Source of the DNA: an uncultured archaeon
Lineage (GTDB): Archaea; Altiarchaeota; Altiarchaeia; IMC4; SCGC-AAA252-I15
Direction of reading: 5' to 3'
DNA: 64,000 nt
Assembly: GCA_902384455.1 (NCBI GenBank)
Contig: CABMCB010000092.1
Coordinates: 316-64,315 of the forward strand
Shown here in pieces: positions 1-64,000 of the stretch. The translations under genes were made by a program, and so were the position numbers. The notes under the pieces were generated by a model. It saw nothing but the letters and a program-made list of their open reading frames with translations. It did no database searches and was not told the origin of the DNA. The first letter of the stretch is position 1. Every line of letters begins with the position of its first letter.

Positions 1-1021
1 TTGTTTCGTCTAGTATTTCTACTGTTGCGCCTGTTGCTTTGGCGCGTTCGTATAGGTCGTCTATTTGTTCGTCGGGTAGTGCTTCTGATATGAATAGGGT
101 GTCTATTGCGTTTGCGGCAAGGGCTGTTTCTACGTCTGCGCCGTATGCGACTGGTCCGTCTTTGACTAGGATTTTTAGGAATCTTTGCATTCCTACGCGG
201 TGGCGTATTAGTTCGACTTCTTTCAGGTCGTCTGATGATGCGTCTATTAGTTCGCGTATTCCGCTTTCGTCTGTATATGTGATGTCTTTGACTGCGAGTA
301 TTTTCTTTTTGATTTCGTGGTGGAGGTAGTCTCCTTCAAGGAATTCTTCTTTGGTTGCGGCGGGTCCTCCGACGATTAGTCCTCGGATGTCTTTTATTGC
401 GGGCAGGAACACTTCGGTTGCTGCGTCTCCGATTCTTTTTTTGAATTCGTGGCTTTGCTCTTCGACTATGCGGGCGAACCTCATTGCGGATTGTCCTCCT
501 GCGCGTTGTTTTCCGCTGTAGCCGCTTGTGAGGCGCTTGTGTATTATGTAGTTGTCTCCTTTGAGCGTCGCAATGGTCGCTTCCTTGTTGTCCATGGCGA
601 TGAGGCCATATGCGTCTTTGGGTGCGACTAGTTGTTCGAGTGGTTCTGTTATGAATATTTGGTCGCATCTGTAGATTCGGTTTGTGATTGGTTCTGGGGG
701 TTCGATGCTCCATATTTTGAAGTCGGGTACTCCTTCTCGTTCGCTTACGTTTCCGCAGAATACTGCGAGTCCGTTTTTTGGCGTTTGTTTGAATAGGCGT
801 AGGTGTTGGACTGTTTTTTCGAGTGCTGTGGTGACGTTTTTGCGGGTGTTGGTGCTTTTTATGTTTGTTGCCGTGCCTTGTTCTTGGAGTATTTGGCTCA
901 TTACGTTGTTGAGGTCGTATCCTGCTGGCACGTATACTGAGACTAGTTCTGTGTGGCGGCCGCGGCAGTTTTTGAGTTCGCGGATGAGTTTTCTTAGGTG
1001 GTGGGCGTCTTTCGGGTCCAT
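1..1021 (-). CDS. prf1: Peptide chain release factor aRF1 (eRF1 homolog), truncated at the window edge
   Basis: Manual reverse-complement translation from ATG at 1019-1021 gives MDPKDAHHLRKLIRELKNCRG...TATNIKS...GKQRAGGQSAMRFARI... with no stop before position 1. It has the NIKS stop-codon recognition motif and the GGQ catalytic motif. It is absent from the ORF track, presumably because no stop lies inside the window. The start is 9 nt downstream of the pheT stop, in the same frame. Confidence 0.85.
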   Translation of the reverse strand, partial: MDPKDAHHLRKLIRELKNCRGRHTELVSVYVPAGYDLNNVMSQILQEQGTATNIKSTNTRKNVTTALEKTVQHLRLFKQTPKNGLAVFCGNVSEREGVPDFKIWSIEPPEPITNRIYRCDQIFITEPLEQLVAPKDAYGLIAMDNKEATIATLKGDNYIIHKRLTSGYSGKQRAGGQSAMRFARIVEEQSHEFKKRIGDAATEVFLPAIKDIRGLIVGGPAATKEEFLEGDYLHHEIKKKILAVKDITYTDESGIRELIDASSDDLKEVELIRHRVGMQRFLKILVKDGPVAYGADVETALAANAIDTLFISEALPDEQIDDLYERAKATGATVEILDET

Positions 1022-1030
1022 TGGAGAAGG

Positions 1031-1957
1031 TCAGATTAGGTCGAGGTCGGCTTCGAATGCTGCGGCTGGTGTTTCTATGTTGAAGTTTGCGAGTACGTGG
1101 GGGTGTATTTCGCCGTATATTATTAGGGGTTTTGTGGGGTCGCGGGGGGAGGGTATTTTTGCGCAGCGGCCTTGTATGAAGCTTTTGTGGTTGTAGGGTT
1201 GGGGTTTTTGGTTGTCTAGTTTTAGTGAGTGTAGGATGCCGTTTATGTCTGATTGTATGCTGCTGTATGTTGCGGTTGGGGATGCTACTGCGGCTGCGAG
1301 GCGGTGGTTGTTTTTTCCTTTGGGTGTTACTGCGTCGCCTATTTCGAATATGCGTTGCGGGTATTCTCTGTTTCTGTTTTTTTCTAGGACGGAGAGTAGG
1401 TTTGGCAGGAGCCATGTGCGTGCGGCGGTGTGTTCGCTGCTTACTGAGCTTTTTGTTTCTACTGCGTCTTCGTCTGGTAGGTTCATGCGCGCGTACTGGT
1501 GTTCTTTGTTTGTGAGTATGAGCGTCATCACTTCGGTGTAGGATTGGCCGGTAAGTAGGTCGCGCAGTTGTTCGTCTCTTGTTTCTGTTGGGGATTGCGC
1601 TCCTGATGTGTATATGTTGGGTACTTGGGGAGTGAATTTTTCGTAGCCGTATGCTATTGCGACGTCTTCGACTATGTCGATTGGGTGTAGTATGTCTGTG
1701 CGGTACGGTGGGATTTGGACTGTGATTGTTTTTTTGTCTGGTGTTGCGTCGTACCTCATTTTTTTCAGCAGGTCGACGATTTCTTTTGGCGGTAGCGTTA
1801 GTCCTAGGAGGCGGTTGACGTATTCTGCTTCGACTGTGAGTGAGCGCGGCGTGAGGTCTGGGCGTATGAGCGTTCGGGCGTTTGTTGAGTGTTCTTCCGC
1901 GTGGTTCTGTCTGGCTTGCGTGGTTTTGTTTTGCGGGGGTGACGTAGTGCGTTTCAT
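1031..1957 (-). CDS. pheT: Phenylalanine--tRNA ligase beta subunit, C-terminal half (B5 domain plus catalytic-like core)
   Basis: The 308 aa product has a B5-domain signature (PPYRTDILHPIDIVEDVAIAYGY) followed by an archaeal PheT class II-like core (RIFEIGD, FIQGRCAKI). It lacks the roughly 250 aa N-terminal B1 and B3/4 domains. The upstream gene ends at 1984, so there is no room for them. Confidence 0.8.
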   Translation of the reverse strand: MKRTTSPPQNKTTQARQNHAEEHSTNARTLIRPDLTPRSLTVEAEYVNRLLGLTLPPKEIVDLLKKMRYDATPDKKTITVQIPPYRTDILHPIDIVEDVAIAYGYEKFTPQVPNIYTSGAQSPTETRDEQLRDLLTGQSYTEVMTLILTNKEHQYARMNLPDEDAVETKSSVSSEHTAARTWLLPNLLSVLEKNRNREYPQRIFEIGDAVTPKGKNNHRLAAAVASPTATYSSIQSDINGILHSLKLDNQKPQPYNHKSFIQGRCAKIPSPRDPTKPLIIYGEIHPHVLANFNIETPAAAFEADLDLI

Positions 1958-1983
1958 CTGCGGGTTAAGATGGGTAGGTTCGG

Positions 1984-3921
1984 TTAATATACGCGGTAGA
2001 CTGCGGTTTCTTCGTCTTCGTAAACTGCCGGGTAGTCTCTGAAGAATCCGGGCAGGAGGGTTTGGCCGGGCAGGTCAGAGTTGTTTATCATGTCTTTGTG
2101 GATTATTACGTATTTGATTTTGTCGCGCCACAGAGTGCTTGGGCTTATGGAGTATGACGTAGGGGCGGATTCCGGGTCGGTGAGGTATTTGTATGGCTCT
2201 GTTTTTTCAAGGTAGATGATGGCTTCTTGGGGCTCCCTGCTTATGTAGCCGCCGACTATCGGGTGGTGATGGAGCGTCTGGTAGTAGGGGTATTTCGCGT
2301 ATGCGTTTTGGAATATGGTTTTGTTTTTCACCAAATGAATCGGGGAAAGGGGGATTTCGAGTATTGCGCCTTCAGGGTCCTTGGCTAATTCAGCGTAGTA
2401 TGCGGGTATCGACGCGTCTGTTGTGGCTGTTGGAGCGGGAAACAATTCTATGAGCAGAAGGACTACTATCAAACAGGTTAATTGCGGCCTTTTTCTGCTT
2501 ATGGCCGCTACTGTTTGGCTTGCGAGCACTGTGGCCGAGATTGTTGTGAGTAGCAGGAATCTGTAGGGTGTTCCTAGGAACATCATTGGGGGTATTGCGT
2601 ATACGAAGAGGTATGGGCCGGGTGCTACTGGGGTGCTGTTGATGCTGATTATCATTCCCATGCTGATGAGCGCAGACCATATGAATAGGCCGTGCCATAT
2701 GGGTAGTGTTCGTGTTTGATGTAGGTGTATTAGTAGTAGGATTGTGAGGAAGATTGTTGCGTCTCCTATGTAGCCTATTGGTGTTTTGTATGGTGAGGAT
2801 GCGTATGCGGCTATGGCAAGTAGGAGTAGGGGGAATATTATGATTGGGTCGCGTTTTTTCAGGCGCATTGTTGCTTGGTGCGTTAGGTGTTTGATTTCTG
2901 CGCGTAGTTTAGTTGATTCGGTTCCGAATAGTAGGGTTGCAAGTGCTAGTGTTAGGGTGACGTATCCTATGGGGGAGAATGCTGGGTTTGGGGAGAGTGG
3001 GTTTAGGTATATGTTTCGTATCAGGTAGTTGTGGGGGGTAGGCAGGATGAATGTCATTAGGTCTACGCCGTAGTAGAGGGGGTTTCTTGACACCATCTGG
3101 GTTGGGGTGTTGATTATCGCAGTCAGCGTGATTAGGATTAGAGGCAGCATGAGTGCGGCGGTTATTGCGGCGGCGGTGATCAGGGGTTTCCACGGCAGTT
3201 TTGATTTGGGGGCTAAGTCGCTTTTGCGGTATTGGACTGCGAGGACGTATCCGCAGGCAATCAGGGTGTAGATGAACGTTTGTATGCATGTGTATGCTTG
3301 AAGCGTGAGGATGACTGCAAGGGCGACTACGGTGGATGTCGTCCGGGTAGCCGCAGATTTTTTTGCCTCGATTATTTCAAGGAGAAGAAGCAACGCAAGG
3401 GGAAGCATGAATGTCGTCAGAAGATTCAGGTGGCCGTTGTATATCGCAGTCATTGCGTATGTGCTTAGGCCGTATGATATTCCCATGAAGTATGCGGCTG
3501 TTTCGTTGTTTTTTATTAGGCGGCGGGCGAGTATGTGGGCGGTTAGGCAGGAGGCTGCTATGTTGAATAGTATGAGTAGGTTGTATTGTGCGGCAAGGGG
3601 TAGGAATATCAGCGGGAGAGTTAGAAGGCCGAGTGTTAGGTCGAGTGTGTGGTAGGCGAGTGTTGTTCCTGCGGGGTAGAATTGTAGTTGGGTGAAGTAG
3701 GGGTTTTTCAGGTGGAGGATGCTTTCGTGTATCCACCATAGGTTCCATATTGCTACTGGGGTGTCGAAGGGGCCGCCGATGTAGCGTGTTGAGAGTGTGA
3801 GTATTGCGGGGTATGTTGCTGCGAATGCGAGTAGGGTGTAGATGAGTGAGGGGATTAGTATTCGGTGTATCGTTGATTTGTGGTTGTTCATGTAGTGTTT
3901 CTCTCCATTGCCAAATCGCAT
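1984..3921 (-). CDS. Large polytopic membrane protein, probably a GT-C-fold glycosyltransferase (YfhO/DUF-like)
   Basis: 645 aa with about 13 predicted TM helices and a C-terminal soluble domain. It sits in a cluster of glycosyltransferase genes. Confidence 0.35.
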   Translation of the reverse strand: MRFGNGEKHYMNNHKSTIHRILIPSLIYTLLAFAATYPAILTLSTRYIGGPFDTPVAIWNLWWIHESILHLKNPYFTQLQFYPAGTTLAYHTLDLTLGLLTLPLIFLPLAAQYNLLILFNIAASCLTAHILARRLIKNNETAAYFMGISYGLSTYAMTAIYNGHLNLLTTFMLPLALLLLLEIIEAKKSAATRTTSTVVALAVILTLQAYTCIQTFIYTLIACGYVLAVQYRKSDLAPKSKLPWKPLITAAAITAALMLPLILITLTAIINTPTQMVSRNPLYYGVDLMTFILPTPHNYLIRNIYLNPLSPNPAFSPIGYVTLTLALATLLFGTESTKLRAEIKHLTHQATMRLKKRDPIIIFPLLLLAIAAYASSPYKTPIGYIGDATIFLTILLLIHLHQTRTLPIWHGLFIWSALISMGMIISINSTPVAPGPYLFVYAIPPMMFLGTPYRFLLLTTISATVLASQTVAAISRKRPQLTCLIVVLLLIELFPAPTATTDASIPAYYAELAKDPEGAILEIPLSPIHLVKNKTIFQNAYAKYPYYQTLHHHPIVGGYISREPQEAIIYLEKTEPYKYLTDPESAPTSYSISPSTLWRDKIKYVIIHKDMINNSDLPGQTLLPGFFRDYPAVYEDEETAVYRVY

Positions 3922-5852
3922 TGTCCGCCGGTAATTTCTTCTAGCACTACTTTTTCCCCGCTAAACGTGTGTCCATTGCCGCATCGGAGAGTATGGACTG
4001 TGTTTTCCCATGTCGCGTTTATTGGCCTTGTTTTTTTGTCGGAGGTGAGCATGGCGTACACGTACGCTGGTCGTCCGTTGTTTAGGTATTCGTCTAGTAT
4101 CTGCGTGACTTCTTCTTTTGTGGTGTATTTTATTATGTCTGTTTGTGTGCATGTTTTTGCTGGGGCTGCTTCGAGCGCGTCAATTTGTGTGTTGATTAGC
4201 AGCAGACTTCCGTTTGGGATTAAGCCGCATATTTCTTTTGTTGCCGCGTTTTGGTCGGCTCTGTTTTTGAGGTCTGTTTGCAGGTCGGTTTGGTCTGCGG
4301 TGAATGAGTACGCGAATGAGGTTAGGAAGATTAGGGTGAGGAGTGTTGCGGTCGTCCTGTTTTGGCGGAGCACAAAAATTAAGGTTGATGTGAAAGTTAG
4401 AGCTGCTAGTAGGAGGGGGTATGTGTGGATGTATGAGGCGTTCAGTTCGCCGGTGCTGTTGACGAATAGGAGGGGTGCTGTTGCGGCTGAAATGATGAAT
4501 ACGGCAGTTGCCGATGAGAGTAAAATCGCCGGCGGGATTCTGAATGTGCGCAGAGCATCTATCAGAGGTATGACAGAGAAGGCAACAAGATAGGGCAGTC
4601 CCTCAAGGAAGTATCTCATTGTGAACGTTGCTCCGCCGTGGGAGTTTACCCGTAAGCTGTAGAAGACGACGGGCATAAGCCCCAGAGCAATAAGGTACGT
4701 TGTCTGCGCGTTTAGTGCGCGTTTGCGCGTAAGCAGAATGATAGCCGCGGGAAGTGCGGCGATGTAGGGGGCGGACTGTAAAAGAGCCTTCTTGAATGTT
4801 GGAGGAGGGTCGTCGGGGTAAGTCTGTATGTCGATTGTTTCCGCGTAAAGCACTTGAGCGCTTTTTACTATTCCGTTGCGCGCAGGGGAGTATAATGCTG
4901 CGGCAGCAACCAGCACCATAAAAATTGCCGCGAAAATATTTTTCCGTTGATGCGAATTTTTGTTTTTAAAAAGCAGGAGTATCGCCGCGGCATATATTAA
5001 CGCAGGCAGAACAACGTAGGCTGCTCCTCCGAATTCTCCCCCGAAATTTTTGTATCCCGTGGTGAGCGCGCCGAAAACAGTTATTTGATTGTGCAGAAGA
5101 AACAACGCGAAAGGAAGCGCGCCCAAGATGAAGGCGGGGAGTAAGCGGCGTTTAGCAAGAAGTATGTATACCGTCGATAATGCGGCCGGAAGCAGCACTC
5201 CGTATCGGACTGTGACTGCGGCTCCGAAAAGCAGTCCCGCAGTGAGCAGCGGGGCTTTGGAGTTTTTGGTGACGGCAATGTACGCAGCTAAAGTTGATAA
5301 TGCCACAGTAAGAGAGTGGGGCCATACTGCGACTGCGTAGGGTACTATGTAGCTGAACAGCCCGTACGCCGCCATCGAGATTAATCCCAAATTTTTGTCT
5401 TTGAGTACGTGGACGGATAGTTTGTATATTATCAGTAGTGTTGCGGCGTATGACAGGACTGAAATGAGTATGAATCCTTTGATGCCCATCGCCGCATAGA
5501 ATGGTGCCGCTATTATGGTGTAGCCGGGAGGGTACTGCGGGTATATTCTGCCGTATGCGGGGGTTAACGAGTAGAGGAATAGGAAGGGTGCTTGAGGTAG
5601 TTTGGGGTTTAGCGTGTGGATTGAGTATGACCCTGTTTTGACGTAGGCGTCTGTGGCCAGCAGGTATGCTACTTCGTCCGTGACTGCTACGCCGGGTTGA
5701 GAGGCCGCGTAAAGGAGTGTTGCAGTTAGAACTGTGAAGATGGCTGCGAGGGTGTCGGGGAATTTTGTGGGGCGCGGCGGATTGGGCTCTGTCTTTTTGG
5801 ATGCTTTTTGTTTTTTTGTTTTCTTTGCGCTGTCTGATTTGTGGGGAGTCAT
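3888..5852 (-). CDS. GT-C glycosyltransferase, ArnT/PMT (GT39/GT83)-like, dolichyl/undecaprenyl-phosphate-sugar dependent
   Basis: 654 aa polytopic protein with an AVTDEVAY (DE) motif in the first extracytoplasmic loop, typical of ArnT/PMT_2. It has a Lys-rich N-terminus. Confidence 0.6.
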   Translation of the reverse strand: MTPHKSDSAKKTKKQKASKKTEPNPPRPTKFPDTLAAIFTVLTATLLYAASQPGVAVTDEVAYLLATDAYVKTGSYSIHTLNPKLPQAPFLFLYSLTPAYGRIYPQYPPGYTIIAAPFYAAMGIKGFILISVLSYAATLLIIYKLSVHVLKDKNLGLISMAAYGLFSYIVPYAVAVWPHSLTVALSTLAAYIAVTKNSKAPLLTAGLLFGAAVTVRYGVLLPAALSTVYILLAKRRLLPAFILGALPFALFLLHNQITVFGALTTGYKNFGGEFGGAAYVVLPALIYAAAILLLFKNKNSHQRKNIFAAIFMVLVAAAALYSPARNGIVKSAQVLYAETIDIQTYPDDPPPTFKKALLQSAPYIAALPAAIILLTRKRALNAQTTYLIALGLMPVVFYSLRVNSHGGATFTMRYFLEGLPYLVAFSVIPLIDALRTFRIPPAILLSSATAVFIISAATAPLLFVNSTGELNASYIHTYPLLLAALTFTSTLIFVLRQNRTTATLLTLIFLTSFAYSFTADQTDLQTDLKNRADQNAATKEICGLIPNGSLLLINTQIDALEAAPAKTCTQTDIIKYTTKEEVTQILDEYLNNGRPAYVYAMLTSDKKTRPINATWENTVHTLRCGNGHTFSGEKVVLEEITGGQCDLAMERNTT

Positions 5853-5911
5853 CTGCTAACTAATAATTAGTATATAGTTATAGGGGGTCATCCATTTCTT
5901 AACGTATTCTT

Positions 5912-6817
5912 ATGGAAGTGTCGGCTGTCATTCCGGTGTGCAATGAGGAGAGGGCTTTGCAGAATGTTCTTTCTGGGCTTAAGGAGGCGCTGCTGAACAT
6001 CGGCGTATCCCATGAGATTATTGTGGTGGACGACGGCTCGTCCGACGGGAGCGCGGTCATAGCGCGGAAGTTCGGGGCGAAAGTCATATCTCACCGCAGA
6101 AGCAGGGGTTACGGCGCCTGCGTCAAGAGCGCGCTTAAGCAGGCTAACGGCACGTACATCGTGGTGGTGGACGCCGACGTCACATACCCAGTTGAAGCCC
6201 TGCCCGAGCTTTGGAAGCTGAGGAAAGAGTACGACATGGTGGTTGGCGCAAGGGACCCGAAGGCACTCGGCGGACTAAACCGAAGGTCAATGGGCAGAGA
6301 GGCGGTAAGACGGTTCGCGCAGTGGGCGACAGGCGAAAGCATCCCCGACGTCAACACCGGGTTCAGGCTTTTCAAGAAAGTCGACGCCTTAAAGTTCGCC
6401 CACCTTTACCCGGAAGGATTCTCCCAAGTCACAACAATAACAGTCTCATACCTGTACAGCGGACTCACCATAGGGTACGTTCCCATAGAATACAGGACGC
6501 GGGTGGGAAAGTCTAAGATTAAGGTGAACCTTGACGGATTCAACTTCCTCTTTCTTGTCCTACGGCTTATTGCCTACTTCAGGCCGCTTAAGATTTTCAT
6601 TCCGGTTTCTTTGATTCTTCTTTTTGCTGCCGCGGCAGTTTTTGCTCAGGGCGTGTTTTCCGCAGGCAAGTTTTTCAGCGTCACATGGCTTATTCTTCTC
6701 CTTGCTTCTTTGGGCGTTTTCCTTCTTGGGCTTGTTGCGGACGCCGTAAGCAGACGCAGGTGGGAGCACGCGGATTACGCTCAGAAGGCGGATAGCCCAG
6801 ACGAAGAAGAGGACTGA
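5912..6817 (+). CDS. GT2 family polyprenol-phosphate glycosyltransferase (Dpm1/GtrB/ArnC-like)
   Basis: The N-terminus shows the GT-A signature VIPVCNEE...VVDDGSSDGS...VVDAD and the C-terminus has two TM helices. The stop codon is TGA. Confidence 0.8.
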   Translation: MEVSAVIPVCNEERALQNVLSGLKEALLNIGVSHEIIVVDDGSSDGSAVIARKFGAKVISHRRSRGYGACVKSALKQANGTYIVVVDADVTYPVEALPELWKLRKEYDMVVGARDPKALGGLNRRSMGREAVRRFAQWATGESIPDVNTGFRLFKKVDALKFAHLYPEGFSQVTTITVSYLYSGLTIGYVPIEYRTRVGKSKIKVNLDGFNFLFLVLRLIAYFRPLKIFIPVSLILLFAAAAVFAQGVFSAGKFFSVTWLILLLASLGVFLLGLVADAVSRRRWEHADYAQKADSPDEEED

Positions 6818-6882
6818 TTTGTAGCCGGCCGATTTATGGCTGGTCGTTTGATATAGTAAACGGGAGGTTTCCTGTTTGGGGT

Positions 6883-8439
6883 ATGGACCGTAGGCTTTTG
6901 GTTGTGCTTCTTTTGGCGCTTGTGTTGCGGACTGTTAATGTTGAGACTATTCCTTACTGGCATTGGGATGAGGGGGTAAATCTTCATCTTGCGTGGAATC
7001 TCGCTCACGGGGAGAGCAGGTGGTTTGCGCTCGCTTATCGTTGGGTTCCGCATCCTCCGTTGTATTTCATGGTTCTTGGTTTGGTGCTTCGTCTTGCGGG
7101 GTACACCATTCTGGTGGGCAGACTGTTTAATGTGGCGTTGTCGCTTGCGACTTGTTTTGTCGTTTACCTTCTTGGCCGCGAGGTTGATGATGAGCGTACT
7201 GGTTTGGTTGCGGCTTTGGCTTATGCTGTTTCTCCTTTTGCCGTTTATTGGGGGCGCTTAAGTTACAGCAACAATCTTGTTTCTTTGATTGCTGCGTTAA
7301 GCCTGTTTTTGCTTTTGACTTACTTTAGGACTAAGAATCCGGTGCGGCTTTATGTTGCGGCGTTCGTTTCGGGTCTTGCGGCGGTCACAGGCTACAACGG
7401 GTTTTTCGTTCCTTTGTCTTTGGGCGCAGTCATCCTTCTTACTGAAAAAAGAAGTTTTCCTGCGGTCATTATTATTTCGTCGCTTCCGTTCCTCGCCTTC
7501 GCGGCGGTAATGTTTCGCTTTGACTTAGCGGGCTTCATCCACGACTTAAATTACCAGTTTTTCAGGTTCGGAGGACCTTCGCCTCTATGGAGGTTCCTTC
7601 TGCTTTTTGCGGTTGCGTATTACATCAGGAAAACTAAGCTCGCCGGTTTTTTTGTGGAAATCTGGAAGATGATAGTAAGGGATGCGCCGGTTTATTGGGC
7701 GGCTTATGCGGTGCTTCTGGTTTACCCGCACACTGACGACAGCTTCCTAATGGGCTTTGACCCTTATTTCATTGGAGCATTAGGTTTGGTAAGCCATCCG
7801 TCCACATTCAAGAAATTCGGCATGAGAACCTACTTTGCTTTCGCCTTCCTCATGGCTTTCGCATTAAACCGGGTTGACCACATGCTCATACCGCTGCACC
7901 CGCTTCTGGCACTGGGCGTCGGCAGAATCGCAGTCGACGCGTACGGCTTAAACAGCAGGTACGTCCGCAGGCTAAGCAACGCGGGAACCGTTGCGTTACT
8001 CCTGACGTCAATACCTTTTGCTGCGGCGGCCCTATCCGACGTAGCGCTTGTAGGCTTCGGGTACCGCGTTGAGCATCAGAACCTTGACGGCTTCTTCGGC
8101 GCTGCCGCGCGCGTGAGGGAGATTACTCGGCCTGGCGATGTCGTTCTTACTTACAGTCAGATGGATTACCTTCTTCCGGATACTTTGAACGGGGAACTTG
8201 TGCAGTCTGTTCCGTACAACGGCGTTGCGGTGACTTATTATGCCGGCGATTTCCCTCCGGAACGTTGGTTGTTTAACACAAGCATCCAGAACGCCCGTGC
8301 CGTAGTGTTGTCTAACGGCACGTTGAAGTGGGCGAATGAGACTGCCGGCTTTGAGGATGTTTACGCGGAGATTTCAAAGTGGCCCCGCGAGGACGTCGGG
8401 CAGTACCTTATTCTTTTGAATCCGCGCAAACGTGTATGA
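6883..8439 (+). CDS. GT-C glycosyltransferase, ArnT/PMT-like, paralog A
   Basis: 518 aa polytopic protein with a WDEGVNLHLAWNLAHGESRWFALAYRWVPHPPLYF motif. It is clearly paralogous to the next gene. Confidence 0.55.
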   Translation: MDRRLLVVLLLALVLRTVNVETIPYWHWDEGVNLHLAWNLAHGESRWFALAYRWVPHPPLYFMVLGLVLRLAGYTILVGRLFNVALSLATCFVVYLLGREVDDERTGLVAALAYAVSPFAVYWGRLSYSNNLVSLIAALSLFLLLTYFRTKNPVRLYVAAFVSGLAAVTGYNGFFVPLSLGAVILLTEKRSFPAVIIISSLPFLAFAAVMFRFDLAGFIHDLNYQFFRFGGPSPLWRFLLLFAVAYYIRKTKLAGFFVEIWKMIVRDAPVYWAAYAVLLVYPHTDDSFLMGFDPYFIGALGLVSHPSTFKKFGMRTYFAFAFLMAFALNRVDHMLIPLHPLLALGVGRIAVDAYGLNSRYVRRLSNAGTVALLLTSIPFAAAALSDVALVGFGYRVEHQNLDGFFGAAARVREITRPGDVVLTYSQMDYLLPDTLNGELVQSVPYNGVAVTYYAGDFPPERWLFNTSIQNARAVVLSNGTLKWANETAGFEDVYAEISKWPREDVGQYLILLNPRKRV

Positions 8440-8489
8440 CGGGGTGTTTTATAGACGGCGCCCGATATAGGTAAGGGATTTATTGGCAT

Positions 8490-10070
8490 ATGGACCGCAG
8501 GATTTTCCTGATACTTCTTGTCGCTTTTTTCCTGCGGGCGATAAACTTGGAGACCGTCCCTTTTTGGCAGTGGGACGAAGGAGTCAACAACCATATCGCG
8601 TGGAACCTCGCTCACGGGGAAAGCAGGTGGTTTGCGCTAGCATACAGGTGGGTGCCTCATCCGCCGCTTTATTTCGCGCTGCTTGGCATAGCCCTCAGAC
8701 TCTTAGGGTACTCAATAATCGTAGGCCGCCTCTTTAATGTGGGGCTGTCGATTGCCACGTGTTACCTCACTTACCGCATCGGCCGCGAAATAGACGATGA
8801 GAAGACGGGGCTTTTGGCGGCGGCGGCTTATGCGGTTTCGCCTTATGCGGTTTATTGGGGGCGGCTTACGTACAGCAACAATCTAGTTGCGTTGCTTACG
8901 GCAGCAAGCTTGCTTATGGTTCTTGAACACATTAGGCGGAAGTCTTCGGTCGCGCTTTATGCGGCTTCGTTGTTTTCGGGGCTGGCTTTTGGGGCGGGAT
9001 ACAACGGGTTCGCCGCTTGTTTGGCTTTGCTTATCGTCGTGGCTAAGATTGAGAGGAACAAGCTGATTCGTGCGGCGGCAATCATGGCCGCGCCGTATCT
9101 TGTTTTTTCTGCGGTAATGCTTGCGTGGGATGCGCAAGGGTACGTTCACGATTTGGATTACCAGTTCTTCAGGTTTGGCGGGGGAGACGCTTTCGTCCTG
9201 CATAAAATCGTCGCCTTACTTTTCGTGTTCTATTTATGCGGCAGAACGCGCCGAGGAGAAAGCGTCTATATGACTTACGCGGAAACAATCACTAAAGGAG
9301 CGGCAGCATTCTGGGCGGCGTCTACGCTGTTGTTTCTTTACCCTATCACCGACAGCACTGTGCTTACGGGACTCGACCCTTACTGGATAGGTGTTGCCGG
9401 CTTGCTCTGGCACGTGTCGGGAAAAAAACAGACTGCGATGAGATGGTATCTCTTCTCCATAATTCTTGTCGTACTCGCTTTGAACCGCTTAGACCACATG
9501 CTCATCCCCATCCAACTCCTACTTTCAGTCGGCCTGGCGCGCGCCGCCCTCACAGTCCACGCAAGGACATTAGCTACTCTTAATTCTAAGCATTTCGCTT
9601 ACGCTACGGCTGCTGCTTTGATTGTTGCTTCGCTCCCTTTTGCTGCGGCATCAATACGCTCCTCAGCCTTAACCCAAGGATACGGCATCGCTAAGTATAC
9701 GCCATCAGACGATGCATTGCTCGCTGCGCGCGTGCAGCAGATTACTAAGGACGGAGACGTCATCGTCATCTTCCCTTACCTTGATTCTCTTTTCCCCCGG
9801 ACAAAAAACACCAAAGTCCTCCAAGTCATCTCTTACTCAGGGAAGGCCATAGCGTATTACCCCGGAGATTTCCCTAAAGAAAGGTGGCTATATAACGTAA
9901 GCCAAGACAACGTGCGACTAATGATACTAACCAACGGCACAATCCAGTGGATGAAGGAGGAACCGGCCATCAATGACGTCTACGAAAAAACGTCAAAGTG
10001 GAAGGCCGAAGACGTTGGGAGATACCGCGTCCTAATAAACCCTCGTCCAGTTGACGGTAGCCTTGCTTGA
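8490..10070 (+). CDS. GT-C glycosyltransferase, ArnT/PMT-like, paralog B
   Basis: 526 aa. Its N-terminus is nearly identical in motif content (WDEGVNNHIAWNLAHGESRWFALAYRWVPHPPLYF) to 6883..8439. Confidence 0.55.
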   Translation: MDRRIFLILLVAFFLRAINLETVPFWQWDEGVNNHIAWNLAHGESRWFALAYRWVPHPPLYFALLGIALRLLGYSIIVGRLFNVGLSIATCYLTYRIGREIDDEKTGLLAAAAYAVSPYAVYWGRLTYSNNLVALLTAASLLMVLEHIRRKSSVALYAASLFSGLAFGAGYNGFAACLALLIVVAKIERNKLIRAAAIMAAPYLVFSAVMLAWDAQGYVHDLDYQFFRFGGGDAFVLHKIVALLFVFYLCGRTRRGESVYMTYAETITKGAAAFWAASTLLFLYPITDSTVLTGLDPYWIGVAGLLWHVSGKKQTAMRWYLFSIILVVLALNRLDHMLIPIQLLLSVGLARAALTVHARTLATLNSKHFAYATAAALIVASLPFAAASIRSSALTQGYGIAKYTPSDDALLAARVQQITKDGDVIVIFPYLDSLFPRTKNTKVLQVISYSGKAIAYYPGDFPKERWLYNVSQDNVRLMILTNGTIQWMKEEPAINDVYEKTSKWKAEDVGRYRVLINPRPVDGSLA

Positions 10071-10196
10071 GAAGGTTACAGTAGGTATCCGCTTGCGAAG
10101 ACGAACCAAGTCCAAACTATAAGAAATGCTATTAATGCCAGGAAGAGCAGCACATCTTTCCTTGTCACATCCTCGCGGATCTGTAATTGCATCGTA

Positions 10197-10204
10197 TTTA
10201 TATA
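10197..10204 (+). promoter_or_regulatory. TATA-box-like element (tttatata) upstream of the first pilin gene
   Basis: An AT-rich octamer about 63 nt upstream of ATG 10267. A 6-bp-stem hairpin lies at 10233-10249 and an aggtg SD-like motif at 10256-10260. Confidence 0.3.
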
Positions 10205-10266
10205 CCGGAGATTAAGTTATAAACACGTATAATTCGTCCCTGAGACGAACTTTACAGGTGCTATAA

Positions 10267-10617
10267 ATGGAAGGAAAAAAGAGCTTAACGCTCATGGTAA
10301 CAGTTGCCTTGTTTGTTTTTTTGGCCCAGTCTGTTTTGGCCATCACCGGCACTGAAGCCCAGTCTAGTGCGACAAACGCAATCTGCAACATACTTAATAC
10401 GCTGAGGAACCTGCTTTTCCTGATAGCAGGTGGTGTGGCCGCTTTGGTCATAACCATGCAGGGCATTAAGTGGGCCGGCAGCGCCGATGACCCGGGTGCC
10501 CGCAAGCAAGCCAAGTCTGGAATTGTTAACGCAATCATCGGGCTGGTTATCGTTTTGCTTGCAGTCTGGGTAGTCCTTATGGTGTTCTCCAAGGGCTGCA
10601 ATCTGACTAACCCGTAG
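10267..10617 (+). CDS. VirB2/TrbC-like pilin, T4SS-type pilin subunit 1
   Basis: 116 aa with a Sec-type signal peptide (cleavage near SVLA|ITG). The mature part has two hydrophobic helices separated by a short polar loop (..GIKWAGSADDPGARKQAKSGIVNAIIGLV..), the VirB2/TrbC topology. It is paralogous to 24089 and 24452. Confidence 0.55.
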   Translation: MEGKKSLTLMVTVALFVFLAQSVLAITGTEAQSSATNAICNILNTLRNLLFLIAGGVAALVITMQGIKWAGSADDPGARKQAKSGIVNAIIGLVIVLLAVWVVLMVFSKGCNLTNP

Positions 10618-10628
10618 GTTATCTGATG

Positions 10629-10673
10629 GCGCACGGGACACCGTGCGTCACCCCTATTTTTATTTCTTCTTTT
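10629..10673 (+). terminator. Hairpin plus oligo-T tract after the pilin gene
   Basis: A gcgcacgg-gaca-ccgtgcg stem-loop is followed by the T-rich run ctatttttatttcttctttt. Confidence 0.4.
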
Positions 10674-10715
10674 GCCGTTTTTTAGGTTCTATCGCCAGTA
10701 AATTATTGGTTTACC

Positions 10716-13700
10716 GTGGGCTCTCTACCTTTATTCCGCAGGCGCTTTGCGCGGAAGTTGGTGGCCGTCGTCTTTCTAGTTCTTTTGCTGTCTCAAAACA
10801 CTTTGGCTTTCTGTGTTTCATGGAGTTGCATCAAAACAGGCTATTCTAACACGGTAGAGTACATCAACTGCGTAAGGACTGACTCGGCGCAGGAGGGTGC
10901 GGTTTTGGCCGTGATTTCGTGTACGGCGAATAAGGCGTGGCAGCTTTTGCTGAGTTTTATTACTGGTGTGGCGAAGGCTATGGTTGAGGGTCTTATGGCG
11001 GCTTTTGAGTATATGTTGACGATTAATCCTTGCTTTTATAATGGGGGCATAGGTGGGATTGGGTGTACTGATCTTTTTGGCCAGCAGGTTCAGCCGAGGC
11101 CTATGGTGTTGGTGCTTGTGGGTACGTTGATTATGGTTTTGTATCCGATTTACGTTGTTTTGCTTTTGCTTGCGGGTTTTTCTTTTATTATTTCGGCTGA
11201 TGATCCTCAGCAGAGGAATATGGCGAAGGAGCGTTTTTATAAGTTGGTTATTTCGATGATTCTTGTTTCTTTGTCTCCGGTCATTTTCCAGTTGTTCCTT
11301 AATTTGGAGGTGGCTTTGGTTGAGGCTGTTTTCGGGATGATTTCTGCGGAGGTTAATAATATGACTGCTTTGTCGGGGGTGACGATTTTTGCGACTATTG
11401 CCATGATTATTGGCGCTTCGTTTGTTCAGACGTCTATTGGCGCCACTTTTGCCCTCATTGTGATTGCGGTTATTGTTGTTATGGGGATCAGGTATCTTAT
11501 GACTACGGTTTTGGGTTGTATGTTTCCCGTTACGTTGTTCTGTTATTTCTGGGAGCCTACTAGGAATTTCGGCAGGGGTTTTGTGACGAAGACTATGATG
11601 TGGATTTTTATTCCTGTTGTTCAGTCGGTTTTTCTGGCGTTGACTATCATCAGTCTTATGAGCATTGGCGGCGGAGGCGCGGCTTCAATAAACAAGATTA
11701 AGAGCAATGCTGTATCTGGGTCTATTACTGAGATCCTGATTCCTATGACGATGATAGGCGCTGGTCTTATCGGCATGATTGTGTCTCCTTTTGTGATGTC
11801 TGGGATGCTGCAGTACATCGGCGGCGCAGTCGCTGCTACTGGGATGGGCATGAGCACTAAGGAGGGAGCTACGAAGGTTCAGAGGGTGAAGGGTTTTGGA
11901 TTGATGGTGGGCGGTGCGAGTCTGATGGGGCAGGGAGTGGGCCCCAGCGCCCAGTACGCAGCCTCGACCGCAGCTTATCTTCAGTCGAGTTTTGGTCAAA
12001 GCGACGAGAGCGCTAACCTTCTCCCGTCTTCATGGAGCGGTTTTAAGCAGGAGGTAAGGGACGTTGGCACGAGCATAGGCAGGGGCGCTAGTAGGGTGAG
12101 GAGAGGCGGCAATTTCTTTAGCGCTACTCCGCCTCGCGCGGGAGGCGCTGCTTGGGGGACTCCGTGGCAGGGACGTTTTAGGGCGCCTTTCCGGCAAGCT
12201 ACCGCCCCTGTTGTAGGTATGTTAGATTCGTTGTCTCAGGATAGCGTTAACCAGCAGGAGGCCCTTAGGATGGTGGGCAAGAACAGGGGGGGCACTGCTG
12301 AGGAGGGTGAAGGTTTTGAGGGCACTAGTCTTGCCGAGAGGAATACTCCGCCTAAGTCTCCTATGTGGAAGTTTTGGGCGCCGGGAACTCCTGAAGGCGG
12401 GTACAGCGACATGTATAATACAGTCGACCAGGAGAACCGCATGAAGGGCGAAGGCAACCTGCCTCTGTTCATGTTTCCGTGGGAGTGGAGTAAGCGCGGC
12501 CAAAGTTTAGGTACGGCGTCCACTCGGCTCGCTGAGGCATTAGCCGGCAGGGAGGCGGTTGTGGAGGGGAAAGGCGGAAAGGCTCTAAGCGGCGGAGAAC
12601 GATGGATGCGCGCAGGAGCAAGCCTGGGCCATCTTGCTTTGGCGTTTAAGCCTGTTAGCCCGCTTTACCCCATCCGCCACATGGGCAGGATTCTTTACGA
12701 CATTGCCGTTGAGCTTGCTCCGCCTACCGGCCCCCTCTGGCTTATGGTGCCGCCGCGGCCAATACAGCCGTGGAAGGACTCTGATAGTAGATGGAAACGG
12801 GGCTTAGGTAAATTTATTTACGGTGCGACTACTGTCGCCCACTATGGCGCCAGGCCTTTTATGCCGCTTGCGTTGCTTCCCACTCAGGAGCGGCTTCATA
12901 GTGCCGGTTTATTCTTGAGCGGACTGGGTTTCCGCCAAGTGTATAATGGTATTGAATGGAAGCGCCAATGTAAGGGCCACGAAGCGGAATGGAAGAGAGC
13001 CCACTCGGACTATGAGGCCGCAAAAGCTTCTGGGGATTCTGCTGGGATGGCTGCAGCCCAAACGAGGAAGGATGATGCTGCGGCGAAGTACGCTTCTTTG
13101 ATGGTTAAGGTCGGCGGCCAAGGCGGGAGTAAAGGCACCCGTTTCATGGGCGAGGACGTTAAGAATCCTGCTTTCCATCGTCAGGAGGAGGAGCGCATAT
13201 CTGAGAGTAATCCTGCTTTCTACGAGCATTACCTTAGGACGGCGAGGTTAAGCAGCAAACCTATGAAGGAGGTTGATGAGGCGATTGCGGCCGGAGGCAA
13301 GTCCGCTAAGAATGCTTTTGTTACTCGGGCTATTGATGAGTTGCTTGAGGAGAGGGGTTTTTCAACGAAGGGTTTGTCATCTGGTGCTGCTGCTAGGGCT
13401 CGCGCTGCTGCTGTTGCTGAGTTCACTGTGGAGGATAAGAGGAGGATTGCTGAGGAAGCGTATTTGATGGCTTCCGCCAGCACCGCAACTGAGGGGAAGT
13501 TTGTTCCCACCAAGCAGGAGCGGCAGGAATACCGGGAGACTCAGGCCAGAAACGGATTGAATCTTTTTGAGTGGGACTCAGGCAACACTGAAATGCAGGT
13601 GCTTGCTTACGGCGTACTGGAGGGTAAGTGGCGGCAGATTGCTTTGGCCAACGAGACTCTTCTGGTGAACAACAGCGAGAACCCCATGCAGTCCATTTAC

Positions 13701-16202
13701 CATGAGGCGTACTACAGGGAGCTTGTGGCGGCAATTAAGGCTACAGGAACGGACGCCCGCCTGAAGCTTGGCGCCCTCCCGGAATCTCCGTCAGAGGCTA
13801 TGTACGAGGCGGTTGGAGGTTGGCGCAAGGAACTTAGCGAGGGAGACCAGCAGAAGGCCCGGGCAGCCCACGACAAGGCGATGGCTGCTGTTGAGGGGAT
13901 AGCGAGGGGTGTTCTTTCCGAGTCTGAGATTAAAGCCTGCGAGCAGAGGGCTGCAGAGCAGGCTAAGGTCACAAACATTCCTCTTAGGCGAGGCAGCCAA
14001 GGCCGCATCTACGCTAGGTTGGATTATGTTGCGTATGTTCAGCAGTTGGGCAAGTACAACGGCGAAGCTAATGAGATGGATGAGTTGGGCGTTGGGATGC
14101 GCGCCGGGTACAGGATGAGGAAGTTGACTGACGATGAGCTTAGGGGAGAAACCGCCATTCCAATGATTTCGAGAGGCAGGAGTGCTCACATAATATACAG
14201 GGATGACGGTGCCTACGTGATAGAGATGTATCATAACGCCGATGCCGTAGATCCTGGCTTAGGCCAGTGGATGCATCCCGGAGGAGCGATTGGTCCTGCC
14301 GGTAATTTCACGCGGGTGGGCAACGAGCCGTTGGAGGAGGCGGAGGTAGTAAACAAGACGGCCGAGCGTAGGGCTAAAGTCTTTGATCATTATGAGGGGG
14401 TTGAGAAGGATTTGGTGGGTTTTGATGTTTCGGCTGACGGTCAGCTTGTGGCTTTGACAAGCGACGGTAAACGCGTGGAATTGAGCGGCGACAGCTATTT
14501 GGTGGACCAGTCGCTTTTTGCTCAGGCGACAAACGGGGGTTTGTCTTCTCAGGAGGCGGATATAGCGCTTAGGGATTACATGCACCGTCTGAAGCAGCAG
14601 GGCGTGCCTGACGATGACGCCATGATGAGGAGCATGCAAAATACTAGGTTGAGGCGGGCTCTTATGACGGACGGAGTGTCTGACGATGTCGCAAGGGACT
14701 TTGCGAGAGTCCCCATGACAAGAGCCCCTCCGGGAGGAGTCCAACGTGAGGAGGAATTGTTTAATTTCGCGGCGATACACGCAGGCGACTACAACCCGCA
14801 AACCCGCCAGAACACCAGGTTGACTGCTGAACAATACATGACGGGAGAAAATGCCAAAAAAGTGTTCACTTCAATGAGGGAGGCAGGCAAGAGGCGGGTC
14901 CAGGAAAAAGACTTGGCCACCGCAGACGCCGAAAGACAGGCTCAAGAACGGCACAGGCAAGCCGCAGGCAGAGTGCAGATTGACGGCGAAGAACTGCTGC
15001 GCCACCCCCCCGTGATATACGACCCCAACAACAGCGAACACGTCAGACTGTACGGGCGGCCTTACGATCCTGTTAAAAATCCTGACGGCAAGAGAGCCGG
15101 CGAACGTCTTGAGCCTTTGAGGTATGATCCGACTAATCCTCATCATAGGGCTTTAGGTTGCGTAGTGTACGACCACGCTAATCCTGAGCATATCCGGTTG
15201 TACGGCAGGGGTTACAGCGACGGGGACGTGGTTTTGCAGCGGTATAAGCCCGGCGAACTGGTGGAAATGCATACTCAGGAGGAGATTGACGAACTTAAGG
15301 TAGCCGTTGATGAGGTCGCGCGTAATGCGGAAGCTGCGACTTCAAGAAGAGTCAGCGTTCCAGACCCCAGTAATCCTGCGGCAACGGTGGACGTGCTTAT
15401 GGGCGGAGAGCACCTTGACGGCGTAAGAATTGTGGCTGAAGGAGGGTGGCCTCCTGTTAACGCTGAAACCCGCGATTCGGGCACTACTTTGGTCATCGAC
15501 ATTGACGCCCAGAGGATTGTGTTGGATCCGACTACAGGGGACCCTGTGCGTGACTCCAACGGAAATTTTGTGCGGGAAAAATACACTTTAGCCGAGCTTA
15601 CGGATATGGTCAGAAACTTTTCTGCAGGCCACGAGTACACTCATTCGGCTTTGCTCAAGCAGGCCGGAGCCACTGAGAGCGTTACAGGCGACGCGGAAGG
15701 CACACGGCGGCTGGCGGACCATGTGATGGCGGACCGGAAGGCTGCTACTGAAAGAGGTTCGGACGGGGTTGTAAGAGACGTGGATTACTTTTCCGGCCTT
15801 GATGCTGTTAGAGGCGATGCGAGGGCTAGGAGGCTGTACAATGCTACTGGGGGGCAGTTTGGTCTTCTTGTGGCTGAGTCTGCTGCTAACTCGTGGCAGC
15901 CAAGCGCCGGCGACCCTAACGTAAGCATATTCGGCGAGACGCGGGCAGATTTCAACCAGCATGTAAGCCAGGCTGCTGCTCAGGTTGCTGCGGCAAACGA
16001 GAACAGACGGTTGAATCGCCGTGACGTAATGGTGCTTGCCAACTTGGCGGAGGCGGCTGAGAGGGCAGGAGACGCAGCGGTTGCCGCAAGAATAGACGGC
16101 ATGATCGCAGCCCCGACAAACGCGGCGTTATTGTCGGACTACAGGGAGGCCAGGCACGTGTCCGGGCTGGTTCACGACAACGTACGGTTTAAGACGCCGT
16201 AA
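10716..16202 (+). CDS. Giant VirB6/TrbL-like polytopic membrane protein with a roughly 1400 aa C-terminal extension
   Basis: 1828 aa. The N-terminal ~430 aa hold at least 7 TM helices. The block FWEPTRNFGRGFVTKTMMWIFIPVVQSVF matches LFEPTRSWGEKYLRKAVKWIFIPVFQAFW in 17078..19825. The remainder is soluble with coiled-coil-like Ala/Glu/Lys stretches and internal repeats (NxEHxRLYGRxY twice). I recognised no enzymatic domain. Confidence 0.5.
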   Translation: MGSLPLFRRRFARKLVAVVFLVLLLSQNTLAFCVSWSCIKTGYSNTVEYINCVRTDSAQEGAVLAVISCTANKAWQLLLSFITGVAKAMVEGLMAAFEYMLTINPCFYNGGIGGIGCTDLFGQQVQPRPMVLVLVGTLIMVLYPIYVVLLLLAGFSFIISADDPQQRNMAKERFYKLVISMILVSLSPVIFQLFLNLEVALVEAVFGMISAEVNNMTALSGVTIFATIAMIIGASFVQTSIGATFALIVIAVIVVMGIRYLMTTVLGCMFPVTLFCYFWEPTRNFGRGFVTKTMMWIFIPVVQSVFLALTIISLMSIGGGGAASINKIKSNAVSGSITEILIPMTMIGAGLIGMIVSPFVMSGMLQYIGGAVAATGMGMSTKEGATKVQRVKGFGLMVGGASLMGQGVGPSAQYAASTAAYLQSSFGQSDESANLLPSSWSGFKQEVRDVGTSIGRGASRVRRGGNFFSATPPRAGGAAWGTPWQGRFRAPFRQATAPVVGMLDSLSQDSVNQQEALRMVGKNRGGTAEEGEGFEGTSLAERNTPPKSPMWKFWAPGTPEGGYSDMYNTVDQENRMKGEGNLPLFMFPWEWSKRGQSLGTASTRLAEALAGREAVVEGKGGKALSGGERWMRAGASLGHLALAFKPVSPLYPIRHMGRILYDIAVELAPPTGPLWLMVPPRPIQPWKDSDSRWKRGLGKFIYGATTVAHYGARPFMPLALLPTQERLHSAGLFLSGLGFRQVYNGIEWKRQCKGHEAEWKRAHSDYEAAKASGDSAGMAAAQTRKDDAAAKYASLMVKVGGQGGSKGTRFMGEDVKNPAFHRQEEERISESNPAFYEHYLRTARLSSKPMKEVDEAIAAGGKSAKNAFVTRAIDELLEERGFSTKGLSSGAAARARAAAVAEFTVEDKRRIAEEAYLMASASTATEGKFVPTKQERQEYRETQARNGLNLFEWDSGNTEMQVLAYGVLEGKWRQIALANETLLVNNSENPMQSIYHEAYYRELVAAIKATGTDARLKLGALPESPSEAMYEAVGGWRKELSEGDQQKARAAHDKAMAAVEGIARGVLSESEIKACEQRAAEQAKVTNIPLRRGSQGRIYARLDYVAYVQQLGKYNGEANEMDELGVGMRAGYRMRKLTDDELRGETAIPMISRGRSAHIIYRDDGAYVIEMYHNADAVDPGLGQWMHPGGAIGPAGNFTRVGNEPLEEAEVVNKTAERRAKVFDHYEGVEKDLVGFDVSADGQLVALTSDGKRVELSGDSYLVDQSLFAQATNGGLSSQEADIALRDYMHRLKQQGVPDDDAMMRSMQNTRLRRALMTDGVSDDVARDFARVPMTRAPPGGVQREEELFNFAAIHAGDYNPQTRQNTRLTAEQYMTGENAKKVFTSMREAGKRRVQEKDLATADAERQAQERHRQAAGRVQIDGEELLRHPPVIYDPNNSEHVRLYGRPYDPVKNPDGKRAGERLEPLRYDPTNPHHRALGCVVYDHANPEHIRLYGRGYSDGDVVLQRYKPGELVEMHTQEEIDELKVAVDEVARNAEAATSRRVSVPDPSNPAATVDVLMGGEHLDGVRIVAEGGWPPVNAETRDSGTTLVIDIDAQRIVLDPTTGDPVRDSNGNFVREKYTLAELTDMVRNFSAGHEYTHSALLKQAGATESVTGDAEGTRRLADHVMADRKAATERGSDGVVRDVDYFSGLDAVRGDARARRLYNATGGQFGLLVAESAANSWQPSAGDPNVSIFGETRADFNQHVSQAAAQVAAANENRRLNRRDVMVLANLAEAAERAGDAAVAARIDGMIAAPTNAALLSDYREARHVSGLVHDNVRFKTP

Positions 16203-16216
16203 TTAACAACAGTCAA

Positions 16217-16600
16217 ATGAACATGATAAAACTTAAGGACGCGGAAGGAGGCAAGCAGTCTCCTGAAAATGAGATAAATCTGAAGGAGATTAACCCTGTA
16301 AGCGAGCGGCCTTCGGGGTTGAGTTTCGGCAGGTTGATTTCAGGGGCTGCTTTGGGGTTGAGTCTCGCCTGTTTGACTCCTGGTTGCGCTCAGGCGGCTT
16401 CTGCGCCGAGTCCTGGTGTTGCCGAGAAAATATTTGATGTGGCGGTTTATGCGGCAAGCACTATTGTTGCGTGGGAATTTTTCGCCACAATCTCAAAGGC
16501 TGTATCGACGCATTATAAACCAAGCGACTTGTTTCGTGCAGGGTGGTTGAGGTTGAGATACGGAAGAAAACAGAATAAGGAGGGAGAGGATGGCGACTAA
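16217..16600 (+). CDS. Hypothetical small protein with a central hydrophobic segment (locus accessory)
   Basis: 127 aa ORF co-directional with the cluster and overlapping the next ORF by 11 nt. A hydrophobic stretch (LISGAALGLSLACL) may be a TM or lipoprotein-like segment. Confidence 0.4.
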   Translation: MNMIKLKDAEGGKQSPENEINLKEINPVSERPSGLSFGRLISGAALGLSLACLTPGCAQAASAPSPGVAEKIFDVAVYAASTIVAWEFFATISKAVSTHYKPSDLFRAGWLRLRYGRKQNKEGEDGD

Positions 16601-17081
16601 GGGCACGGCAGGTGAAGGCAGTTCCCCTAAAGGGTCTAAGGGGAAAACTAGGGTTAGCGAGGCAGACGCGTTAAAAATCCTGAAGGAATTGGCTTGGCGT
16701 AAACTGGAGCTCTACAAATCCGACTCACTGGATGCGATACGAGGGATTGTATTGCAAAGAAGCAAAATCCGCGGAGCAAACCTCGACCCCGGAAAAATAA
16801 GCTGGGAGGAACTTTTCAAGACTAACGTATGCCCCAACTGCCGCGGAAGACTAACTTTACTGGGCGAACGCTACCTATGCGACACATGCCTGATCGAGAT
16901 TCCCGCCAACGTATACGAGGCCGCTGAAAAGCAGTATTACGGTGAGACTAAGCTTTTGGACGATGAACAGCAGGCCACACAGAATCTTTTAGATGCTGGG
17001 TACAGCATGAACGAACTGGTAGAGCTCTACGCGAAAGCGGAAAAGGAGGCGTTAACCGAACCTAGATGGGATAAGAGATGA
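16590..17081 (+). CDS. Hypothetical zinc-ribbon protein
   Basis: 163 aa with a CPNCRG...CDTC (CxxC-x14-CxxC) motif. It overlaps the next gene by 4 nt, so the two are probably translationally coupled. Confidence 0.45.
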   Translation: MATKGTAGEGSSPKGSKGKTRVSEADALKILKELAWRKLELYKSDSLDAIRGIVLQRSKIRGANLDPGKISWEELFKTNVCPNCRGRLTLLGERYLCDTCLIEIPANVYEAAEKQYYGETKLLDDEQQATQNLLDAGYSMNELVELYAKAEKEALTEPRWDKR

Positions 17082-19825
17082 AACCACGCATTTTACTGGC
17101 TGCGGCGTTGATACTTGTTATTTCAGCTGCGGCCTTGCATGCGCAGATGCCCGACGAGCCGGAGGAGGTTAGCCCGCCTTTTTGGGATATGGTGGCTAGA
17201 GGCTTGAACAGTTTGGCGATAGCGGAGATACATCTGCTTGTGTTGTGGACTGCTTTCAATCCGCAACTTTTTTGTTTCCCCGCGTACGCTCACTGCCATG
17301 TGACAGGTGGCGTGGACAAGTTGCTTCCAGCGTTCATATCGGTCTTGATACCGCTTTACATTCTTGCCTTGATTATAACCGGATTTTTCACCATAGTCCG
17401 GGCTGGTTCTCCGCACGGAAGAGCTAGGGCGCGAACCATGTTCAACAAACTCATCCTCAGCATGCTTCTTGTGATTCTTTCGCCGGTGCTGTACCAGCTG
17501 ATGATAGACACGTCCCAGTCCATGACTAAAGCCATAGTGTACGGCTCCGACGTGGACTTGGTTTTCATCCAAATACCCATGCCGACAAGCGCCAACCTCG
17601 ACATGCTGGAGAAGACTTCCACCACCAAGGTAATCGGAATCCTCATATTATCGGCCATGACTTTGTTTGCCGCCGCAATAGGCATCGTAATAGCCATAAT
17701 CCGATGGTTCTACGTCTACATCTACGGCATCGTGTTTCCGTTCATAATATTCCTGTATCTTTTCGAGCCCACCCGCTCTTGGGGAGAAAAATACCTGCGC
17801 AAGGCAGTAAAATGGATTTTCATCCCCGTCTTCCAGGCATTCTGGCTCTCGTTCGCCGTGGCAGTACTGGCGGCAGCCGGAACATACTCGCTGGTTCCCG
17901 TATGGCAGGGGGGAATACCAGCCAGCGCACAGTCGCTAATAGACGAATTCTTCGGCGTACTCATAACCTACTTTATGGTGGGCGCTTCAATCTGGATGTA
18001 CATACTTTCACCCTACGCCATAGCCAAACTTATGACATGGTTCGGCAACGGAATGATATCATACGGCTACGCAAGCCACCAAGCATGGCCCATAACATGG
18101 GGCGGAATAATGGCCGGCTCAGGCGACTCAAGCCTGCTTTCCGCCCACGCCGAATGGAACCGTGAAAGAGCCTTCGAACACTACCAGATGGTCGCAAACG
18201 GCGGACTCATGGGCACGCGCATGGGAGCCACAGCCAGCCGCAGAGGAGGAGTCGAAAGCGGAATGTACGGCGGCGTAGGAGGAGGACCAACCGGCTCAAG
18301 CGCCGCACCCGCAACACCCGGCGGACCAGACTACGGCCCAGTGTTTGGAGGAAGCAGCGGAGGGTATCCGACAGCTGGCCAACCAGATTACCCCGAACAA
18401 AGAAGCGGAAGCGCATTTCCTACATCTGGCCGACCAGATTATCCTGAGCGAACAGGTCAAGGAAACGCTCCTCAGAGCCCGTACAGCTCTGCGGCAATGG
18501 GCGTTGGACAGTGGGGTGTGAACGAAGGAGAAAATGCCGGCGAGCAACCAAACGCAGGCGTGCGAGCGAGAGCAGGCAGCAGTAGTACTGCAGCTTCTTC
18601 GGCTAGAACCTCGGACGAAGGAGGAGGACTGCCGAGACTACAAGGCCCCGCCAGGACTCAACCGGATGAGCAGGCACGCTTCGATGAGAGTTATGAACCA
18701 GACCAAGTCGTCACGTCCACGCAGAAGGGTGGAACCGGCACAGGATATGATGCGGGAAGCACTCAAGGATACGGTGATGACGCACAAGAGGGGGGGGAGG
18801 ATGCTGAATATAGTAATACTCCAACAGGTACGAACGCAACCGGCGGCCGGACGTATAGTCAGGTTCGTTCTGCTGCGGCAGCCGCGCGCAGGCCTGGAAC
18901 TGCTTCGCCGACTGAGTTTGATGCTCCTGGCGAGAATCAACTGGTTTCATCGCGTGATGATGTTCCTGGCGACCCCGGAGGCACTAAAGAAGGTGACGCA
19001 GGGCCCGACGCAACTGTAGACGCAGGAGGTGGAGTTGCTTCAGGCAGAGCCCGAAGGACGAGAGAAGCAGATACTTCAAGCAGAACCGGACGCGTTAGAG
19101 AAGCCGACTCCGGCGACCAACGGGCAAGGAAACGGAAAAAAACGGATTATTTCGACGACGTTGAAACCGGGCCTAAAGAGGATAGGAGTAGTACAGACAG
19201 GACTGCAACAGACGATAGGACTGCCACAGATTGGGGTGCTTCAAGGCTGAAAGCACCCCCACGGGGGGTAGAACCAGTACAGCAGACGGAATCCAACCAG
19301 CAGGCTAGGGATGATTCCTCATACAACGATACTGCTTCCGCATTAGGAGAAAGTAGACTAGCAGAAGAGGACTCGGATGCGGCAACGGATGCAGGAAAGG
19401 ATGAGGATGTGTTAGCTATAATCCGCAGAGAAAGTAAGAAGGCCAAGCAGGAGGGGAGAAAAGGCGGCTTCGATAAAGACTTCCTTAAGGAAGAGCTCGA
19501 CCAAATCAACAAACAAAAACAAGGAACGGACAAAAGATTTGACTGGGAAACACAAGGAGACGACACCGCGATTAAAGAAGGCGAAAACAAAGTTTATTCC
19601 GCAGTCGACAAACGAGCAACAGCCCGCAAACTTGAGGCCGACAACGCGGCTGCAAACTTGGACGAAGCAAAAAGGTTTACGGCATCTGAAAAAGAGAAGG
19701 AAAAAGGCAGAATACAGGACACTAATAAGAATATAGTTACAGCCAAAGCAGATGCGAAAAGCCAAAAACAAATCGCCAAAGACCAGGCGAAATTCCAACC
19801 TAAAGGCAAATCAGGAGAAAGTTAA
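17078..19825 (+). CDS. VirB6/TrbL-like polytopic membrane protein paralog with a disordered low-complexity C-terminal tail
   Basis: 915 aa. It has a signal peptide and at least 6 TM helices homologous to the N-terminal part of 10716..16202. The C-terminal ~550 aa are G/S/P/D/E/R/T-rich with short tandem repeats (GQPDYPEQR / GRPDYPERT; TDRTATDDRTATD). Confidence 0.5.
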   Translation: MKPRILLAAALILVISAAALHAQMPDEPEEVSPPFWDMVARGLNSLAIAEIHLLVLWTAFNPQLFCFPAYAHCHVTGGVDKLLPAFISVLIPLYILALIITGFFTIVRAGSPHGRARARTMFNKLILSMLLVILSPVLYQLMIDTSQSMTKAIVYGSDVDLVFIQIPMPTSANLDMLEKTSTTKVIGILILSAMTLFAAAIGIVIAIIRWFYVYIYGIVFPFIIFLYLFEPTRSWGEKYLRKAVKWIFIPVFQAFWLSFAVAVLAAAGTYSLVPVWQGGIPASAQSLIDEFFGVLITYFMVGASIWMYILSPYAIAKLMTWFGNGMISYGYASHQAWPITWGGIMAGSGDSSLLSAHAEWNRERAFEHYQMVANGGLMGTRMGATASRRGGVESGMYGGVGGGPTGSSAAPATPGGPDYGPVFGGSSGGYPTAGQPDYPEQRSGSAFPTSGRPDYPERTGQGNAPQSPYSSAAMGVGQWGVNEGENAGEQPNAGVRARAGSSSTAASSARTSDEGGGLPRLQGPARTQPDEQARFDESYEPDQVVTSTQKGGTGTGYDAGSTQGYGDDAQEGGEDAEYSNTPTGTNATGGRTYSQVRSAAAAARRPGTASPTEFDAPGENQLVSSRDDVPGDPGGTKEGDAGPDATVDAGGGVASGRARRTREADTSSRTGRVREADSGDQRARKRKKTDYFDDVETGPKEDRSSTDRTATDDRTATDWGASRLKAPPRGVEPVQQTESNQQARDDSSYNDTASALGESRLAEEDSDAATDAGKDEDVLAIIRRESKKAKQEGRKGGFDKDFLKEELDQINKQKQGTDKRFDWETQGDDTAIKEGENKVYSAVDKRATARKLEADNAAANLDEAKRFTASEKEKEKGRIQDTNKNIVTAKADAKSQKQIAKDQAKFQPKGKSGES
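18361..18470 (+). repeat. Imperfect tandem coding repeat (~28 nt unit, spaced 50 nt) encoding G(Q/R)PDYPE(Q/R)
   Basis: ctggccaaccagattaccccgaacaa is read against ctggccgaccagattatcctgagcga. Confidence 0.4.
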
Positions 19826-19849
19826 AATAAACCCCCAGCTAACTAATAA

Positions 19850-20794
19850 TTGAATAACCACATGACAAGCGAAGAAAAAGAAGGCCGACGAAGGATACTG
19901 CAGGACTTGGAGAGGGACGTAATCCAAAGCCCCCGCGAACAAGAGGAACTCCGAAGAGAAATACGAACCCAAGACGCCGACGACATCGCAATCAAAGACC
20001 GCATACTACGCCAAGCAGAACGCATAAGAACCACGGCACCACCACCCGGCACACACGTAAGACAAACAACCTCAGCAGCCGGAGGCTCAGGAGGAAGCGG
20101 AGACGACATAGTGCAAATACCACTCAGAGACGAACGCCTACGCGACATGAGCGTCGGAGAAATACAAAACAGAATACCACCCGGCGCAACAGTAACAATG
20201 AGCAACGACGGAATAACCGTCGGCCTACACAGAAGCGACATAACAGAAATACTCATCGACCACATTTTCATCGCGGCCGCAGGCCCCACTAAAAAAGGGA
20301 AGTCTATGCTTAAGCCAGCTGGCGCCCCATGGGCATCGGAGGCCGTGAGCATGGAGCTCGCAAGCAAAGGCGTGCGTCCGGTATGGCACCGCATAACTAA
20401 ATACGAGCTTATGGATGACTACTCCAGGTACTATCTCCTGTGGGAGTGGGACCATCAGCTGCTTCGTATCCAAAACGGACTAGCCGCAGGATACCAACCC
20501 AGCGCACCCCGCACATGGTGGAAGAAAAAAATCAAAAGCGACGTAGACGCCATGATAGACGACCTCAACAGAGACCTGTCTTATGAAGGCCAATACATGA
20601 AGAGAGTCAAAGGCAGGATGGAGCAACACGCAAAAGACCATGCTGCGGCCAAAGCAGCCTTAGACCATTGGGAAGAGGACCTTAGGGGATACGACAGGTT
20701 CACGACTGAAGAGGAAAAAAGGATAGCGGACTACACAAAAGGCGCGATGGAGCAGGCAATGGCCGCCGAGAAGATAGAGGAAATATCCGACTAA
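19850..20794 (+). CDS. Hypothetical soluble protein (locus accessory)
   Basis: The 314 aa ORF is predicted from a TTG start. A more likely start is the ATG at 19862 (MTSEEKEGRR...). The N-terminus is charged. I recognised no domain. Confidence 0.4.
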   Translation: MNNHMTSEEKEGRRRILQDLERDVIQSPREQEELRREIRTQDADDIAIKDRILRQAERIRTTAPPPGTHVRQTTSAAGGSGGSGDDIVQIPLRDERLRDMSVGEIQNRIPPGATVTMSNDGITVGLHRSDITEILIDHIFIAAAGPTKKGKSMLKPAGAPWASEAVSMELASKGVRPVWHRITKYELMDDYSRYYLLWEWDHQLLRIQNGLAAGYQPSAPRTWWKKKIKSDVDAMIDDLNRDLSYEGQYMKRVKGRMEQHAKDHAAAKAALDHWEEDLRGYDRFTTEEEKRIADYTKGAMEQAMAAEKIEEISD

Positions 20795-20832
20795 ACAGAA
20801 CTTAAACATACAAACTAACACTTAACCACATT

Positions 20833-21759
20833 ATGCCGTACGCAATACCTAAAAACATCCGGTACGAGGAGAAGCTCCTAGGCCCCCTCACCGTCAAGCA
20901 GACTGCTTACGTCGGAGTAGGCGCGTCAATAGCCGGCTACATTTACATGATGAGCGGCCTGCAGGACGAAATCAAGACCGCCGCGGTACTGGTCGTGGGG
21001 TTGCTGACGATAGGGTTTGCCATGTTCAACCTCGACACCCTACTTCGGACGTACGTGGGCTTCATGCGGGCGACTAAAAAGAGCAGTTGGATATCGCCTG
21101 CAGCACGAGAACTCCTTAACATCCAAAGCATCCGCGCAGACGCAGTCTACCTGAAAGACAAGAGGATACTTGGGCTGCTCAAGGTTAGGCCCATAAACTT
21201 CGGCGTCCTTTCCGCGCACGACCAAGACACCGTCATCTACGGCTTCCTTGAGTTCCTCAACAGCCTCAACTTCAGCATACAGATTACAATGCGAAGCGTC
21301 AACCTCGACCTTGAGGATTATCTTCGGCACCTTAAACGCCGCATAGTGCACAGAGATGACAAGGTGGCTCTGGCGTACTACGAACACTTCGCAGAGTACA
21401 TGCGCACATACATCAAAGTGAACAGAATCAACGACCGGCACTTCTACGTGGTCGTGCCGGCCGCAAAAGGAAAAGACGAAAAAACAACCGTATTAGACCT
21501 GGAAAAAAGATGCGAACTAATATCGGCTACTTTAGGCTTGAGCGGGATAGTTAGCGAACGGATGGACACCCATGCGTTAATCAATTTTTACAGCAGCTAC
21601 TTCACGGAAACATTCGAGATATTCGAGTCATACATAAGCCCCATCACACTGTACAGGAAGATGTGGAAGCAGGCGCCAAAACACGTGTTAAACCAAGCAG
21701 GACCCGGAGTTTCTCCGACTGCGCCGGCACAACAACCGCAGGCGAAGCCGCCGGAATAA
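20833..21759 (+). CDS. VirB3-like two-TM segment fused to a VirB4 N-terminal domain
   Basis: 308 aa. Two N-terminal TM helices (VGVGASIAGYIYMM; AAVLVVGLLTIGFAMF) are followed by a region resembling the N-terminal domain of VirB4/TrbE/TraC (..LLKVRPINFGVLSAHDQDTVIYGFLEFLNSLNFSIQITMRSVNLD..). It ends 4 nt before the next gene, in a different frame. Confidence 0.45.
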   Translation: MPYAIPKNIRYEEKLLGPLTVKQTAYVGVGASIAGYIYMMSGLQDEIKTAAVLVVGLLTIGFAMFNLDTLLRTYVGFMRATKKSSWISPAARELLNIQSIRADAVYLKDKRILGLLKVRPINFGVLSAHDQDTVIYGFLEFLNSLNFSIQITMRSVNLDLEDYLRHLKRRIVHRDDKVALAYYEHFAEYMRTYIKVNRINDRHFYVVVPAAKGKDEKTTVLDLEKRCELISATLGLSGIVSERMDTHALINFYSSYFTETFEIFESYISPITLYRKMWKQAPKHVLNQAGPGVSPTAPAQQPQAKPPE

Positions 21760-21763
21760 TACC

Positions 21764-24058
21764 ATGGGACTAGCTGACTTACTACCTTTCGGAGGCAAAA
21801 AGAAGGAGACGACGGGAGCCGGCAACGAGACATACTCAGAATACGAAGACCGCCTCATAGAATACCTGACAAGCCCCTCCACGATCATCCAGCACAAGGA
21901 AGACATACAAATCAGCAAATACCACCGCGTAGTCGCAGCAATAGACTTCCCCCGCATCGTAGACCCAGGCTGGCTAACCCGGCTCATAGAAATGAACCTG
22001 GACTTCGACCTGTCGATGCACATAAACCCCTACAACGTAGACTCCACAATCAAACTGCTGGAGAACGAGATAAAGAAGCAGAAAACAGACCTCTACGCGC
22101 TCGAATCAGAAGGAAAAATAGTGCCCCAAGCCCTCATACAACAGCACCAAGACACACTCGCACTACTACAACTCGTACAGGAAGGCACTGAAAAAATGTT
22201 CGACGTCTCCCTCTACATAGACGCCAAAGCATACGCCTCAGAAGAACTGGACTCAAACGCCAAACAAATAATGACGACGATGAACAGCATCATGGTAACC
22301 CCAAAAATACCAAGCTACCAGATGTACAAAGGCCTCAAAAGCATCCTCCCCATCGCCGACGACCAATTGAGGGTGACGCGCAACATCACAAGCTCAGCAC
22401 TCGCCGCCTGCTTCCCGTTTGCCATAACAAGCCTGGAAACTCACGCCACAGGCATACTACTGGGGTTCAACGAATACAACAGCATCCCCATCATAATAGA
22501 CCCCTTCAACTACACCAACCCCAACGTGCTCGTCCTTGGAACCAGCGGAGGCGGAAAAAGCTACACCCTAAAACTCATGATAATGCGGGAATTCATGGAA
22601 GGAGTATCAGTCAACATGATAGACCCGCAAGCCGAATACACCGACCTCGTCAAGACTTTCAATGGGAAGACCATCAGAATCGCCCCCGACAGCGACAGCA
22701 TAATCAACCCCTTCGACCTCATGGGACAGACACTCGACGAAAAGAAACTATCATTGCTCGCATTCTTCCGCGTCCTCTTGGGCGAACTGACCGAACCAGA
22801 ACGCGCCATACTCGACGACGCCATAGACAGAACATACGAAGAAAAAGGCATAACAAACGACCCAAAAACATGGAGCAAAAGACCGCCGCTACTCGAAGAC
22901 CTATACAACGAAGTCCTACCCCTAACACGAAGCAGCAAAGACATAGTCTACAAACCGGCAATGGCCATAGTCAACCAAATGAAAAGCTACGTGTTCGGCC
23001 CCATGAAGTTCTTGAACCAGCAGACTAAGATTGACCTAAGCAACCGGATGATCAATTTCGACATCCGGGACGCACCCGACATAGGCAAAGGAGTCATAAT
23101 GTTCCTGATTCTCGAGTACGTCTACACCCAGATGAAGAAGAGCAAGACCAGAAAGATGCTCGTCATCGACGAAGCCTGGACGGTGCTCTCGGCAGGAGAC
23201 CAGGCCGAGTACATACTGCGGCTCGTCAAGACGTGCAGGAAATTCAACCTAAGCTTGTGCATGATAACCCAAGACGTAGAGGACGTGCTGGTCAGCCGCG
23301 CAGGCCGCGCCGTGCTCACCAACACCGCAACCAAACTGCTTCTGAAGCAGGACACCAGCGTCATAGACCAGATTGCGGACAAATTCCACCTAAACGAAAA
23401 CGAAGTCCGTTTCCTAAAGACCGCCCGCGCAGGACACGCTCTGCTCATCGCAGAAAACACGCGCGTCCCCATCTTCATCCAAGCAAGCCCCGAGGAACAC
23501 CGCGTAATCACCACCAAACCAGACGAACTCATACAGCTGGAGCAGGTAATGCGGCCTATGGGCGACGACATCGTGCCTGAATTCGACATCAACAAGAAGA
23601 TACACCAGAAGGCGGAACTCACGGACGACCAGATTAAGATACTGCAGGACAGAGACTTCGACGAAACCCGCATCACCACGCTAACGGGAGACAACGAACT
23701 GTTCATCATAAAGAACGAGACTGAAGAATCCGACGAACACTTCGTGCTCCAACACCTGATACTGGAAGAAACCAAAAAACACACCGATAAAGGACTGTCC
23801 CACCACACCCAGCTGCCGGACGTAACGTTCGAAGCAGGAGGAGGACGCCTCGTCGCAGTCGAAGTCGAGACGGAGGGAGGACTCAAGAGGGCGCTTGAAA
23901 ACATGGACACCAAACTCCCAGTCATGAAGAAGTACGACGACTACTTCTACGTAGTCACAAGCCCCACCATCAAAAGAGACTACGCAGACAGATTCGGCGG
24001 ACCCGAAAAAGTCATTATGCGGGACGAAGCAGCAGCCAAAATCGCCTCATACTTCTGA
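21764..24058 (+). CDS. VirB4/TrbE/CagE-family T4SS ATPase with a C-terminal Hjc/PD-(D/E)xK-like nuclease domain
   Basis: 764 aa with Walker A VLGTSGGGKS (about residues 257-266) and Walker B KMLVIDEAW. The C-terminal ~160 aa (EHFVLQHLILEE...PDVTFEAGGGRLVAVEVETEGGLKR...KRDYADRFGGPEKVIM) resemble archaeal Holliday-junction resolvase Hjc (E...VDLVA...IEVK...[20 protein letters not shown]). Confidence 0.6.
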   Translation: MGLADLLPFGGKKKETTGAGNETYSEYEDRLIEYLTSPSTIIQHKEDIQISKYHRVVAAIDFPRIVDPGWLTRLIEMNLDFDLSMHINPYNVDSTIKLLENEIKKQKTDLYALESEGKIVPQALIQQHQDTLALLQLVQEGTEKMFDVSLYIDAKAYASEELDSNAKQIMTTMNSIMVTPKIPSYQMYKGLKSILPIADDQLRVTRNITSSALAACFPFAITSLETHATGILLGFNEYNSIPIIIDPFNYTNPNVLVLGTSGGGKSYTLKLMIMREFMEGVSVNMIDPQAEYTDLVKTFNGKTIRIAPDSDSIINPFDLMGQTLDEKKLSLLAFFRVLLGELTEPERAILDDAIDRTYEEKGITNDPKTWSKRPPLLEDLYNEVLPLTRSSKDIVYKPAMAIVNQMKSYVFGPMKFLNQQTKIDLSNRMINFDIRDAPDIGKGVIMFLILEYVYTQMKKSKTRKMLVIDEAWTVLSAGDQAEYILRLVKTCRKFNLSLCMITQDVEDVLVSRAGRAVLTNTATKLLLKQDTSVIDQIADKFHLNENEVRFLKTARAGHALLIAENTRVPIFIQASPEEHRVITTKPDELIQLEQVMRPMGDDIVPEFDINKKIHQKAELTDDQIKILQDRDFDETRITTLTGDNELFIIKNETEESDEHFVLQHLILEETKKHTDKGLSHHTQLPDVTFEAGGGRLVAVEVETEGGLKRALENMDTKLPVMKKYDDYFYVVTSPTIKRDYADRFGGPEKVIMRDEAAAKIASYF

Positions 24059-24088
24059 TTTTTAGTTACTGCCGGAGAGTATGTAACA

Positions 24089-24424
24089 ATGGGCCGGACA
24101 ACGTTCATTTTATGCGGCGTAATGCTCGCTTTTGCGGTCGCGGACTGCTCGGCGCAGTTCACAAGCATACCCTCCAGCTGCGTCGTCGGCGGAGGCAACC
24201 TTGGTTACACTATCGCGCTAGGCAACTTCGACCTTTTAAACACTGAAATAATGAGCGTCGCCAGCGCCGCAGCAGTCGTGATGATTGGTATGCAGGCGCT
24301 AAAGTGGACCACGGAAACAGACCCGGCAGGCCGCGAGAGCGCGCGCAAGGGAATTATTTACGTAGTGTTGGGTTTGGCGTTGATGATGAGCGCCGGCGGC
24401 ATTGTGGGTTTCCTTCTCTGCTGA
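24089..24424 (+). CDS. VirB2/TrbC-like pilin paralog 2
   Basis: 111 aa with a signal peptide, two hydrophobic helices and a conserved loop IGMQALKWTTETDPAGRESARKGIIYVVLGLAL. This compares with pilin 1, MQGIKWAGSADDPGARKQAKSGIVNAIIGLV. Confidence 0.5.
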   Translation: MGRTTFILCGVMLAFAVADCSAQFTSIPSSCVVGGGNLGYTIALGNFDLLNTEIMSVASAAAVVMIGMQALKWTTETDPAGRESARKGIIYVVLGLALMMSAGGIVGFLLC

Positions 24425-24451
24425 TTTTTATCCGCTATTGCCCAGTAGGTT

Positions 24452-24796
24452 ATGATGAAGGCGACGGTGTTGTTTGCTGCGACGTTCATTGTGTTTTGTT
24501 TTGCGAGTTTTGCGGCTGGAGCTCCTTGTTCTGTATCTGGTGCAGGTCCGATTACTGCGGCAGGCAGCACTTTTTACGACATGATTTGCGACCTTGTTGA
24601 GATTGCTTCCGCATTGGGGACTCTTATGATTGCGATTCAGGGCCTAAGGTGGGCTGTCGCGGACGGCGCTTCCGAGCGCAATGAGGCGAAGAAGGGTATT
24701 ATGTACGTTGTGATTGGTTTGGCTTTGGTTGTGAATGCGCCAACTATCGTTGACACAATTTACTGGAACAACATTCCGCCGGCGTATAAACCATAA
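24452..24796 (+). CDS. VirB2/TrbC-like pilin paralog 3
   Basis: 114 aa with the same architecture and the loop IAIQGLRWAVADGASERNEAKKGIMYVVIGLAL. Confidence 0.5.
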   Translation: MMKATVLFAATFIVFCFASFAAGAPCSVSGAGPITAAGSTFYDMICDLVEIASALGTLMIAIQGLRWAVADGASERNEAKKGIMYVVIGLALVVNAPTIVDTIYWNNIPPAYKP

Positions 24797-24838
24797 AACT
24801 GCGGCCGTATATCAATAAAAGACTTTCTTCGGCGCGGC

Positions 24839-25312
24839 TTATTCTTCTTTTCGGTTTTCCCGTTCGGTTTCAGAGTAGGCGTCGCTTATTTCCATGCGGG
24901 CTTTTTCCCGTATGAGAAGGTGCAGTTCAGGTTCTACGCGCACTATGTCTGATTCGGTGATTATTCCCGCTATCTTGTTTTTCTGGGTGACTATCAACCG
25001 GCGTATCGAGTTGTCGCGCATTAGGCGGGCGGCGTTGTCTACCGAGGACTCCGGGGAAACCGTTATGAGGGGATGAGACATCACAGTTGACACGGGCGTC
25101 TTTGACGCGTCCTTGCTGTCCGCGACTACCTTGCATATTATGTCGCGTTCGGTCAAAACGCCTATGCCTTCGCCTTTCTGCAAGACGAGCAGCGCGGAAA
25201 TCTCGTATTTCTTCATGACTTCAGCCGCCTTCTTGACTGGGTCGTCCACGTTTACTGTTATGACGCCTCGCGTCATCACGTCGCCGACTGTCAGCTCTTC
25301 GATTTCCTTCAC
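24839..25312 (-). CDS. Tandem CBS-domain protein
   Basis: Two CBS repeats (VGDVMTRGVITV...; VSTVMSHPLITV...). Confidence 0.75.
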   Translation of the reverse strand: MKEIEELTVGDVMTRGVITVNVDDPVKKAAEVMKKYEISALLVLQKGEGIGVLTERDIICKVVADSKDASKTPVSTVMSHPLITVSPESSVDNAARLMRDNSIRRLIVTQKNKIAGIITESDIVRVEPELHLLIREKARMEISDAYSETERENRKEE

Positions 25313-25357
25313 GTTAAAGTATTGAGAAAAGGCTTAAATAACGGGGATTGTTCAGCC

Positions 25358-25762
25358 TTATTTTTTATCTTTAAGGAATTCTTCCGTGGCCGGACAGAAA
25401 CTCACAACCTTCATGTATTCCATTCCGTACATGCAAAAGAAGGGGAATTCGCCGCATATTTCGGGGCGATACGACTCCTTGTGTATGCTGCATTTGTCGT
25501 CTTTAAGGAAGACGCATTTGCCGTTCACCCGCCGCATTTTGTCTCCGATGTAGGCGTCCGGGAATCCTGCCGCATCAAGCTTTTTTTTGTCCTCGACGGT
25601 CACCTCTATTTCCCTTAGGCGGCAGCAGTTTCCGCACACGTGGCATTTCCATTTTTTCTTGTTCCTGGCGAGCATTACTCCTCGGATATACATGTAGTAC
25701 GCCGGTATGCCCGCAAAGAATGCGGCGACGATCACGCCCGTCATGAACTCTGAGTACGCCAC
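25358..25762 (-). CDS. YkgJ/UPF0153-like zinc/iron-binding protein
   Basis: CHVCGNCC motif with additional Cys residues and an N-terminal TM helix. Confidence 0.55.
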   Translation of the reverse strand: MAYSEFMTGVIVAAFFAGIPAYYMYIRGVMLARNKKKWKCHVCGNCCRLREIEVTVEDKKKLDAAGFPDAYIGDKMRRVNGKCVFLKDDKCSIHKESYRPEICGEFPFFCMYGMEYMKVVSFCPATEEFLKDKK

Positions 25763-25783
25763 GGTTAGGTTAGGAAGAGGGAA

Positions 25784-26611
25784 TTAAAGAGACTGCCTGT
25801 TCACGCACGCTTCTTTCTCAATCAGCGACTCTATCATGCTGCCTGTTCTGTACCCTGAGACGTCGAGCGTCACATAGACGAACCCGGCGTTCCTCAGGTT
25901 TTCCGTTACGTCCTGCCTTTTAGACAGCAGCATCTGGAAGTCGTCCGGCCTGACTTCTATCCGCGCTATGTCTCCGTGGCTTCTAACTCGCACCTGCTTT
26001 ATTCCAAGGGACTTGAGGTAAGCCTCAGATTCCTCTATCCGCTCCAGCTTTTTAGGGGTAATCTCTTCGCCGAAAGGTATTCTGCTTGCCAGACACGCGT
26101 CCGACGGCTTTGCCGCCACAGGCAGACGAAGCTTCTTGGCCAGACGGCGAACTTCCTCCTTGGTGAAACCGATTTCTGCGAGAGGAGACAAAACGCCCCT
26201 CTCCTTTACCGCGTCGAATCCGGGCCTGTGACCGTTAAGCTCATCGGCGTTTGTCCCTTCCACTATGGCGTTGAATCCTCCGGATATGGCAAGAAGCCGC
26301 ATTTCATCTGAAAGCATCCCCTTGCAATGGTAGCATCGGTCAGTCGGATTCCTTGCGAAATCAGGGTTCTTGAGCTCGTTGTGCTTCAGCACAGTATGCC
26401 TTATGCCAATTGACGCCGCCACCTCACGCGCCTCAGCAAGAGCGATTTTAGACAAAGTAGGAGAATCCAACGTCGCAGCAACAGCGTTATCGCCCAACTC
26501 CTCATGAGCTATTTTAGCCAAAACGCTGCTGTCAACTCCGCCGCTAAAAGCCACAATAACACGGCCTAAACCTCCTATTTTTTTGCGCAGCGCCTTCTCT
26601 TTTACGTCCAT
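25784..26611 (-). CDS. PP-loop ATP pyrophosphatase, LarE/TIGR00268-like
   Basis: SGGVDSS PP-loop motif, with downstream Cys residues as in LarE-like sulfur transferases. Confidence 0.65.
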   Translation of the reverse strand: MDVKEKALRKKIGGLGRVIVAFSGGVDSSVLAKIAHEELGDNAVAATLDSPTLSKIALAEAREVAASIGIRHTVLKHNELKNPDFARNPTDRCYHCKGMLSDEMRLLAISGGFNAIVEGTNADELNGHRPGFDAVKERGVLSPLAEIGFTKEEVRRLAKKLRLPVAAKPSDACLASRIPFGEEITPKKLERIEESEAYLKSLGIKQVRVRSHGDIARIEVRPDDFQMLLSKRQDVTENLRNAGFVYVTLDVSGYRTGSMIESLIEKEACVNRQSL

Positions 26612-26664
26612 TACTGTTTTTTACCTCGCGGATTATTGTTTATGTAGTCGCAACTAAAAGCAGA

Positions 26665-27927
26665 ATGGCCAACTCTCGACTTTCCGGCTTCTACAAGCTT
26701 CCGCCGCATGAACGATTGTCGCTCGTAGTCAAAGAGTGCGCTCTCACGAAGGAGGAGTCGGATTCGCTGTCCGGCATAGGACTGTCTGTTTCACAGGCAG
26801 ACCGGATGATTGAAAACGTGGTGGGCCTCTACAGTCTTCCAGTCGGGATTGCCACGAATTTTCTCATTAACGGCCGGGATTATATTGTGCCGATGGTTGT
26901 GGAGGAGCCGTCTGTGGTTGCTGCGGCGAGCAATTCGGCGCGCATAGCGCGCGAGGGGGGAGGTTTTAAGGCTGAGACGACTGACCCGGTGATGATAGGC
27001 CAGATTCAGGTTATAGGATTGGTTGATGCTAAGGAGGCTGCTGAAATTGTTTTGTCGCATAAGCAGGAGATTGTTGATTTCTGCAATCAGCAGGACAGCA
27101 TCCTTGTGAAGTTCGGCGGAGGTTGCCGGGACGTGGAGGCCCGCGTGATTGACACTAAAGGCGGGAAGATGCTTATAGTCCATATTCTTGTGGACGTCCG
27201 CGACGCCATGGGCGCAAACGCCATTAACACTATGGCCGAGCGTGTGGCGCCTAAGATTGAGGAGTGGACGGGCGGAAAGGTTCTTTTGAGGATTATAAGC
27301 AACCTTGCAGTCTATCGTCTTGCTCGCTCTAAAGCGGTGTTTCCGGCGAAGGAGTTGGGCGGGGAGGAAGTCGTGGACGCGATACTTAACGCTTACTGGT
27401 TCGCTGAAGCAGACCCCTTCAGGGGCGCAACGCACAACAAGGGGATTATGAACGGGATTTCAGCTGTGACAGTCGCAACAGGCAACGACTGGAGAGCGGT
27501 TGAGGCCGGAGCGCACTCGTACGCTTCATTCAAACACCACAGGTACACGACTCTTTCTCATTATGAGAAGGACAAGAACGGAGACCTCGTCGGCACTATA
27601 GAGCTTCCTCTTGCGGTGGGGCTTGTTGGCGGCGCAACCAAAATTCATCCGACAGCGCGCGCAAACGTCAGGATACTCGGCGTCAAAAGCGCGGCTGAAC
27701 TATCTCAAGTCATCGCCTCAGTCGGGCTCGCTCAAAACCTTGCGGCACTTCGCGCGCTCGCGACTGAAGGCATACAGAAGGGCCATATGAGATTGCACGC
27801 GCGCAACGTTGCTGCGACCGCAGGCGCCGAAGGCGACGACGTGGAGGAAGTGGCGCGTTTAATCTACGAAGCCAAGAAGGTGAACGTGGAGTACGCCAAA
27901 GAAGTTCTCGCCAACCTGAAGAAGTGA
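26665..27927 (+). CDS. hmgA: HMG-CoA reductase, class II type
   Basis: 420 aa, with the length and motifs of class II HMGR (PVGIATNF, EEPSVVAAASN, GGGxRD). Confidence 0.8.
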   Translation: MANSRLSGFYKLPPHERLSLVVKECALTKEESDSLSGIGLSVSQADRMIENVVGLYSLPVGIATNFLINGRDYIVPMVVEEPSVVAAASNSARIAREGGGFKAETTDPVMIGQIQVIGLVDAKEAAEIVLSHKQEIVDFCNQQDSILVKFGGGCRDVEARVIDTKGGKMLIVHILVDVRDAMGANAINTMAERVAPKIEEWTGGKVLLRIISNLAVYRLARSKAVFPAKELGGEEVVDAILNAYWFAEADPFRGATHNKGIMNGISAVTVATGNDWRAVEAGAHSYASFKHHRYTTLSHYEKDKNGDLVGTIELPLAVGLVGGATKIHPTARANVRILGVKSAAELSQVIASVGLAQNLAALRALATEGIQKGHMRLHARNVAATAGAEGDDVEEVARLIYEAKKVNVEYAKEVLANLKK

Positions 27928-28265
27928 AGTACCATATTGAAGAGACGTACAAAGGAGCAGGCTCCTGGATATGCGGCGACGGAATAAGAGGCCTCCATGA
28001 GTTGGCTAAACGCGTGGATGAGGCAGGCATATCAGACATCGGGGATTTGCCTGAGCCGCTTGCTTTCAGGAAACTTAGTATCAGGAAAACGCGGTTCACG
28101 CCGCCTGAATCTGGCCTTCCGCTTAACGCCCTGCAGGTGTCAAGCGAGGGCAAGGATCTTTATTACGTCGTGAAATCGGAAAGAGGGTTGGGGGTCTACT
28201 TGCGCATAGAGGAACTTGACAAGCCGGTCAAGATTGCGGAAGTCGTCCCTAAGGAGTCTCATTGA
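27924..28265 (+). CDS. Hypothetical protein
   Basis: The 113 aa ORF overlaps the hmgA stop by 4 nt. I recognised no domain. Confidence 0.35.
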   Translation: MKYHIEETYKGAGSWICGDGIRGLHELAKRVDEAGISDIGDLPEPLAFRKLSIRKTRFTPPESGLPLNALQVSSEGKDLYYVVKSERGLGVYLRIEELDKPVKIAEVVPKESH

Positions 28266-28301
28266 CTTATTAACTTTTTCCCCCAAAATTAGCCTCACAT
28301 T

Positions 28302-29744
28302 ATGCAGCCTAAGACTTTGTTTGAGAAAATCTGGGACGCTCATGCGGTAACTGAGGTGGACGGCGAGACCTTGCTCTACGTCGACACTCACCTGGTGCAC
28401 GAAGTAACAAGCCCGCAGGCATTCGACGGGCTGCGCGCAAACCACAGGAAAGTCCGCCGGCCAGACGCGACTTTCGCAGTTCAAGACCATAACGTCCCCA
28501 CGATAAACCGCGACAAGCCAATCGCAGACCCAATAAGTCGCGCTCAAATCGAGGCCTTAAGGAAAAACTGCAAAGACTTCGGAGTCCGCCTGTTCGACTT
28601 GGACGACGTACGGCAGGGAATAATACACGTCATAGGCCCCGAACAAGGAATCACATTGCCTGGGACGACAATAGTCTGCGGGGATTCCCATACCGCAACC
28701 CACGGAGCATTCGGCTCAATCGCATTCGGCATTGGCACAAGCGAAGTGGAACACGTCCTAGCCACGCAAACCATAATCGAAGAGCAGCCTGAAACCATGG
28801 CCATAAACATTGACGGCGAACTGGACGCAGGCGTCACACCCAAAGACGTCATATTGAACATAATCGGCGCCATAGGAACAGACGGAGCAACAGGCTACGC
28901 CGTGGAATACCAAGGCGAAACAATACAGAAAATGAGCATGGAAGGGCGGATGACAGTCTGCAACATGACAATAGAAGCCGGCGGAAGATTCGGTTTGATT
29001 GCACCCGACGAAACAACATTCAACTACCTATATGGGAGGCCTTTCGCGCCTAACGGCGATTTGTGGGAGAATGCGGTTTCTTACTGGAGGGCTTTGCCTT
29101 CAGATGATGAGGCGGAGTTTGACCGCCAGATTTTCTTGCGCGCAGAGGAGATGGCGCCTATGGTCACTTGGGGTACTAATCCCGCGCAGGTTATGCCTAT
29201 AGACGGCAGCGTGCCAGACCCATCGATTTTCACCAACCCTGCGGACCGTGAGACTGCGATTCGCGCGTTGAAGTACATGGACTTGAAGCCCGGCACACCC
29301 ATGGAAGACATCAGGATAGACCGCGTATTCATAGGAAGCTGCACTAATGCCCGAATAGAAGACTTGAGGGAAGCCGCCGAATACTTGAAAGGCAAAACCG
29401 TCGCCAAAGGAGTGGATGCTATGGTGGTGCCAGGAAGCGGTTTGGTGAAAAAGCAAGCTGAAAAAGAAGGCTTGGATAAAATATTCAAGGACGCGGGTTT
29501 CAGCTGGCGCGAAGCAGGATGCAGCATGTGCCTATGAATGAACCCGGACATACTAAAGCCGGGACAACGCTGCGCCGCAACAAGCAACAGAAACTTCGAA
29601 GGACGCCAAGGAAAAGGAGGAAGAACACACCTAGTCTCACCCATAATGGCGGCGGCAGCAGCGGTCGCAGGCCGCTTCGTCGACGTAAGGCAGAAAGCAA
29701 AGCAGAAGAAGCCGGACAAAAAACTGGAGGCTTCGGGGTACTAA
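28302..29744 (+). CDS. leuC: 3-isopropylmalate dehydratase / homoaconitase large subunit, interrupted by an in-frame TGA at 29535-29537
   Basis: The aconitase-family large subunit is intact across two contiguous same-frame ORFs (28302..29537 and 29538..29744): ...GCSMCL[TGA][35 protein letters not shown].... The stop replaces the conserved small residue (Gly/Ala) of the CSMCLxMN motif. Confidence 0.75.
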
Positions 29745-29745
29745 A

Positions 29746-30354
29746 ATGGAACCATTCACTTCGCACACGGGGAAGGCCGCGCCGCTACTTAAGGCGAACG
29801 TGGACACAGATCAGATTATTCCCAAACAATTCCTCAAGCGCCTGACTAAAACCGGCTATGAAGACGGATTGTTTTACGACTGGCGATTTAAGGAAGACGG
29901 AAAAACCCTCAACCCCGATTTCGTCCTAAATAAGCCGCAGTTCAAGAACGCAAGTATTCTCATCGCAGGCGAAAATTTCGGAGGCGGAAGCAGCCGGGAA
30001 CACGCAGTCTGGGCGCTAAAAGACTACGGATTCAAAACAGTCATCGCACCCGAATTCGCAGACATATTCCATAACAACAGCACAAAAAACGGCCTACTAC
30101 TAATCACACTACCCGTCGAAGAAGTTGAGGAATTGGCGTACCAAGCAGAAAAAGGCCTGACATTGACAATAGACCTACCCAACCAGACAGTCAAAACACC
30201 AAACAAAACCATTTCATTCCAAATCGACGAAAACACCAAACACAAAATCCTCACAGGCGAAGACGAAATAGCCTCCACACTAAAACACGCCAACGAAATA
30301 GAAGCCTTTGAAGCGGAACACAAAAAGAAAGAACCGTGGGTTTTCGGAAGATAA
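29746..30354 (+). CDS. leuD: 3-isopropylmalate dehydratase small subunit, long bacterial-type form
   Basis: 202 aa beginning MEPFTSHTGKAAPLLKANVDTDQIIPKQFLK, which resembles the long LeuD of bacteria rather than the ~165 aa archaeal form. Confidence 0.8.
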   Translation: MEPFTSHTGKAAPLLKANVDTDQIIPKQFLKRLTKTGYEDGLFYDWRFKEDGKTLNPDFVLNKPQFKNASILIAGENFGGGSSREHAVWALKDYGFKTVIAPEFADIFHNNSTKNGLLLITLPVEEVEELAYQAEKGLTLTIDLPNQTVKTPNKTISFQIDENTKHKILTGEDEIASTLKHANEIEAFEAEHKKKEPWVFGR

Positions 30355-30468
30355 GTCATTAGTAAAATACGCTCAGGGAACTCCTTTTGTGCATGAGGGA
30401 ATTTTTAGGCGAAGCCGCCTAATCGCCAAGATTTAAATACGCGGGTATATTACGCTTAGTGGTAGAAG

Positions 30469-31137
30469 ATGACCCCCTTAAAATTTCTAAGACGGCATTG
30501 GCACGATATTGGTATTTTTTCGGCAGTGGCCGCAGGGGCCTACCTGATATCTGCGTGGAATGAGCTGGTCTTTTTACAAAAACTTCTTATTCTCAACTTT
30601 ATTGCCGTTCTTATCCACCAATTTGAAGAATACAGTTGGCCGGGCGGATTTCCGGCGATTGCGAATAAAGTTTTTATGCCAAGTTTAAAATTAGACCGCT
30701 TTCTGAACCCGCTGAACCAGAATTCGTCCATGGTGGCTAACCTTATTTTTGCATACGGGTTCTTCTTGCTTCCAGTGTTTTTCCCAAACGTGATTTGGCT
30801 AGGTTTAGCGCCTGTCCTTGTCGGCTTTGTTCAATTCATCGGCCACGCCATTTATGTAAACCTGAAGCTAAAATCTTTCTATAGCCCTGGCGTTGCCTCC
30901 ATTATTTTTGGTTGGATCCCAATCGGCGTGGTATACATATATTACATTCAAGCAAACAGTATGGTGAACTTGTGGGATTGGCTGCTTGCAGTGGTGTGGG
31001 CGGCTGTCTCCATGCTCCTCATTTTTTATATAATTGAACAAAAATTGCTCGGCAGCAAAAACTCGCCTTATCCCTTCGACCCAGATGAAATGAAACGCTT
31101 CGACGTTGAGAAGAAACTTGAGCTTGCCAGACGATAA
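30469..31137 (+). CDS. HXXEE-domain membrane protein
   Basis: Multi-TM protein with an IHQFEEY motif. Confidence 0.55.
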   Translation: MTPLKFLRRHWHDIGIFSAVAAGAYLISAWNELVFLQKLLILNFIAVLIHQFEEYSWPGGFPAIANKVFMPSLKLDRFLNPLNQNSSMVANLIFAYGFFLLPVFFPNVIWLGLAPVLVGFVQFIGHAIYVNLKLKSFYSPGVASIIFGWIPIGVVYIYYIQANSMVNLWDWLLAVVWAAVSMLLIFYIIEQKLLGSKNSPYPFDPDEMKRFDVEKKLELARR

Positions 31138-31160
31138 TGGGATAAAAGAAAAAATAAAGC

Positions 31161-32162
31161 ATGAAAGTTGTCTCAATCAATAATCTGTCAAAAGACTTTA
31201 ACGGTTTAAAGGCTGTCGACAACATCAGCTTTAGCGTTGAAGAGGGAGATGTTTTCGGCTTTCTCGGACCGAACGGAGCAGGCAAGACAACCACGATTTC
31301 TATGCTGGTGACATTGCTCAAGCCAACTTCGGGAGACGCGTTTGTAAATGGTTTCAACATTAATACTGAGAAAGATGGCGTGCGAAAATCAATTGGAATC
31401 GTCTTCCAAGACCCAAGTCTCGATGAGGAGTTAACGGCATATCAAAACATGGACTTCCACGGCAGGTTGTACAAGATTCCGAAAGAAGTCCGTGAGAGAC
31501 GGGTTCTTGAACTATTAAAGCTGGTCGAGCTTGACAATCGGAAGAACGACCTTGTTAAGACGTTTTCAGGCGGCATGCGGCGTCGCCTTGAGATTGCAAG
31601 GGGTTTACTTCACGAGCCTAAAGTGCTGTTTCTGGATGAACCCACGCTTGGGCTTGACCCGCAGACTCGAAATCACATTTGGGAGTACATACAAAAGCTT
31701 AACGAACGCAAGAAGACCACCATTATCCTGACTACTCATTATATGGACGAAGCCGACCGGTTGTGCAATCGCGTGGCAATCATTGATCACGGCAGAATAA
31801 TCGCCGTGAACACTCCGCAGCATCTGAAGGAGAGTATCGGAGGCGATGTCATAACCATTCGAACTCATGATGGCAGCAGGCTTCTAACAATCGTGGAGAA
31901 TGCCAAATGGGTGACCGGCGCTAAAGAGCATGATGGGCATGTAACGCTTAATGTAAAAGACGCTGAAGAGGATGTTGCAAAACTCATAACTCTTCTAGGC
32001 GACAAAAAAATCAGAATCATGTCAGTAACCATCAACAAGCCGACGCTTGAAGACGTGTTCTTGCACTACACAGGCAACACCATCCGCGAGGAGGAGATGA
32101 CTGGAACAGATGCAGTTCACATGAGATACCACATGTGGCAAAGTATCAATAGGAATAAATAA
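31161..32162 (+). CDS. ABC transporter ATP-binding protein (ABC-2/DrrA-like)
   Basis: Walker A GPNGAGKTT, signature FSGGMRRRL and Walker B LFLDEPT. Confidence 0.85.
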   Translation: MKVVSINNLSKDFNGLKAVDNISFSVEEGDVFGFLGPNGAGKTTTISMLVTLLKPTSGDAFVNGFNINTEKDGVRKSIGIVFQDPSLDEELTAYQNMDFHGRLYKIPKEVRERRVLELLKLVELDNRKNDLVKTFSGGMRRRLEIARGLLHEPKVLFLDEPTLGLDPQTRNHIWEYIQKLNERKKTTIILTTHYMDEADRLCNRVAIIDHGRIIAVNTPQHLKESIGGDVITIRTHDGSRLLTIVENAKWVTGAKEHDGHVTLNVKDAEEDVAKLITLLGDKKIRIMSVTINKPTLEDVFLHYTGNTIREEEMTGTDAVHMRYHMWQSINRNK

Positions 32163-32163
32163 A

Positions 32164-32919
32164 ATGCTGGATGTAATTTATGTGTTATGGCTTAGGAACG
32201 TGCTTCGTTACATACAGTCTAAAAGCAGAATCATCGCACTCCTCGGAATGCCACTTTTCTTCCTCATCATCCTAGGGTTTGGATTGAATCCGGTCATGAA
32301 CATACCAGTCCAACAAAACGGCTACAAAGGATTTGTGATTCCCGGAGTTGTTGCCATGAGCGTCCTCTTCATGTCCATATTTTCAGGCGTACAAATTATC
32401 TGGGACAAGCAAGTCGGATTCATAAAGGAAACCCTCATAGCCCCGGTCACAAGGCTAGAAATCATGGTCGGCCAGACGCTCGGCGGCGCCACAACTGCAA
32501 TAATACAAGGACTTCTGACTCTCATCATAGCCGTCTTATTCTCAGGAATCACCGTTTTTTCGCCATACGGATTCTGCGTTGCACTAGTATTCATGATGCT
32601 TGTCGGCATATCGTTCACAGCGCTCGGCATAGCATTCTCATCGCAGATGGAAGACACACAAGTATTCCAACTTATAATGAGCTTTGTCATCTTCCCCATC
32701 TTCGGCCTTTCAGGAGCCCTCTTCCCCATAAGCACGCTACCCTCCTGGATGAAGTTTCTCACCTACCTTGACCCCCTCACCTACGGCGTGGAAGGAATAA
32801 GATGGGGCCTCTTCGGGCAGTCTGCAATAAACCCGGTCACAAGCTTTATCGTCCTTTCGGCTTTCACAGCAGTCACGGTGACAGTAGGGCAACACCTCTT
32901 CAAGAGCATAAAAATATAA
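32164..32919 (+). CDS. ABC-2 type transporter permease
   Basis: 251 aa with six TM helices. Its start is 2 nt after the ATPase stop. Confidence 0.8.
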   Translation: MLDVIYVLWLRNVLRYIQSKSRIIALLGMPLFFLIILGFGLNPVMNIPVQQNGYKGFVIPGVVAMSVLFMSIFSGVQIIWDKQVGFIKETLIAPVTRLEIMVGQTLGGATTAIIQGLLTLIIAVLFSGITVFSPYGFCVALVFMMLVGISFTALGIAFSSQMEDTQVFQLIMSFVIFPIFGLSGALFPISTLPSWMKFLTYLDPLTYGVEGIRWGLFGQSAINPVTSFIVLSAFTAVTVTVGQHLFKSIKI

Positions 32920-32981
32920 AACAATAAGGCTTGTGTCAAACTGCTGTTGAATTTAATATTATGCTGTGGAAGCAATTTTTC

Positions 32982-33257
32982 TTAGTTTTGTGATTGTTTG
33001 TATATGTTGTCGTGGTGGTCATAATCCTCTATTACGACGGTTTTTGTTTTTTCGTTGATTGAGTATGTGAGGACGAAGTTTTTGTCTATGTGAACTCTTT
33101 TGAGGTTTTGAAGTGGGGCTTTGAGGTTTTTATAGTGCTGCGGGTTTATGCGGATTTCCTCTATCTTTTTCCCTATTATTTCAAGTTGCTTCGGATTCTT
33201 TTTAGAAAGCTTGCGAAAGATTTCTTCGACACTTTTGCGAATTTCACAGGAGTACAT
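32982..33257 (-). CDS. RelE/ParE-superfamily type II toxin
   Basis: 91 aa with a KNFVLTYSINEKTKTVVIEDYDHH RelE/YoeB-like C-terminal fold motif. It lies immediately downstream of a small partner gene. Confidence 0.65.
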   Translation of the reverse strand: MYSCEIRKSVEEIFRKLSKKNPKQLEIIGKKIEEIRINPQHYKNLKAPLQNLKRVHIDKNFVLTYSINEKTKTVVIEDYDHHDNIYKQSQN

Positions 33258-33258
33258 A

Positions 33259-33492
33259 CTATTTCAGGCCGAATTGCTTCTTGAAGTCGGTTACTTTCAC
33301 AGTCGGCTCTTTCTGGCGGGCCATCATCTTTTCTATGAACTCGGGCCTAAGTTGCGGCTCAAGTAGGGAGGCGCCGTATTCCAATACGACGTATTCTATA
33401 GCCTGCGACTTATCCTTAAGGTTGTGTTTCGCTTTCACAACGTTCAGCACTTGATTCGCGTCCTTTGATATGTTCACCATAGCTTGAACCAT
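33259..33492 (-). CDS. Putative antitoxin
   Basis: 77 aa. Its stop is 1 nt from the toxin start, the classic antitoxin-toxin operon order. Confidence 0.5.
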   Translation of the reverse strand: MVQAMVNISKDANQVLNVVKAKHNLKDKSQAIEYVVLEYGASLLEPQLRPEFIEKMMARQKEPTVKVTDFKKQFGLK

Positions 33493-33585
33493 ATATTACA
33501 CCTATATTTGGTATATATTCTATGTATATAAATGTGCTGCGGGGACTTCTAGCAGCCCGTCACATGAACGCTGTTAATGCCGGAG

Positions 33586-33951
33586 TTATTTCTTTTGTTT
33601 CCATTTTCCGGCGGCCAAGGGTAGGATGAACGTTAATGCGTAGTATATGTATACGTCTATTTTGTAGTATCCGTCTGTTGGGTTGAGCATCTTGATTATG
33701 AAGAGGTAGTCGAGTACGACGGCGATTAAAGTCCAGAAGACTGCGAGTTTTAGGTAGTATTTGAGGTCTGTTGCTTTGATTTTCGCAAGCAGCACCCAGA
33801 GAGTTATTATTGTGCCTATCGGGAGTATGGCCCAGCCGATTAGTTGAGTGGGCAGTAGGAAGTAGAATATGAATCCGAGTATGTAGCCTATGAGCCAGAG
33901 CAGTATTCCCCAACCTAACTTGTCCTTAAGGATTTGCTTGTTGAGTGCCAC
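33586..33951 (-). CDS. Hypothetical 4-TM membrane protein
   Basis: 121 aa, strongly hydrophobic. Confidence 0.4.
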   Translation of the reverse strand: MALNKQILKDKLGWGILLWLIGYILGFIFYFLLPTQLIGWAILPIGTIITLWVLLAKIKATDLKYYLKLAVFWTLIAVVLDYLFIIKMLNPTDGYYKIDVYIYYALTFILPLAAGKWKQKK

Positions 33952-34064
33952 GTTAATTCTGCGGCAGACGCAGGTAAAAGCCGATTAATGAGACGGTCGC
34001 GTGGTTTTTTAAGGGCTTACAGCAGAAGGTAATACGGGTTAAACGTTGTTTACCCGCGGAGAAA

Positions 34065-34826
34065 ATGAAAATTAATTACGGTTGGATTACGCCCGCTTTG
34101 GCGGTCGCCTTGTTTTGTCTTTCAGTTGCTGCATCAGCTTCAATGATTATTCCGGCAAACGACAACGCGAAGGAGAATTCACGAGGTCCTGCGCACTCCC
34201 CGGTTATAGACGACCAATGGAGCCTTGAGAGGGTGGATTTTATACACTACGCTAAGCCTCCGCAGCAGGGCGGCGGGCCTAAAACTGACGTCTGCTATAA
34301 GTTGATGGGTGTGAAGTGGACTTCTCTTCCTGCGACATACATTATTAACCCCACCAATCCGCAGGGTTTGATGCCTGCGTTTGTGACTTCCGCGGTATCT
34401 GCGGGGGCTGAAACATGGGATGCGGCCACTTCAACCGAGTTGTTTAACAATGCGTATTCAATTGATTCTTCCGTTCAATATGGCGTCCAGGATTACAAGA
34501 ACGCCATCGCGTTTGGGGATTACCCTGACGGCAATGTGATTGCCATAACTTCAGTCTGGTTCACCAGAAAAGGAAGTAAAATCGTCGAGTTCGACATGCT
34601 CTTCAACACAAAATACGTCTGGGGCGACTCCGCGGTCAACCCCTCCGTCATGGACCTTGAGAACATAGCCACACACGAGCTGGGCCACAGCATAGGCTTA
34701 AGCGACATCTACAGCACCTCCTGCAGCACTGTGACGATGTACGGTTACTCGAATTACGGAGAAACGCAAAAGAGGTCTCTTGAGCAGGCGGACGTTACGG
34801 GACTGCAAAAGATGTACGGAGCATAA
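34065..34826 (+). CDS. Secreted matrixin-like zinc metalloprotease (metzincin, M10-like)
   Basis: Signal peptide, the HELGHSIGLSD (HExxHxxGxxH) motif and a Met-turn (TMYGY). Confidence 0.75.
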   Translation: MKINYGWITPALAVALFCLSVAASASMIIPANDNAKENSRGPAHSPVIDDQWSLERVDFIHYAKPPQQGGGPKTDVCYKLMGVKWTSLPATYIINPTNPQGLMPAFVTSAVSAGAETWDAATSTELFNNAYSIDSSVQYGVQDYKNAIAFGDYPDGNVIAITSVWFTRKGSKIVEFDMLFNTKYVWGDSAVNPSVMDLENIATHELGHSIGLSDIYSTSCSTVTMYGYSNYGETQKRSLEQADVTGLQKMYGA

Positions 34827-34862
34827 ATACCGGATAAACGAAAGGTATAGGAAGGTGATTTA

Positions 34863-35441
34863 ATGGCTAAGTCGTTGAAGGGAACACAAACGGAAAAGAA
34901 CTTGCTTGCCGCTTTCGCCGGCGAGTCTCAGGCTCGAAACAGATACACTTATTTTGCGGGCGCGGCCAGGAAGGCTGGTTTTGAGCAGATAGCCAACGTC
35001 TTTATGGAGACCGCTGAGAATGAGAGGGAGCACGCTAAGGTTTTCTTTAAGTTGCTTGAGGGAGGAGACGTTTCATTCACTGCGTCCTATCCCGCCGGAG
35101 TTATCGGCGACACCAAAGCGAATTTGCTTGCCGCCGCTAACGGCGAAAATATGGAGTGGACGACTATTTACTCCGACTTCGCCAAAACAGCAAGAAACGA
35201 AGGGCTTAATGAGGCGGCGGTTGCGTTTGAGCAGATTAGTAAAGTCGAAAAGTTTCATGAGGCGCGTTACCGTTCGCTTCTTGCGAGCGTTGAAAAAGAC
35301 GCGATCTTCAGGAAGCAGGAGGTGGTTAAGTGGCATTGCCTCAACTGCGGCTACGTTCACGAGGGAACAACTGCGCCCACGCAATGCCCCGCATGCAAGC
35401 ATCCGCAGGCGTTCTTCGAAGTCCTCGCGGAAAACTATTAA
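34863..35441 (+). CDS. rbr: Rubrerythrin
   Basis: A ferritin-like diiron domain (EAENEREH..) plus a C-terminal rubredoxin-like CxxC..CxxC (WHCLNCGY...CPACKHP). Confidence 0.85.
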   Translation: MAKSLKGTQTEKNLLAAFAGESQARNRYTYFAGAARKAGFEQIANVFMETAENEREHAKVFFKLLEGGDVSFTASYPAGVIGDTKANLLAAANGENMEWTTIYSDFAKTARNEGLNEAAVAFEQISKVEKFHEARYRSLLASVEKDAIFRKQEVVKWHCLNCGYVHEGTTAPTQCPACKHPQAFFEVLAENY

Positions 35442-35466
35442 GGCTAAACAGTTCGCGCAGGCAAGA

Positions 35467-36063
35467 ATGGCAATAACTAAAAAATCTTTGGGGCCCAAGG
35501 CGGTTGTTTTTCCAACGCCGGTGTTTGTGGTAGGAACATACGATAAGCTGGGCAGGCCAAACGTTATGACTGCGGCCTGGGGCGGCATATGCTGCTCCAG
35601 TCCTCCGGCTGTTTGCGTGTCTTTGCGCAAGGCGACTTACTCTTACCGCAACATACTTGAGAAGAAGGCGTTTACGGTGAACATTCCTTCGGAGGAGCTG
35701 ATGAAGGAGGCCGATTTTTTCGGTTTGACTTCTGGGAGGGATGTTGATAAGTTTTCTGCCGCTGGAATCAAGCCGGTAAGAAGCGATTTGGTTGATGCGC
35801 CCTACATACAGGAGTTTCCTCTCACGCTGGAATGCAAGCTGGTAAACTTCACTGATTTGGGGTTGCACACTCAGTTTGTAGGGGAGGTTATGGACGTCAA
35901 AGCGGACGAGCGCATAATGGAGAAAGGCAAATTGAGCATTGAAAAGATTAAGCCGCTTGTTTTCGACCCTGAGGCAGGCAGGTATTACGCTTTGGGGAAG
36001 TACGTGGGGAAAGCATTCAAGACGGGGGAGATATTCAGCATGCCGCGCGATAAGATGGAGTAG
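35467..36063 (+). CDS. Flavin reductase-like domain protein (flavoredoxin family)
   Basis: The real start is the ATG at 35467 (MAITKKSLGPKAVVFPTPVFVVGTYD...). The listed ORF 35020..36063 has a 149 aa N-terminal extension that overlaps rubrerythrin in another frame. Confidence 0.7.
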   Translation: MAITKKSLGPKAVVFPTPVFVVGTYDKLGRPNVMTAAWGGICCSSPPAVCVSLRKATYSYRNILEKKAFTVNIPSEELMKEADFFGLTSGRDVDKFSAAGIKPVRSDLVDAPYIQEFPLTLECKLVNFTDLGLHTQFVGEVMDVKADERIMEKGKLSIEKIKPLVFDPEAGRYYALGKYVGKAFKTGEIFSMPRDKME

Positions 36064-36080
36064 TGATGGCGGCAGGTTGC

Positions 36081-36284
36081 TTATTTTCCGGTTAATTCTT
36101 TTTTCTGTTTTTCGTATTCTTTTTTTGTCAGTTCTCCTTTTGCGTATTTTTTCTTCAGTTTTTCCAGGGGTGTTTCTTCAGGGGATTTGTTTGATGCCGG
36201 CCTGAAGTACCAGATTATGAGGATTATGAGGCCTATGAGGAAGAGGATCCATGTTAGCGGAGTTATGGCGTCGAGTATGTTCAT
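36081..36284 (-). CDS. Membrane-anchored SHOCT-domain protein
   Basis: An N-terminal TM helix plus a C-terminal KGELTKKEYEKQKKEL SHOCT motif. Confidence 0.55.
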   Translation of the reverse strand: MNILDAITPLTWILFLIGLIILIIWYFRPASNKSPEETPLEKLKKKYAKGELTKKEYEKQKKELTGK

Positions 36285-36332
36285 GCGTTTGTATTAGGCG
36301 CCTTTTTTATTTAGTTTCGTTAATGGGTTGTT

Positions 36333-36713
36333 ATGAAATGGGTTTTCCTTGTTTGTTTGGTTTTTTTGTGCGGTTGCTTGGATGGTTCTTCGCCTCAGAC
36401 GCAGCAGACTCCGTCGGGCGTTGCTGATAACTGCAGCACTTGCGTTGTTCCGGCTGTTGGCGCTGTGGTGAACGTTGACGTTAAGGATTTTGCTTTTAGT
36501 CCGCAGGATGTGCGGGTGAAGGTTAATGACGTCGTCGTCTGGACCAACAGGGACTCAGTGCCTCACGCTATTGTTTCCGATTCCGGCGGCGAACTTAACT
36601 CCGCTCTTTTGAATAACGGCGAAACGTTTTCGCATTTGTTCAAGTCAGCGGAGGTTGTTAACTACCATTGCTCTGTGCATCCTTCGATGAAGGGTACTGT
36701 GACTGTTGAGTGA
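36333..36713 (+). CDS. Cupredoxin (plastocyanin/halocyanin-like blue copper protein), probable lipoprotein
   Basis: Type 1 copper ligands in the ...H...CSVHPSMKG pattern. The N-terminus has a signal and Cys (LVFLCGC). Confidence 0.7.
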   Translation: MKWVFLVCLVFLCGCLDGSSPQTQQTPSGVADNCSTCVVPAVGAVVNVDVKDFAFSPQDVRVKVNDVVVWTNRDSVPHAIVSDSGGELNSALLNNGETFSHLFKSAEVVNYHCSVHPSMKGTVTVE

Positions 36714-36714
36714 C

Positions 36715-37560
36715 TTATTTCCTTTTGAAGTAGGCAACAACCTTTGGCAGAAGAGGAAGCGTTAGCAGTGCCGCAGTTGCGATTTCAGGAATTTCCGCGT
36801 TTGACGCTAGAAAGAAGATTGTGGTCATAGCCGCTGGCACCGAAAGCAAGTCGGAGAATTTTTTGGGCACGAATCCGTTTAACGTCGGGATTATGAAGAG
36901 GAATGACGCGGCAATAAAAATCAACGCTAGGCAGTGCCCTATTTGCTCTGTTAGCAGGCCGATTGTTTGCGCTTGCGTGATTAGTCCCATGCTCGTAAGT
37001 ATGACGCTCCAGTCGTGGGTTTGAGGCGTTAATGCGATGCCGCCGAACCCTGTTCCGTATGGGTTTTCCGCGGACTGCATGTACTGCCCTGCGTGCTGAA
37101 TCGACAGTGCGGCGCACAAGAGAAAGACGGCTGCGGCGTAATTCGTCTTTTTGTTTGTGAACAGTATTGCCGCAGGAACCAGTGTCGCCAGAAGCTCCGT
37201 GAGTGTTCCGCTCAGGCTGCATATGAATCCGCCGCCGGTTAAGGCGCAGGATATTCCGTGCCCCGCCTCATGCACCCAGACGATTATCATGTTGTAGAAG
37301 AAGCCCACTGGGGCGTTTACGAGGGAAGTGAATGCCGCGGGAAATGCGAAGGCCAAGAATAGTATTCCGGACAGCAGGATGTTTTCCTGGCTCTGCTTTT
37401 CTTTTTCCTTTAGTTCCAACGCACTGTTGAAAGTAGAGTACCTCTTTTTCTGCGCGTCTACTTCATCTTCCCTAAGTTCCGGCGGAACCCAGTCTTCCAC
37501 GCCCAGCTCTTTAACCGAAGGAATCGGCGTCGGCACAGTTAAGTATTCTAAGGAACACAA
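36715..37560 (-). CDS. Polytopic membrane protein with an intramembrane HExxH motif (putative metalloprotease)
   Basis: WVHEAGHGISCALTGG lies within a TM helix. 281 aa with multiple TMs. Confidence 0.4.
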   Translation of the reverse strand: MCSLEYLTVPTPIPSVKELGVEDWVPPELREDEVDAQKKRYSTFNSALELKEKEKQSQENILLSGILFLAFAFPAAFTSLVNAPVGFFYNMIIVWVHEAGHGISCALTGGGFICSLSGTLTELLATLVPAAILFTNKKTNYAAAVFLLCAALSIQHAGQYMQSAENPYGTGFGGIALTPQTHDWSVILTSMGLITQAQTIGLLTEQIGHCLALIFIAASFLFIIPTLNGFVPKKFSDLLSVPAAMTTIFFLASNAEIPEIATAALLTLPLLPKVVAYFKRK

Positions 37561-37602
37561 TTAAGCGGTATTTTTATCTGAGCCCACACACTTTTTTATA
37601 GG

Positions 37603-38358
37603 ATGGCCAACCGAAGCATTCTGACGTTGATGCTTTCGTTCTTACTTATCATGCCTTCGCTTGCTTGCGCAGACTTGGGGCCTAAGCCTACAATGGACTT
37701 TAGTCTGGTTTATGAGACGTCGAAGCAGGTTCAACTTTTGGGCGGGGAACAGTTTGAGTGCGAGGACGCTAACTGCGCAGACATTAAGCCGCTTCTGCAG
37801 GTTGGGCCACAAAGGTTTACTTGCGAAAGCGAGTCTTGCCGAAGCATGGCCTACGGGTATTCTCGCTATCAGAAGCTTGTGTTGAATTTTTCAGACAGAA
37901 CTCGGGAAAGCAACGTGTTTAAGTCGGGCGCATTTTCTTCTAATTACGTTGTAAGGGTGAGGGATGACGGCCTTTTTGTGGAGGATATGACGCCGCCTTC
38001 CGTGGGGAGGTTTCTTTTGTTCTGCGTTTCCCTCCTGGTTACGCTCGTTTTGGAGTCGGTGGCCGCGTTAGTTTTCGTCGTTTTCCTTAAGCTTCCTAGA
38101 GGTAGGATTGTTGCATTTGTCGCTGTCGCAAACATAATTTCGCTCCCCATAGTGTGGCTTGTTTTCCCACTGCTAGGCAATGCGATTCTGGTGATTTTGC
38201 TTTCAGAAGCGTTCGCGGTATTGTTTGAGGCCGCTTTTATCCATCTTTTGAACAAGAAGATTCTGTCTCTTAGATTGGCGTTGGCGTTGAGCATCGTGAC
38301 CAATCTCATGAGCTTCGTTGTTGGCAACATCCTTCTTTGGCTGAGCCTTAGTATGTGA
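37603..38358 (+). CDS. Hypothetical membrane protein with a Cys-rich extracytoplasmic N-domain
   Basis: A signal peptide and six Cys in the first 90 aa, then 3-4 TM helices. Confidence 0.4.
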   Translation: MANRSILTLMLSFLLIMPSLACADLGPKPTMDFSLVYETSKQVQLLGGEQFECEDANCADIKPLLQVGPQRFTCESESCRSMAYGYSRYQKLVLNFSDRTRESNVFKSGAFSSNYVVRVRDDGLFVEDMTPPSVGRFLLFCVSLLVTLVLESVAALVFVVFLKLPRGRIVAFVAVANIISLPIVWLVFPLLGNAILVILLSEAFAVLFEAAFIHLLNKKILSLRLALALSIVTNLMSFVVGNILLWLSLSM

Positions 38359-38382
38359 GCCGGTTTTATTTGCTGTTGCTTA

Positions 38383-39525
38383 ATGGTTTCTGGTATGGCA
38401 CACAAGATTGCTGTCGTTCCCGGAGACGGAATAGGGCCGGAGATAATTGGGGAAGGCCGGAAGGTGCTGGACGCCGCCGCCGAAAAACACGGCTTCAAAA
38501 TCAAGTGGGAGGAGTTTCCTTACGGAGCAGACCACTATTTCGCCACAAAAGAGCTTCTGCCGGACGAAGGATTGAAGAGGCTCTCCAAGAACGAGGCCAT
38601 TTACCTTGGAGCGTTAGGAGACCCGCGCGCAACACCGGGAGTGCTCGAAAAAGGGATACTTCTGAAGATGAGATTCTACTTCGACGAATACGTGAATCTT
38701 CGCCCAATCCGCCTTCTTGAAGGCGTAGACTGCCCATTGAAAGGCAAGAAGCCGGGCGACATAAACTTCACAATAATCAGGGAAAACACCGAAGACTTTT
38801 ACGTAGGAATAGGCCACCGAGCAAAGCAAGGCAAAAACAAGCAGGAGCTTGAAGTAATACGCGACCTGTACCGCGTCAAATTCGGCCTGGACGTTGACGT
38901 GGACGGGGACGAAATCGCATACCAAATCGGCGTCATAAGCAAAAAAGGGTCGGAAAGAATCATACGGTACGCATTCGAGTACGCCAAAAAGAAGGGGAAG
39001 ACTAAGGTTACTGCGGTCGACAAAGCGAACGTATTGGACAAAGTATACGGCCTGTGGCGCGAGCAAGTTGAAGCAGTAGCCAAGGATTACCCGGAAATCC
39101 AGTATGAATTCAATTTCGTGGACGCAATCACAATGTGGTTCGTCAAGCAGCCGGAATACTACCAAGTCGTCGTGACGCCCAACATGTTCGGCGACATCAT
39201 AAGCGACCTAGGAGCGATGATTCAAGGCGGATTGGGGCTTGCGCCAGGCGGCAACATCAACCCCGACGGCGTCAGCATGTTCGAGCCAATACACGGCAGC
39301 GCCCCGAAATACAAGGGAATGAACGTGGCCAATCCTCTTGCCACTATTTGGGCGGGAGCTTTGCTTCTCGACGAAATCGGACAGGAGAAGGCCGCTGAAG
39401 ACGTTGTCCGCGCTGTTGAGTCCGTGCTTAGGGAAGGTAAGGTTAGGACGAAGGATTTGGGCGGCACAAACACCACCTCAGACATGGGTGACGCTGTCGC
39501 CAAAAAGGTTTTGGGTAAGGGATGA
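38383..39525 (+). CDS. leuB: Isocitrate/isopropylmalate dehydrogenase family enzyme (probably 3-isopropylmalate dehydrogenase)
   Basis: [14 protein letters not shown]-terminus and a ~370 aa beta-decarboxylating dehydrogenase family protein. It lies near leuCD. Confidence 0.7.
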
Positions 39526-39923
39526 AAGGCAGTTGGGTTTACGTTGCGGTGGCGCTTGCTGCGGCTGCTTACGTTGGGGGATGCCTTGGCGGCCAGGACA
39601 GCAATCTTAATTCGAATGCTACTTACGTCATCTTGTCTGCGCCCGACTTCAAGGCTTTGATTGAGGGGGGAAACGTCTTTCTCTTGGACGTCTACGTGCC
39701 TAAGCAGACGCAACTGATAGGCACTGACGCCACCATACCTTACGACAAGATTAAGGAGAACGCCGAGAGGCTGCCGCAAAAATCGGCTACAATCGCGGTG
39801 TACTGCAAAAGCGGCGAGATGGCCAAGCTTGCCGCCAAAGACTTGGTTGATTTAGGTTACACGAACGTCTACGTCCTAGAGGGTGGAACAGACGCTTGGA
39901 GAGCCGCAGGATACGACATCTGA
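39522..39923 (+). CDS. Rhodanese-domain sulfurtransferase
   Basis: [14 protein letters not shown] active-site Cys loop and a signal/TM N-terminus. Confidence 0.65.
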
Positions 39924-39925
39924 CA

Positions 39926-40819
39926 TTATAATCGCGTGGTGACAATCACTTTGTCCGGCAGAATAACGCTCGTGTGCTCGAACTGGGTTACGACGCCTTT
40001 AGACTTGTCTGAAAGCACAGGGTAACCGCGGATTACGCCCTGCTGCATAAGATGCAGCAACGCCTGATTCAAACGCAGCTCAGGAAGCAAATCCGCAAAC
40101 CAACGGGCTGCGAAAGGCAGACTGCCCCGCTCATAAACCGCGTCAAGAAGTAAACGCGCGTCCTTAGGCCGCACCGGCCGGTCGTTTTGCAAAGAGAAAA
40201 TCTCGACCCTGCGGCTCTCAACAACGCGGCCTGCTCCGTTTGTTGCGAATGGTTCTATTGCGACTGCGGTTCCTGGGTGTATTGTTGTTTTTGAGTTGAG
40301 GGGTATGTTTGGTATTGCTATTCCGGCGTGCAGGTCGTATTGGCGCACTTCGTGGCCTGTCAGGTTTTCTATTGGGCGGAATCCTGCGTCTGCGAGCGTT
40401 TTTTGCACGAGTGCCCCCAGTTCGCTCACGTTCAATCCTGCGGAAAGCATCGCAAGCTCCCCGTCTAACGCTCTTTTGTTGGCTTCGATCATCCGCCCGT
40501 GTTTTTGGGACAAGTCGATTGTTGCTGCGGTGTCTCCTATGTAGCCGTCCACGTGCACTCCCACGTCGACTTTGACGACGTCGTTTTCGGTGAAAATGCG
40601 TTCGTCGTCGGCTGCTGGAGTATCGTGGGCTGCTGCTTCGTTGAGGCTTATGTTCACCGGGAATGCTATGCCTGCGCCCGACTTTAGTATTAGGGTTTCC
40701 ACTTCTTGCGCAACAGAAAGAAGCGTTTCACCTGTTTTGACTCTAGAGACTCCATGCTTAAGCGCTTCAGCCGCTATCCGGCCTGCTTCCACGTATTTTT
40801 CTATTTCCTCCTGTTCCAT
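39926..40819 (-). CDS. map: Methionine aminopeptidase, type 2 (archaeal)
   Basis: 297 aa pita-bread fold (DVVKVDVGVHVDGYIGDTAAT; HGIG-like HEVRQYDLHAG). Confidence 0.85.
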   Translation of the reverse strand: MEQEEIEKYVEAGRIAAEALKHGVSRVKTGETLLSVAQEVETLILKSGAGIAFPVNISLNEAAAHDTPAADDERIFTENDVVKVDVGVHVDGYIGDTAATIDLSQKHGRMIEANKRALDGELAMLSAGLNVSELGALVQKTLADAGFRPIENLTGHEVRQYDLHAGIAIPNIPLNSKTTIHPGTAVAIEPFATNGAGRVVESRRVEIFSLQNDRPVRPKDARLLLDAVYERGSLPFAARWFADLLPELRLNQALLHLMQQGVIRGYPVLSDKSKGVVTQFEHTSVILPDKVIVTTRL

Positions 40820-40898
40820 TTGGCGTTACTTGTTGGTGTGGTGCGGCTAAAAACCCATTATAGGATGGCTTTTATCCCGACGATTCCCGTATTAATGT

Positions 40899-42239
40899 AT
40901 GTCGGCCAAGCATGTCGTAGCCGGGGATCCGGCGGCTGTAGGAGCACAAGATTCTGTTTTGCCTGCGTCTGTTTCTGCGGGCAGCCCGCCGTTTGTGAAA
41001 AGGGTTACTGGCAACGCTGATTTGATGCTTTCTCTTGAGGCGATTTTGGGACCTCAAGATAGCGTTCCTGCCGTTGAATCCGCTTTGGCCAGGATTGGTG
41101 AAGATAGGGTTTATGCTTTGGCTTCGCGCCTGCCGGCTGTAAATCCCAAAGGCACTCGGTATCCCGGGAACGCCAAAGGCAGCGACATGGCCGAAGTCAC
41201 ATTGTTCACCACTGACCCGCGGCTTAATCCGGAGAAGGTGCTTCCGGTTCTCCAACTTAAGGCATCAGCTGAACCATCAACTGCGGAAGACAAAGTGGAA
41301 ATGAGGGGAGTCGCTTATTCCCTACAGCACACGCCCCAGGCAATGAAAGCATGGTCTTCTTTCCTGCCTAAAGACGCCTCGCACGAACCCGACGCCATCG
41401 CCACAAGACTCGAAAGGCTAACTCCCACAGAATGGAAGGTGCTGCGCGCAGTCGCAGAAGAAGGCCTCCACGACTCGATGGGCGACGTGGATTTGATGGG
41501 ACTGCTTGCTGAGGGAGTTGGAGTTGACTCTGCCGCTTCCGCCGCTCATATCGCTCACCGAGCCATAGCCGTATTAAACAACAGAGCCCGCGTCACCGTC
41601 GACCCTGCTGTCGGGCGCGAAATAGACAATCTAGCTACTGAAGGCGCTAGATTGGTGGCGGCCAGAAGCAGGTTGGATGAGCAGCATGACGCGTCGCGCG
41701 CGGAATTCGAGGTTCATTTCGCTCAAGCGTTCCCCGGCCACATAAACAGGCCTGCCGTGGAAGCTGCGGCGAAACGAGGAGTCGTGCCTGCGGAAGCTAA
41801 AACCAATCCTCTTGTTTTGGCTGAACAACTTTCGATTCAAGACAAACGTGACTTACTTGCCCACCTCGAAGAAAAGGGGTACAGCGAGGCTCGCGAAGTC
41901 CTTCTTAGGTCTAGGGCAATAGTTGCTCCAGACGACCCTGAATCAAGGTTGGCGTATGCAAGGAGCGCTATAGAGAGGATAGCGGAATCAGGAAGGAAGG
42001 TTTTCGTCACCCATGCTCCTTCAGCCGGAAGATACAAGTCCGACGAAATGGGTTGGATTCTTGCCGCGAGGTATCCGCGTCAGGGAGACCAGAAGACGCA
42101 GGAAGAAACAGCCCAACAGATGACTGAATATACAAAAGGGCAGAAGAAGTACACGGTACAAGATGTGGATCAGATGGAGAAGGTGCTGCTTAGGGAGATG
42201 GCGGGATACACGTTCCTGCTCCCCGCCGGACAGAAATGA
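40899..42239 (+). CDS. Hypothetical Ala-rich soluble protein
   Basis: 446 aa ORF with no recognisable motif. The start is uncertain. Confidence 0.4.
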   Translation: MSAKHVVAGDPAAVGAQDSVLPASVSAGSPPFVKRVTGNADLMLSLEAILGPQDSVPAVESALARIGEDRVYALASRLPAVNPKGTRYPGNAKGSDMAEVTLFTTDPRLNPEKVLPVLQLKASAEPSTAEDKVEMRGVAYSLQHTPQAMKAWSSFLPKDASHEPDAIATRLERLTPTEWKVLRAVAEEGLHDSMGDVDLMGLLAEGVGVDSAASAAHIAHRAIAVLNNRARVTVDPAVGREIDNLATEGARLVAARSRLDEQHDASRAEFEVHFAQAFPGHINRPAVEAAAKRGVVPAEAKTNPLVLAEQLSIQDKRDLLAHLEEKGYSEAREVLLRSRAIVAPDDPESRLAYARSAIERIAESGRKVFVTHAPSAGRYKSDEMGWILAARYPRQGDQKTQEETAQQMTEYTKGQKKYTVQDVDQMEKVLLREMAGYTFLLPAGQK

Positions 42240-42243
42240 TAAG

Positions 42244-43254
42244 TCAACGGCGACCGTTTATTATGTTTCCTTCTGCTTTGATGTTTAGTTTGAACTGGCG
42301 TGCTACGTCCATGTTTGTTTCGCAGTGTCGGGTGATTTTGGCCGCCTGGATTTCTCCGCCGTACAGTGCTATGTAGGGTATTATTTGGTCTGCGAGGTGC
42401 GAGTCGACTGCTGCGCCAGAGTTTAGTTCGCAAGTAAGTAAGTTTGCGGCTTCCAAGCCTACTGTTTCAGAGCTTATGTTTTGGCCGCCGAGAGCGCATG
42501 CGCCTATGGTTGAGTTTTTGCAGACGCCCCAGAGGGTTATTCCGCTGCCTAAAGACAGCGAGTCAACGTACTGGTTAGCTAAAGAAGGGGCCATGTGGAA
42601 TGAGTTGTATAGGGGCGTGCGGGCGGATTTGCTTTGGCGCTCTGCGACAGACCTTTTCGCAAGTTCCTTGTGCGCGTGGGATACTCCGTGAATGGACTCT
42701 ATGTTTCCTCTTTCAAGCAGGACTAACGGTTTGGGGTCAGTTAGCGGCTGGATTTCCGCCTCAATGATACCTCCTCCGGCGGGATAGTATCCGCGGCGTT
42801 TCACTTTGAACTCCACGTTCGCGCCGAAGTTTGATAATAGTGGAAGAAAAACTTTTTCGACGTAATCCGACGAAGGAGCATGAGACACGTCGGTGCCGCC
42901 TATTAGGGTTAATGACACGGGTTGGGGCGCAGACAGAGCCACAGGCAAAATGGCCTGAAAAAGAAGTGGTGTTGAACCCGCGGTGCCCACGTCAAAACGG
43001 AAGTGTCCGCCGATTATTTTCCGGGGAGTAAAAGAAACCTCCGTCGAACCCACCTCAAGCCCTTCAACCTTTGCGTCTGACATTTGGGCTGCCGCTTTGG
43101 CTGCGGTCAGATGCTGCGGGCGCAGTCCCGGATTTTCTCTTTTAGACCTTATGTTGAATATTCGGACTGGTTCGCCGGTTACTGCTGAGAGCGCCACACT
43201 TGTTCTTAGCATCTGGCCGCCTCCTTCTCCTTTGCTTCCGTCGATGTTTATCAC
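42244..43254 (-). CDS. rtcA: RNA 3'-terminal phosphate cyclase
   Basis: N-terminal IDGSKGEGGGQMLRTSVALSAV and 336 aa length. Confidence 0.85.
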   Translation of the reverse strand: MINIDGSKGEGGGQMLRTSVALSAVTGEPVRIFNIRSKRENPGLRPQHLTAAKAAAQMSDAKVEGLEVGSTEVSFTPRKIIGGHFRFDVGTAGSTPLLFQAILPVALSAPQPVSLTLIGGTDVSHAPSSDYVEKVFLPLLSNFGANVEFKVKRRGYYPAGGGIIEAEIQPLTDPKPLVLLERGNIESIHGVSHAHKELAKRSVAERQSKSARTPLYNSFHMAPSLANQYVDSLSLGSGITLWGVCKNSTIGACALGGQNISSETVGLEAANLLTCELNSGAAVDSHLADQIIPYIALYGGEIQAAKITRHCETNMDVARQFKLNIKAEGNIINGRR

Positions 43255-43297
43255 AATGTAGATTACTTAAGGTTTGGATTGGAAATAGGTTGATGTT

Positions 43298-43858
43298 ATG
43301 TTTATTGTTTTGGAGGGCGTTGACGGTTGCGGCAAGTCTACTCAGGCTAAGTTGCTTGGGGAGTATTTGAAGGGTTTGGGTAAGCTGGTTGTTTTGACTG
43401 CCGAACCCAGCAAAAGCATGGTTGGCGTTGCGTTGAGGCAGATTTTGAGGGGGGACGCTGAGGTTGACGCTAGGACTCTTGCGCTTCTGTTTACTGCGGA
43501 CCGGATGGAGCATCTTAAGGCTGAGATTCTGCCTGCTTTGGAGTCCGGCAAGATTGTTGTGTGCGAACGGTATGTTTTGAGCACCGTAGCTTATCAGGCC
43601 GCTCAGGGTGTGGATGCGCAGTGGATTCTTGAGTTGAACAGGTTTGCGCCAAAGCCCGACGTCTCTTTCCTTTTGGAAGCGGACCCTAAGACGGCTGCTG
43701 CCCGCGCCAAGTCCGGCGAAATATTCGAGCGCGAAGACTTCCTAAAGCGCGTCACTCAGAATTACTACGCTTACGGCGGAGAACTGATAAGGATTCCGCC
43801 TCAGAGTGTCGATAAGGTTCAGGCCGCAATTAGGAAGGTCGTTGCGGGGCGGATTTAA
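43298..43858 (+). CDS. tmk: Thymidylate kinase
   Basis: FIVLEGVDGCGKSTQ P-loop, 186 aa. Confidence 0.85.
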   Translation: MFIVLEGVDGCGKSTQAKLLGEYLKGLGKLVVLTAEPSKSMVGVALRQILRGDAEVDARTLALLFTADRMEHLKAEILPALESGKIVVCERYVLSTVAYQAAQGVDAQWILELNRFAPKPDVSFLLEADPKTAAARAKSGEIFEREDFLKRVTQNYYAYGGELIRIPPQSVDKVQAAIRKVVAGRI

Positions 43859-44032
43859 GTCTGTTTGGCGGGCCCCTGGATTTTCGGCATAAGGTAGATT
43901 ATTAGTAGCCCGAAGAACACGGGGTAAAGCTGCCATGTGATTACGTAGGGAGAGAACGTGTTTATCGCCCAGAATACGAGGGCCACTATTATTGCAGAAC
44001 CTACGACAACCTTTATTCCGCTGTTGTCTTCC
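43853..44032 (-). CDS. Possible unannotated small membrane protein (59 aa)
   Basis: Manual translation gives MEDNSGIKVVVGSAIIVALVFWAINTFSPYVITWQLYPVFFGLLIIYLMPKIQGPAKQT*. It falls just below the 60 aa ORF-track cutoff and has two hydrophobic segments. Confidence 0.3.
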
Positions 44033-44071
44033 ATGCCGTTAATATCTGTGGTCGCCTTATTAAAAAAGAGG

Positions 44072-45238
44072 TTAGGCCGTCAGGTATTTGTTTGCTTGGA
44101 ATCCTTTGATTGTCCGGTGTTCTGGCGGCGCTATGAAGTATATTTGGAGTCGTTCTGCCTCGTTTTGCTCAAGGGAGCGGGCGAGGCCGCTTACTTCGTC
44201 TATGCGGCGTAGTTTTTGGTCGTATTCTACTTTGACGCGGTATTCGCTTAGTTTTGGTTCGGGTATGTCTATTATTAGGTTTCCGTTTGGGATTTGGTTT
44301 TCTTTGGCTGCTTTTTTTTCTGTTTTTGCTATGTTTTTGATTGTTTTTGCGCGTCTTTTTTCTGGTAGTGTTGAGTATTTTTCTGTGTGGAATATTTTGA
44401 ATAGGCGTCGTTGGTCGAGGCGTTTTATCATGTCTGATACGTATCCTGGTGTTTGGCGCATGTGGTGTATTAGTTCTGCGTCGTCCATTTTTTGGATTTC
44501 GTTTGGCTGTTGGTTTTCGAGGAATTTTGTTAGTGCGCGGGAGAACATTGCTTCTGCGATTCTTTTTGTGTGGTGGCGGTATACGGTCTGGTACATTAGT
44601 GAGCGGGCTATGAGCAGGCTTTCCGCGGCTTCTATTCCGCCTTCCCCTACGACGAGTTCTTTTCCGGTCCACGATAGCCGAAGAAGGATTCTTTCCACGT
44701 CTATTACTCCGTAAGTTACGCCTGCGTAGTATGCGTCGCGGACGAGGTAGTCCATTTTGTCGGCGTCTATCTCGCTTGAGATTATTCTGCTTAATGAGCC
44801 TTCTCCCAATACGAGGCCGGCCACTTTTTTAGGGTTGAGTCCGTGTTCCAACAATATGTCTGATATTTCAGTTTTGCGTATTATGCGGGCGCTTTCTTTT
44901 TCGTGGGGGTAGGAAAGCGGAGCAAGCACCGCGTCTGTCGTGTGGCTTAACGGAGGATGCCCTACGTCGTGGAGTAAGGCGGCGGCTGTGACCAGTTTCT
45001 GCTCGTCAGGCGGCAACTCCAGGTGTTCGGCTATCTGGCGGGCCACGTGCATAGTGCCTATGCTGTGTTCGAACCGTGTGCTGTTCATCGCAGGGTAAAC
45101 AAGGTAGCATAAGCCGTTTTGCTTTATTCCCCTTAGCCGCTGCATGTAGGGTGTGTCTACTAGGGATATGCTTAGGTCGTCGAAGGGGATGTTGCCGTGT
45201 ATTGGGTCGCGTATGACTTTGGTTTTATGGGCCCGCAC
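44072..45238 (-). CDS. HD-domain dNTP triphosphohydrolase (dGTPase/SAMHD1-like)
   Basis: IRDPIHGNIPF...HSIGTMHVARQ...LLHDVGHPPLSHTTD motifs. The listed ORF extends to 45505, but the likely start is the GTG at 45238 (VRAHKTKVIRDPIHG), which removes the overlap with the 45275 gene. Confidence 0.7.
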   Translation of the reverse strand: MRAHKTKVIRDPIHGNIPFDDLSISLVDTPYMQRLRGIKQNGLCYLVYPAMNSTRFEHSIGTMHVARQIAEHLELPPDEQKLVTAAALLHDVGHPPLSHTTDAVLAPLSYPHEKESARIIRKTEISDILLEHGLNPKKVAGLVLGEGSLSRIISSEIDADKMDYLVRDAYYAGVTYGVIDVERILLRLSWTGKELVVGEGGIEAAESLLIARSLMYQTVYRHHTKRIAEAMFSRALTKFLENQQPNEIQKMDDAELIHHMRQTPGYVSDMIKRLDQRRLFKIFHTEKYSTLPEKRRAKTIKNIAKTEKKAAKENQIPNGNLIIDIPEPKLSEYRVKVEYDQKLRRIDEVSGLARSLEQNEAERLQIYFIAPPEHRTIKGFQANKYLTA

Positions 45239-45274
45239 GTATTTTATTTCGGGGGACTGCGTTAATAAGAAGAG

Positions 45275-46129
45275 ATGGAGAAAAAACGTGATGCCAGTAG
45301 CTGGAAGTGGCGGGCTCTTGCTATAGGGGCCGTCGTCTTGGCGGCGTACGTTTGGCTGAGCCATACGGGAAGCGAAGCGGACGTATCCGTTGGCAGCGCA
45401 ATAAATCCCGCGCACCTTATCTCTTTGATGGGGGCTGCCGTATACGATGTTGACGCGTACAAGTTTAACGTCAGCTTCGTTGACAGGGTCTACGGAACAA
45501 ACCAAGGAGGATACGTTAACGCTGTCATGGGAGTGCAGACTAAGGGCGTAGCAAACGTTAAGACACGTTGGCTGGCTTCCGACGTACTCACAGGGATGCT
45601 TTGGTTCGAGGGGAACACTTCATCAGACCAGGAAAAGAACATCACAATATACGTGATTGACAACAGCATGTATTCTAAGCCCCAAGACATCTGGTTCAAG
45701 CAGAATATTACGCCCAAAAAACTCATATGGAACAACCTCACACACCCCCAACAGCATTTCAACCTCCTTAAGGGATCGGAAATGAACATATCAGGCCCCA
45801 CATACGTCGGCGGCCACACAGTCTGGGTTGTTGACGCCAAACCGCGCAAGGAGGCCGTTATGGGGTATTTGGAGCAGGCCACGAGCGGGGGGGGAATAGG
45901 AGGTTCTGTGGAGGGGGCTCAGACTATAAGGGACGTCAGGTTGTGGATGTGGGTTGATGCCGAAAGGAATCTGCCTTTACGGTCGGACATTATGGTGCAG
46001 TTCGTTGACGGGGATGTTACTTCGCAGGCGGAGGTAATCACTGACTTGTTTGATTACGGCGGCTTGGGAGCGATTACTGTTCCGCCTGAAGTAGAGGATG
46101 CTATAGAAGACCCAAGCGAGATTAATTAA
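45275..46129 (+). CDS. Hypothetical exported protein with an N-terminal TM anchor
   Basis: 284 aa with a signal-anchor (ALAIGAVVLAAYVWL). No recognised domain. Confidence 0.45.
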   Translation: MEKKRDASSWKWRALAIGAVVLAAYVWLSHTGSEADVSVGSAINPAHLISLMGAAVYDVDAYKFNVSFVDRVYGTNQGGYVNAVMGVQTKGVANVKTRWLASDVLTGMLWFEGNTSSDQEKNITIYVIDNSMYSKPQDIWFKQNITPKKLIWNNLTHPQQHFNLLKGSEMNISGPTYVGGHTVWVVDAKPRKEAVMGYLEQATSGGGIGGSVEGAQTIRDVRLWMWVDAERNLPLRSDIMVQFVDGDVTSQAEVITDLFDYGGLGAITVPPEVEDAIEDPSEIN

Positions 46130-46419
46130 TTGGCGGCAGCAGATTTTGTAGGCCGCATTTTCCATATCGCTAATGCGGCTATTGTCACGAATATGAATGT
46201 GGCTGTTGTTGTTGTGGGGTTTGCCGGCACTTCGAACGTCTTGCTGAGGAAGTATAGTATGAGTGGGGGTGTTAGGCCGAGTATGAAGCTGTATCCTAGG
46301 CGTTCTAGGACGTCTAGGTCTTGTTTTCTTGGGAATATTGCGTATGAGATGGCTATGCCCGGTATTAGTAGCAGTGCCATAAGGACTATAGTGCCTTTTA
46401 CTGCGGTGACTGCGTCCAT
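46126..46419 (-). CDS. Small hypothetical membrane protein
   Basis: 97 aa, three hydrophobic helices. Confidence 0.35.
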   Translation of the reverse strand: MDAVTAVKGTIVLMALLLIPGIAISYAIFPRKQDLDVLERLGYSFILGLTPPLILYFLSKTFEVPANPTTTTATFIFVTIAALAIWKMRPTKSAAAN

Positions 46420-46455
46420 GGGTTAATACGTTCCCTTGAGCCCTTAAAAATGCGG

Positions 46456-47553
46456 TTAGAACAGGTCGAGGAAGAAGCCGGGCGCGTTTGATAATGCGGT
46501 GAACGTCAGGTGCGGGTCCTTTATCAGGCTGCTTATTGTTTTTGACGCAAGGTCCATGTCCCCTTTTTCCTCCAGGTTCGTTGCGTGTTCCGACAGTATC
46601 CGTATTAGGCGGTCCATGTTTTTTGGCGGCAGCCTTCCCATTAAGCGGTGGACTGTCAGATGCAGCCGGAGTTCTTTTTCTATGTCGGCCCTCCACGCTT
46701 TGTCGTATTGCGGGTCGTTTGCGTGAGTGGCCGCTTGGCATCCCATTATTACTCCTCCTCCTGTTGTCGCCTTGACTTGCCCTGCGCAGTCGCCGACCAT
46801 TATGAAGCGCCCTTTTTGCGTGGGAAGCCTATGTTCGAATATGGGTATTGCGCCCCAAGTTTTTTCAGCTATTGAGCCGGCCTTTACTCGGCCTTCCCGC
46901 TTCAGTCGGCTTATGAACGCTTCCAAGTGGGGCGTGGGGTTTTGGTATGTTGCAGTGCCTATGCGCACGGTGCCGTCGCCTTTCGGTATTATCCACGAGA
47001 AGAATCTGGGGACTGTGAAATGTAGTTCCACCATGTCCAAGTCACATTCTATTTTCATTTCGTATTGAGCGCCGACAAGATGATTCTTTGGGACTCTAAA
47101 CCCCGCCTGAAGAGGCAGACGATAATTGGTTCCGGTGGCGAGGACTATTTTTTCGGCCGCTAGTTCCCCTGACGGGAGGGTCACTTTGGGGGTTACGTCG
47201 ATTGCGCGCTCGTTGATTAGCACTGCGCCAAAGTCGACCGCTTCATCCTGCATGCGCGCGTCTAATGTGCGTCGGTCATAAACGAAAGCCTTATACTTCT
47301 TGGGGCGTATTTCCGCCGTTTCCCCTCCCGGCGAAACGAGCTTCGCCCCCCGTATTCGATTGAGTACTATGTCGTCTGCTTTTACGCCTAAACGCCCCAT
47401 CCCGCTGACGCTTATGAGCCCGCTACATTGAACCGGCTGCGCATCCTTCTTATGTTCCTCAACGAGCACGACGGCGTTGCCCGCCTTCGCCATAAACTTC
47501 GCCGCCATAGAACCAGCAGGCCCGCCTCCGACTACGGCCGCGTCGTAGCGCAT
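46456..47553 (-). CDS. Geranylgeranyl reductase family FAD-dependent oxidoreductase (digeranylgeranylglycerophospholipid reductase-like)
   Basis: YDAAVVGGGPAGSMAA FAD-binding N-terminus, CSGLIS, and a C-terminal GDCAG motif. Confidence 0.8.
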   Translation of the reverse strand: MRYDAAVVGGGPAGSMAAKFMAKAGNAVVLVEEHKKDAQPVQCSGLISVSGMGRLGVKADDIVLNRIRGAKLVSPGGETAEIRPKKYKAFVYDRRTLDARMQDEAVDFGAVLINERAIDVTPKVTLPSGELAAEKIVLATGTNYRLPLQAGFRVPKNHLVGAQYEMKIECDLDMVELHFTVPRFFSWIIPKGDGTVRIGTATYQNPTPHLEAFISRLKREGRVKAGSIAEKTWGAIPIFEHRLPTQKGRFIMVGDCAGQVKATTGGGVIMGCQAATHANDPQYDKAWRADIEKELRLHLTVHRLMGRLPPKNMDRLIRILSEHATNLEEKGDMDLASKTISSLIKDPHLTFTALSNAPGFFLDLF

Positions 47554-47556
47554 AAT

Positions 47557-48276
47557 TCACGGACCTCTGCCGTCTTTCCGTCTTTTTAGCGCAGCTAGCA
47601 AATGGGGGGTGGCTATGAACGTCGGGTCCGGGCTTTTGGGGTCGCTTATTTCCAGGAGGTTTTTTGCGGCGAGAGCGTCGGCCCATTTGCGTATGAGGTC
47701 TTTGTCTGTGTCAAGGATTATGCCGACGTCTATGAATTTTATCCGCCCCAAACGCACGAGGAGTTCTATGAAGTCTTGCATTCCTTTCTTTTTGCGTGCT
47801 TCGGAGTGGGGGCTTAAATCCAAGAGGTCTTCGTCGAACAGTTTTTCTTCCTGACGTTTCTCCCAGTCTGAATTTATTCCGGGCGAGGATACTAGAAGGT
47901 CTTTTTCCGCCTGAAGGCGAGTCTCGTGCTCTGCAGTCAGGTTGTTTCTTAAGCCTTCGATTTCGGTTTTTGCTTCGTCCAGCTTCTTCTTAAGACCCTC
48001 AACCTCTTTTTCCAGGGACGCTATGGTCTCCTGCGCTTTAGGCAGCTCCCTTTGGCAGGCCAAATGCTCGGTGTGCTCTTTAAGCAGCTGCCGGCTTAAA
48101 GTCTCAACCTGTATGCTCTGTATTCTCTGAGGGTCAGAGCTCTGCTTGGTCGCCTCCTTGTAGATTTCATTGTAGGCACGCTGGGCGTTGGAGGCTTCCT
48201 CCTGGCTTTTGCCGAGCTCTTCCTTGAGGCGCTGGTTTTCCTCTTTTAGTTTGCGGACTTCTTCGTCACTCGCCAT
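47557..48276 (-). CDS. Coiled-coil protein with a C-terminal winged-helix-like domain
   Basis: The N-terminal 130 aa are heptad-rich (EE/KK/LK). The C-terminus reads DFIELLVRLGRIKFIDVGI... Confidence 0.4.
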   Translation of the reverse strand: MASDEEVRKLKEENQRLKEELGKSQEEASNAQRAYNEIYKEATKQSSDPQRIQSIQVETLSRQLLKEHTEHLACQRELPKAQETIASLEKEVEGLKKKLDEAKTEIEGLRNNLTAEHETRLQAEKDLLVSSPGINSDWEKRQEEKLFDEDLLDLSPHSEARKKKGMQDFIELLVRLGRIKFIDVGIILDTDKDLIRKWADALAAKNLLEISDPKSPDPTFIATPHLLAALKRRKDGRGP

Positions 48277-48312
48277 ATGTTGAAAGATTGGGGCTTGCGC
48301 TTAAATGGTGGA

Positions 48313-49395
48313 TTATTTCCTCAGGTCAATCAGGTCTTCGGAGTTTGGCCCTGTAGAAATGAGTGTTACCGGTACGCCGACTTTCTTCGCTATTGCGTCC
48401 ACGTGACTGCGCGCTTCCTTCGGCAAATCCGCGATTTGGGTTGCGCCCTGACTTTCAGGGAACAGCCGGTCTAAGCATGTGACCGCAATCTGTGTTGCGC
48501 CGTTCAATCTTGCGCTATACCTTGCCAGCTCGAAGTCGAAGTCGCCCATGCGGCGAGGCCTTCCTGTGACCGTGCCTTTTTCGCTGAAGAAAAATGCTAT
48601 CCGCTCTTTGAGCGCCCCTTCCTTGAATCCGGCTTTCTCTGCTTTAGCGAGTATCCCACTCCACATGGGGTTTTTCCTTATTTTTTCGTCGGTAAGCTCA
48701 GTTGCGAAAGGGCCTTCTCCCACGCGCGTCGTGTATGCCTTGTAGACTACTATTACATCTTTGACTTTTGTCGGCCCTATCCCCACGTCCGCTGCCGCCT
48801 GGCTTGCTGTCGTGTCTTTGCTTGTGACGTAGGGGTAGATTCCGTAGTAGAGTGAGAGACCGAACCCTTGACTTGCTTCAACGAGGACTTTCTTGTTCTT
48901 ATCCAGTGCGTCGTTTAGTTCAAGCGGAACGTCCGTCAGGTACGGGCTCAATTCTTTGACTGATTCCGCAAGACTTATGGTCCGCATTGCACGTTCAGCC
49001 GCGGCGGGCCCACATCCAGTCCCAGTAGAACCCACCTTCCCCTTAAGGTGCGGATTAGTCTTGTCGAGTTCACAGTGAGTCTGAGTGATTATGGCGCACC
49101 TTCGATCCACGCCGAACCTCTTTGCGACACCCGTCACCTCAATCTCCCTTAGCATGACTTCCGGGTTCACAAGCACTCCCGCACCAACAAGAAGCCGAGC
49201 CTTATCATAGACGAAACCGCACGGCAGCATCCTCAGCCCAAACTTCTTCCCGTCCTTATAGACGGTGTGGCCGGCGTTCGGACCTATCCCTGCGCGGGCA
49301 ATCACGTCCGGTTTGTCGTTTAAGGCCAAGTATGCGACTACTTTTCCTTTGCCTTCGTCTCCGTAGTGTCCGCCGGTTATTACTGTAGCTGGCAT
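48313..49395 (-). CDS. purA: Adenylosuccinate synthetase (short archaeal form)
   Basis: The [14 protein letters not shown]-loop, GIGPNAGH and TGTGCGPA motifs; 360 aa. Confidence 0.85.
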
Positions 49396-49483
49396 GTTGG
49401 GTGTAGGTTGGAATAGACTTTTGATAGGGGGGTATTAAATGCTTTAGGATTTTATTCGGGTCGTTCGATAGTGTAGTATCAAC

Positions 49484-51529
49484 ATGCCAGTCGCTTCGCT
49501 TATGCAGATTAAGGGCGTCGGAAAGAAGATGGCCGACTCCCTGATTAAGGCTTACGGCAGCGAAGAAGCCGTTCTTTCCGCGCTGGCTTTAGGCGACGTC
49601 GACGGGCTGTCGGCGGTGCCGGGCGTTGGAGGCGGCCGCGCTTTGAGTCTTGTGCGGGCTTTTAGGGTGGGTGGCGGAGGTTGGCCTTTGAAGACTGAAG
49701 CGGCGAATGAGGTTTTTGAGCGTCTATTGGAGGTTATTAGGAGGTATCCTGTGACTGACGGTGGCCGCCGCAGCGTTAATGCGCTTGTTGTTTATTCGGA
49801 TTTGGATGGTGTTTCACGGGGTTTTTCGCGCGTTAAAGACAGCGTTTCTTTGCCTGAGGGTACTGTTGCGTCGGTTAGGGATGCTCTTTCGCGGGTTTGC
49901 GCCCTTAAGCCAGTCAAACGGCCTTTTTTTGACGATAGGGTTGTCGGGGCTTTTTCTGAATCTGCTTTTGAGCGTGCTCATTCTCTCTTGTCAAAGTACG
50001 TTTCTGTGGCGCTTTGGGACGGCCCGGATGATTTGAGGAGGCAGGAAGGTAAGAAGGTTTTTTTGGTGACTGACGGGCAAGAGGATGTTTCCGCGGGGGA
50101 CGATGTTACTGTTGTTTCGGGTGAGCAGCTTAACGTGCCGGACGTTGTGCCTGAGGCGGTTCTGCTGCCGTTCGTCCAAAACAAAGAGACTGTTGACGCC
50201 TTGAGGAAGGTGTCTGAGTGCGTGAGAAACGAACCTGCCTTATCCCGGTTCACTGCGGCATTTAACCTTGAGTTTCTTGCCGGCGTCTCACTTGACGAAT
50301 TCGACGAGGAAGGCCGCGTTAATGAGGGTGTTGTGCGTGAGGTTGATAAGGCGTTGAATGTTTCTTTGCGTTTGGTTGAGGCGGTTGAGCGGGAGACTAA
50401 GGCGATTAATGAGCGCGTGGGGCAGCGGCTAGAGGCGGAGAAAGTGACTGTTTCCGCTTCGGCCCTTTTGAACTTGGCGGCCGGAGGAAACATAGAGCAG
50501 GTGATGCCTGCTCTCGCTTCAATCGTCGAGGAGGAGATTGACGCCGCAGTAAGCCGGCTTAAGACTGAGTTTGACGGGCATGATTCTCTGATGGAGGCCG
50601 CAGAATGGTTCAACGAAACGTATCCTGTGAAGGCTAATTTGGAGGCTGCTGAAGCGGTCGCCGCGGCTTCTGCTGTTGAGGCGTCTGATGTTTGCTTTAG
50701 GAGGATTAGTTTTGCGGCGCGCAAGCTTGTTGGCAAGAGGAAGAGTGTTGATGAGGCGCTTGCCGCGACGTATGAGCTTGATTTGTTTGTGGCGCTGGGC
50801 GTTTTCGCCCGCGAAAACAATCTAACCGAACCCAAACCGGGAGAGGGTTTGGGTTTTGCTGGCGGACGAAACCTTTTCATCAAAGACGCCCGGCCAGTCA
50901 ACTACAGCTTAGGCTCAAAGTTAGGGCCGAATGAAAGGGTCGCCGTCCTTACCGGCGCAAACAGCGGCGGAAAAACAACGCTCCTCACGCTTCTCATGCA
51001 GGTTCAGCTTCTTGCCCAAATGGGGCTTTACGTCCCGGCAACTGAAGCGGAATTCAAATTGGTTGAGGAATTCTACTACATAACAAAACACAGGGGAACA
51101 ATGAACGCAGGCGCATTCGAAGAAAGCCTTAAGACGCTCGTGCCCCTTGCGTCGGCAGGAGTGCCCAGGATGGTGCTCGTAGACGAACTGGAGGCAGTCA
51201 CAGAACCAGGCGCAGCAGCAAGCGTCCTATCAGTGCTCCTCCACCTCCTTGCCGAATCAGGCTCACACGCAGTATTCGTCACACACCTCTCACAGGAAAT
51301 AGCAACAAGACTGCCAGCAGGAGTAAGAATAGACGGCATAGAAGCAGAAGGCCTCGACGAAAACCTCAACCTAATAGTAGACCGCCAACCCAAATACGGA
51401 GTAGTCGGAAGAAGCACGCCCGAACTAATAGTACGCCGACTATTCCACACCGCAGACGGACAAGAAAAAGAAGCCTACAGCCTCATACTGGAGACTATGA
51501 AAAAAGACGCGGCCGAAGCCAAAAAATAG
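49484..51529 (+). CDS. MutS2-family protein with N-terminal HhH motifs (archaeal MutS-like ATPase)
   Basis: N-terminal HhH motifs (IKGVGKKMADSL; VPGVGGGRAL) and a C-terminal MutS domain V (GANSGGKTTLL Walker A, VLVDELE Walker B). Confidence 0.7.
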   Translation: MPVASLMQIKGVGKKMADSLIKAYGSEEAVLSALALGDVDGLSAVPGVGGGRALSLVRAFRVGGGGWPLKTEAANEVFERLLEVIRRYPVTDGGRRSVNALVVYSDLDGVSRGFSRVKDSVSLPEGTVASVRDALSRVCALKPVKRPFFDDRVVGAFSESAFERAHSLLSKYVSVALWDGPDDLRRQEGKKVFLVTDGQEDVSAGDDVTVVSGEQLNVPDVVPEAVLLPFVQNKETVDALRKVSECVRNEPALSRFTAAFNLEFLAGVSLDEFDEEGRVNEGVVREVDKALNVSLRLVEAVERETKAINERVGQRLEAEKVTVSASALLNLAAGGNIEQVMPALASIVEEEIDAAVSRLKTEFDGHDSLMEAAEWFNETYPVKANLEAAEAVAAASAVEASDVCFRRISFAARKLVGKRKSVDEALAATYELDLFVALGVFARENNLTEPKPGEGLGFAGGRNLFIKDARPVNYSLGSKLGPNERVAVLTGANSGGKTTLLTLLMQVQLLAQMGLYVPATEAEFKLVEEFYYITKHRGTMNAGAFEESLKTLVPLASAGVPRMVLVDELEAVTEPGAAASVLSVLLHLLAESGSHAVFVTHLSQEIATRLPAGVRIDGIEAEGLDENLNLIVDRQPKYGVVGRSTPELIVRRLFHTADGQEKEAYSLILETMKKDAAEAKK

Positions 51530-51608
51530 GTATACGCGTCCCGGCCCTCTGGCGCAAGTCATTATTTAAACGGCCTTTTCCTTCCTTGATTACTGCGGGG
51601 AATAAGAT

Positions 51609-51857
51609 ATGGAAATATTCAACGTTGAAGTGCGGGTGATGCTTAAGAAAGGTATGACTGACGCGGAAGGAGACACCGTCCAGAAGTCGCTCGCACTACT
51701 TGGGTTCAAAGTCCAGAAAGTCGACACAATAAAGACGTACGTCTTGCATGTGGAGGCCGCTTCCAAGGAGGCGGCTGTCGCGGAGGTTAGGAGGGCTTGC
51801 GAGAAGCTTATTGCTAATCCGGTGATACACGATTTCAAGGTTACTGTTCTTTCATGA
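51609..51857 (+). CDS. purS: Phosphoribosylformylglycinamidine synthase subunit PurS
   Basis: 82 aa of the PurS family (VRVMLKKGMTDAEGDTV). It overlaps the purL start by 4 nt. Confidence 0.8.
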   Translation: MEIFNVEVRVMLKKGMTDAEGDTVQKSLALLGFKVQKVDTIKTYVLHVEAASKEAAVAEVRRACEKLIANPVIHDFKVTVLS

Positions 51858-54160
51858 AGCAACTTTACAGACCGTATTCGGATGGCGTCGTGGAAATCGA
51901 TTTGGTTGGCGCAGACGACGCGACTCTTGAGCGCATCTCCAAGGAGAGGGTGCTTGGGTTGAGTTTGAGCGAGATGAAGCTTGTTCAGGCGCACTTCAAG
52001 AAGGAAGGCAGGAATCCGCGCGACATAGAGCTTGAGGCTTTTGCGCAATCGTGGAGCGAACACTGCTGTTACAAAAGCAGCAGACCAGTGCTTAAGCGCA
52101 CGGTCTTTGGCATAGAAGCGCCACAAAACATAAACGTAATCTCTGAAGACGCAGGCGTCGTAGACTTCGACAAAGACCACGCTTACGTCGTAGGATTCGA
52201 AAGCCACAACCACCCAAGCGCACTCGACCCCTACGGAGGCTCATCCACAGGAGTAGGCGGAATACTAAGAGACGTAGTCTGCATGGGCGGACAACCAATC
52301 GCGCTCACAGACCCACTGTTTTTCGGGCCCCTAAACATCAAAGACAAGGAAGTGCCGGAAGGAACAAAACACCCCAGATACCTGTTTGGGGGAGTCGTTT
52401 CGGGAATAGCAGACTACGGAAACCGCGTGGGCATTCCAACAGTATCCGGGCAAGTCACATTCCACAAAGGATACGTCACCAACTGCTTAGTCAACGCAGG
52501 ATGCGTGGGGATAATAAGAAAAAGCAACGTCATACATAGCCGCGTAGGAGCAGTAGGCGACATCTACATTATGGCCGGGGGCAGGACAGGCCGAGACGGA
52601 ATCCATGGAGTAAGCTTCGCTTCGGCGCAGCTGGATGAGAAGAGCGACGAAGAAAGCCGGCCTGCCGTGCAGTTGGGTTACGCTAATGTTAAGGAGCCTT
52701 TGATTCACGCGTGCCTTGAGGCAAACGAGCGGGGGCTTCTGACCGGCATGAAAGACTTCGGAGGAGGCGGTTTGTCTTGCGTTTCCGCCGAGATGGCGCA
52801 TTCCGCAAAGTTGGGCGGAGTGATAGACCTTGACAAGGTGCCTTTGAAGGAGGAGGGGCTTAGTCCCTGGGAAATCTGGGTTTCAGAAAGCCAGGAGCGG
52901 ATGATGGTCACAGTCAAGCCGGAGAATGTGGAGAAGGTTCTTGAGGTGTTCAGGTTCTGGGACGTCGAGGCGACTGTCGTAGGATCAGTTGAAAAGTCGA
53001 ATAGAATCCGCGCAATGCACAAAGGAAAAGAAGTCCTCAACCTAGACCTTGAGTTCCTCATCGCAGGAGTGTCATACAACAGGCCAGCAGTTTACTTGGA
53101 ACGCGACGAAAGCGACCCCACGTACAAGACGCCTAACCTTTCCGAAATCGCAAAGAAGCTTCTTGCCAACCCAAACATAGCAAGCAAAGAAGGAGTCATA
53201 CGCCGCTACGACCACGAAGTACGCGGCTCCACAATAATAAAACCCATGCAAGGAGCAATCAACCACTCGACACACGGCGACGCAGCAGTGCTCAAACCGC
53301 TCAAAGACAGCAACCGCGGACTCGCAATAGCCACGTCAGTAAACCCCTACTATTGCGAAATAAACCCCTACTGGGGAGCGGCCTCCGCTGTCGACGAAGC
53401 AGTAAGAAACCTCGTCGCAGTAGGCGCCGCACCGCACAGCCTAGCAGACTGCCTAAACTTCGGCAACCCAGAAAAAACAGACCGCATGGCAGACTTCATC
53501 AAGGCGTGCGAAGGGCTTAGGTACGCTGCGGTAGCATACAAGGTGCCTTACGTTTCGGGGAACGTCAGCTTGTACAACGAGGGGACTACAGGCGCAATAC
53601 CGCCGACACCCTCAATACTTGCCGTTGGAATAATAGAGGACGTACGTAAAGCGGTGACAAGCGACCTCAAGAAAGCAGGCAACATACTCTACCTAGTCGG
53701 AAACACCCGCAAAGAAATGGGAGGAAGCCAATACTACCAGGAACTCGGCCTCACCGGAGGACAGGTTCCCATAGTCGTCCCAGAAGAGACTAAACAGGGA
53801 ATGGACGGCCTTCTTTCCGCAATGAAAAAAAGCCTTGTCGCAAGCTGCCACGACCTATCCGACGGCGGACTGTTTGTTGCCGCATGCGAGATGGCATTCG
53901 GCGGAAAACTAGGCGTCAAAATAAACCTCGACGCCGCAGCCGAAAACCTTCCCGCAGACGTAACTCTCTTCTCAGAAAGCAACGGCCGATGGCTCACAGA
54001 AGTCCCCGCAGGCAAGACAACAGAATTCGAGAAAACAGTGAAGGCCCGGCGAATCGGCGTCGTGTCTGAGTCCCGGATTGTTTTTGAGTCGCAAGGCAAG
54101 AAGGTTCTTGATGAGGACGCTGAAGCGCTTTACGGAATCTGGTCTAACGCCTTAAGGTAA
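51854..54160 (+). CDS. purL: Phosphoribosylformylglycinamidine synthase II
   Basis: 768 aa AIR-synthase-related tandem domains (EAFAQSWSEHCCYKSS; GGILRDVVCMGGQPIAL). Confidence 0.85.
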   Translation: MKQLYRPYSDGVVEIDLVGADDATLERISKERVLGLSLSEMKLVQAHFKKEGRNPRDIELEAFAQSWSEHCCYKSSRPVLKRTVFGIEAPQNINVISEDAGVVDFDKDHAYVVGFESHNHPSALDPYGGSSTGVGGILRDVVCMGGQPIALTDPLFFGPLNIKDKEVPEGTKHPRYLFGGVVSGIADYGNRVGIPTVSGQVTFHKGYVTNCLVNAGCVGIIRKSNVIHSRVGAVGDIYIMAGGRTGRDGIHGVSFASAQLDEKSDEESRPAVQLGYANVKEPLIHACLEANERGLLTGMKDFGGGGLSCVSAEMAHSAKLGGVIDLDKVPLKEEGLSPWEIWVSESQERMMVTVKPENVEKVLEVFRFWDVEATVVGSVEKSNRIRAMHKGKEVLNLDLEFLIAGVSYNRPAVYLERDESDPTYKTPNLSEIAKKLLANPNIASKEGVIRRYDHEVRGSTIIKPMQGAINHSTHGDAAVLKPLKDSNRGLAIATSVNPYYCEINPYWGAASAVDEAVRNLVAVGAAPHSLADCLNFGNPEKTDRMADFIKACEGLRYAAVAYKVPYVSGNVSLYNEGTTGAIPPTPSILAVGIIEDVRKAVTSDLKKAGNILYLVGNTRKEMGGSQYYQELGLTGGQVPIVVPEETKQGMDGLLSAMKKSLVASCHDLSDGGLFVAACEMAFGGKLGVKINLDAAAENLPADVTLFSESNGRWLTEVPAGKTTEFEKTVKARRIGVVSESRIVFESQGKKVLDEDAEALYGIWSNALR

Positions 54161-54167
54161 GATTATT

Positions 54168-54497
54168 ATGCCGCTTAAACGCCTGAAGGAGAAGACTACG
54201 ACTGAGAACCTTTGGCTCTACATCTTAGCTTTGCTCATAAAGAAGCCGGTTTACGCCTATGAGATACGCGACAGAATCAGCGAGGAATTCGGGTTCGACA
54301 TAGGCAACGTCACCGCCTACATAGTCCTCTACCGCCTGGAAAAAGACGGTTACGTCACGACCGAATGGAAGAGTGGAGTGCACGAGAGAAAGTACTACCG
54401 CATAACCCCAAAAGGCAGGGAAGCATTAGACGACGGCATAAACCACCTTAAGGAACTCGTCAAAATGCTTTCTCCTAAAAAAACAATCCGACAATAG
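54168..54497 (+). CDS. PadR-family transcriptional regulator
   Basis: YAYEI...YIVLYRLEKDGYVTTEW winged-helix motif, 109 aa. Confidence 0.7.
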   Translation: MPLKRLKEKTTTENLWLYILALLIKKPVYAYEIRDRISEEFGFDIGNVTAYIVLYRLEKDGYVTTEWKSGVHERKYYRITPKGREALDDGINHLKELVKMLSPKKTIRQ

Positions 54498-54684
54498 ACG
54501 CAGAAACCGTCTTCACAGCCGTGCTTGCGGGTGTTGCGAATTCATAGTGGTAACCGAAAAGCCACCACAACACCAGGACAATCAGGATTAAGAGAATCGC
54601 ACCAAACAGTATCGTAAGCTCAATAACAGGTATCCTTATTTCGTGGTCCACTTATCTTAATTACGCGCGCTCATCATAAAAAAC

Positions 54685-55557
54685 ATGGAAAGCGGGCTTT
54701 CACACACGGTTCTCGCACGATACCCCTTCCTAACGGAAGCCAAAGCTTACGTCGCCGGATTAGGCCTCACTCTGGACGAGATAGTGAAGCACCCGGTATA
54801 CAGCATTGCGGTCGAAAAAGCGGGGCAGCGCCTTGAAGGATGCGTCAAGGGGGGGTACGTGCCGGCAACAGACTCCGACGTCGACCGCGACATAGCGCTC
54901 CTGTCTTATCCGCTTGCGAGAGTCGCCGCAAACCTGTCTGGAAGCCCGTGGGTTATTGAAAAATACGCCGCCGGAGAAGCGGAAACAACGCTGCACTACC
55001 TCACCGAAGACGACAACAAAAACCCCAGAACCGTTGACGCCATAGCGGCAGAAATGGGGCTCGAATTCAATGCGGGAAAAATACACATCCTGACGTACCT
55101 AAAATCCACGGCAACGCTTGCCAGGTCAGACCCAAACTGGAAGCTCGCCAACCGGCAGGTGAACAACGGATTCGTCGAAATAACCCGCCAGGAATTCAGG
55201 AAGATGATTGCGGAAGAAGTCCGCAAAAAAATAATGGAGCCGACTCCAATCGCCGACGCCCCACCGCAACTGAAGAGAATAGGGGAAGCAGCCAAACTAC
55301 TCAACGCGCAAATGCAGCCGCGAAGAACAGGCGGCAAAGTCACCCTCGACAGCCTACCAAAAAAATACAAGCACCTCGCCGCAGGAGTCGGCGAAGGCCA
55401 GCGCGACAACGCGCTCACGTCCCTTATCGGAGTCCTTAAGGCAGTGGGACTCACCAAAGAAGAGGCACTTAAGGAAGCGACGGAATTCTGCAGAAGATGC
55501 ACCCCGCCCATCGAAGAAAAAATAGCTCAAGAAAAAATCAACCGACTGATGAAGTAA
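54685..55557 (+). CDS. Hypothetical protein (helical; primase large-subunit N-domain-like?)
   Basis: 290 aa ORF without the Fe-S Cys cluster. The assignment is not supported beyond weak N-terminal resemblance. Confidence 0.35.
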   Translation: MESGLSHTVLARYPFLTEAKAYVAGLGLTLDEIVKHPVYSIAVEKAGQRLEGCVKGGYVPATDSDVDRDIALLSYPLARVAANLSGSPWVIEKYAAGEAETTLHYLTEDDNKNPRTVDAIAAEMGLEFNAGKIHILTYLKSTATLARSDPNWKLANRQVNNGFVEITRQEFRKMIAEEVRKKIMEPTPIADAPPQLKRIGEAAKLLNAQMQPRRTGGKVTLDSLPKKYKHLAAGVGEGQRDNALTSLIGVLKAVGLTKEEALKEATEFCRRCTPPIEEKIAQEKINRLMK

Positions 55558-55560
55558 ACA

Positions 55561-56091
55561 ATGAAAGAAAACGCAACCAAACAAACAAAGAGAACCAACG
55601 TCATAATCGTGGCCGCAACAGTAATCGCCGCCGTAGGCTACTTTGTGGCGTATTTTACCCCGGAACTGGGCGCGTGGAATGCAGGCGCATTAGGCCTGTC
55701 AGTGCTTGCCATAGCGTACTTCACCAGCGCCCTTGCCTTTACCGCTTCAGTACTGTTTTCCGTCATCGCCTTTTTCACGGCCATGCCCGTAATCGGATAC
55801 GTTTATGTCGCAGTAATTTACACCGTATCTAAGACTATACAGTGGATTCTGCGTTTCATATTCAACCAGGTGCTGTACAGAATTCCGCTGTACAGAAGCG
55901 TTGAAAAGAAATTCAAAGCAAACTCCATAGTCCTCGGAACATACGACGCAGTAAACAAAATTATGGTTAAGGCCGGACTGAAGGAGTACCTGACTCTGTC
56001 AGTGCTTGAGATGAGGATGTGCCCGTTTTGCGGCGAAGACACCCCTGCCGGCGGAAACTACTGCTTCGCATGCGGAAACAAACTCAAGTAA
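55561..56091 (+). CDS. Membrane protein with a C-terminal zinc-ribbon
   Basis: 3-4 TM helices plus CPFCGEDTPAGGNYCFACGNKLK. Confidence 0.45.
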   Translation: MKENATKQTKRTNVIIVAATVIAAVGYFVAYFTPELGAWNAGALGLSVLAIAYFTSALAFTASVLFSVIAFFTAMPVIGYVYVAVIYTVSKTIQWILRFIFNQVLYRIPLYRSVEKKFKANSIVLGTYDAVNKIMVKAGLKEYLTLSVLEMRMCPFCGEDTPAGGNYCFACGNKLK

Positions 56092-56120
56092 AGCCGAGTA
56101 AACGTCTTGCGGGCTTAGGT

Positions 56121-57395
56121 TTATTTTCCCTTCCAATACGCAAGCGCCTGCGCCAGTTCCTTATGCGATTTGGAGTAGGACTCAAGAGACTGCCGCTTAA
56201 TGCAGGCGTCCACCGCCTGGCGCATCGCTGTTGCTCCTGCCTTAGTTCCTTTGGGGTGGCCGTGTATTCCTCCTCCGGCTTGCACTACGAAGTCGTTTCC
56301 GAATAACTTCATTAGTTGGGGGACTCCGCTCGGGTCTAGTCCGCCGCTTGCGACAGGCATGACCGGCTTGATTGAGCCCCATTCCTGAGGCAGAAACACC
56401 GGGCCTTTTTTGACTTCTTTCTCTCGGACTTCGTTGATGATTGCTTTGGTTTCTGCTGGTCCGCCTTCCATTTTGCCTACTTCGCCGGTGCCTACGTGCA
56501 GGGTGTCGACTCCTATTAGACGGTATATTTTGGCGAGCGCGAGCATCGTCATTCCGTGGCGGGGGTTGCGAGTTATCATTCCGTGCATTGCGCGGTGGGC
56601 GTGTAGCGGCAGCCCCAAATCGGCCTCCCTGAGGGATTGGACTGCTGCGAATCCTGCGGTCAATACGTCTATCATAAGGTAGTTTGCTCCCAGCTTCTTG
56701 GCGAGCTTTGCGCGCCTGATCATCTCGCCGGTTTCTGCCGTCACGTTGATTAGGTACGCCTTCTTTTCCCCCGTCTTTTTCTCGGCTTTCTTCATGAGCG
56801 CAAGCGTTGCTTTGGCGCGCTTCTCAAACGGGTTGAAAGACTGGCTCGTAAGATTCTCGTCGTCCTTCACCACGTCGCAGCCGCCAACCCAGGCGTCATA
56901 CGCGACCTTAGCGTGCTTCTGGTAAGGCAACCCCAGCTTCGGCTTTATAATCGTGCCCACAAAAGGGCGCTTCTCTATGCCGAATCTTTTTCTGAGACCG
57001 TCAATCCCGTACTCCGGCCCGCGATGCGCCTTAAGGAGCGCCGGCGGAAACTGTATGTCCAAAAGCCGAAGGTTCTCCACTGCTTTCATCCCGAATATGT
57101 TTCCTGCGATGCTCGACATTATTCCAGGGACGTTCTCGAACTCGAAAAGTTCCGGCGGATAAGCGACAGCAAAAACACCCTTCTTTTTGTCTATCTTGCA
57201 TATGTGAGGCGCAAGTCCACCGATAGAATCCTTGCTTGTGACTACGTCGGTCCACGTGCCCACGCTGCTTTCGCCAGCGACGTGCTCCGCAGTCCACTCA
57301 AGGGTTTTCCCTCTGGGAGATTCAGCGTAAAACAAGCAGACGACTTCCTTCCTTTTTGGAGTATAATCCGTGTTGACGAAACCCACGTAGGCCAT
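56121..57395 (-). CDS. rbcL: Ribulose-1,5-bisphosphate carboxylase large subunit, form III (archaeal)
   Basis: 424 aa with the GGCDVVKDDENL, GGLDPSG and GGGIHGHP motifs characteristic of form II/III RuBisCO. Confidence 0.85.
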   Translation of the reverse strand: MAYVGFVNTDYTPKRKEVVCLFYAESPRGKTLEWTAEHVAGESSVGTWTDVVTSKDSIGGLAPHICKIDKKKGVFAVAYPPELFEFENVPGIMSSIAGNIFGMKAVENLRLLDIQFPPALLKAHRGPEYGIDGLRKRFGIEKRPFVGTIIKPKLGLPYQKHAKVAYDAWVGGCDVVKDDENLTSQSFNPFEKRAKATLALMKKAEKKTGEKKAYLINVTAETGEMIRRAKLAKKLGANYLMIDVLTAGFAAVQSLREADLGLPLHAHRAMHGMITRNPRHGMTMLALAKIYRLIGVDTLHVGTGEVGKMEGGPAETKAIINEVREKEVKKGPVFLPQEWGSIKPVMPVASGGLDPSGVPQLMKLFGNDFVVQAGGGIHGHPKGTKAGATAMRQAVDACIKRQSLESYSKSHKELAQALAYWKGK

Positions 57396-57432
57396 GATAG
57401 AGAATCGTATGCCGGATTAATTAGCTGAGGAT

Positions 57433-60400
57433 TTACGCGGCCTTAAGGTTAGTTGCGACCGCTTCGCTGCTGTGAGGCACGACCTTGCTGAACAAAGGAA
57501 GGAAGTGACTCCAGTTCTCCAAAATCTCGGCTGCCCTCGGGCTTCCAGTTACCTCCAGGTGGCGTTGAATCATCTTCTGAAGCAGCGCCTCGTCTTCCGC
57601 GTCAAGGACGGGTTCAAGGGCGATAAGCTGAGGGTTTATGCGCTTCTCCAAGTCGTCTCTCTCGTTGAGGACGTACGCAATTCCGCCGGTCATACCGGCG
57701 CCGAAGTTTCTGCCCACGTCCCCCAAAATGACGACGGTCCCGCCGGTCATGTACTCGCACCCGTGGTCGCCCACCCCTTCTATGACCGCGTTTCCTCCGG
57801 AATTCCTGACGCAAAAACGCTCCCCAGCCCGACCTGCCGCATACAACGACCCTCCGGTTGCGCCGTACATTACGGTGTTGCCTACTATGACGTTCTCATG
57901 AGTCCTGAAAGAGCTTTCCTGCGGCGGGCGGACAATTATTTCCCCGCCGTTCATTCCTTTGCCTACGTAGTCGTTTGCTTCACCGGCTAGTATGAGGCGT
58001 ACGCCGTTTATTAGGAATGCTCCGAAGCTTTGGCCTGCGCTTCCGATGAAGCTGCATTCTATTGTTCCTTCAGGGAGGCTTTTGTTTTGGTGCTTGCGCG
58101 CTATTTCGCCGGAGATTTTTGCGCCAACCGTGCGGTTTATGTTGCGGATTGATTTGGACGTTTTTACTGGTTTACCCCAGTCGATAGAACTGCTGGTTTC
58201 ATCCAGTATGGAGTCGTCTAATGACGTCGCTTTGGACATTTCATTTCGGATTTTCATGTTGCGCAGGTGCTTTTTCCCCGTCGAATCCGGGCTGGCAAGA
58301 ACACCCGCCAAGTCCATATTACGGGTCTTTGAGTAATGGACCCCGTCCTTCAATTCCAAGAGTTCCACGCGCCCTATGATTTCATCCAGACTGCGGCACC
58401 CTAATGAAGCCAGAATCTCGCGGACATCGTTGGCCACGAACATCATATAGTTCATCACCCATTCGGGTTTGTTTGGGAACTTAGCGCGGAATTCCGGATT
58501 CTGCGAAGCAACTCCCACCGGGCAATTATTGTTGTGGCATTGGCGCGCCATGACGCACCCAGCCGCAACCAAAGCGCAAGTCCCGAACCCATATTCCTCA
58601 GCGCCCAAAAGCGCAGCTATCACTACGTCGCGGCCGGTCTTTAATCCGCCGTCCACCCTGACTACGACGCGTTCCCTCAAGTCGTTTCTCACAAGAACCT
58701 GCTGGACTTCCGCGAGCCCCAGCTCCCAAGGTATGCCTGCGTGCTTTATTGAGCCCAGCGGAGACGCGCCTGTTCCCCCGTCTGCTCCGCTTACGTGTAT
58801 GACGTCCGCGTAAGCTTTTGCCACCCCTGCGGCGACAGTTCCAATGCCCGCCTCAGACACCAGTTTCACTGCGACCTTAGCTTGGGGGTTAACCTGCTTT
58901 AGGTCGTAAATCAGCTGCGACAAATCCTCTATGCTGTATATGTCGTGGTGAGGCGGCGGCGAAATCAACGTGACACCAGGAGTAGAGTGCCTGATTGCCG
59001 CAATCTCGTCGGTGACTTTATGCCCTGGAAGCTGACCTCCCTCGCCGGGCTTGCTTCCCTGAGCGACCTTGATTTCCAGTTCCTTAGCGCTAACAAGATA
59101 AGACGGAGTGACTCCGAAACGACCTGAAGAAACCTGCTTTATGGCGCTGTTGCTTGAGTCGCCGTTAGATAGCGGAGCATAACGAGAAGGGTCTTCCCCG
59201 CCTTCTCCGCTGTTGCTTTTAGCGCCCAAGCGGTTCATCGCTACCGCCACCGTCATATGCGCCTCCTTGCTCAAAGCGCCGTGCGACATCGCAGACGCAG
59301 AAAACCTTTTGATTATCGACTCCGCAGACTCCACCTCATCAATGGGAACAGGACTCGACTCCTTGAACTTCAGCAAGTCCCGCAGATTAATCAGCTCACG
59401 ATTCTCCACCAAAGAAGAAAACACCTTGTACTCCTGCATGCTGTTGCTTCGCACGGCCTTATGCAGCGCCGTGAAGAACTTCGGGGCGAACGCGTGCTCT
59501 TCCTTGCCTGAGATGAATCGGTAGTAGCCCATGTTTTCCAGTTGGGCGTGGCCTTCCGGTTCAAACGCCTCTTTGTGGAAGCGCAGGACGTCTGACGCAA
59601 TTTCTTTGAAGGATACTCCGCCTATCCTTGACGGAGTGCCGGGGAAGCACTCGTCTATGACTTCGGAGGAAAGTCCTACTGCCTCCAGTAGTTTTGAGCC
59701 GCGGTAGCATGATAGGGTGCAGACGCCCATTTTGGACATTATTTTAAGTATTCCTGTTTCGACTGCGCGGCGGTAGTTGAGCAATGCTTGCTTTGGGGTT
59801 AGCTCGGGGAAGTATCCGCTAAGCATGTCGTGGATTGTGGAGTACGTCAGATAAGGGTAAATGCAGTTTGCCCCGTACGCCAGTAAGCATGCGAAATGGT
59901 GGTCTTCCCTCGGCTCGCCGCTTTCCACCACAATGCTGCACTTCAATCTAAGCCCGTTTTTAATCAGGGCATGGTGGACTGCGCTTACTGCAAGAAGCAT
60001 GGGAACTGGGGCGTTATTCTTGTTGACGCCCAAATCCGAAATGAACAGCACCGAAGTGCCGGATTCTGCCGCCGACACCGACTCTTTGCACAGGCGGTCC
60101 ACCGCCTTTTTTAGTCCGGCCGTTCCTTCGGACACTGGGAATGTGGCTTTTAGTTCGCATGATTTGAATTCTGGGTCGCGGTTGGTGCGTATCCAGTCCA
60201 TCTCAAAGTGGGTGAGGATGGGGCTGTTGAATTTTATGAGTTTGGCGCTGCCCGGCTCCTCAAGTAGTATGCTTCGCCTTCTGCCGAGCGCTGTGTGCAA
60301 AGACATCACAAGCTTTTCGCGGTACGGGTCAATGGGGGGGTTGGTGACTTGCGCGAAGCGCTGCTTGAAGTAATCGCATATGTTCCTTGGAAACTTTGAG

Positions 60401-61944
60401 AACACTGGAAGAGGCGTGTCGTCGCCCATGGACCCGACCGGCTCCTTGCCTTCCTTCGCCATCGGAAGGATTATGCGCTCAATCTCCTCCAACGTGTATC
60501 CGAACGCCTTCTGCTGGCGGACAATCTCGCCGTTGAACGGGCTGCCAATAGACCCCTCACCGCGCTTGTCAATCTGAAGCGCAGACGCCCTAACCATATA
60601 CCTCTCAATCCACTGCTTGTACGGCATCCTAGAAGCGTGCATCTGCTTTATGTCGTCGTTCTTAAGGAAAACGCCCTCGTCGATGTCGACGGCAATCATC
60701 TGGCCAGGACCCAAACGGCCCTTTTCCGCCACGTCAGACGGCTCAATGTCCACAACGCCGACTTCGCTTGCAAGCACCAGTAAACCGCTTTTAGTCAATG
60801 TGTAGCGGGCTGGCCTTAGGCCGTTTCTGTCTAGTGCCGCGGCGACGTATCGTCCGTCAGTGAATGCGAGTGCCGCTGGGCCGTCCCATGGTTCTGTGAG
60901 GCAGGCGTGGTATTCGTAGAAGCTTCTTAGGTTTGGGTCCATATGGGGCATGTTTTGGTGGGCTTCTGGTATGAGCATCATCATTGTGTGTAGTCCTGTT
61001 CTGCCGGAGAGCACTAGCAGTTCGTATACGTTGTCGAGGCTCATTGAGTCGCTTCCGCCGGGCTGTATTACGTTTTTGACGTCTTTGATTCTTTCGCCCC
61101 ATACGTCGCTTGAGAACTCGAATTCGCGGGCTTGCGTCCAGTGCCTGTTTGAGTCCAATGTGTTTATTTCTCCGTTGTGGCCAAGGCAGCGGAACGGCTG
61201 GGCAAGTTGCCATGTGGGGAATGTGTTGGTGCTGTATCGTTCGTGGAATATGGCAAACGCTGTTTCATAGTCGGGGTTCTTCAGGTCGGGGTAGAATTCC
61301 GCCAGACGAGGTGAAACCACCAGTCCCTTGTAGACTATCGTCTTGCACGAGAATGACGGGGAGTAAAATTCCGTTATCCCTTCGTTCAAGGCGGCTTTCT
61401 CCATCGCCTTGCGGGACAGGTAAAGCTTCCACTGGAACCCGGCGTCGTCCACCCCAAACGGCCGTCTGACGAGTACTTGCTGTATGTCTAGTTGGGATTC
61501 TGCCGCTCTTTTTCCGAGCGCTGAGGGGTTTACGGGGACTTTACGCCAGCCGATTAGTTCCAGTCCTTCGTCTTTAATCGCTTTTTCTATTAGGTGCTTG
61601 CACACATCCCGTTGGACGGGATTGTTTTGGGGCATGAAGAATACGCCTACCGCAAAGTCTTCGTCGCGTTTTATGTGCGTGCCTAGTTTTGCGGCCTCCT
61701 TTCTGAAGAGTTTAACTGGAATTTGGGTTAGGACTCCTGAGCCGTCGCCGGATGCGTAGTCTGCGGATACTGCTCCGCGGTGAGTCAGGTTTTTCACCGC
61801 AGACAATGCCTTAGTGAGTATGCTGTGGCTGCGCTCGCCCGAGACGTTCACTACGAACCCTACTCCGCAGCTGTCATGCTCGAATGAGGGGTCATATAGG
61901 GTGCGCGTTGGCGCGCCTGATTCCGAATTTGGCGATTTAGGCAT
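57433..61944 (-). CDS. gltB: Glutamate synthase large subunit (single-chain, bacterial-type)
   Basis: 1503 aa. It begins with an Ntn amidotransferase Cys (..HDSCGVGFV), continues through the FMN/Fe-S central domain and ends in a GXGXG domain. Confidence 0.9.
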   Translation of the reverse strand: MPKSPNSESGAPTRTLYDPSFEHDSCGVGFVVNVSGERSHSILTKALSAVKNLTHRGAVSADYASGDGSGVLTQIPVKLFRKEAAKLGTHIKRDEDFAVGVFFMPQNNPVQRDVCKHLIEKAIKDEGLELIGWRKVPVNPSALGKRAAESQLDIQQVLVRRPFGVDDAGFQWKLYLSRKAMEKAALNEGITEFYSPSFSCKTIVYKGLVVSPRLAEFYPDLKNPDYETAFAIFHERYSTNTFPTWQLAQPFRCLGHNGEINTLDSNRHWTQAREFEFSSDVWGERIKDVKNVIQPGGSDSMSLDNVYELLVLSGRTGLHTMMMLIPEAHQNMPHMDPNLRSFYEYHACLTEPWDGPAALAFTDGRYVAAALDRNGLRPARYTLTKSGLLVLASEVGVVDIEPSDVAEKGRLGPGQMIAVDIDEGVFLKNDDIKQMHASRMPYKQWIERYMVRASALQIDKRGEGSIGSPFNGEIVRQQKAFGYTLEEIERIILPMAKEGKEPVGSMGDDTPLPVFSKFPRNICDYFKQRFAQVTNPPIDPYREKLVMSLHTALGRRRSILLEEPGSAKLIKFNSPILTHFEMDWIRTNRDPEFKSCELKATFPVSEGTAGLKKAVDRLCKESVSAAESGTSVLFISDLGVNKNNAPVPMLLAVSAVHHALIKNGLRLKCSIVVESGEPREDHHFACLLAYGANCIYPYLTYSTIHDMLSGYFPELTPKQALLNYRRAVETGILKIMSKMGVCTLSCYRGSKLLEAVGLSSEVIDECFPGTPSRIGGVSFKEIASDVLRFHKEAFEPEGHAQLENMGYYRFISGKEEHAFAPKFFTALHKAVRSNSMQEYKVFSSLVENRELINLRDLLKFKESSPVPIDEVESAESIIKRFSASAMSHGALSKEAHMTVAVAMNRLGAKSNSGEGGEDPSRYAPLSNGDSSNSAIKQVSSGRFGVTPSYLVSAKELEIKVAQGSKPGEGGQLPGHKVTDEIAAIRHSTPGVTLISPPPHHDIYSIEDLSQLIYDLKQVNPQAKVAVKLVSEAGIGTVAAGVAKAYADVIHVSGADGGTGASPLGSIKHAGIPWELGLAEVQQVLVRNDLRERVVVRVDGGLKTGRDVVIAALLGAEEYGFGTCALVAAGCVMARQCHNNNCPVGVASQNPEFRAKFPNKPEWVMNYMMFVANDVREILASLGCRSLDEIIGRVELLELKDGVHYSKTRNMDLAGVLASPDSTGKKHLRNMKIRNEMSKATSLDDSILDETSSSIDWGKPVKTSKSIRNINRTVGAKISGEIARKHQNKSLPEGTIECSFIGSAGQSFGAFLINGVRLILAGEANDYVGKGMNGGEIIVRPPQESSFRTHENVIVGNTVMYGATGGSLYAAGRAGERFCVRNSGGNAVIEGVGDHGCEYMTGGTVVILGDVGRNFGAGMTGGIAYVLNERDDLEKRINPQLIALEPVLDAEDEALLQKMIQRHLEVTGSPRAAEILENWSHFLPLFSKVVPHSSEAVATNLKAA

Positions 61945-62072
61945 CCGGATGATATTTGATGGAACGCTTAAAAAATCAGCTGACGAGTATGGAATTAAAT
62001 AAAAATATGTTTGAACTCAAATGAATGGTAAAGTCTTCCTACCGAAATAATGAGAAAAATAGCAAATCCTTA

Positions 62073-62660
62073 CTAAAGGACTCCTTTGGTGCTGGGCACT
62101 GCATCCCCAGAAACGCGCACCGCCTCCTTAAGCGCCCGCGCCAACGCCTTAAACGAAGCCTCCGCCTTATGATGGTCGTTTCTACCTTCCGTCTTCATAT
62201 GCAGATTGAACTTGCCGTTAACGCTAAAAGACTCCAAAAAATGCTCGATATTCTCCTTGCTCACATCCCCAACCCTAGAATCCTTGAAATTACTCCACCC
62301 GATATCGATCACGCTATAAGGCCGCCCAGACAAATCCACCGCAACAGTCGACTTGGAATCATCCATCGGAGCAATGAAGTAAGCCATGCGGACTATGCCT
62401 TTCTTGTCTCCGAGCGCTGTGACAAGGGCATGACCCAACGTTATTCCCACATCCTCCACCAGATGATGATCATCCACATGCACGTCTCCTCTGGCCGAAA
62501 CCTTCAAGTCGAAGCCCGAATGCTTCGCTAAAGACTCCAACATATGGTTGAGGAAATTAAGAGGAGTTCTTACGGCCGCTTTTCCGCTTCCGTCGAGGTT
62601 CAACTCCACCTTAATTAACGTTTCCTTAGTCTTCCGCTCTATGCGCGCCTTCCTTGCCAT
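62073..62660 (-). CDS. hisB: Imidazoleglycerol-phosphate dehydratase
   Basis: 195 aa (RIERKTKETLIKVELNLDG..; DDHHLVEDVGI). Confidence 0.85.
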   Translation of the reverse strand: MARKARIERKTKETLIKVELNLDGSGKAAVRTPLNFLNHMLESLAKHSGFDLKVSARGDVHVDDHHLVEDVGITLGHALVTALGDKKGIVRMAYFIAPMDDSKSTVAVDLSGRPYSVIDIGWSNFKDSRVGDVSKENIEHFLESFSVNGKFNLHMKTEGRNDHHKAEASFKALARALKEAVRVSGDAVPSTKGVL

Positions 62661-62769
62661 GCAGTTAGAGTATCGTGTTATGTAAAAAAAAAGCGATGGA
62701 TACCGGATTGCTTATATTCGCGCAGGCCGTATAGTAAATCGCACCAATTGTGTGATTAAATCCGCTATA

Positions 62770-62785
62770 ACACTACCTATTGTGT
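62770..62785 (+). promoter_or_regulatory. Possible NrdR-box-like imperfect palindrome upstream of nrdR
   Basis: acactacctattgtgt (ACAC-TA..TA-TTGTGT ends are palindromic) lies about 10 nt upstream of the nrdR ATG in the divergent hisB/nrdR intergenic region. Confidence 0.25.
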
Positions 62786-62792
62786 CCAACCC

Positions 62793-63239
62793 ATGAATTG
62801 CCCGTACTGCACCCACACTGAAACTTCCGTCGTAGACATAAGAAAAAGCGAAGGCGGGATAGTAAACCGCAGACGCAGAGAATGCGAGAAATGCGGGAAA
62901 AGATTCACCACATACGAACGCACAGAACTGCTGACGATCACGGTAATCAAAAAAGACGGCCGAAAAGAGCCTTTCAACCGGGAGAAAATCGTGTCCGGAA
63001 TCAGGAAGGCGTGCGAGAAGAGGCCTGTGACGGAAGATAGGATTCAGGAAGTGGCCGACGACATCGAAAGGAAGATTAGGCGCAGAAAGAGTACTGAGAT
63101 ACAAAGCCGCGAGATAGGTGAGATAGTCATGAAACGCCTTAAGACTCTTGACGCCGTGGCATACGTGCGGTTCGCCTCGGTTTACCGCGAATTCGACGAC
63201 GTAAAGAAATTCAAGGACGAAATAAAGTCGATAACTTAA
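62793..63239 (+). CDS. nrdR: Transcriptional repressor NrdR
   Basis: N-terminal zinc ribbon CPYC...CEKCG plus an ATP-cone domain; 148 aa. Confidence 0.8.
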   Translation: MNCPYCTHTETSVVDIRKSEGGIVNRRRRECEKCGKRFTTYERTELLTITVIKKDGRKEPFNREKIVSGIRKACEKRPVTEDRIQEVADDIERKIRRRKSTEIQSREIGEIVMKRLKTLDAVAYVRFASVYREFDDVKKFKDEIKSIT

Positions 63240-63262
63240 ACGCCTTCGTATCTTGGAAGCCC

Positions 63263-63961
63263 TTAATCCGCAGGACCGGCGTTTGAATGCCCGTATGCGA
63301 CAAACGATTTTGTGAGTCCGAAGAACTTTTCCGTGTAGAGTGATGCTTGAGGGAACATAGCTAGCAGTTCTTTCTTTGAGAGTGGGCGTATGCTTTCGAC
63401 GTGAGAGCGCGCTTCTGTTTTGCTTGAGCGGCGTCCCCCCCACAGCCAGGTAGAGTACTGGGCGAAGAACACTTTTAGGAACAACGGAAGAAAAGGAAAG
63501 AAGGGTATGAGGAAATGGGGTTCAATCGGGAAATTCCTGTTAGGCGTCTGAATAAAAAACCGCTTTCCCACCCTCAACATCTCAGCTGCCGCCTTCCTTT
63601 GGCCGTCAGATGAGGGTATGTGCTCTATCATTGAGTTGGAGAAAACGACGTCGAACTCCTTATCCGAGAACATCCGCATGTCACGCGCGTCGCCTACGAC
63701 GCAAGTGACGGAAGGATACTTAGGCTCAACGGAGGACAGATTTAGCACTGTTATGCGGAGGGTGTTTCCCGGCAGAAACCCGGTCCGCTCCCAGAACTCG
63801 ACACTTCCACCCACGTCAAGGACACGCACCGGCCGCGGCAAAGACTTTATGAACTCCTTGAAGAACTCCATCCGCCGCCTGCGAAACTTAAGCGACAGAG
63901 AACCATCCCGCATGAAATCCCACTTCTTCCGCACACACGCTCCAAACCCCAGCATATCCAC
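63263..63961 (-). CDS. Class I SAM-dependent methyltransferase
   Basis: VLDVGGS motif I and DVVFSNSMIEHI; the start is uncertain. Confidence 0.6.
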   Translation of the reverse strand: MDMLGFGACVRKKWDFMRDGSLSLKFRRRRMEFFKEFIKSLPRPVRVLDVGGSVEFWERTGFLPGNTLRITVLNLSSVEPKYPSVTCVVGDARDMRMFSDKEFDVVFSNSMIEHIPSSDGQRKAAAEMLRVGKRFFIQTPNRNFPIEPHFLIPFFPFLPLFLKVFFAQYSTWLWGGRRSSKTEARSHVESIRPLSKKELLAMFPQASLYTEKFFGLTKSFVAYGHSNAGPAD

Positions 63962-64000
63962 CGTACCGACATTACGAATACGAAGCAGACCGCTTAACTA

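What the first reader, a model, noticed from the sequence alone, without database searches (positions are those of the whole stretch)
10190..24800. Chromosomal T4SS-like / Ced-like membrane apparatus locus in an archaeon
Thirteen co-directional, tightly packed and partly overlapping genes make up this locus. They encode three VirB2/TrbC-type pilins, two paralogous VirB6/TrbL-like polytopic proteins, a VirB3-like segment fused to a VirB4 N-domain, and a VirB4-family ATPase. Several proteins of unknown function accompany them. A coupling protein (VirD4), relaxase, integrase, tRNA target and flanking direct repeats are all absent, so this is neither a classic conjugative plasmid nor an obvious ICE. 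The composition (polytopic channel, small membrane proteins and a VirB4 ATPase) is closest to the crenarchaeal Ced DNA-import system, or to host-contact machinery in episymbionts, but with distinctive additions. The flanks are ordinary housekeeping genes: glycosyltransferases on the left and a convergent CBS-domain gene on the right.
Basis: partly seen in the sequence, partly recalled or inferred. Interest (0 to 1): 0.85.

Follow-up and report, generated by a model that had tools for sequence, protein, structure and literature searches.

The report
Chromosomal type IV secretion-like archaeal machine
An archaeon of the Altiarchaeota carries, among ordinary housekeeping genes, a stripped-down relative of the bacterial conjugation machine whose motor protein is fused to a nuclease-like domain; the same kit is conserved across this phylum and in many DPANN archaea, so it is probably a host-owned device for moving nucleic acid between cells and not a plasmid.

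Summary
The locus is real, but it holds 10 co-directional genes (10267-24796), not 13. It encodes:
- three signal-peptide VirB2-type pilins;
- two paralogous polytopic VirB6-like proteins with long tails (1828 and 915 aa);
- a PrgI/VirB3 + TrsD-like (VirB4 N-domain) fusion;
- a VirB4 ATPase;
- three small or unknown proteins.

No VirD4, relaxase, integrase, tRNA or flanking repeats were found in the window, and the flanks are housekeeping genes. The VirB4 is of the monoderm conjugative type (CD1110 model, E 2.6e-91), not Ced or HerA.

Orthologous loci occur in about 42 Altiarchaeota species genomes (57-77% VirB4 identity). A sister version (~40%) occurs in Woese-, Pace-, Nano- and Diapherotrites archaea. 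The locus is therefore a vertically inherited, domesticated system and the archaeal counterpart of the relaxase-less Patescibacteria T4SS.

New here: the VirB4 C-terminus (aa 586-764) is a confidently modelled PD-(D/E)xK restriction-endonuclease-like domain. Its H..PD..ExE..K signature is almost invariant across 150 divergent relatives, and the domain is absent from all plasmid and phage records searched.

Best reading: a pilus/channel apparatus that moves DNA or other nucleic acid between cells, with the fused nuclease taking over processing. The function is inferred, not shown.

The parts
5912..10070 (+). One GT2 and two paralogous PMT_2 (GT-C, protein-mannosyltransferase-like) glycosyltransferase genes directly upstream and co-directional. 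Possibly associated with the locus (pilin or surface glycosylation); membership is uncertain.
   Evidence: Pfam Glycos_transf_2 4e-24; PMT_2 1.5e-15 and 1e-12. A PMT_2 gene also sits next to the locus in L002/L003, L023, L035, L039, L040 and L041.
10197..10204 (+). TTTATATA, an archaeal TATA-box-like element about 63 nt upstream of the first pilin start codon.
   Evidence: Read directly from the sequence. Function is inferred.
10267..10617 (+). Pilin A (116 aa): Sec-type signal peptide, then two hydrophobic helices joined by a basic loop (VirB2/TrbC type).
   Evidence: PF18895 5e-14 (52.5 bits, cutoff 26.6); PF04956 TrbC 28.2 bits against 27.9; hydropathy; NCBI VVB54758.1.
10627..10685 (+). 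10-bp GC-rich hairpin (10627-10650) followed by a T-rich tract. Terminator- or attenuator-like element after the first pilin gene.
   Evidence: RNA fold -22.6 kcal/mol, z -2.6, 3 of 200 shuffles as stable. Function is inferred.
10716..16202 (+). VirB6-like protein B (1828 aa): signal/anchor, embedded pilin-like hairpin (aa 136-194), polytopic domain (to about aa 400), then an approximately 1400-aa soluble tail with no recognisable relatives.
   Evidence: T4SS_pilin 1.2e-6 at aa 136-194. Paralogous to E, 28% identity, E 4e-29. Eight to nine hydrophobic segments. The tail has no PDB or Pfam hit and finds only itself in 5.8e9 proteins. The NCBI start is 15 codons downstream (1813 aa, VVB54759.1).
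16217..16600 (+). Protein C (127 aa), one hydrophobic segment, no relatives found even in sister loci.
   Evidence: No Pfam or NCBIfam hit; no tblastn hit in 85 loci; hydropathy.
16590..17081 (+). Protein D (163 aa): soluble zinc-ribbon protein (CPxC...CxxC), conserved in the closest clade of Altiarchaeota loci.
   Evidence: Nine orthologues with invariant C81, P82, C84, C97 and C100. Only generic zinc-ribbon matches in PDB (E >= 0.011).
17078..19825 (+). VirB6-like protein E (915 aa): signal/anchor, pilin-like hairpin, polytopic domain (aa 1-360), then a 555-aa low-complexity G/A/S/D/T-rich tail.
   Evidence: Pfam TrbL E 1.2e-4 over profile positions 99-184 (22.4 bits, below the cutoff of 25.9). 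hhalign of the family against CD1112 VirB6: probability 71-80%, E ~1e-5; invariant R209 and P221 align with invariant R162 and P174. Tail composition.
19850..20794 (+). Protein F (314 aa): soluble, charged, with a conserved C-terminal region. Function unknown. Present only in the closest clade.
   Evidence: 12 orthologues aligned (13 found), 17-32% identity. No Pfam or PDB hit.
20833..21759 (+). Protein G (308 aa): PrgI/VirB3-like membrane hairpin (aa 5-74) fused to a TrsD-like VirB4 N-terminal domain (aa ~97-260).
   Evidence: PF12666 PrgI 5e-7 (30.6 bits, cutoff 27). NF045975 VirB4 model positions 33-277, E 8e-12. NF041427 TrsD 7e-7. Lies directly upstream of VirB4 in nearly all of the 85 related loci (no hit only where the contig is cut, plus L067).
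21764..24058 (+). Protein H (764 aa): VirB4 ATPase lacking its own N-domain. Walker A is at 22538-22561 and Walker B at 23162-23179.
   Evidence: NF045971 CD1110 2.6e-91; VirB4_plasma 6.7e-73 (model positions 284-893); TraC-F 7e-45; VirB4_CagE 1.2e-38; CedB 1.4e-15; HerA 1e-3. PDB 4AG5 8e-35 over aa 229-583.
23519..24055 (+). C-terminal domain of H (aa 586-764): PD-(D/E)xK restriction-endonuclease-like fold with signature H659 ... P685-D686 ... E700-V-E702 ... K717 ... Y724.
24089..24424 (+). Pilin I (111 aa), VirB2 type with signal peptide.
   Evidence: PF18895 2.4e-8 (34.3 bits, cutoff 26.6); hydropathy.
24452..24796 (+). Pilin J (114 aa), VirB2/TrbC type with signal peptide.
   Evidence: PF18895 2.9e-11 (43.7 bits); TrbC 30.9 bits against 27.9.

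Best explanation
What it is (shown): a host-owned, vertically inherited, minimal type IV secretion-like apparatus of the monoderm (MPF_FATA / Patescibacteria-like) kind, in the chromosome of an Altiarchaeota archaeon.

How it most likely works (inferred):
1. The three Sec-exported VirB2-type pilins are extracted from the membrane and polymerised into a pilus or conduit.
2. This happens on a membrane platform built from the two VirB6-like polytopic proteins.
3. The long tails of those two proteins probably reach towards, or stabilise contact with, a partner cell.
4. The platform is powered by a two-gene VirB4 motor. G (VirB3/PrgI anchor plus VirB4 N-domain) tethers H (the ATPase hexamer) to the membrane.
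5. There is no relaxase and no coupling protein. The motor itself carries a PD-(D/E)xK nuclease-like domain with a conserved metal-site-like signature. I therefore propose that the substrate is nucleic acid, most likely DNA.
6. The fused nuclease would cut or trim the DNA at the cytoplasmic face of the channel. It would make the ends or single strand that is threaded out, or process or degrade what is pulled in.

The outcome would be cell-to-cell DNA exchange or uptake, analogous in function to Ced/Ted but unrelated by direct descent. In the DPANN relatives the same machine may serve nucleic-acid acquisition from hosts.

Confidence split: about 0.9 that it is a domesticated chromosomal T4SS-like machine; about 0.45 that nucleic acid is the cargo and the fused domain is an active nuclease. 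The single confidence value given (0.55) is for the whole statement.
For: Parts list from profile hits.

Split VirB4: G and H are colinear with one full-length VirB4 model, at positions 33-277 and 284-893. The split is conserved in Altiarchaeota and DPANN loci.

VirB6-like assignment:
- Paralogy of B and E.
- Pfam TrbL sub-threshold in 5 of 56 family members, with T4SS_pilin in 24 of 56 and no other family hit.
- hhalign against CD1112 VirB6: probability 71-80%, E ~1e-5, with invariant residues aligned.
- The same VirB6 > PrgI > VirB4 order as Clostridium plasmid pCDC3875.

Domestication and vertical inheritance:
- About 42 Altiarchaeota species genomes carry VirB4 at 57-77% identity, then there is a gap to about 40% in DPANN.
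- Contexts are housekeeping genes on contigs of 0.5-1.56 Mb.
- There is no integrase, relaxase, VirD4, tRNA or repeat.
- No relative was found in 2.9 million viral contigs.
- The closest plasmid VirB4s are only 26-31% identical.

Nuclease domain:
- Model pLDDT 90.2.
- D686 is present in 149 of 149 representatives, E700 in 147 of 150, E702 in 141 of 150, K717 in 140 of 149 and H659 in 147 of 148, each representative being under 50% identical to the others.
- The domain is absent from 72,556 plasmid and 50,697 phage records. Plasmid VirB4 matches stop at about aa 589.
- One relative is fused to a thymidylate kinase, which links the domain to nucleotide metabolism.

Precedents from papers:
- The Patescibacteria T4SS has the same parts, with pilins, no relaxase or coupling protein, and is essential for epibiotic growth (PMC10633639, PMC12102498).
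- Ced/Ted are domesticated T4SS that import DNA (PMC9905601).
- VirB6 proteins carry an N-terminal pilin-like region (PMC9905601), as seen here.
Against: - No experiment or expression data for these genes was found. Two Altiarchaeales genomics and transcriptomics papers never mention them.
- The nuclease-like domain lacks the canonical Lys of (D/E)xK (it has ExE). Activity depends on a distal K717 that I could not place in 3D, so the domain could be a DNA-binding or protein-interaction module.
- The authors of the Patescibacteria study argue that the lack of relaxase and coupling protein points away from DNA transport and towards protein export (PMC10633639).
- The VirB6 assignment is remote, and its structure prediction failed (pLDDT 41.7).
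- Only this 64-kb window of the genome was seen, so VirD4 or a relaxase could be encoded elsewhere.
- The taxon assignment rests on the relatives of the locus proteins, not on marker genes.
Confidence: 0.55

Rival explanations
1. Cell-contact or secretion machine for proteins or other non-nucleic-acid cargo. The apparatus exports effectors, or mediates exchange of nutrients or lipids with partner cells, as proposed for Patescibacteria and for the nanohaloarchaeal giant VirB4-bearing proteins. The nuclease-like domain would be regulatory or structural.
For: The parts list is the same as the Southlakia T4SS, whose authors favour protein export because relaxase and T4CP are missing. Sister systems sit in putatively host-dependent DPANN lineages. 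Giant membrane proteins next to VirB4-like ATPases in nanohaloarchaea were proposed to secrete effectors. The two VirB6-like proteins have long tails that could contact a partner.
Against: No effector-like genes or signal-bearing cargo were recognised in the locus. The acidic/His/Lys signature of the fused PD-(D/E)xK-like domain is almost invariant across more than 140 divergent relatives, which is hard to explain without catalysis on nucleic acid. Altiarchaeota are not known to be episymbionts (my own knowledge).
Confidence: 0.25
2. Adhesive or structural pilus system only. The pilins and platform make surface filaments for biofilm or attachment, or help assemble other Altiarchaeota surface structures such as hami, with no transport function.
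For: There are three or more pilin genes per locus with signal peptides. A terminator-like hairpin after the first pilin suggests a highly expressed major subunit. Glycosyltransferases are adjacent. Altiarchaeum is known for elaborate surface appendages.
Against: The system is shared with DPANN archaea. The published hamus subunit is an S-layer-like protein, not a VirB2 pilin (title and abstract of PMC4460559, listed). This reading does not explain the nuclease-like domain on the cytoplasmic motor. The window's approximately 51% GC suggests a lineage other than the hami-bearing Altiarchaeum, whose GC I recall (own knowledge, not checked) to be much lower.
Confidence: 0.1
3. Integrated conjugative element or decaying plasmid remnant that happens to lie in the chromosome.
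For: The VirB4 belongs to the family used by conjugative elements of monoderm bacteria. One 43%-identical fused VirB4 (P0114) lies on a 27-kb contig with resolvase and Fic genes.
Against: There is no integrase, relaxase, T4CP, replication gene, tRNA target or flanking repeat. All ten ORFs are intact. The VirB4 is 57-77% identical across about 42 species genomes, with co-varying partner genes and differing housekeeping flanks. No relatives were found in viral contigs, and the nuclease-like domain was not found in plasmids.
Confidence: 0.03
4. Not a T4SS at all: a HerA/FtsK-type DNA pump with a nuclease partner (like HerA-NurA) that has been misread.
For: DUF87/HerA central-domain Pfam hit (1e-12) and a nuclease-like domain on the same protein.
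Against: VirB4-family models score 133-307 bits, against 17.7 for HerA and 20.4 for FtsK. The best solved relative is a VirB4. The neighbours are pilins, a PrgI/VirB3 fusion and VirB6-like proteins.
Confidence: 0.01

Closest known systems
Chromosomal T4SS of Patescibacteria/CPR (e.g. Ca. Southlakia epibionticum SEML1_0006-0019)
   Same: Chromosomal and lineage-wide. Derived from monoderm (MPF_FATA) conjugation machinery. Parts are VirB4, a separate TrsD-like VirB4 N-domain, PrgI/VirB3, VirB6 and several VirB2-like pilins. No relaxase and no linked coupling protein (PMC12102498, PMC10633639). The window has all of these.
   Different: The host is an archaeon not known to be an episymbiont. PrgI and TrsD are fused here, whereas no VirB3-VirB4 fusions were reported in CPR. 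There are two VirB6-like proteins with 555-aa and ~1400-aa tails. The VirB4 carries a C-terminal PD-(D/E)xK-like domain, and the Patescibacteria T4SS paper searched (PMC12102498) never uses the word 'nuclease'. The direct phylogenetic relation was not tested here.
MPF_FATA conjugative T4SS of Firmicutes/Actinobacteria (CD1110 VirB4 / CD1112 VirB6 / PrgI, e.g. C. botulinum pCDC3875)
   Same: This is the best-scoring VirB4 family (E 2.6e-91). The VirB6 > PrgI > VirB4 order is the same. The VirB6-like family aligns to CD1112 with its invariant Arg and Pro matched.
   Different: Only 26-31% VirB4 identity, and the score of 307 bits is just below the curated cutoff of 325. The window lacks the VirD4, relaxase and cell-wall hydrolase found there. 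It has pilins, which Gram-positive systems generally lack. It is chromosomal and vertically inherited.
Ced (Sulfolobales) and Ted (Thermoproteales) DNA-import systems
   Same: Archaeal, chromosomal, domesticated T4SS made of a VirB2-like pilin, a VirB6-like channel and a VirB4-like ATPase without relaxase. Pilins have a cleavable signal peptide, as in TedC. VirB6 carries an N-terminal pilin-like region (PMC9905601).
   Different: Not the same family. CedB scores 57 bits against a cutoff of 700, and CedD 64.5 bits against 600. The VirB4 here is split and carries a nuclease-like domain. The Ted-associated HerA, ParA and Rad50 genes are absent from the window.
Nanohaloarchaeal giant 'SPEARE' proteins with a VirB4/TraG-like ATPase domain
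   Same: A DPANN-side precedent for giant membrane proteins encoded with VirB4-like ATPases and proposed to form a T4SS-like host-contact machine (PMC10266531).
   Different: There the ATPase domain is part of the giant Ig-repeat protein. Here the giant proteins are VirB6-like and the ATPase is separate. No Ig-like repeats were detected.
Rickettsiales rvh T4SS with tandem extended VirB6 paralogues, and F-plasmid TraG (my own knowledge, not tested here)
   Same: Duplicated VirB6-family genes with long C-terminal extensions. Compare the two here, and the 5-6 tandem copies in L024 and L038. In F TraG, a VirB6-like N-domain carries a C-terminal domain used for mating-pair stabilisation.
   Different: Those are bacterial diderm systems with a full outer-membrane core. 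No sequence similarity of the tails was detected.
PD-(D/E)xK nucleases (Can2/Card1 nuclease domain, NucS/EndoMS, Hjc, type II restriction enzymes)
   Different: No sequence-level family match in Pfam or PDB. The motif is ExE, not (D/E)xK, with a conserved Lys 15 residues further on. Fusion of such a domain to a VirB4 was not found in the literature searched.

Membership tests
Type IV secretion system (VirB4-based, monoderm/MPF_FATA-like) | VirB4-family ATPase with Walker A and B motifs | tested here: met
   NF045971 2.6e-91 (307 bits, curated cutoff 325); TIGR00929 1.2e-38; PDB 4AG5 8e-35. GTSGGGKS at aa 259-266 and VIDEAW at aa 467-472.
Type IV secretion system (VirB4-based, monoderm/MPF_FATA-like) | VirB3/PrgI membrane partner next to VirB4 | tested here: met
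   PF12666 PrgI 30.6 bits against cutoff 27 in G, which ends 4 nt upstream of H.
Type IV secretion system (VirB4-based, monoderm/MPF_FATA-like) | VirB6/TrbL polytopic channel protein | tested here: inconclusive
   Pfam TrbL 22.4 bits, below the cutoff of 25.9. It hits 5 of 56 family members. hhalign against CD1112 VirB6: probability 71-80%, E ~1e-5, with invariant R and P aligned. No PDB sequence hit. The AF2 model was unusable. Position and topology fit.
Type IV secretion system (VirB4-based, monoderm/MPF_FATA-like) | VirB2/TrbC-type pilin(s) | tested here: met
   Three ORFs score above the PF18895 cutoff, and two also above the TrbC cutoff.
Conjugative plasmid / ICE | Relaxase and type IV coupling protein (VirD4/TcpA) | tested here: not met
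   No such Pfam or NCBIfam family in the 10 locus proteins or in 30 other window ORFs. No tblastn hit to a CD1115 VirD4 in the window or in 85 related loci. Only 64 kb of the genome was seen.
Conjugative plasmid / ICE | Integrase, tRNA or other att target, flanking direct repeats | tested here: not met
   No tRNA, no integrase family, and only short chance-level repeats.
Ced DNA-import system | CedB-type ATPase (NCBIfam NF041017 equivalog) | tested here: not met
   57 bits against a cutoff of 700; the VirB4/CD1110 models score 5-fold higher.
Ced DNA-import system | Demonstrated DNA import between cells | not testable with these tools
   Requires genetics or transfer assays.
Patescibacteria-type domesticated T4SS | VirB4 + separate TrsD-like N-domain + PrgI + VirB6 + VirB2-like pilins, chromosomal, no relaxase | tested here: met
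   All parts are present. TrsD NF041427 hits at E 7e-7 (29 bits, below its curated cutoff of 200). Chromosomal context. The parts list is taken from PMC12102498.
Patescibacteria-type domesticated T4SS | VirB4 inside the Patescibacteria VirB4 clade | not tested
The nearest relatives found are archaeal.
PD-(D/E)xK nuclease superfamily (H aa 586-764) | alpha-beta-beta-beta-alpha-beta core fold | tested here: met
PD-(D/E)xK nuclease superfamily (H aa 586-764) | Catalytic D ... (D/E)xK motif | tested here: inconclusive
   P685-D686 and E700 are in the expected strands and near-invariant. Position +2 is Glu, not Lys. A conserved Lys (K717, 140 of 149) lies in the next helix. Its 3D placement was not checked.
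PD-(D/E)xK nuclease superfamily (H aa 586-764) | Metal-dependent nucleic-acid cleavage | not testable with these tools
   Needs biochemistry.
HerA/FtsK DNA pumps | Best match to HerA or FtsK models | tested here: not met
   HerA_antiphage 17.7 bits and FtsK_SpoIIIE 20.4 bits, against 307 bits for VirB4 CD1110.

The most novel reading that the evidence does not exclude
The locus represents an ancient nucleic-acid trafficking machine shared by Altiarchaeota and the DPANN archaea. It is a T4SS in which a nuclease fused to the VirB4 motor replaces the relaxase and coupling-protein module. It would be used to pull in, or hand over, DNA or RNA between attached cells. In the host-dependent lineages it would serve as a feeding organ for nucleotides. 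Together with the equivalent Patescibacteria system, it would be a cross-domain 'toolkit' underlying the ultrasmall-symbiont lifestyle.
Probability: 0.3. Interest if true: 0.85.

Novelty: new variant of a known kind. Interest (0 to 1): 0.64.

Why it matters
Domesticated, relaxase-less T4SSs are known from two places. Ced/Ted in Crenarchaeota imports DNA. The Patescibacteria system is essential for epibiotic growth, but its cargo is unknown.

This locus shows that a third, very widespread set exists in Altiarchaeota and DPANN archaea: at least 264 loci in species-representative genomes. It also offers a concrete handle on the cargo question, because a conserved nuclease-like domain is welded to the motor.

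If that domain is active, it would explain how a T4SS can handle DNA without a relaxase or coupling protein. It would also give a testable mechanism for gene flow, or for nucleic-acid scavenging, in uncultivated subsurface archaea and their symbionts.

If it is not active, the locus is still the first described candidate cell-cell transfer machine for Altiarchaeota, as far as the searched literature goes.

Tried and rejected
- **Exact look-up of the window's VirB4 in assemblies:** not on record.
- **Word-index homology search with the VirB6-like domain:** found nothing. The search with the 1828-aa protein found only itself.
- **AlphaFold2 of the VirB6-like domain:** A run with the two window paralogues gave pLDDT 41.7, which is unusable, so no fold search was made.
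- **VirB6-like profile against PDB sequences:** no hit. hhalign against a single CD1112 sequence was not significant. It became informative only against an 8-sequence CD1112 alignment.
- **afdb50 fold library:** unavailable.
- **Unknown proteins:** the B tail, F and the F-family profile have no PDB sequence relatives. The D-family profile gave only generic zinc ribbons.
- **Nuclease-like domain by sequence:** the profile against PDB gave only spurious ubiquitin and Rev7 hits. Only the structure revealed the fold.
- **Contexts of two stand-alone domain proteins:** short contigs, uninformative.
- **Viral contigs:** no relatives.

Considered and rejected:
- ICE or plasmid remnant: no mobility genes, and conservation is phylum-wide.
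- HerA-NurA-like pump: the HMM scores rule it out.
- Hami assembly machine: the system is shared with DPANN, and the hamus subunit is not a VirB2 pilin.
- The G/H split as a frameshift artefact: the split is conserved in essentially all related loci.

Full report

Yes, with one correction. Between 10267 and 24796 the + strand carries ten ORFs, not thirteen. They are separated by 98, 14, -11, -4, 24, 38, 4, 30 and 27 nt. They correspond to ten consecutive GenBank proteins, VVB54758-VVB54767, of an 85,105-bp contig labelled 'uncultured archaeon'.

I label the ORFs as follows:

| Label | Coordinates | Length |
|---|---|---|
| A | 10267-10617 | 116 aa |
| B | 10716-16202 | 1828 aa |
| C | 16217-16600 | 127 aa |
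| D | 16590-17081 | 163 aa |
| E | 17078-19825 | 915 aa |
| F | 19850-20794 | 314 aa |
| G | 20833-21759 | 308 aa |
| H | 21764-24058 | 764 aa |
| I | 24089-24424 | 111 aa |
| J | 24452-24796 | 114 aa |

The rest of the window is ordinary chromosome:
- glycosyltransferases, a CBS protein, HMG-CoA reductase and aconitase/LeuCD-like subunits;
- isopropylmalate/isocitrate dehydrogenase, an ABC transporter, PurA and PurL;
- a MutS-like protein, form III-type RuBisCO and glutamate synthase.

There is no tRNA or Rfam element.

**2. What the proteins are**

*Pilins.* A, I and J exceed the Pfam gathering score for T4SS_pilin (52.5, 34.3 and 43.7 bits against 26.6). A and J also exceed the score for TrbC/VirB2. 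Each has an N-terminal signal-peptide-like segment and two hydrophobic helices joined by a basic loop. This is the VirB2 architecture.

*VirB3 plus VirB4 N-domain.* G has a PrgI/VirB3 segment at aa 5-74 (30.6 bits against 27). Its aa 31-259 align to positions 33-277 of a full-length mycoplasma-ICE VirB4 model and to TrsD.

*VirB4.* H aligns to positions 284-893 of that same model. Its best hit is the CD1110 VirB4 family at E 2.6e-91. Its best solved relative is the Thermoanaerobacter VirB4 C-terminal domain (4AG5, E 8e-35, aa 229-583). G and H together therefore make one VirB3-VirB4 split after the N-domain.

*Not Ced, HerA or FtsK.* CedB (57 bits), CedD (64.5), HerA (17.7) and FtsK (20.4) score far lower.

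*VirB6-like proteins.* B and E share a paralogous polytopic N-domain (28% identity, E 4e-29). It begins with a pilin-like hairpin (T4SS_pilin 1.2e-6 in B), a feature described for CedA and VirB6 (PMC9905601). The VirB6 assignment is remote:
- Pfam TrbL hits E at 22.4 bits, below the cutoff of 25.9.
- TrbL hits 5 of 56 family members. T4SS_pilin hits 24 of 56. No other family hits at all.
- A profile of the family aligns to an 8-sequence alignment of Firmicute CD1112 VirB6/TrbL proteins with probability 71-80% and E 1.4e-5 to 3.6e-5 over 165-181 columns.
- In that alignment the invariant Arg and Pro of both families are superposed.

Together with the position upstream of PrgI/VirB4, I accept 'VirB6-like' as likely but not proven. 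The structure prediction failed.

*Tails and unknowns.* The tails of B (~1400 aa) and E (555 aa, low complexity) have no detectable relatives. C has no relatives. D is a conserved zinc ribbon. F is a conserved soluble protein of unknown fold.

**3.

H extends about 180 residues beyond the VirB4 ATPase. With a 25-sequence alignment, AlphaFold2 gives a confident model (pLDDT 90.2).

Both structure searches rank PD-(D/E)xK nucleases first:
- Foldseek independently lists AF2093, NucS/EndoMS, YaeQ, Can2, Hjc and N.BspD6I first.

A profile of the domain finds 483 representative proteins in 1.84 billion. Over the best 150, each under 50% identical to the others, these residues are conserved:
- H659 in 147 of 148;
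- P685 in 126, and D686 in 149 of 149;
- E700 in 147 of 150, with Asp in the other 3;
- E702 in 141 of 150;
- K717 in 140 of 149.

P685-D686 opens a beta-strand and E700-V-E702 lies in the next long strand. This is the canonical layout, except that Lys is not at +2 but 15 residues later. This pattern is what one expects of an active metal-dependent nuclease. Activity is inferred, not shown.

The domain is absent from all 72,556 plasmid and 50,697 phage records (tblastn E <= 1e-3). In the listed best matches, plasmid VirB4 hits stop at about aa 589 of H, the furthest reaching aa 679.

It also occurs in shorter proteins, one of them fused to a thymidylate kinase. Named VirB4 carriers outside Altiarchaeota are from Nanoarchaeota and Diapherotrites. 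I found no paper describing a VirB4-nuclease fusion.

**4. Whose locus is it, and is it mobile?**

*Relatives.* The VirB4 has more than 110 close relatives (54-79% identity). Nearly all that carry a source name are labelled Ca. Altiarchaeota or Altiarchaeales. In one genome per species of GTDB, 264 loci encode a relative:
- About 42 are Altiarchaeota at 57-77% identity.
- There is then a sharp gap to about 38-42% in Woesearchaeota, Pacearchaeota and Nanoarchaeota.

*Synteny.* G lies directly upstream of H in nearly all related loci of both groups. VirB6-like genes and pilins accompany them. D and F are confined to the window's closest clade.

*Context.* In long contigs (0.54, 1.36, 1.39 and 1.56 Mb) the neighbours are aminoacyl-tRNA synthetases, eRF1, prefoldin and the like.

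*Mobility signs are absent:*
- No flanking repeats.
- No mobility genes in the window.
- No VirD4 tblastn hit in the window or in 85 loci.
- No relatives in IMG/VR viral contigs.

The locus is thus a vertically inherited, host-owned system, not an ICE.

*Caveat on taxonomy.* The taxon call rests on the relatives of the locus proteins, not on marker genes. The window's approximately 51% GC suggests a lineage other than the low-GC, hami-bearing Ca. Altiarchaeum (my recollection). The double membrane described for that genus (abstract of PMC4500143, listed) may therefore not apply here.

**5. Comparison with known systems**

*Monoderm conjugation.* The gene order VirB6 > PrgI > VirB4 and the VirB4 family are those of monoderm conjugation, for example C. 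botulinum pCDC3875. The VirD4, relaxase and wall hydrolase of that plasmid are missing here, and pilins are added.

*Patescibacteria T4SS.* That combination is exactly what was reported for the Patescibacteria T4SS:
- It comprises VirB4, TrsD, PrgI, VirB6 and VirB2-like pilins.
- It is chromosomal and has no relaxase or linked coupling protein.
- It is essential for epibiotic growth of Southlakia (PMC12102498, PMC10633639).

This is the closest known system. The differences are the archaeal host, the PrgI-TrsD fusion, the long-tailed VirB6 paralogues and the nuclease-like domain.

*Ced/Ted.* These are functional analogues: archaeal, domesticated, and DNA importers (PMC9905601). By HMM score they are not the same family.

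*Other parallels.* Nanohaloarchaeal giant proteins with VirB4-like domains are a looser DPANN precedent (PMC10266531). Tandem, extended VirB6 paralogues recall Rickettsiales rvh systems and F TraG (my own knowledge). Compare the 5-6 tandem copies in L024 and L038.

*Prior description.* I found no description of this system in Altiarchaeota. Searches for 'Altiarchaeota' with 'type IV secretion' and for 'Altiarchaeum' with 'VirB4' returned nothing relevant. Two Altiarchaeales genomics and transcriptomics papers do not mention secretion, conjugation or pili.

**6. Mechanism**

*Shown:* the parts list, the split motor, the nuclease-like fold and its conserved signature, the chromosomal context and the phyletic spread.

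*Inferred:*
- The pilins are Sec-exported and polymerised on a VirB6-like platform, energised by the G-anchored H ATPase.
- The VirB6 tails mediate contact.
- Because the machine lacks relaxase and T4CP but has a nuclease-like module on the cytoplasmic motor, the cargo is nucleic acid processed at the channel entrance. This would give DNA exchange or uptake between cells. In host-dependent DPANN relatives it may serve nucleic-acid acquisition.
- A 2026 preprint on a Patescibacterium that feeds on host RNA, and shows T4SS-like tubes at the contact site, makes this reading plausible by analogy.

*Expression signals.* A TATA-like TTTATATA sits upstream of pilin A. A strong hairpin plus T-tract follows it. 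Together they suggest a separately abundant major-pilin transcript with read-through into the rest.

*Main rival.* The chief alternative is protein or other cargo with a non-catalytic domain. The structural-pilus, ICE and HerA readings are less likely (see the rival explanations).

**7. Verdict**

It is a new variant of a known kind: a domesticated T4SS that is phylum-wide in Altiarchaeota and shared with DPANN archaea. It is distinguished by a VirB4-nuclease fusion that makes the long-standing cargo question for relaxase-less T4SSs directly testable.

Noticed in passing
P0116 (VVB54988.1, 117-kb contig of the same submission); L048:5983-12253: A second, DPANN-type VirB4 locus (41% identical to H, with its own G-like and ~300-aa upstream genes) exists in the same GenBank submission. 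It is also present in the Altiarchaeota single-cell genome SCGC AAA252-I15, next to a type I restriction-modification system and PRPP synthetase. Altiarchaeota may carry two paralogous systems, or these contigs may come from attached symbionts.
   Followed up: partly
P0129 (1426 aa), P0111, P0113 (relatives of H): Some VirB4 relatives carry an intein (Intein_splicing plus LAGLIDADG) inserted in the P-loop ATPase domain.
   Followed up: no
window 5912-10070; L002:5505-7106, L023, L035, L039-L041: One GT2 and two paralogous PMT_2 glycosyltransferase genes lie directly upstream and co-directional. A PMT_2 gene recurs next to the locus in distant Altiarchaeota lineages, hinting at glycosylation of pilins or other parts of the machine.
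   Followed up: partly
P0128-P0274 (representatives matched by the H aa 586-764 profile); L094, L095: The nuclease-like domain is mostly found outside VirB4. Of the top 150 representatives, 127 are under 420 aa, with the domain at the C-end behind unknown N-terminal regions. One is fused to a thymidylate kinase (P0156). Their contexts were uninformative.
   Followed up: partly
L024:8058-12931 (- strand), L038:1185-6459: Tandem arrays of five to six ~320-420-aa VirB6-like paralogues in other Altiarchaeota, in place of the two long-tailed copies seen in the window.
   Followed up: no
window 10197-10204 and 10627-10685: TTTATATA (archaeal TATA-like) lies upstream of pilin A. A 10-bp GC hairpin plus T-tract follows it (-22.6 kcal/mol, z -2.6). 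The major pilin is possibly transcribed separately.
   Followed up: partly
window 54685-55557: A 290-aa ORF with a weak PriCT_1 (primase C-terminal) hit (E 3e-4), lying between PurL and RuBisCO. It is the only faintly mobile-element-like gene seen in the window, 30 kb from the locus.
   Followed up: no
window 1-5852: Three large - strand ORFs (359, 645 and 654 aa) have no Pfam family, or only a weak DUF63 hit. This region also has extreme AT skew (-0.5 to -0.2) and GC skew (+0.3 to +0.4).
   Followed up: no
whole window (composition profile): GC is about 51%, much higher than I recall for Ca. Altiarchaeum (about one third). The organism is probably a different Altiarchaeota lineage. Within the locus, the region encoding the tail of B is the most GC-rich part (0.55-0.565).
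   Followed up: no
L004:10001-13300 (P0114): A 1099-aa unsplit VirB4 (43% identical, with the nuclease-like domain) sits on a 27-kb contig with resolvase, Fic, XPB-like helicase and DnaJ-domain genes. It is possibly a mobile-element version of the same system.
   Followed up: no

What the first reader, a model, noticed from the sequence alone, without database searches (positions are those of the whole stretch)
10267..24796. Three VirB2/TrbC-like pilin paralogs bracketing the locus
One pilin gene sits at the 5' end with its own TATA-like element, 5'-UTR hairpin and downstream hairpin plus T-tract terminator. That arrangement is consistent with high, separately attenuated expression of a major subunit. 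Two more pilin paralogs sit in tandem at the 3' end. All three share a signal peptide, helix, conserved loop (GxKWxxxxDxxxxxxAKxGI) and second helix.
Basis: partly seen in the sequence, partly recalled or inferred. Interest (0 to 1): 0.55.

Follow-up and report, generated by a model that had tools for sequence, protein, structure and literature searches.

The report
Archaeal secretion locus with three pilins
An uncultured Altiarchaeota archaeon carries in its core chromosome a stripped-down relative of the bacterial conjugation machine with three related pilin genes: one highly conserved gene in front with its own terminator-like hairpin, and two fast-evolving ones at the end. Its relatives share this layout, and I found no description of it in the papers I could search.

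Summary
ORFs 10267-10617, 24089-24424 and 24452-24796 are paralogs (30-33% identity, BLASTP E 6e-9 to 1e-14). All three pass Pfam's cut-off for T4SS_pilin, and two also pass TrbC/VirB2. Each has a Sec-type signal peptide, a helix, a short charged loop and a second helix. None has a type IV pilin (class III) signal.

They bracket a 14.5-kb cluster of VirB2, two VirB6-like proteins, VirB3/PrgI and VirB4. The cluster lies among housekeeping genes. I found no integrase, relaxase, coupling protein, tRNA or flanking repeats.

The layout is conserved in the nearest Altiarchaeota as three positional ortholog classes. The front pilin is 53-65% identical to its orthologs, with a nearly invariant core. 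The two rear classes are 31-52% identical. VirB4 is 70-75% identical.

A GC-rich hairpin plus T-tract follows the front pilin in 7 of 8 related genomes. The stem sequences are unrelated, so structure is conserved, not sequence. The 5'-UTR hairpin is no better than chance, and the quoted loop motif fits only in relaxed form.

Best reading: a major pilin plus two accessory pilins of a domesticated, MPF-FATA-like type IV secretion apparatus. It is the archaeal counterpart of the Patescibacteria chromosomal T4SS and is analogous to Ced/Ted. Its substrate is unknown. This is a new variant of a known kind.

The parts
10197..10204 (+). TATA-box-like element TTTATATA, 63 nt before the pil1 start codon
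   Evidence: Only 4 TTTAWAWA matches occur on the + strand of the 64-kb window. Relatives also have a TTTAWAWA-like element upstream of their pil1 ortholog.
10233..10249 (+). 5'-UTR hairpin TTCGTC-CCTGA-GACGAA. It is present but not significant and not conserved.
   Evidence: -7.8 kcal/mol, z -1.4, 19 of 200 shuffles as good. No equivalent in L002, L003, L085 or L087.
10256..10260 (+). Shine-Dalgarno-like AGGTG. Relatives have GAGGTGA at the same place.
10267..10617 (+). pil1, a VirB2-type pilin of 116 aa and the proposed major subunit. Signal peptide aa 1-25, helix 31-71, loop 72-75, helix 76-110. Cys40 and Cys111 are conserved.
   Evidence: Pfam PF18895 52.5 bits and PF04956 28.2 bits, both above cut-off. 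AF2 pLDDT 85.7. 33 homologs with a nearly invariant core QGIKWAGSAEDPGARKQAKQGIIHAV. Public record VVB54758.1 is named 'Uncharacterised protein'.
10627..10650 (+). GC-rich 10-bp hairpin, 10 nt after the pil1 stop codon
   Evidence: -18.9 kcal/mol, z -4.1. Structurally equivalent hairpins with unrelated sequence occur in L001, L002, L003, L084, L085 and L087.
10655..10686 (+). T-rich tract (T5, T3, T4, T6), the proposed archaeal oligo-T termination or attenuation signal
   Evidence: T-runs of 4-8 follow the hairpin in the same six relatives.
10716..16202 (+). Giant membrane protein of 1828 aa. It has a signal peptide, a VirB2-like module (aa 136-194, nt 11121-11297), a VirB6-like polytopic domain (to about aa 420), and a 1400-aa hydrophilic region with no known domain.
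   Evidence: PF18895 28.9 bits, above cut-off. hhalign against the pilin profile gives E 1e-5. Paralog of the 915-aa protein. No Pfam hit in the C-terminal part.
16217..16600 (+). Small 127-aa ORF with two hydrophobic segments. No counterpart in relatives.
16590..17081 (+). Conserved 163-aa protein with CxxC...CxxC (zinc-ribbon-like); function unknown
   Evidence: weak zinc-ribbon hits. Orthologs at the same position in relatives, 26-30% identity.
17078..19825 (+). Second VirB6-like protein of 915 aa. It has a VirB2-like module (nt 17321-17500), a polytopic domain and a low-complexity hydrophilic tail.
   Evidence: 28% identity over 262 aa to the giant protein, E 4e-29. TrbL/VirB6 PF04610 21.5-22.4 bits, below the 25.9 cut-off. 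5 of 21 family members hit TrbL and 6 of 21 hit T4SS_pilin.
19850..20794 (+). Conserved 314-aa hydrophilic protein of unknown function
20833..21759 (+). VirB3/PrgI-like membrane hairpin plus the VirB4 N-terminal (TraC-like/TrsD) domain. This is the split-off front part of VirB4.
   Evidence: PF12666 PrgI 30.6 bits, above the cut-off of 27. NCBIfam Mbov_0397 VirB4 positions 33-277 and TrsD. It is fused to VirB4 in 1071-1110-aa homologs.
21764..24058 (+). VirB4-family ATPase of 764 aa, with an extra C-terminal domain of restriction-endonuclease-like fold (about nt 23732-24019)
   Evidence: P-loop_TraG, AAA_10 and DUF87. NCBIfam CD1110-type VirB4 307 bits. PDB 4ag5, E 8e-35. C-terminal domain: AF2 pLDDT 88 and Foldseek hits to NucS, Hjc, Can2 and VRR-NUC.
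24089..24424 (+). pil2, a VirB2-type pilin of 111 aa. It belongs to class 'a', first after VirB4, ending in ..LLC.
   Evidence: PF18895 34.3 bits. Positional orthologs in L004-L013, L016 and L041. Public record VVB54766.1 is named 'Uncharacterised protein'.
24452..24796 (+). pil3, a VirB2-type pilin of 114 aa. It belongs to class 'b', second after VirB4.
   Evidence: PF18895 43.7 bits and PF04956 30.9 bits. Positional orthologs at 31-52% identity.

Best explanation
The three genes encode VirB2-type (conjugative-pilus-type) pilins of a minimal type IV secretion apparatus. That apparatus is a vertically inherited part of the Altiarchaeota chromosome, not of a mobile element.

**Machine.** It consists of:
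- a split VirB3/VirB4 ATPase;
- two paralogous VirB6-like channel proteins, each beginning with its own VirB2-like module;
- three small conserved proteins of unknown role;
- the three pilins.

**Proposed working.**
1. All three pilins are inserted by Sec and cleaved by signal peptidase I (inferred from sequence).
2. pil1 is the major, filament-forming or conduit-forming subunit (inferred).
3. pil1 is transcribed from its own TATA promoter (inferred).
4. The conserved hairpin plus oligo-T tract after its stop codon ends or stabilises most transcripts. Pilin mRNA therefore exceeds mRNA for the machinery (inferred).
5. The rest of the cluster, through pil2 and pil3, is made either by read-through or from a weak internal promoter (inferred).
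6. pil2 and pil3 are low-abundance accessory pilins at the operon end. They evolve fast and would prime, cap or decorate the pil1 polymer (inferred).
7. VirB4 powers extraction of pilin from the membrane and transport through the VirB6-like channel (inferred from established knowledge of T4SS).

**Substrate.** The most likely substrate is DNA exchanged between cells, as in Ced/Ted. There is no relaxase or coupling protein, and VirB4 carries a nuclease-fold domain. This step is the least secure.
For: **Identity as VirB2-type pilins.**
- Pfam hits above cut-off.
- Signal peptide, helix, loop, helix topology.
- Pairwise paralogy.
- Best PDB sequence match is the R388 pilin TrwL, aligned over its full length but not significant (E 1.3).
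- Weak hit to the Mycoplasma ICE pilin-like family Mbov_0395.

**Machine.**
- VirB4.
- PrgI/VirB3 plus TraC-like domain.
- VirB6-like paralogs with an N-terminal pilin module. The same feature was reported for CedA and for VirB6 (PMC9905601).

**Chromosomal and vertical.**
- The whole window is housekeeping: PheT, HMG-CoA reductase, aconitase-family, GOGAT, PurL and others.
- No tRNA and no flanking direct repeats. GC content matches the surroundings.
- The same gene order, and the same upstream PMT_2 neighbours, occur in many Altiarchaeota MAGs.
- Relatives are also flanked by housekeeping genes, with no relaxase, T4CP or integrase among the precomputed Pfam hits.

**Major versus accessory.**
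- pil1 orthologs are 53-65% identical (BLAST) with a nearly invariant core. Rear classes are 31-52% identical.
- The pil1 class is present in all Altiarchaeota clades examined. The rear tandem is clade-specific and varies between 2 and 3 copies.

**Terminator.**
- Strong hairpins (-13.7 to -22.8 kcal/mol, z -3.9 to -7.9), 10-25 nt after the stop, then T-runs, in 7 of 8 genomes of the clade. Stem sequences are unrelated.
- Genes from the giant ORF to pil3 are separated by 38 nt or less, or overlap.
Against: - There are no expression, proteomic or imaging data, so abundance, cleavage and filament formation are all inferred.
- Foldseek did not retrieve solved conjugative pilins. The best match had E 0.67 and the hits were generic helical hairpins.
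- One clade member (L086) lacks the hairpin. In the other Altiarchaeota clade, with pil1 directly before VirB3, the element is irregular.
- In L003, L086 and L087 a TATA-like element lies between the T-tract and the giant gene. The element may therefore be a full terminator with a separate downstream promoter, not an attenuator.
- To my knowledge, archaeal termination needs only oligo-T. The hairpin may instead stabilise the mRNA 3' end.
- Nothing shows that the substrate is DNA. The related Patescibacteria system is essential for epibiotic growth and has no established substrate (PMC12102498, PMC12857230).
Confidence: 0.6

Rival explanations
1. The paralogs are alternative major pilins. They would be interchangeable or differentially expressed variants that change the surface or partner specificity of the pilus, not one major pilin plus minor ones. 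This has been proposed for VirB2 arrays in Patescibacteria, Bartonella and Anaplasma.
For: - VirB2 arrays of 2-11 divergent genes (mean 25% identity) are common next to virB4 in Patescibacteria, where they are interpreted this way (PMC12102498).
- The rear pilins evolve fast and vary in copy number, 2-3 per genome.
Against: - The three classes are ancient positional orthologs with class-specific signatures, not recent lineage-specific duplicates.
- pil1 has a nearly invariant core and its own promoter and terminator. pil2 and pil3 lie at the operon end with 27-30-nt spacers.
Confidence: 0.18
2. Some or all of the small proteins are not filament subunits. They would be membrane-embedded parts of the translocation channel or a short envelope-spanning conduit, comparable to CedA2, VirB3 or the pilin-like proteins of wall-less Mycoplasma ICEs. 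No extended pilus would be made.
For: - The VirB4, VirB3 and pilin hits point to the monoderm MPF-FATA type, where pili are generally absent.
- pil1 weakly matches the Mycoplasma ICE Mbov_0395 'pilin-like' family.
- VirB2-like modules are also built into both VirB6-like proteins.
Against: - A separately terminated, strongly conserved pilin gene suggests a stoichiometric excess typical of a polymer.
- TedC and CedA1, from equally minimal archaeal systems, do form pili (PMC9905601).
Confidence: 0.15
3. The locus is the mating-pair-formation module of an integrated conjugative element or plasmid, and the pilins serve transfer of that element.
For: The closest curated protein families are from ICEs and conjugative transposons: CD1110-type and Mbov_0397 VirB4, PrgI and TrsD.
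Against: - No integrase, relaxase, coupling protein, tRNA or flanking repeats anywhere in 64 kb.
- GC content is not deviant.
- Conserved synteny with PMT_2, PheT and CBS neighbours across genomes whose VirB4 identity falls from 75 to 59%.
- Relatives are likewise embedded in housekeeping genes.
Confidence: 0.05
4. The apparatus does not move DNA. It would mediate cell-cell contact and uptake or delivery of proteins or metabolites, as suspected for the essential T4SS of epibiotic Patescibacteria. The pilins would form an attachment or transfer tube between cells of a biofilm or between symbiont and host.
For: - The same component set, chromosomal location and lack of relaxase as the Patescibacteria system.
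- Homologous loci are widespread in host-dependent DPANN lineages: Woese-, Pace- and Nanoarchaeota.
- No coupling protein to recruit DNA.
Against: - VirB4 carries a conserved domain with a nuclease (PD-(D/E)xK-like) fold.
- The only experimentally characterised relaxase-less archaeal systems (Ced) import DNA (PMC9905601).
- Neither point is decisive.
Confidence: 0.3
5. The three proteins are type IV pilins or archaellin-like subunits (class III signal peptide) assembled by a PilB/TadC-type machine.
For: None beyond small size and an N-terminal hydrophobic segment.
Against: - No conserved [KR]-[GA] class III cleavage motif. The N-terminal hydrophobic segment ends in A-x-A-like sites and is followed by two further hydrophobic helices.
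- The model is an all-helical hairpin.
- Pfam assigns the proteins to T4SS_pilin/TrbC.
- The neighbours are VirB4/VirB6, not PilB/TadC.
Confidence: 0.01

Closest known systems
Chromosomal T4SS of Patescibacteria/CPR bacteria with VirB2-like pilin arrays (Quinonero-Coronel et al. 2025, PMC12102498; Wang et al. 2023, PMC10633639)
   Same: - Chromosomal and widespread in a lineage of small-genome organisms.
- Component set VirB4 + PrgI/VirB3 + VirB6 + several divergent VirB2-like pilins detected with the same Pfam models (PF18895, PF04956).
- MPF-FATA affinity of VirB4.
- No relaxase.
   Different: - The host is archaeal (Altiarchaeota; related loci in other DPANN).
- The pilins are not one tandem array. 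They are split into a front gene with its own terminator-like element and a rear tandem.
- VirB3 plus the VirB4 N-terminal domain is a separate gene.
- VirB4 has a C-terminal nuclease-fold domain.
- There are two VirB6-like proteins with 550-1400-aa hydrophilic tails.
- No VirB1, VirB8 or VirD4 was detected here.
- Whether the VirB4s are sister clades was not tested.
Ced (Sulfolobales) and Ted (Thermoproteales) DNA-import systems (Beltran et al. 2023, PMC9905601)
   Same: - Domesticated, chromosomal archaeal T4SS derivative made of VirB2-like pilin + VirB6-like channel + VirB4-like ATPase, without relaxase.
- The VirB6-like protein starts with a pilin-like module.
- TedC, like pil1-3, has a cleavable Sec signal peptide.
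- Ced has a second small two-TM protein (CedA2).
   Different: - No detectable sequence relationship. The CedB model scores 57 bits against 307 for the CD1110-type VirB4. No CedA/CedA1/CedA2 hit was found, and the PDB profile search does not recover CedA1 or TedC.
- Different phylum.
- Three clear pilin paralogs instead of one.
- A VirB3/PrgI component is present.
MPF-FATA conjugation systems of monoderm bacteria and Mycoplasma ICEs (PrgI/PrgJ/PrgH of pCF10; CD1110 family; Mbov_0395/Mbov_0397)
   Same: These are the best-scoring curated families for VirB4, for VirB3/TrsD and, weakly, for pil1. They form a minimal inner-membrane machine.
   Different: - Those systems sit on mobile elements with a relaxase and a coupling protein.
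- Most lack VirB2 pilins.
- All NCBIfam scores here are below the family cut-offs.
VirB2/TrbC/TraA/TrwL conjugative pilins of diderm bacteria
   Same: Same Pfam superfamily: signal peptide, two hydrophobic helices and a short basic loop. TrwL is the best, though not significant, PDB sequence match.
   Different: - No VirB5, VirB7, VirB9, VirB10 or VirB11 partners.
- A conserved Cys pair near the two ends of the mature pil1, instead of cyclisation or acetylation.
- Archaeal diether or tetraether lipids would have to be the lipid partner.
Multiple VirB2 paralogs in Bartonella, Anaplasma and Rickettsia T4SS
   Same: Several divergent VirB2 copies in one system.
   Different: In those pathogens the copies are interpreted as antigenic or host-range variants. 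Here the three classes are ancient, positionally fixed orthologs with very different evolutionary rates.

Membership tests
VirB2/TrbC/T4SS_pilin superfamily | Significant match to the family profile (PF18895 and/or PF04956) above the curated cut-off | tested here: met
   PF18895 scores 52.5, 34.3 and 43.7 bits against a cut-off of 26.6. PF04956 scores 28.2 (pil1) and 30.9 (pil3) bits against 27.9. pil2 does not reach TrbC.
VirB2/TrbC/T4SS_pilin superfamily | Small protein with a Sec-type signal peptide and two hydrophobic helices joined by a short polar, basic loop | tested here: met
   Hydropathy and charge map. AF2 helices at 4-24, 31-71 and 76-110 with pLDDT 85.7. A-x-A-like sites are conserved in 33 homologs. 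SignalP itself was not available.
VirB2/TrbC/T4SS_pilin superfamily | Encoded together with VirB4 and VirB6 homologs | tested here: met
   (VirB4). (VirB6-like; TrbL hit below cut-off).
VirB2/TrbC/T4SS_pilin superfamily | Structural similarity to solved conjugative pilins | tested here: inconclusive
   Foldseek against the PDB returned only generic helical hairpins, best E 0.67. The sequence profile against the PDB put TrwL first, at E 1.3.
VirB2/TrbC/T4SS_pilin superfamily | Polymerises with stoichiometric lipid into a hollow helical pilus | not testable with these tools
   Needs cryo-EM of native filaments.
Type IV pilin / archaellin (class III signal peptide) | Short charged leader ending in [KR]-[GA], cleaved by a prepilin peptidase directly before the hydrophobic helix; globular beta-rich head | tested here: not met
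   No conserved class III motif in 34 aligned sequences. All-helical model. No PilB/TadC/PibD neighbours.
Ced system (CedA, CedA1, CedA2, CedB) | Sequence membership of the ATPase in CedB and of the small proteins in CedA1/CedA2 | tested here: not met
   NCBIfam CedB scores 57 bits against a cut-off of 700. No Ced model hit any pilin or VirB6-like protein. The PDB profile search did not recover CedA1 or TedC.
Ced system (CedA, CedA1, CedA2, CedB) | Imports chromosomal DNA between cells | not testable with these tools
   Needs genetics or a marker-exchange assay.
MPF-FATA type T4SS | VirB4 of the CD1110/PrgJ/Mbov_0397 type and PrgI-type VirB3 | tested here: inconclusive
   CD1110 model scores 307 bits against a cut-off of 325. 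Mbov_0397 scores 246 against 590. PrgI PF12666 scores 30.6 against 27, so that part is met. The best solved relative is Thermoanaerobacter VirB4, 4ag5, E 8e-35. No phylogeny was made.
Conjugative element (ICE/plasmid) T4SS | Relaxase and type IV coupling protein encoded with the system | tested here: not met
   No such Pfam or NCBIfam hit among the 40 ORFs scanned, which cover the whole cluster and the larger ORFs across the rest of the window. None in the precomputed Pfam hits around relatives. Unrecognisably divergent versions cannot be excluded.
Conjugative element (ICE/plasmid) T4SS | Integrase, att direct repeats or tRNA target; atypical composition; patchy distribution | tested here: not met
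   Conserved synteny across Altiarchaeota.
Patescibacteria-type chromosomal T4SS | Chromosomal VirB4 + PrgI/VirB3 + VirB6 + multiple VirB2-like genes, without relaxase | tested here: met
   compared with the description in PMC12102498.
Patescibacteria-type chromosomal T4SS | VirB4 belongs to the monophyletic Patescibacteria clade | not tested
   Needs a VirB4 phylogeny with Patescibacteria, MPF-FATA, Ced and Ted sequences.

The most novel reading that the evidence does not exclude
Altiarchaeota and other DPANN archaea share an undescribed, vertically inherited, T4SS-derived apparatus. It would be a third archaeal lineage beside Ced and Ted, and the archaeal twin of the Patescibacteria system.

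In this reading:
- a pilus or conduit is built from one conserved major pilin and two fast-evolving accessory VirB2 pilins;
- giant VirB2-VirB6 fusion proteins replace the missing outer core complex in an archaeon with two membranes;
- a nuclease-fold domain fused to VirB4 takes over DNA processing in place of a relaxase;
- together these give relaxase-independent DNA exchange or scavenging between cells.
Probability: 0.3. Interest if true: 0.8.

Novelty: new variant of a known kind. Interest (0 to 1): 0.58.

Why it matters
VirB2-type pili and T4SS-derived machines in archaea are so far documented for crenarchaeal plasmids and for the Ced and Ted import systems. In ultrasmall bacteria, a chromosomal relaxase-less T4SS with pilin arrays was recently found to be essential.

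This locus shows that a homologous machine is a conserved chromosomal trait of Altiarchaeota, with related loci in Woese-, Pace- and Nanoarchaeota. The scan found 264 loci among 185,579 species genomes. The genes are still labelled 'uncharacterised protein' in the public record.

The locus offers several concrete handles:
- a defined candidate major pilin;
- a conserved terminator-like element that can be checked in existing metatranscriptomes;
- a testable link between the biology of DPANN archaea and that of CPR bacteria.

It also bears on how a T4SS can work without a relaxase or coupling protein, and without VirB7/9/10, in an archaeon that may have two membranes, as Ca. Altiarchaeum hamiconexum does.

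Tried and rejected
1. **Foldseek of the pil1 model against the PDB.** It returned only generic helical hairpins. A two-helix hairpin carries too little 3D signal, so this counts neither for nor against.
2. **Profile of 34 pilins against PDB sequences.** TrwL came first but at E 1.3. CedA1, TedC, VirB2 and TraA were not recovered.
3. **Profile of 21 VirB6-like domains against PDB sequences.** No hit. VirB6 identity rests on sub-threshold TrbL hits.
4. **Pfam at E up to 10.** Queries were the 1400-aa and 555-aa hydrophilic tails, the 314-aa and 127-aa proteins and the VirB4 C-terminal domain. There were no hits except a chance-level YqhG match (E 0.23) for the 314-aa protein.
5. **Rfam at gathering thresholds over 9500-25500.** No known RNA family.
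6. **Direct-repeat search over 5000-30000 for att-like boundaries.** None bracket the locus.
7. **tRNA scan.** None.
8. **5'-UTR hairpin as a regulatory element.** Rejected as not better than shuffles and not conserved.
9. **The literal motif GxKWxxxxDxxxxxxAKxGI.** It matches none of the three.
10. **Bacterial sigma-70 promoter scan.** At or below shuffle expectation and irrelevant for an archaeon. The overall terminator-like count is also not enriched; only the 10627 site stands out.
11. **Nine literature searches.** None turned up a paper in the held library describing a T4SS, VirB4 or VirB2 in Altiarchaeota or DPANN. This is absence from that library, not proof of absence from the literature.
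12. **ICE and type IV pilin readings.** Considered and rejected for the reasons given under the rival explanations.

Full report
**1. What is in the sequence**

The region 10267-24796 is one co-oriented gene cluster on the + strand:

| Gene | Coordinates | Length |
|---|---|---|
| pil1 | 10267-10617 | 116 aa |
| giant ORF | 10716-16202 | 1828 aa |
| small ORF | 16217-16600 | 127 aa |
| small ORF | 16590-17081 | 163 aa |
| second large membrane protein | 17078-19825 | 915 aa |
| hydrophilic protein | 19850-20794 | 314 aa |
| VirB3-like | 20833-21759 | 308 aa |
| VirB4 ATPase | 21764-24058 | 764 aa |
| pil2 | 24089-24424 | 111 aa |
| pil3 | 24452-24796 | 114 aa |

From the giant ORF onward the genes overlap or are at most 38 nt apart. 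pil1 is separated from the giant ORF by 98 nt. The next gene downstream, a CBS-domain protein, converges from the other strand.

**2. The three small proteins are paralogs and are VirB2-type pilins**

- Pairwise BLASTP gives 30-33% identity with E 6e-9 to 1e-14.
- All three exceed Pfam's curated cut-off for PF18895 T4SS_pilin (52.5, 34.3 and 43.7 bits against 26.6). pil1 and pil3 also exceed it for PF04956 TrbC/VirB2 (28.2 and 30.9 against 27.9).
- Hydropathy shows a charged N-terminus, a hydrophobic signal-like segment ending in small residues, then two hydrophobic helices separated by a charged loop.
- The AlphaFold2 model of pil1, built on 34 sequences, has pLDDT 85.7 and helices at 4-24, 31-71 and 76-110.
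- The quoted loop motif does not match literally. The relaxed form [GA]x[KR]W-x(10-13)-A[KR]xGI matches all three.
- Structure search was uninformative. The PDB sequence profile put the R388 pilin TrwL first, but without significance.
- NCBIfam gave only a sub-threshold hit to the Mycoplasma ICE 'pilin-like' family Mbov_0395, and nothing for CedA1 or CedA2.

**3. The rest of the machine**

- *VirB4.* The 764-aa protein is a VirB4-family ATPase: P-loop_TraG E 7e-29, AAA_10 and DUF87. Its best curated family is the CD1110-type VirB4 at 307 bits, then Mycoplasma Mbov_0397 at 246 bits, with CedB at only 57 bits. The best solved relative is Thermoanaerobacter VirB4, 4ag5, at E 8e-35.
- *VirB3.* The 308-aa protein combines a PrgI/VirB3 membrane hairpin (above cut-off) with the N-terminal domain of VirB4 (Mbov_0397 positions 33-277, TrsD). 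In some homologs it is fused to VirB4, giving proteins of 1071-1110 aa.
- *VirB6-like pair.* The 1828-aa and 915-aa proteins are paralogs in their N-terminal membrane domains (28% over 262 aa, E 4e-29).
  - Each begins with a VirB2-like helix-loop-helix module. For the giant protein this is supported by PF18895 above cut-off and hhalign E 1e-5.
  - A polytopic region follows that gives sub-threshold TrbL/VirB6 hits.
  - A pilin-like N-terminus in the VirB6 homolog is what Beltran et al. reported for CedA and VirB6 (PMC9905601).
- The locus therefore holds five VirB2-like modules: three free and two fused.

**4. It is chromosomal and inherited vertically**

- The 30 larger ORFs I scanned outside the cluster, spread across the rest of the window, are housekeeping or give no hit: PheT, glycosyltransferases, HMG-CoA reductase, aconitase-family proteins, isopropylmalate/isocitrate dehydrogenase, PurL, glutamate synthase, adenylosuccinate synthetase and others.
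- There is no integrase, relaxase, coupling protein, tRNA or bracketing direct repeat. GC content is unremarkable.
- The window's VirB4 is 100% identical to VVB54765.1 of an 'uncultured archaeon' 85-kb contig. pil1 and pil2 are deposited there as 'Uncharacterised protein'.
- A scan of one genome per species found 264 related loci. Those at 59-75% VirB4 identity are labelled Altiarchaeota, Altiarchaeales or Altiarchaeia. Those at 38-42% are labelled Woese-, Pace- and Nanoarchaeota.
- In the nearest Altiarchaeota the gene order is the same: PMT_2, pil1, giant, ~160 aa, VirB6-like, ~340 aa, VirB3, VirB4, then 2-3 pilins. The flanks are again housekeeping genes.

**5. Three ancient pilin classes with different rates**

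- Aligning the pilins of 13 genomes resolves three positional classes:
  - the front class, pil1;
  - class 'a', first after VirB4, ending in ..LLC (pil2);
  - class 'b', with core ..VKWI-ADSPNERAEAKKGM.. (pil3).
- pil1 orthologs are 53-65% identical by BLAST. Their core, QGIKWAGSAEDPGARKQAKQGIIHAV, is nearly invariant, and two cysteines are conserved.
- Classes 'a' and 'b' are 31-52% identical in the same genomes, where VirB4 is 70-75% and VirB3 61-67% identical.
- Other Altiarchaeota clades keep a pil1-type gene, there placed directly before VirB3-VirB4, but not the rear tandem. The DPANN loci have one pilin 1-4 kb upstream of a VirB6-like gene and a fused VirB3/4.
- The bracketing arrangement is therefore real, conserved and clade-specific. 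pil1 is the universal member.

**6. Regulatory elements**

- *TATA.* TTTATATA lies at 10197-10204. It is one of four TTTAWAWA matches on that strand in 64 kb.
- *Ribosome-binding site.* AGGTG lies at 10256-10260. Relatives have GAGGTGA at the same place.
- *5'-UTR hairpin.* It is weak (z -1.4) and not conserved. I discount it.
- *3' element.* The hairpin after the stop codon is strong: 10 bp, -18.9 kcal/mol, z -4.1. T5...T6 tracts follow it.
  - In the same clade, L001, L002, L003, L084, L085 and L087 each have a perfect 7-13-bp GC-rich hairpin 14-25 nt after the stop codon. Energies are -13.7 to -22.8 kcal/mol and z -3.9 to -7.9. T-runs of 4-8 follow.
  - Their stem sequences are unrelated to each other. 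Only L086 lacks the element.
  - Structure conserved while sequence is not is the best evidence available here that the element is functional.
  - To my own knowledge, archaeal RNA polymerase terminates at oligo-T without needing a hairpin. The hairpin may therefore protect the 3' end of the pilin mRNA rather than cause termination.
  - The same logic, an abundant short transcript for the filament subunit plus read-through for the machinery, is known to me from archaellin operons and bacterial pilus operons.
- *Possible internal promoter.* In L003, L086 and L087 a TATA-like element lies between the T-tract and the giant gene. A separate promoter for the machinery cannot be excluded.

**7. Mechanism proposed**

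- *Shown:* family membership of the pilins, VirB4 and VirB3; paralogy; chromosomal context; conservation of order, classes and the 3' element.
- *Inferred:* Sec export and signal-peptidase cleavage; pil1 as the abundant polymerising subunit; pil2 and pil3 as low-abundance accessory subunits made from the operon's end; VirB4-driven assembly through the VirB6-like proteins.
- *Least secure:* the substrate.
  - Pointing to Ced-like DNA exchange: there is no relaxase or coupling protein, and VirB4 has a conserved C-terminal domain. Its model (pLDDT 88, alpha-beta-beta-beta-alpha-beta) retrieves almost only PD-(D/E)xK nucleases: NucS/EndoMS, Hjc, Can2, VRR-NUC, YaeQ and restriction enzymes. E-values are 3.5e-3 to 0.05 and probability reaches 0.99.
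  - Leaving open a non-DNA role in cell-cell interaction: the close analogy to the Patescibacteria system, whose substrate is unknown and which is essential for epibiotic growth.
- Ca. Altiarchaeum hamiconexum has two membranes and a ~32-nm periplasm (PMC4460559). If this organism does too, the long hydrophilic tails of the VirB6-like proteins could stand in for the missing VirB7/9/10 core. This is speculation.

**8. Comparison with known systems and novelty**

- The locus works like Ced/Ted and like the Patescibacteria T4SS.
- By sequence it is not Ced.
- It is MPF-FATA-like but below all curated family cut-offs.
- It lacks the defining mobile-element functions of conjugative systems.
- Multiple VirB2 paralogs are known in Patescibacteria arrays and in Bartonella and Anaplasma. 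A fixed split into a separately terminated conserved front gene and a fast-evolving rear tandem is not described there.
- None of nine searches of the held literature turned up a paper on T4SS, VirB4 or VirB2 in Altiarchaeota or DPANN. A 2025 T4SS review lists only conjugative plasmids under archaeal systems. The held library is incomplete, so I rate this 'new variant of a known kind', not categorically new.

**9. Verdict**

- The wider significance is the lineage-wide archaeal T4SS-like machine that the pilins belong to.
- Interest 0.58.

Noticed in passing
window 23732-24019 (VirB4 aa ~657-752): VirB4 carries an extra C-terminal domain with no Pfam match. The AF2 model (pLDDT 88) has an alpha-beta-beta-beta-alpha-beta core. 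Its Foldseek hits are almost all PD-(D/E)xK nucleases: NucS/EndoMS, Hjc, Can2, VRR-NUC and YaeQ, with E 3.5e-3 to 0.05. Conserved acidic residues are E669, D686 and E700. About 90 representative relatives exist, and most are stand-alone proteins of 170-360 aa. It could be a DNA-processing module in a relaxase-less T4SS.
   Followed up: partly
window 10716-11975 and 17078-18157; modules at 11121-11297 and 17321-17500: The 1828-aa and 915-aa proteins are paralogs. Each starts with a VirB2-like helix-loop-helix module fused to a VirB6-like polytopic domain, followed by a hydrophilic tail of 1400 or 555 aa without any known domain. Their orthologs are only 22-35% identical where VirB4 is 70-75% identical.
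   Followed up: partly
L002 ~9920-9945, L003 ~735-760, L085, L086 and L087 ~1410-1440 (upstream of pil1 orthologs); window 10193-10206: A conserved palindrome, GTATAC-N2-3-(G)TATAC, lies 20-30 nt upstream of the TATA box of pil1 in five relatives. It follows a small 91-99-aa ORF that the window lacks. The window and L084 instead have GTATTTATATA(TA)C overlapping the TATA box. This may be an operator for a regulator.
   Followed up: no
window 6883-8439 and 8490-10070; L002, L021, L033, L037-L039, L085, L087: PMT_2 (GT-C, protein-mannosyltransferase-like) genes sit directly upstream of the pil1-type pilin in several Altiarchaeota clades. [quoted passage not shown]
   Followed up: no
pil1 aa 40 and 111 (window 10384-10386 and 10597-10599): Two cysteines are at least 90% conserved in 34 pil1-type sequences, one near each end of the mature helical hairpin. 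Class 'a' pilins also have an N-proximal Cys and a terminal ..LLC. A disulfide stapling the open end of the hairpin is conceivable. I did not measure the distance in the model.
   Followed up: no
L022 6987-12919 (- strand); L036 1170-6462: Some Altiarchaeota carry tandem arrays of five VirB6-like paralogs near VirB4.
   Followed up: no
L020 and L046 (single-cell genome SCGC AAA252-I15); P0149: One Altiarchaeota-like single-cell genome has two VirB4 loci, at 67% and 41% identity to the window's VirB4. A 41%-identical 'uncultured archaeon' VirB4 on a 117-kb contig (P0149) may be a second system in the window's organism.
   Followed up: no
L015, L018, L019, L020, L023, L042 (directly after VirB4): In a second Altiarchaeota clade the first gene after VirB4 encodes a 490-760-aa protein with an internal pilin-like domain, in place of a small class 'a' pilin.
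   Followed up: no
window 16217-16600: A 127-aa ORF with two hydrophobic segments lies between the giant gene and the 163-aa gene. It has no counterpart in any related locus.
   Followed up: no
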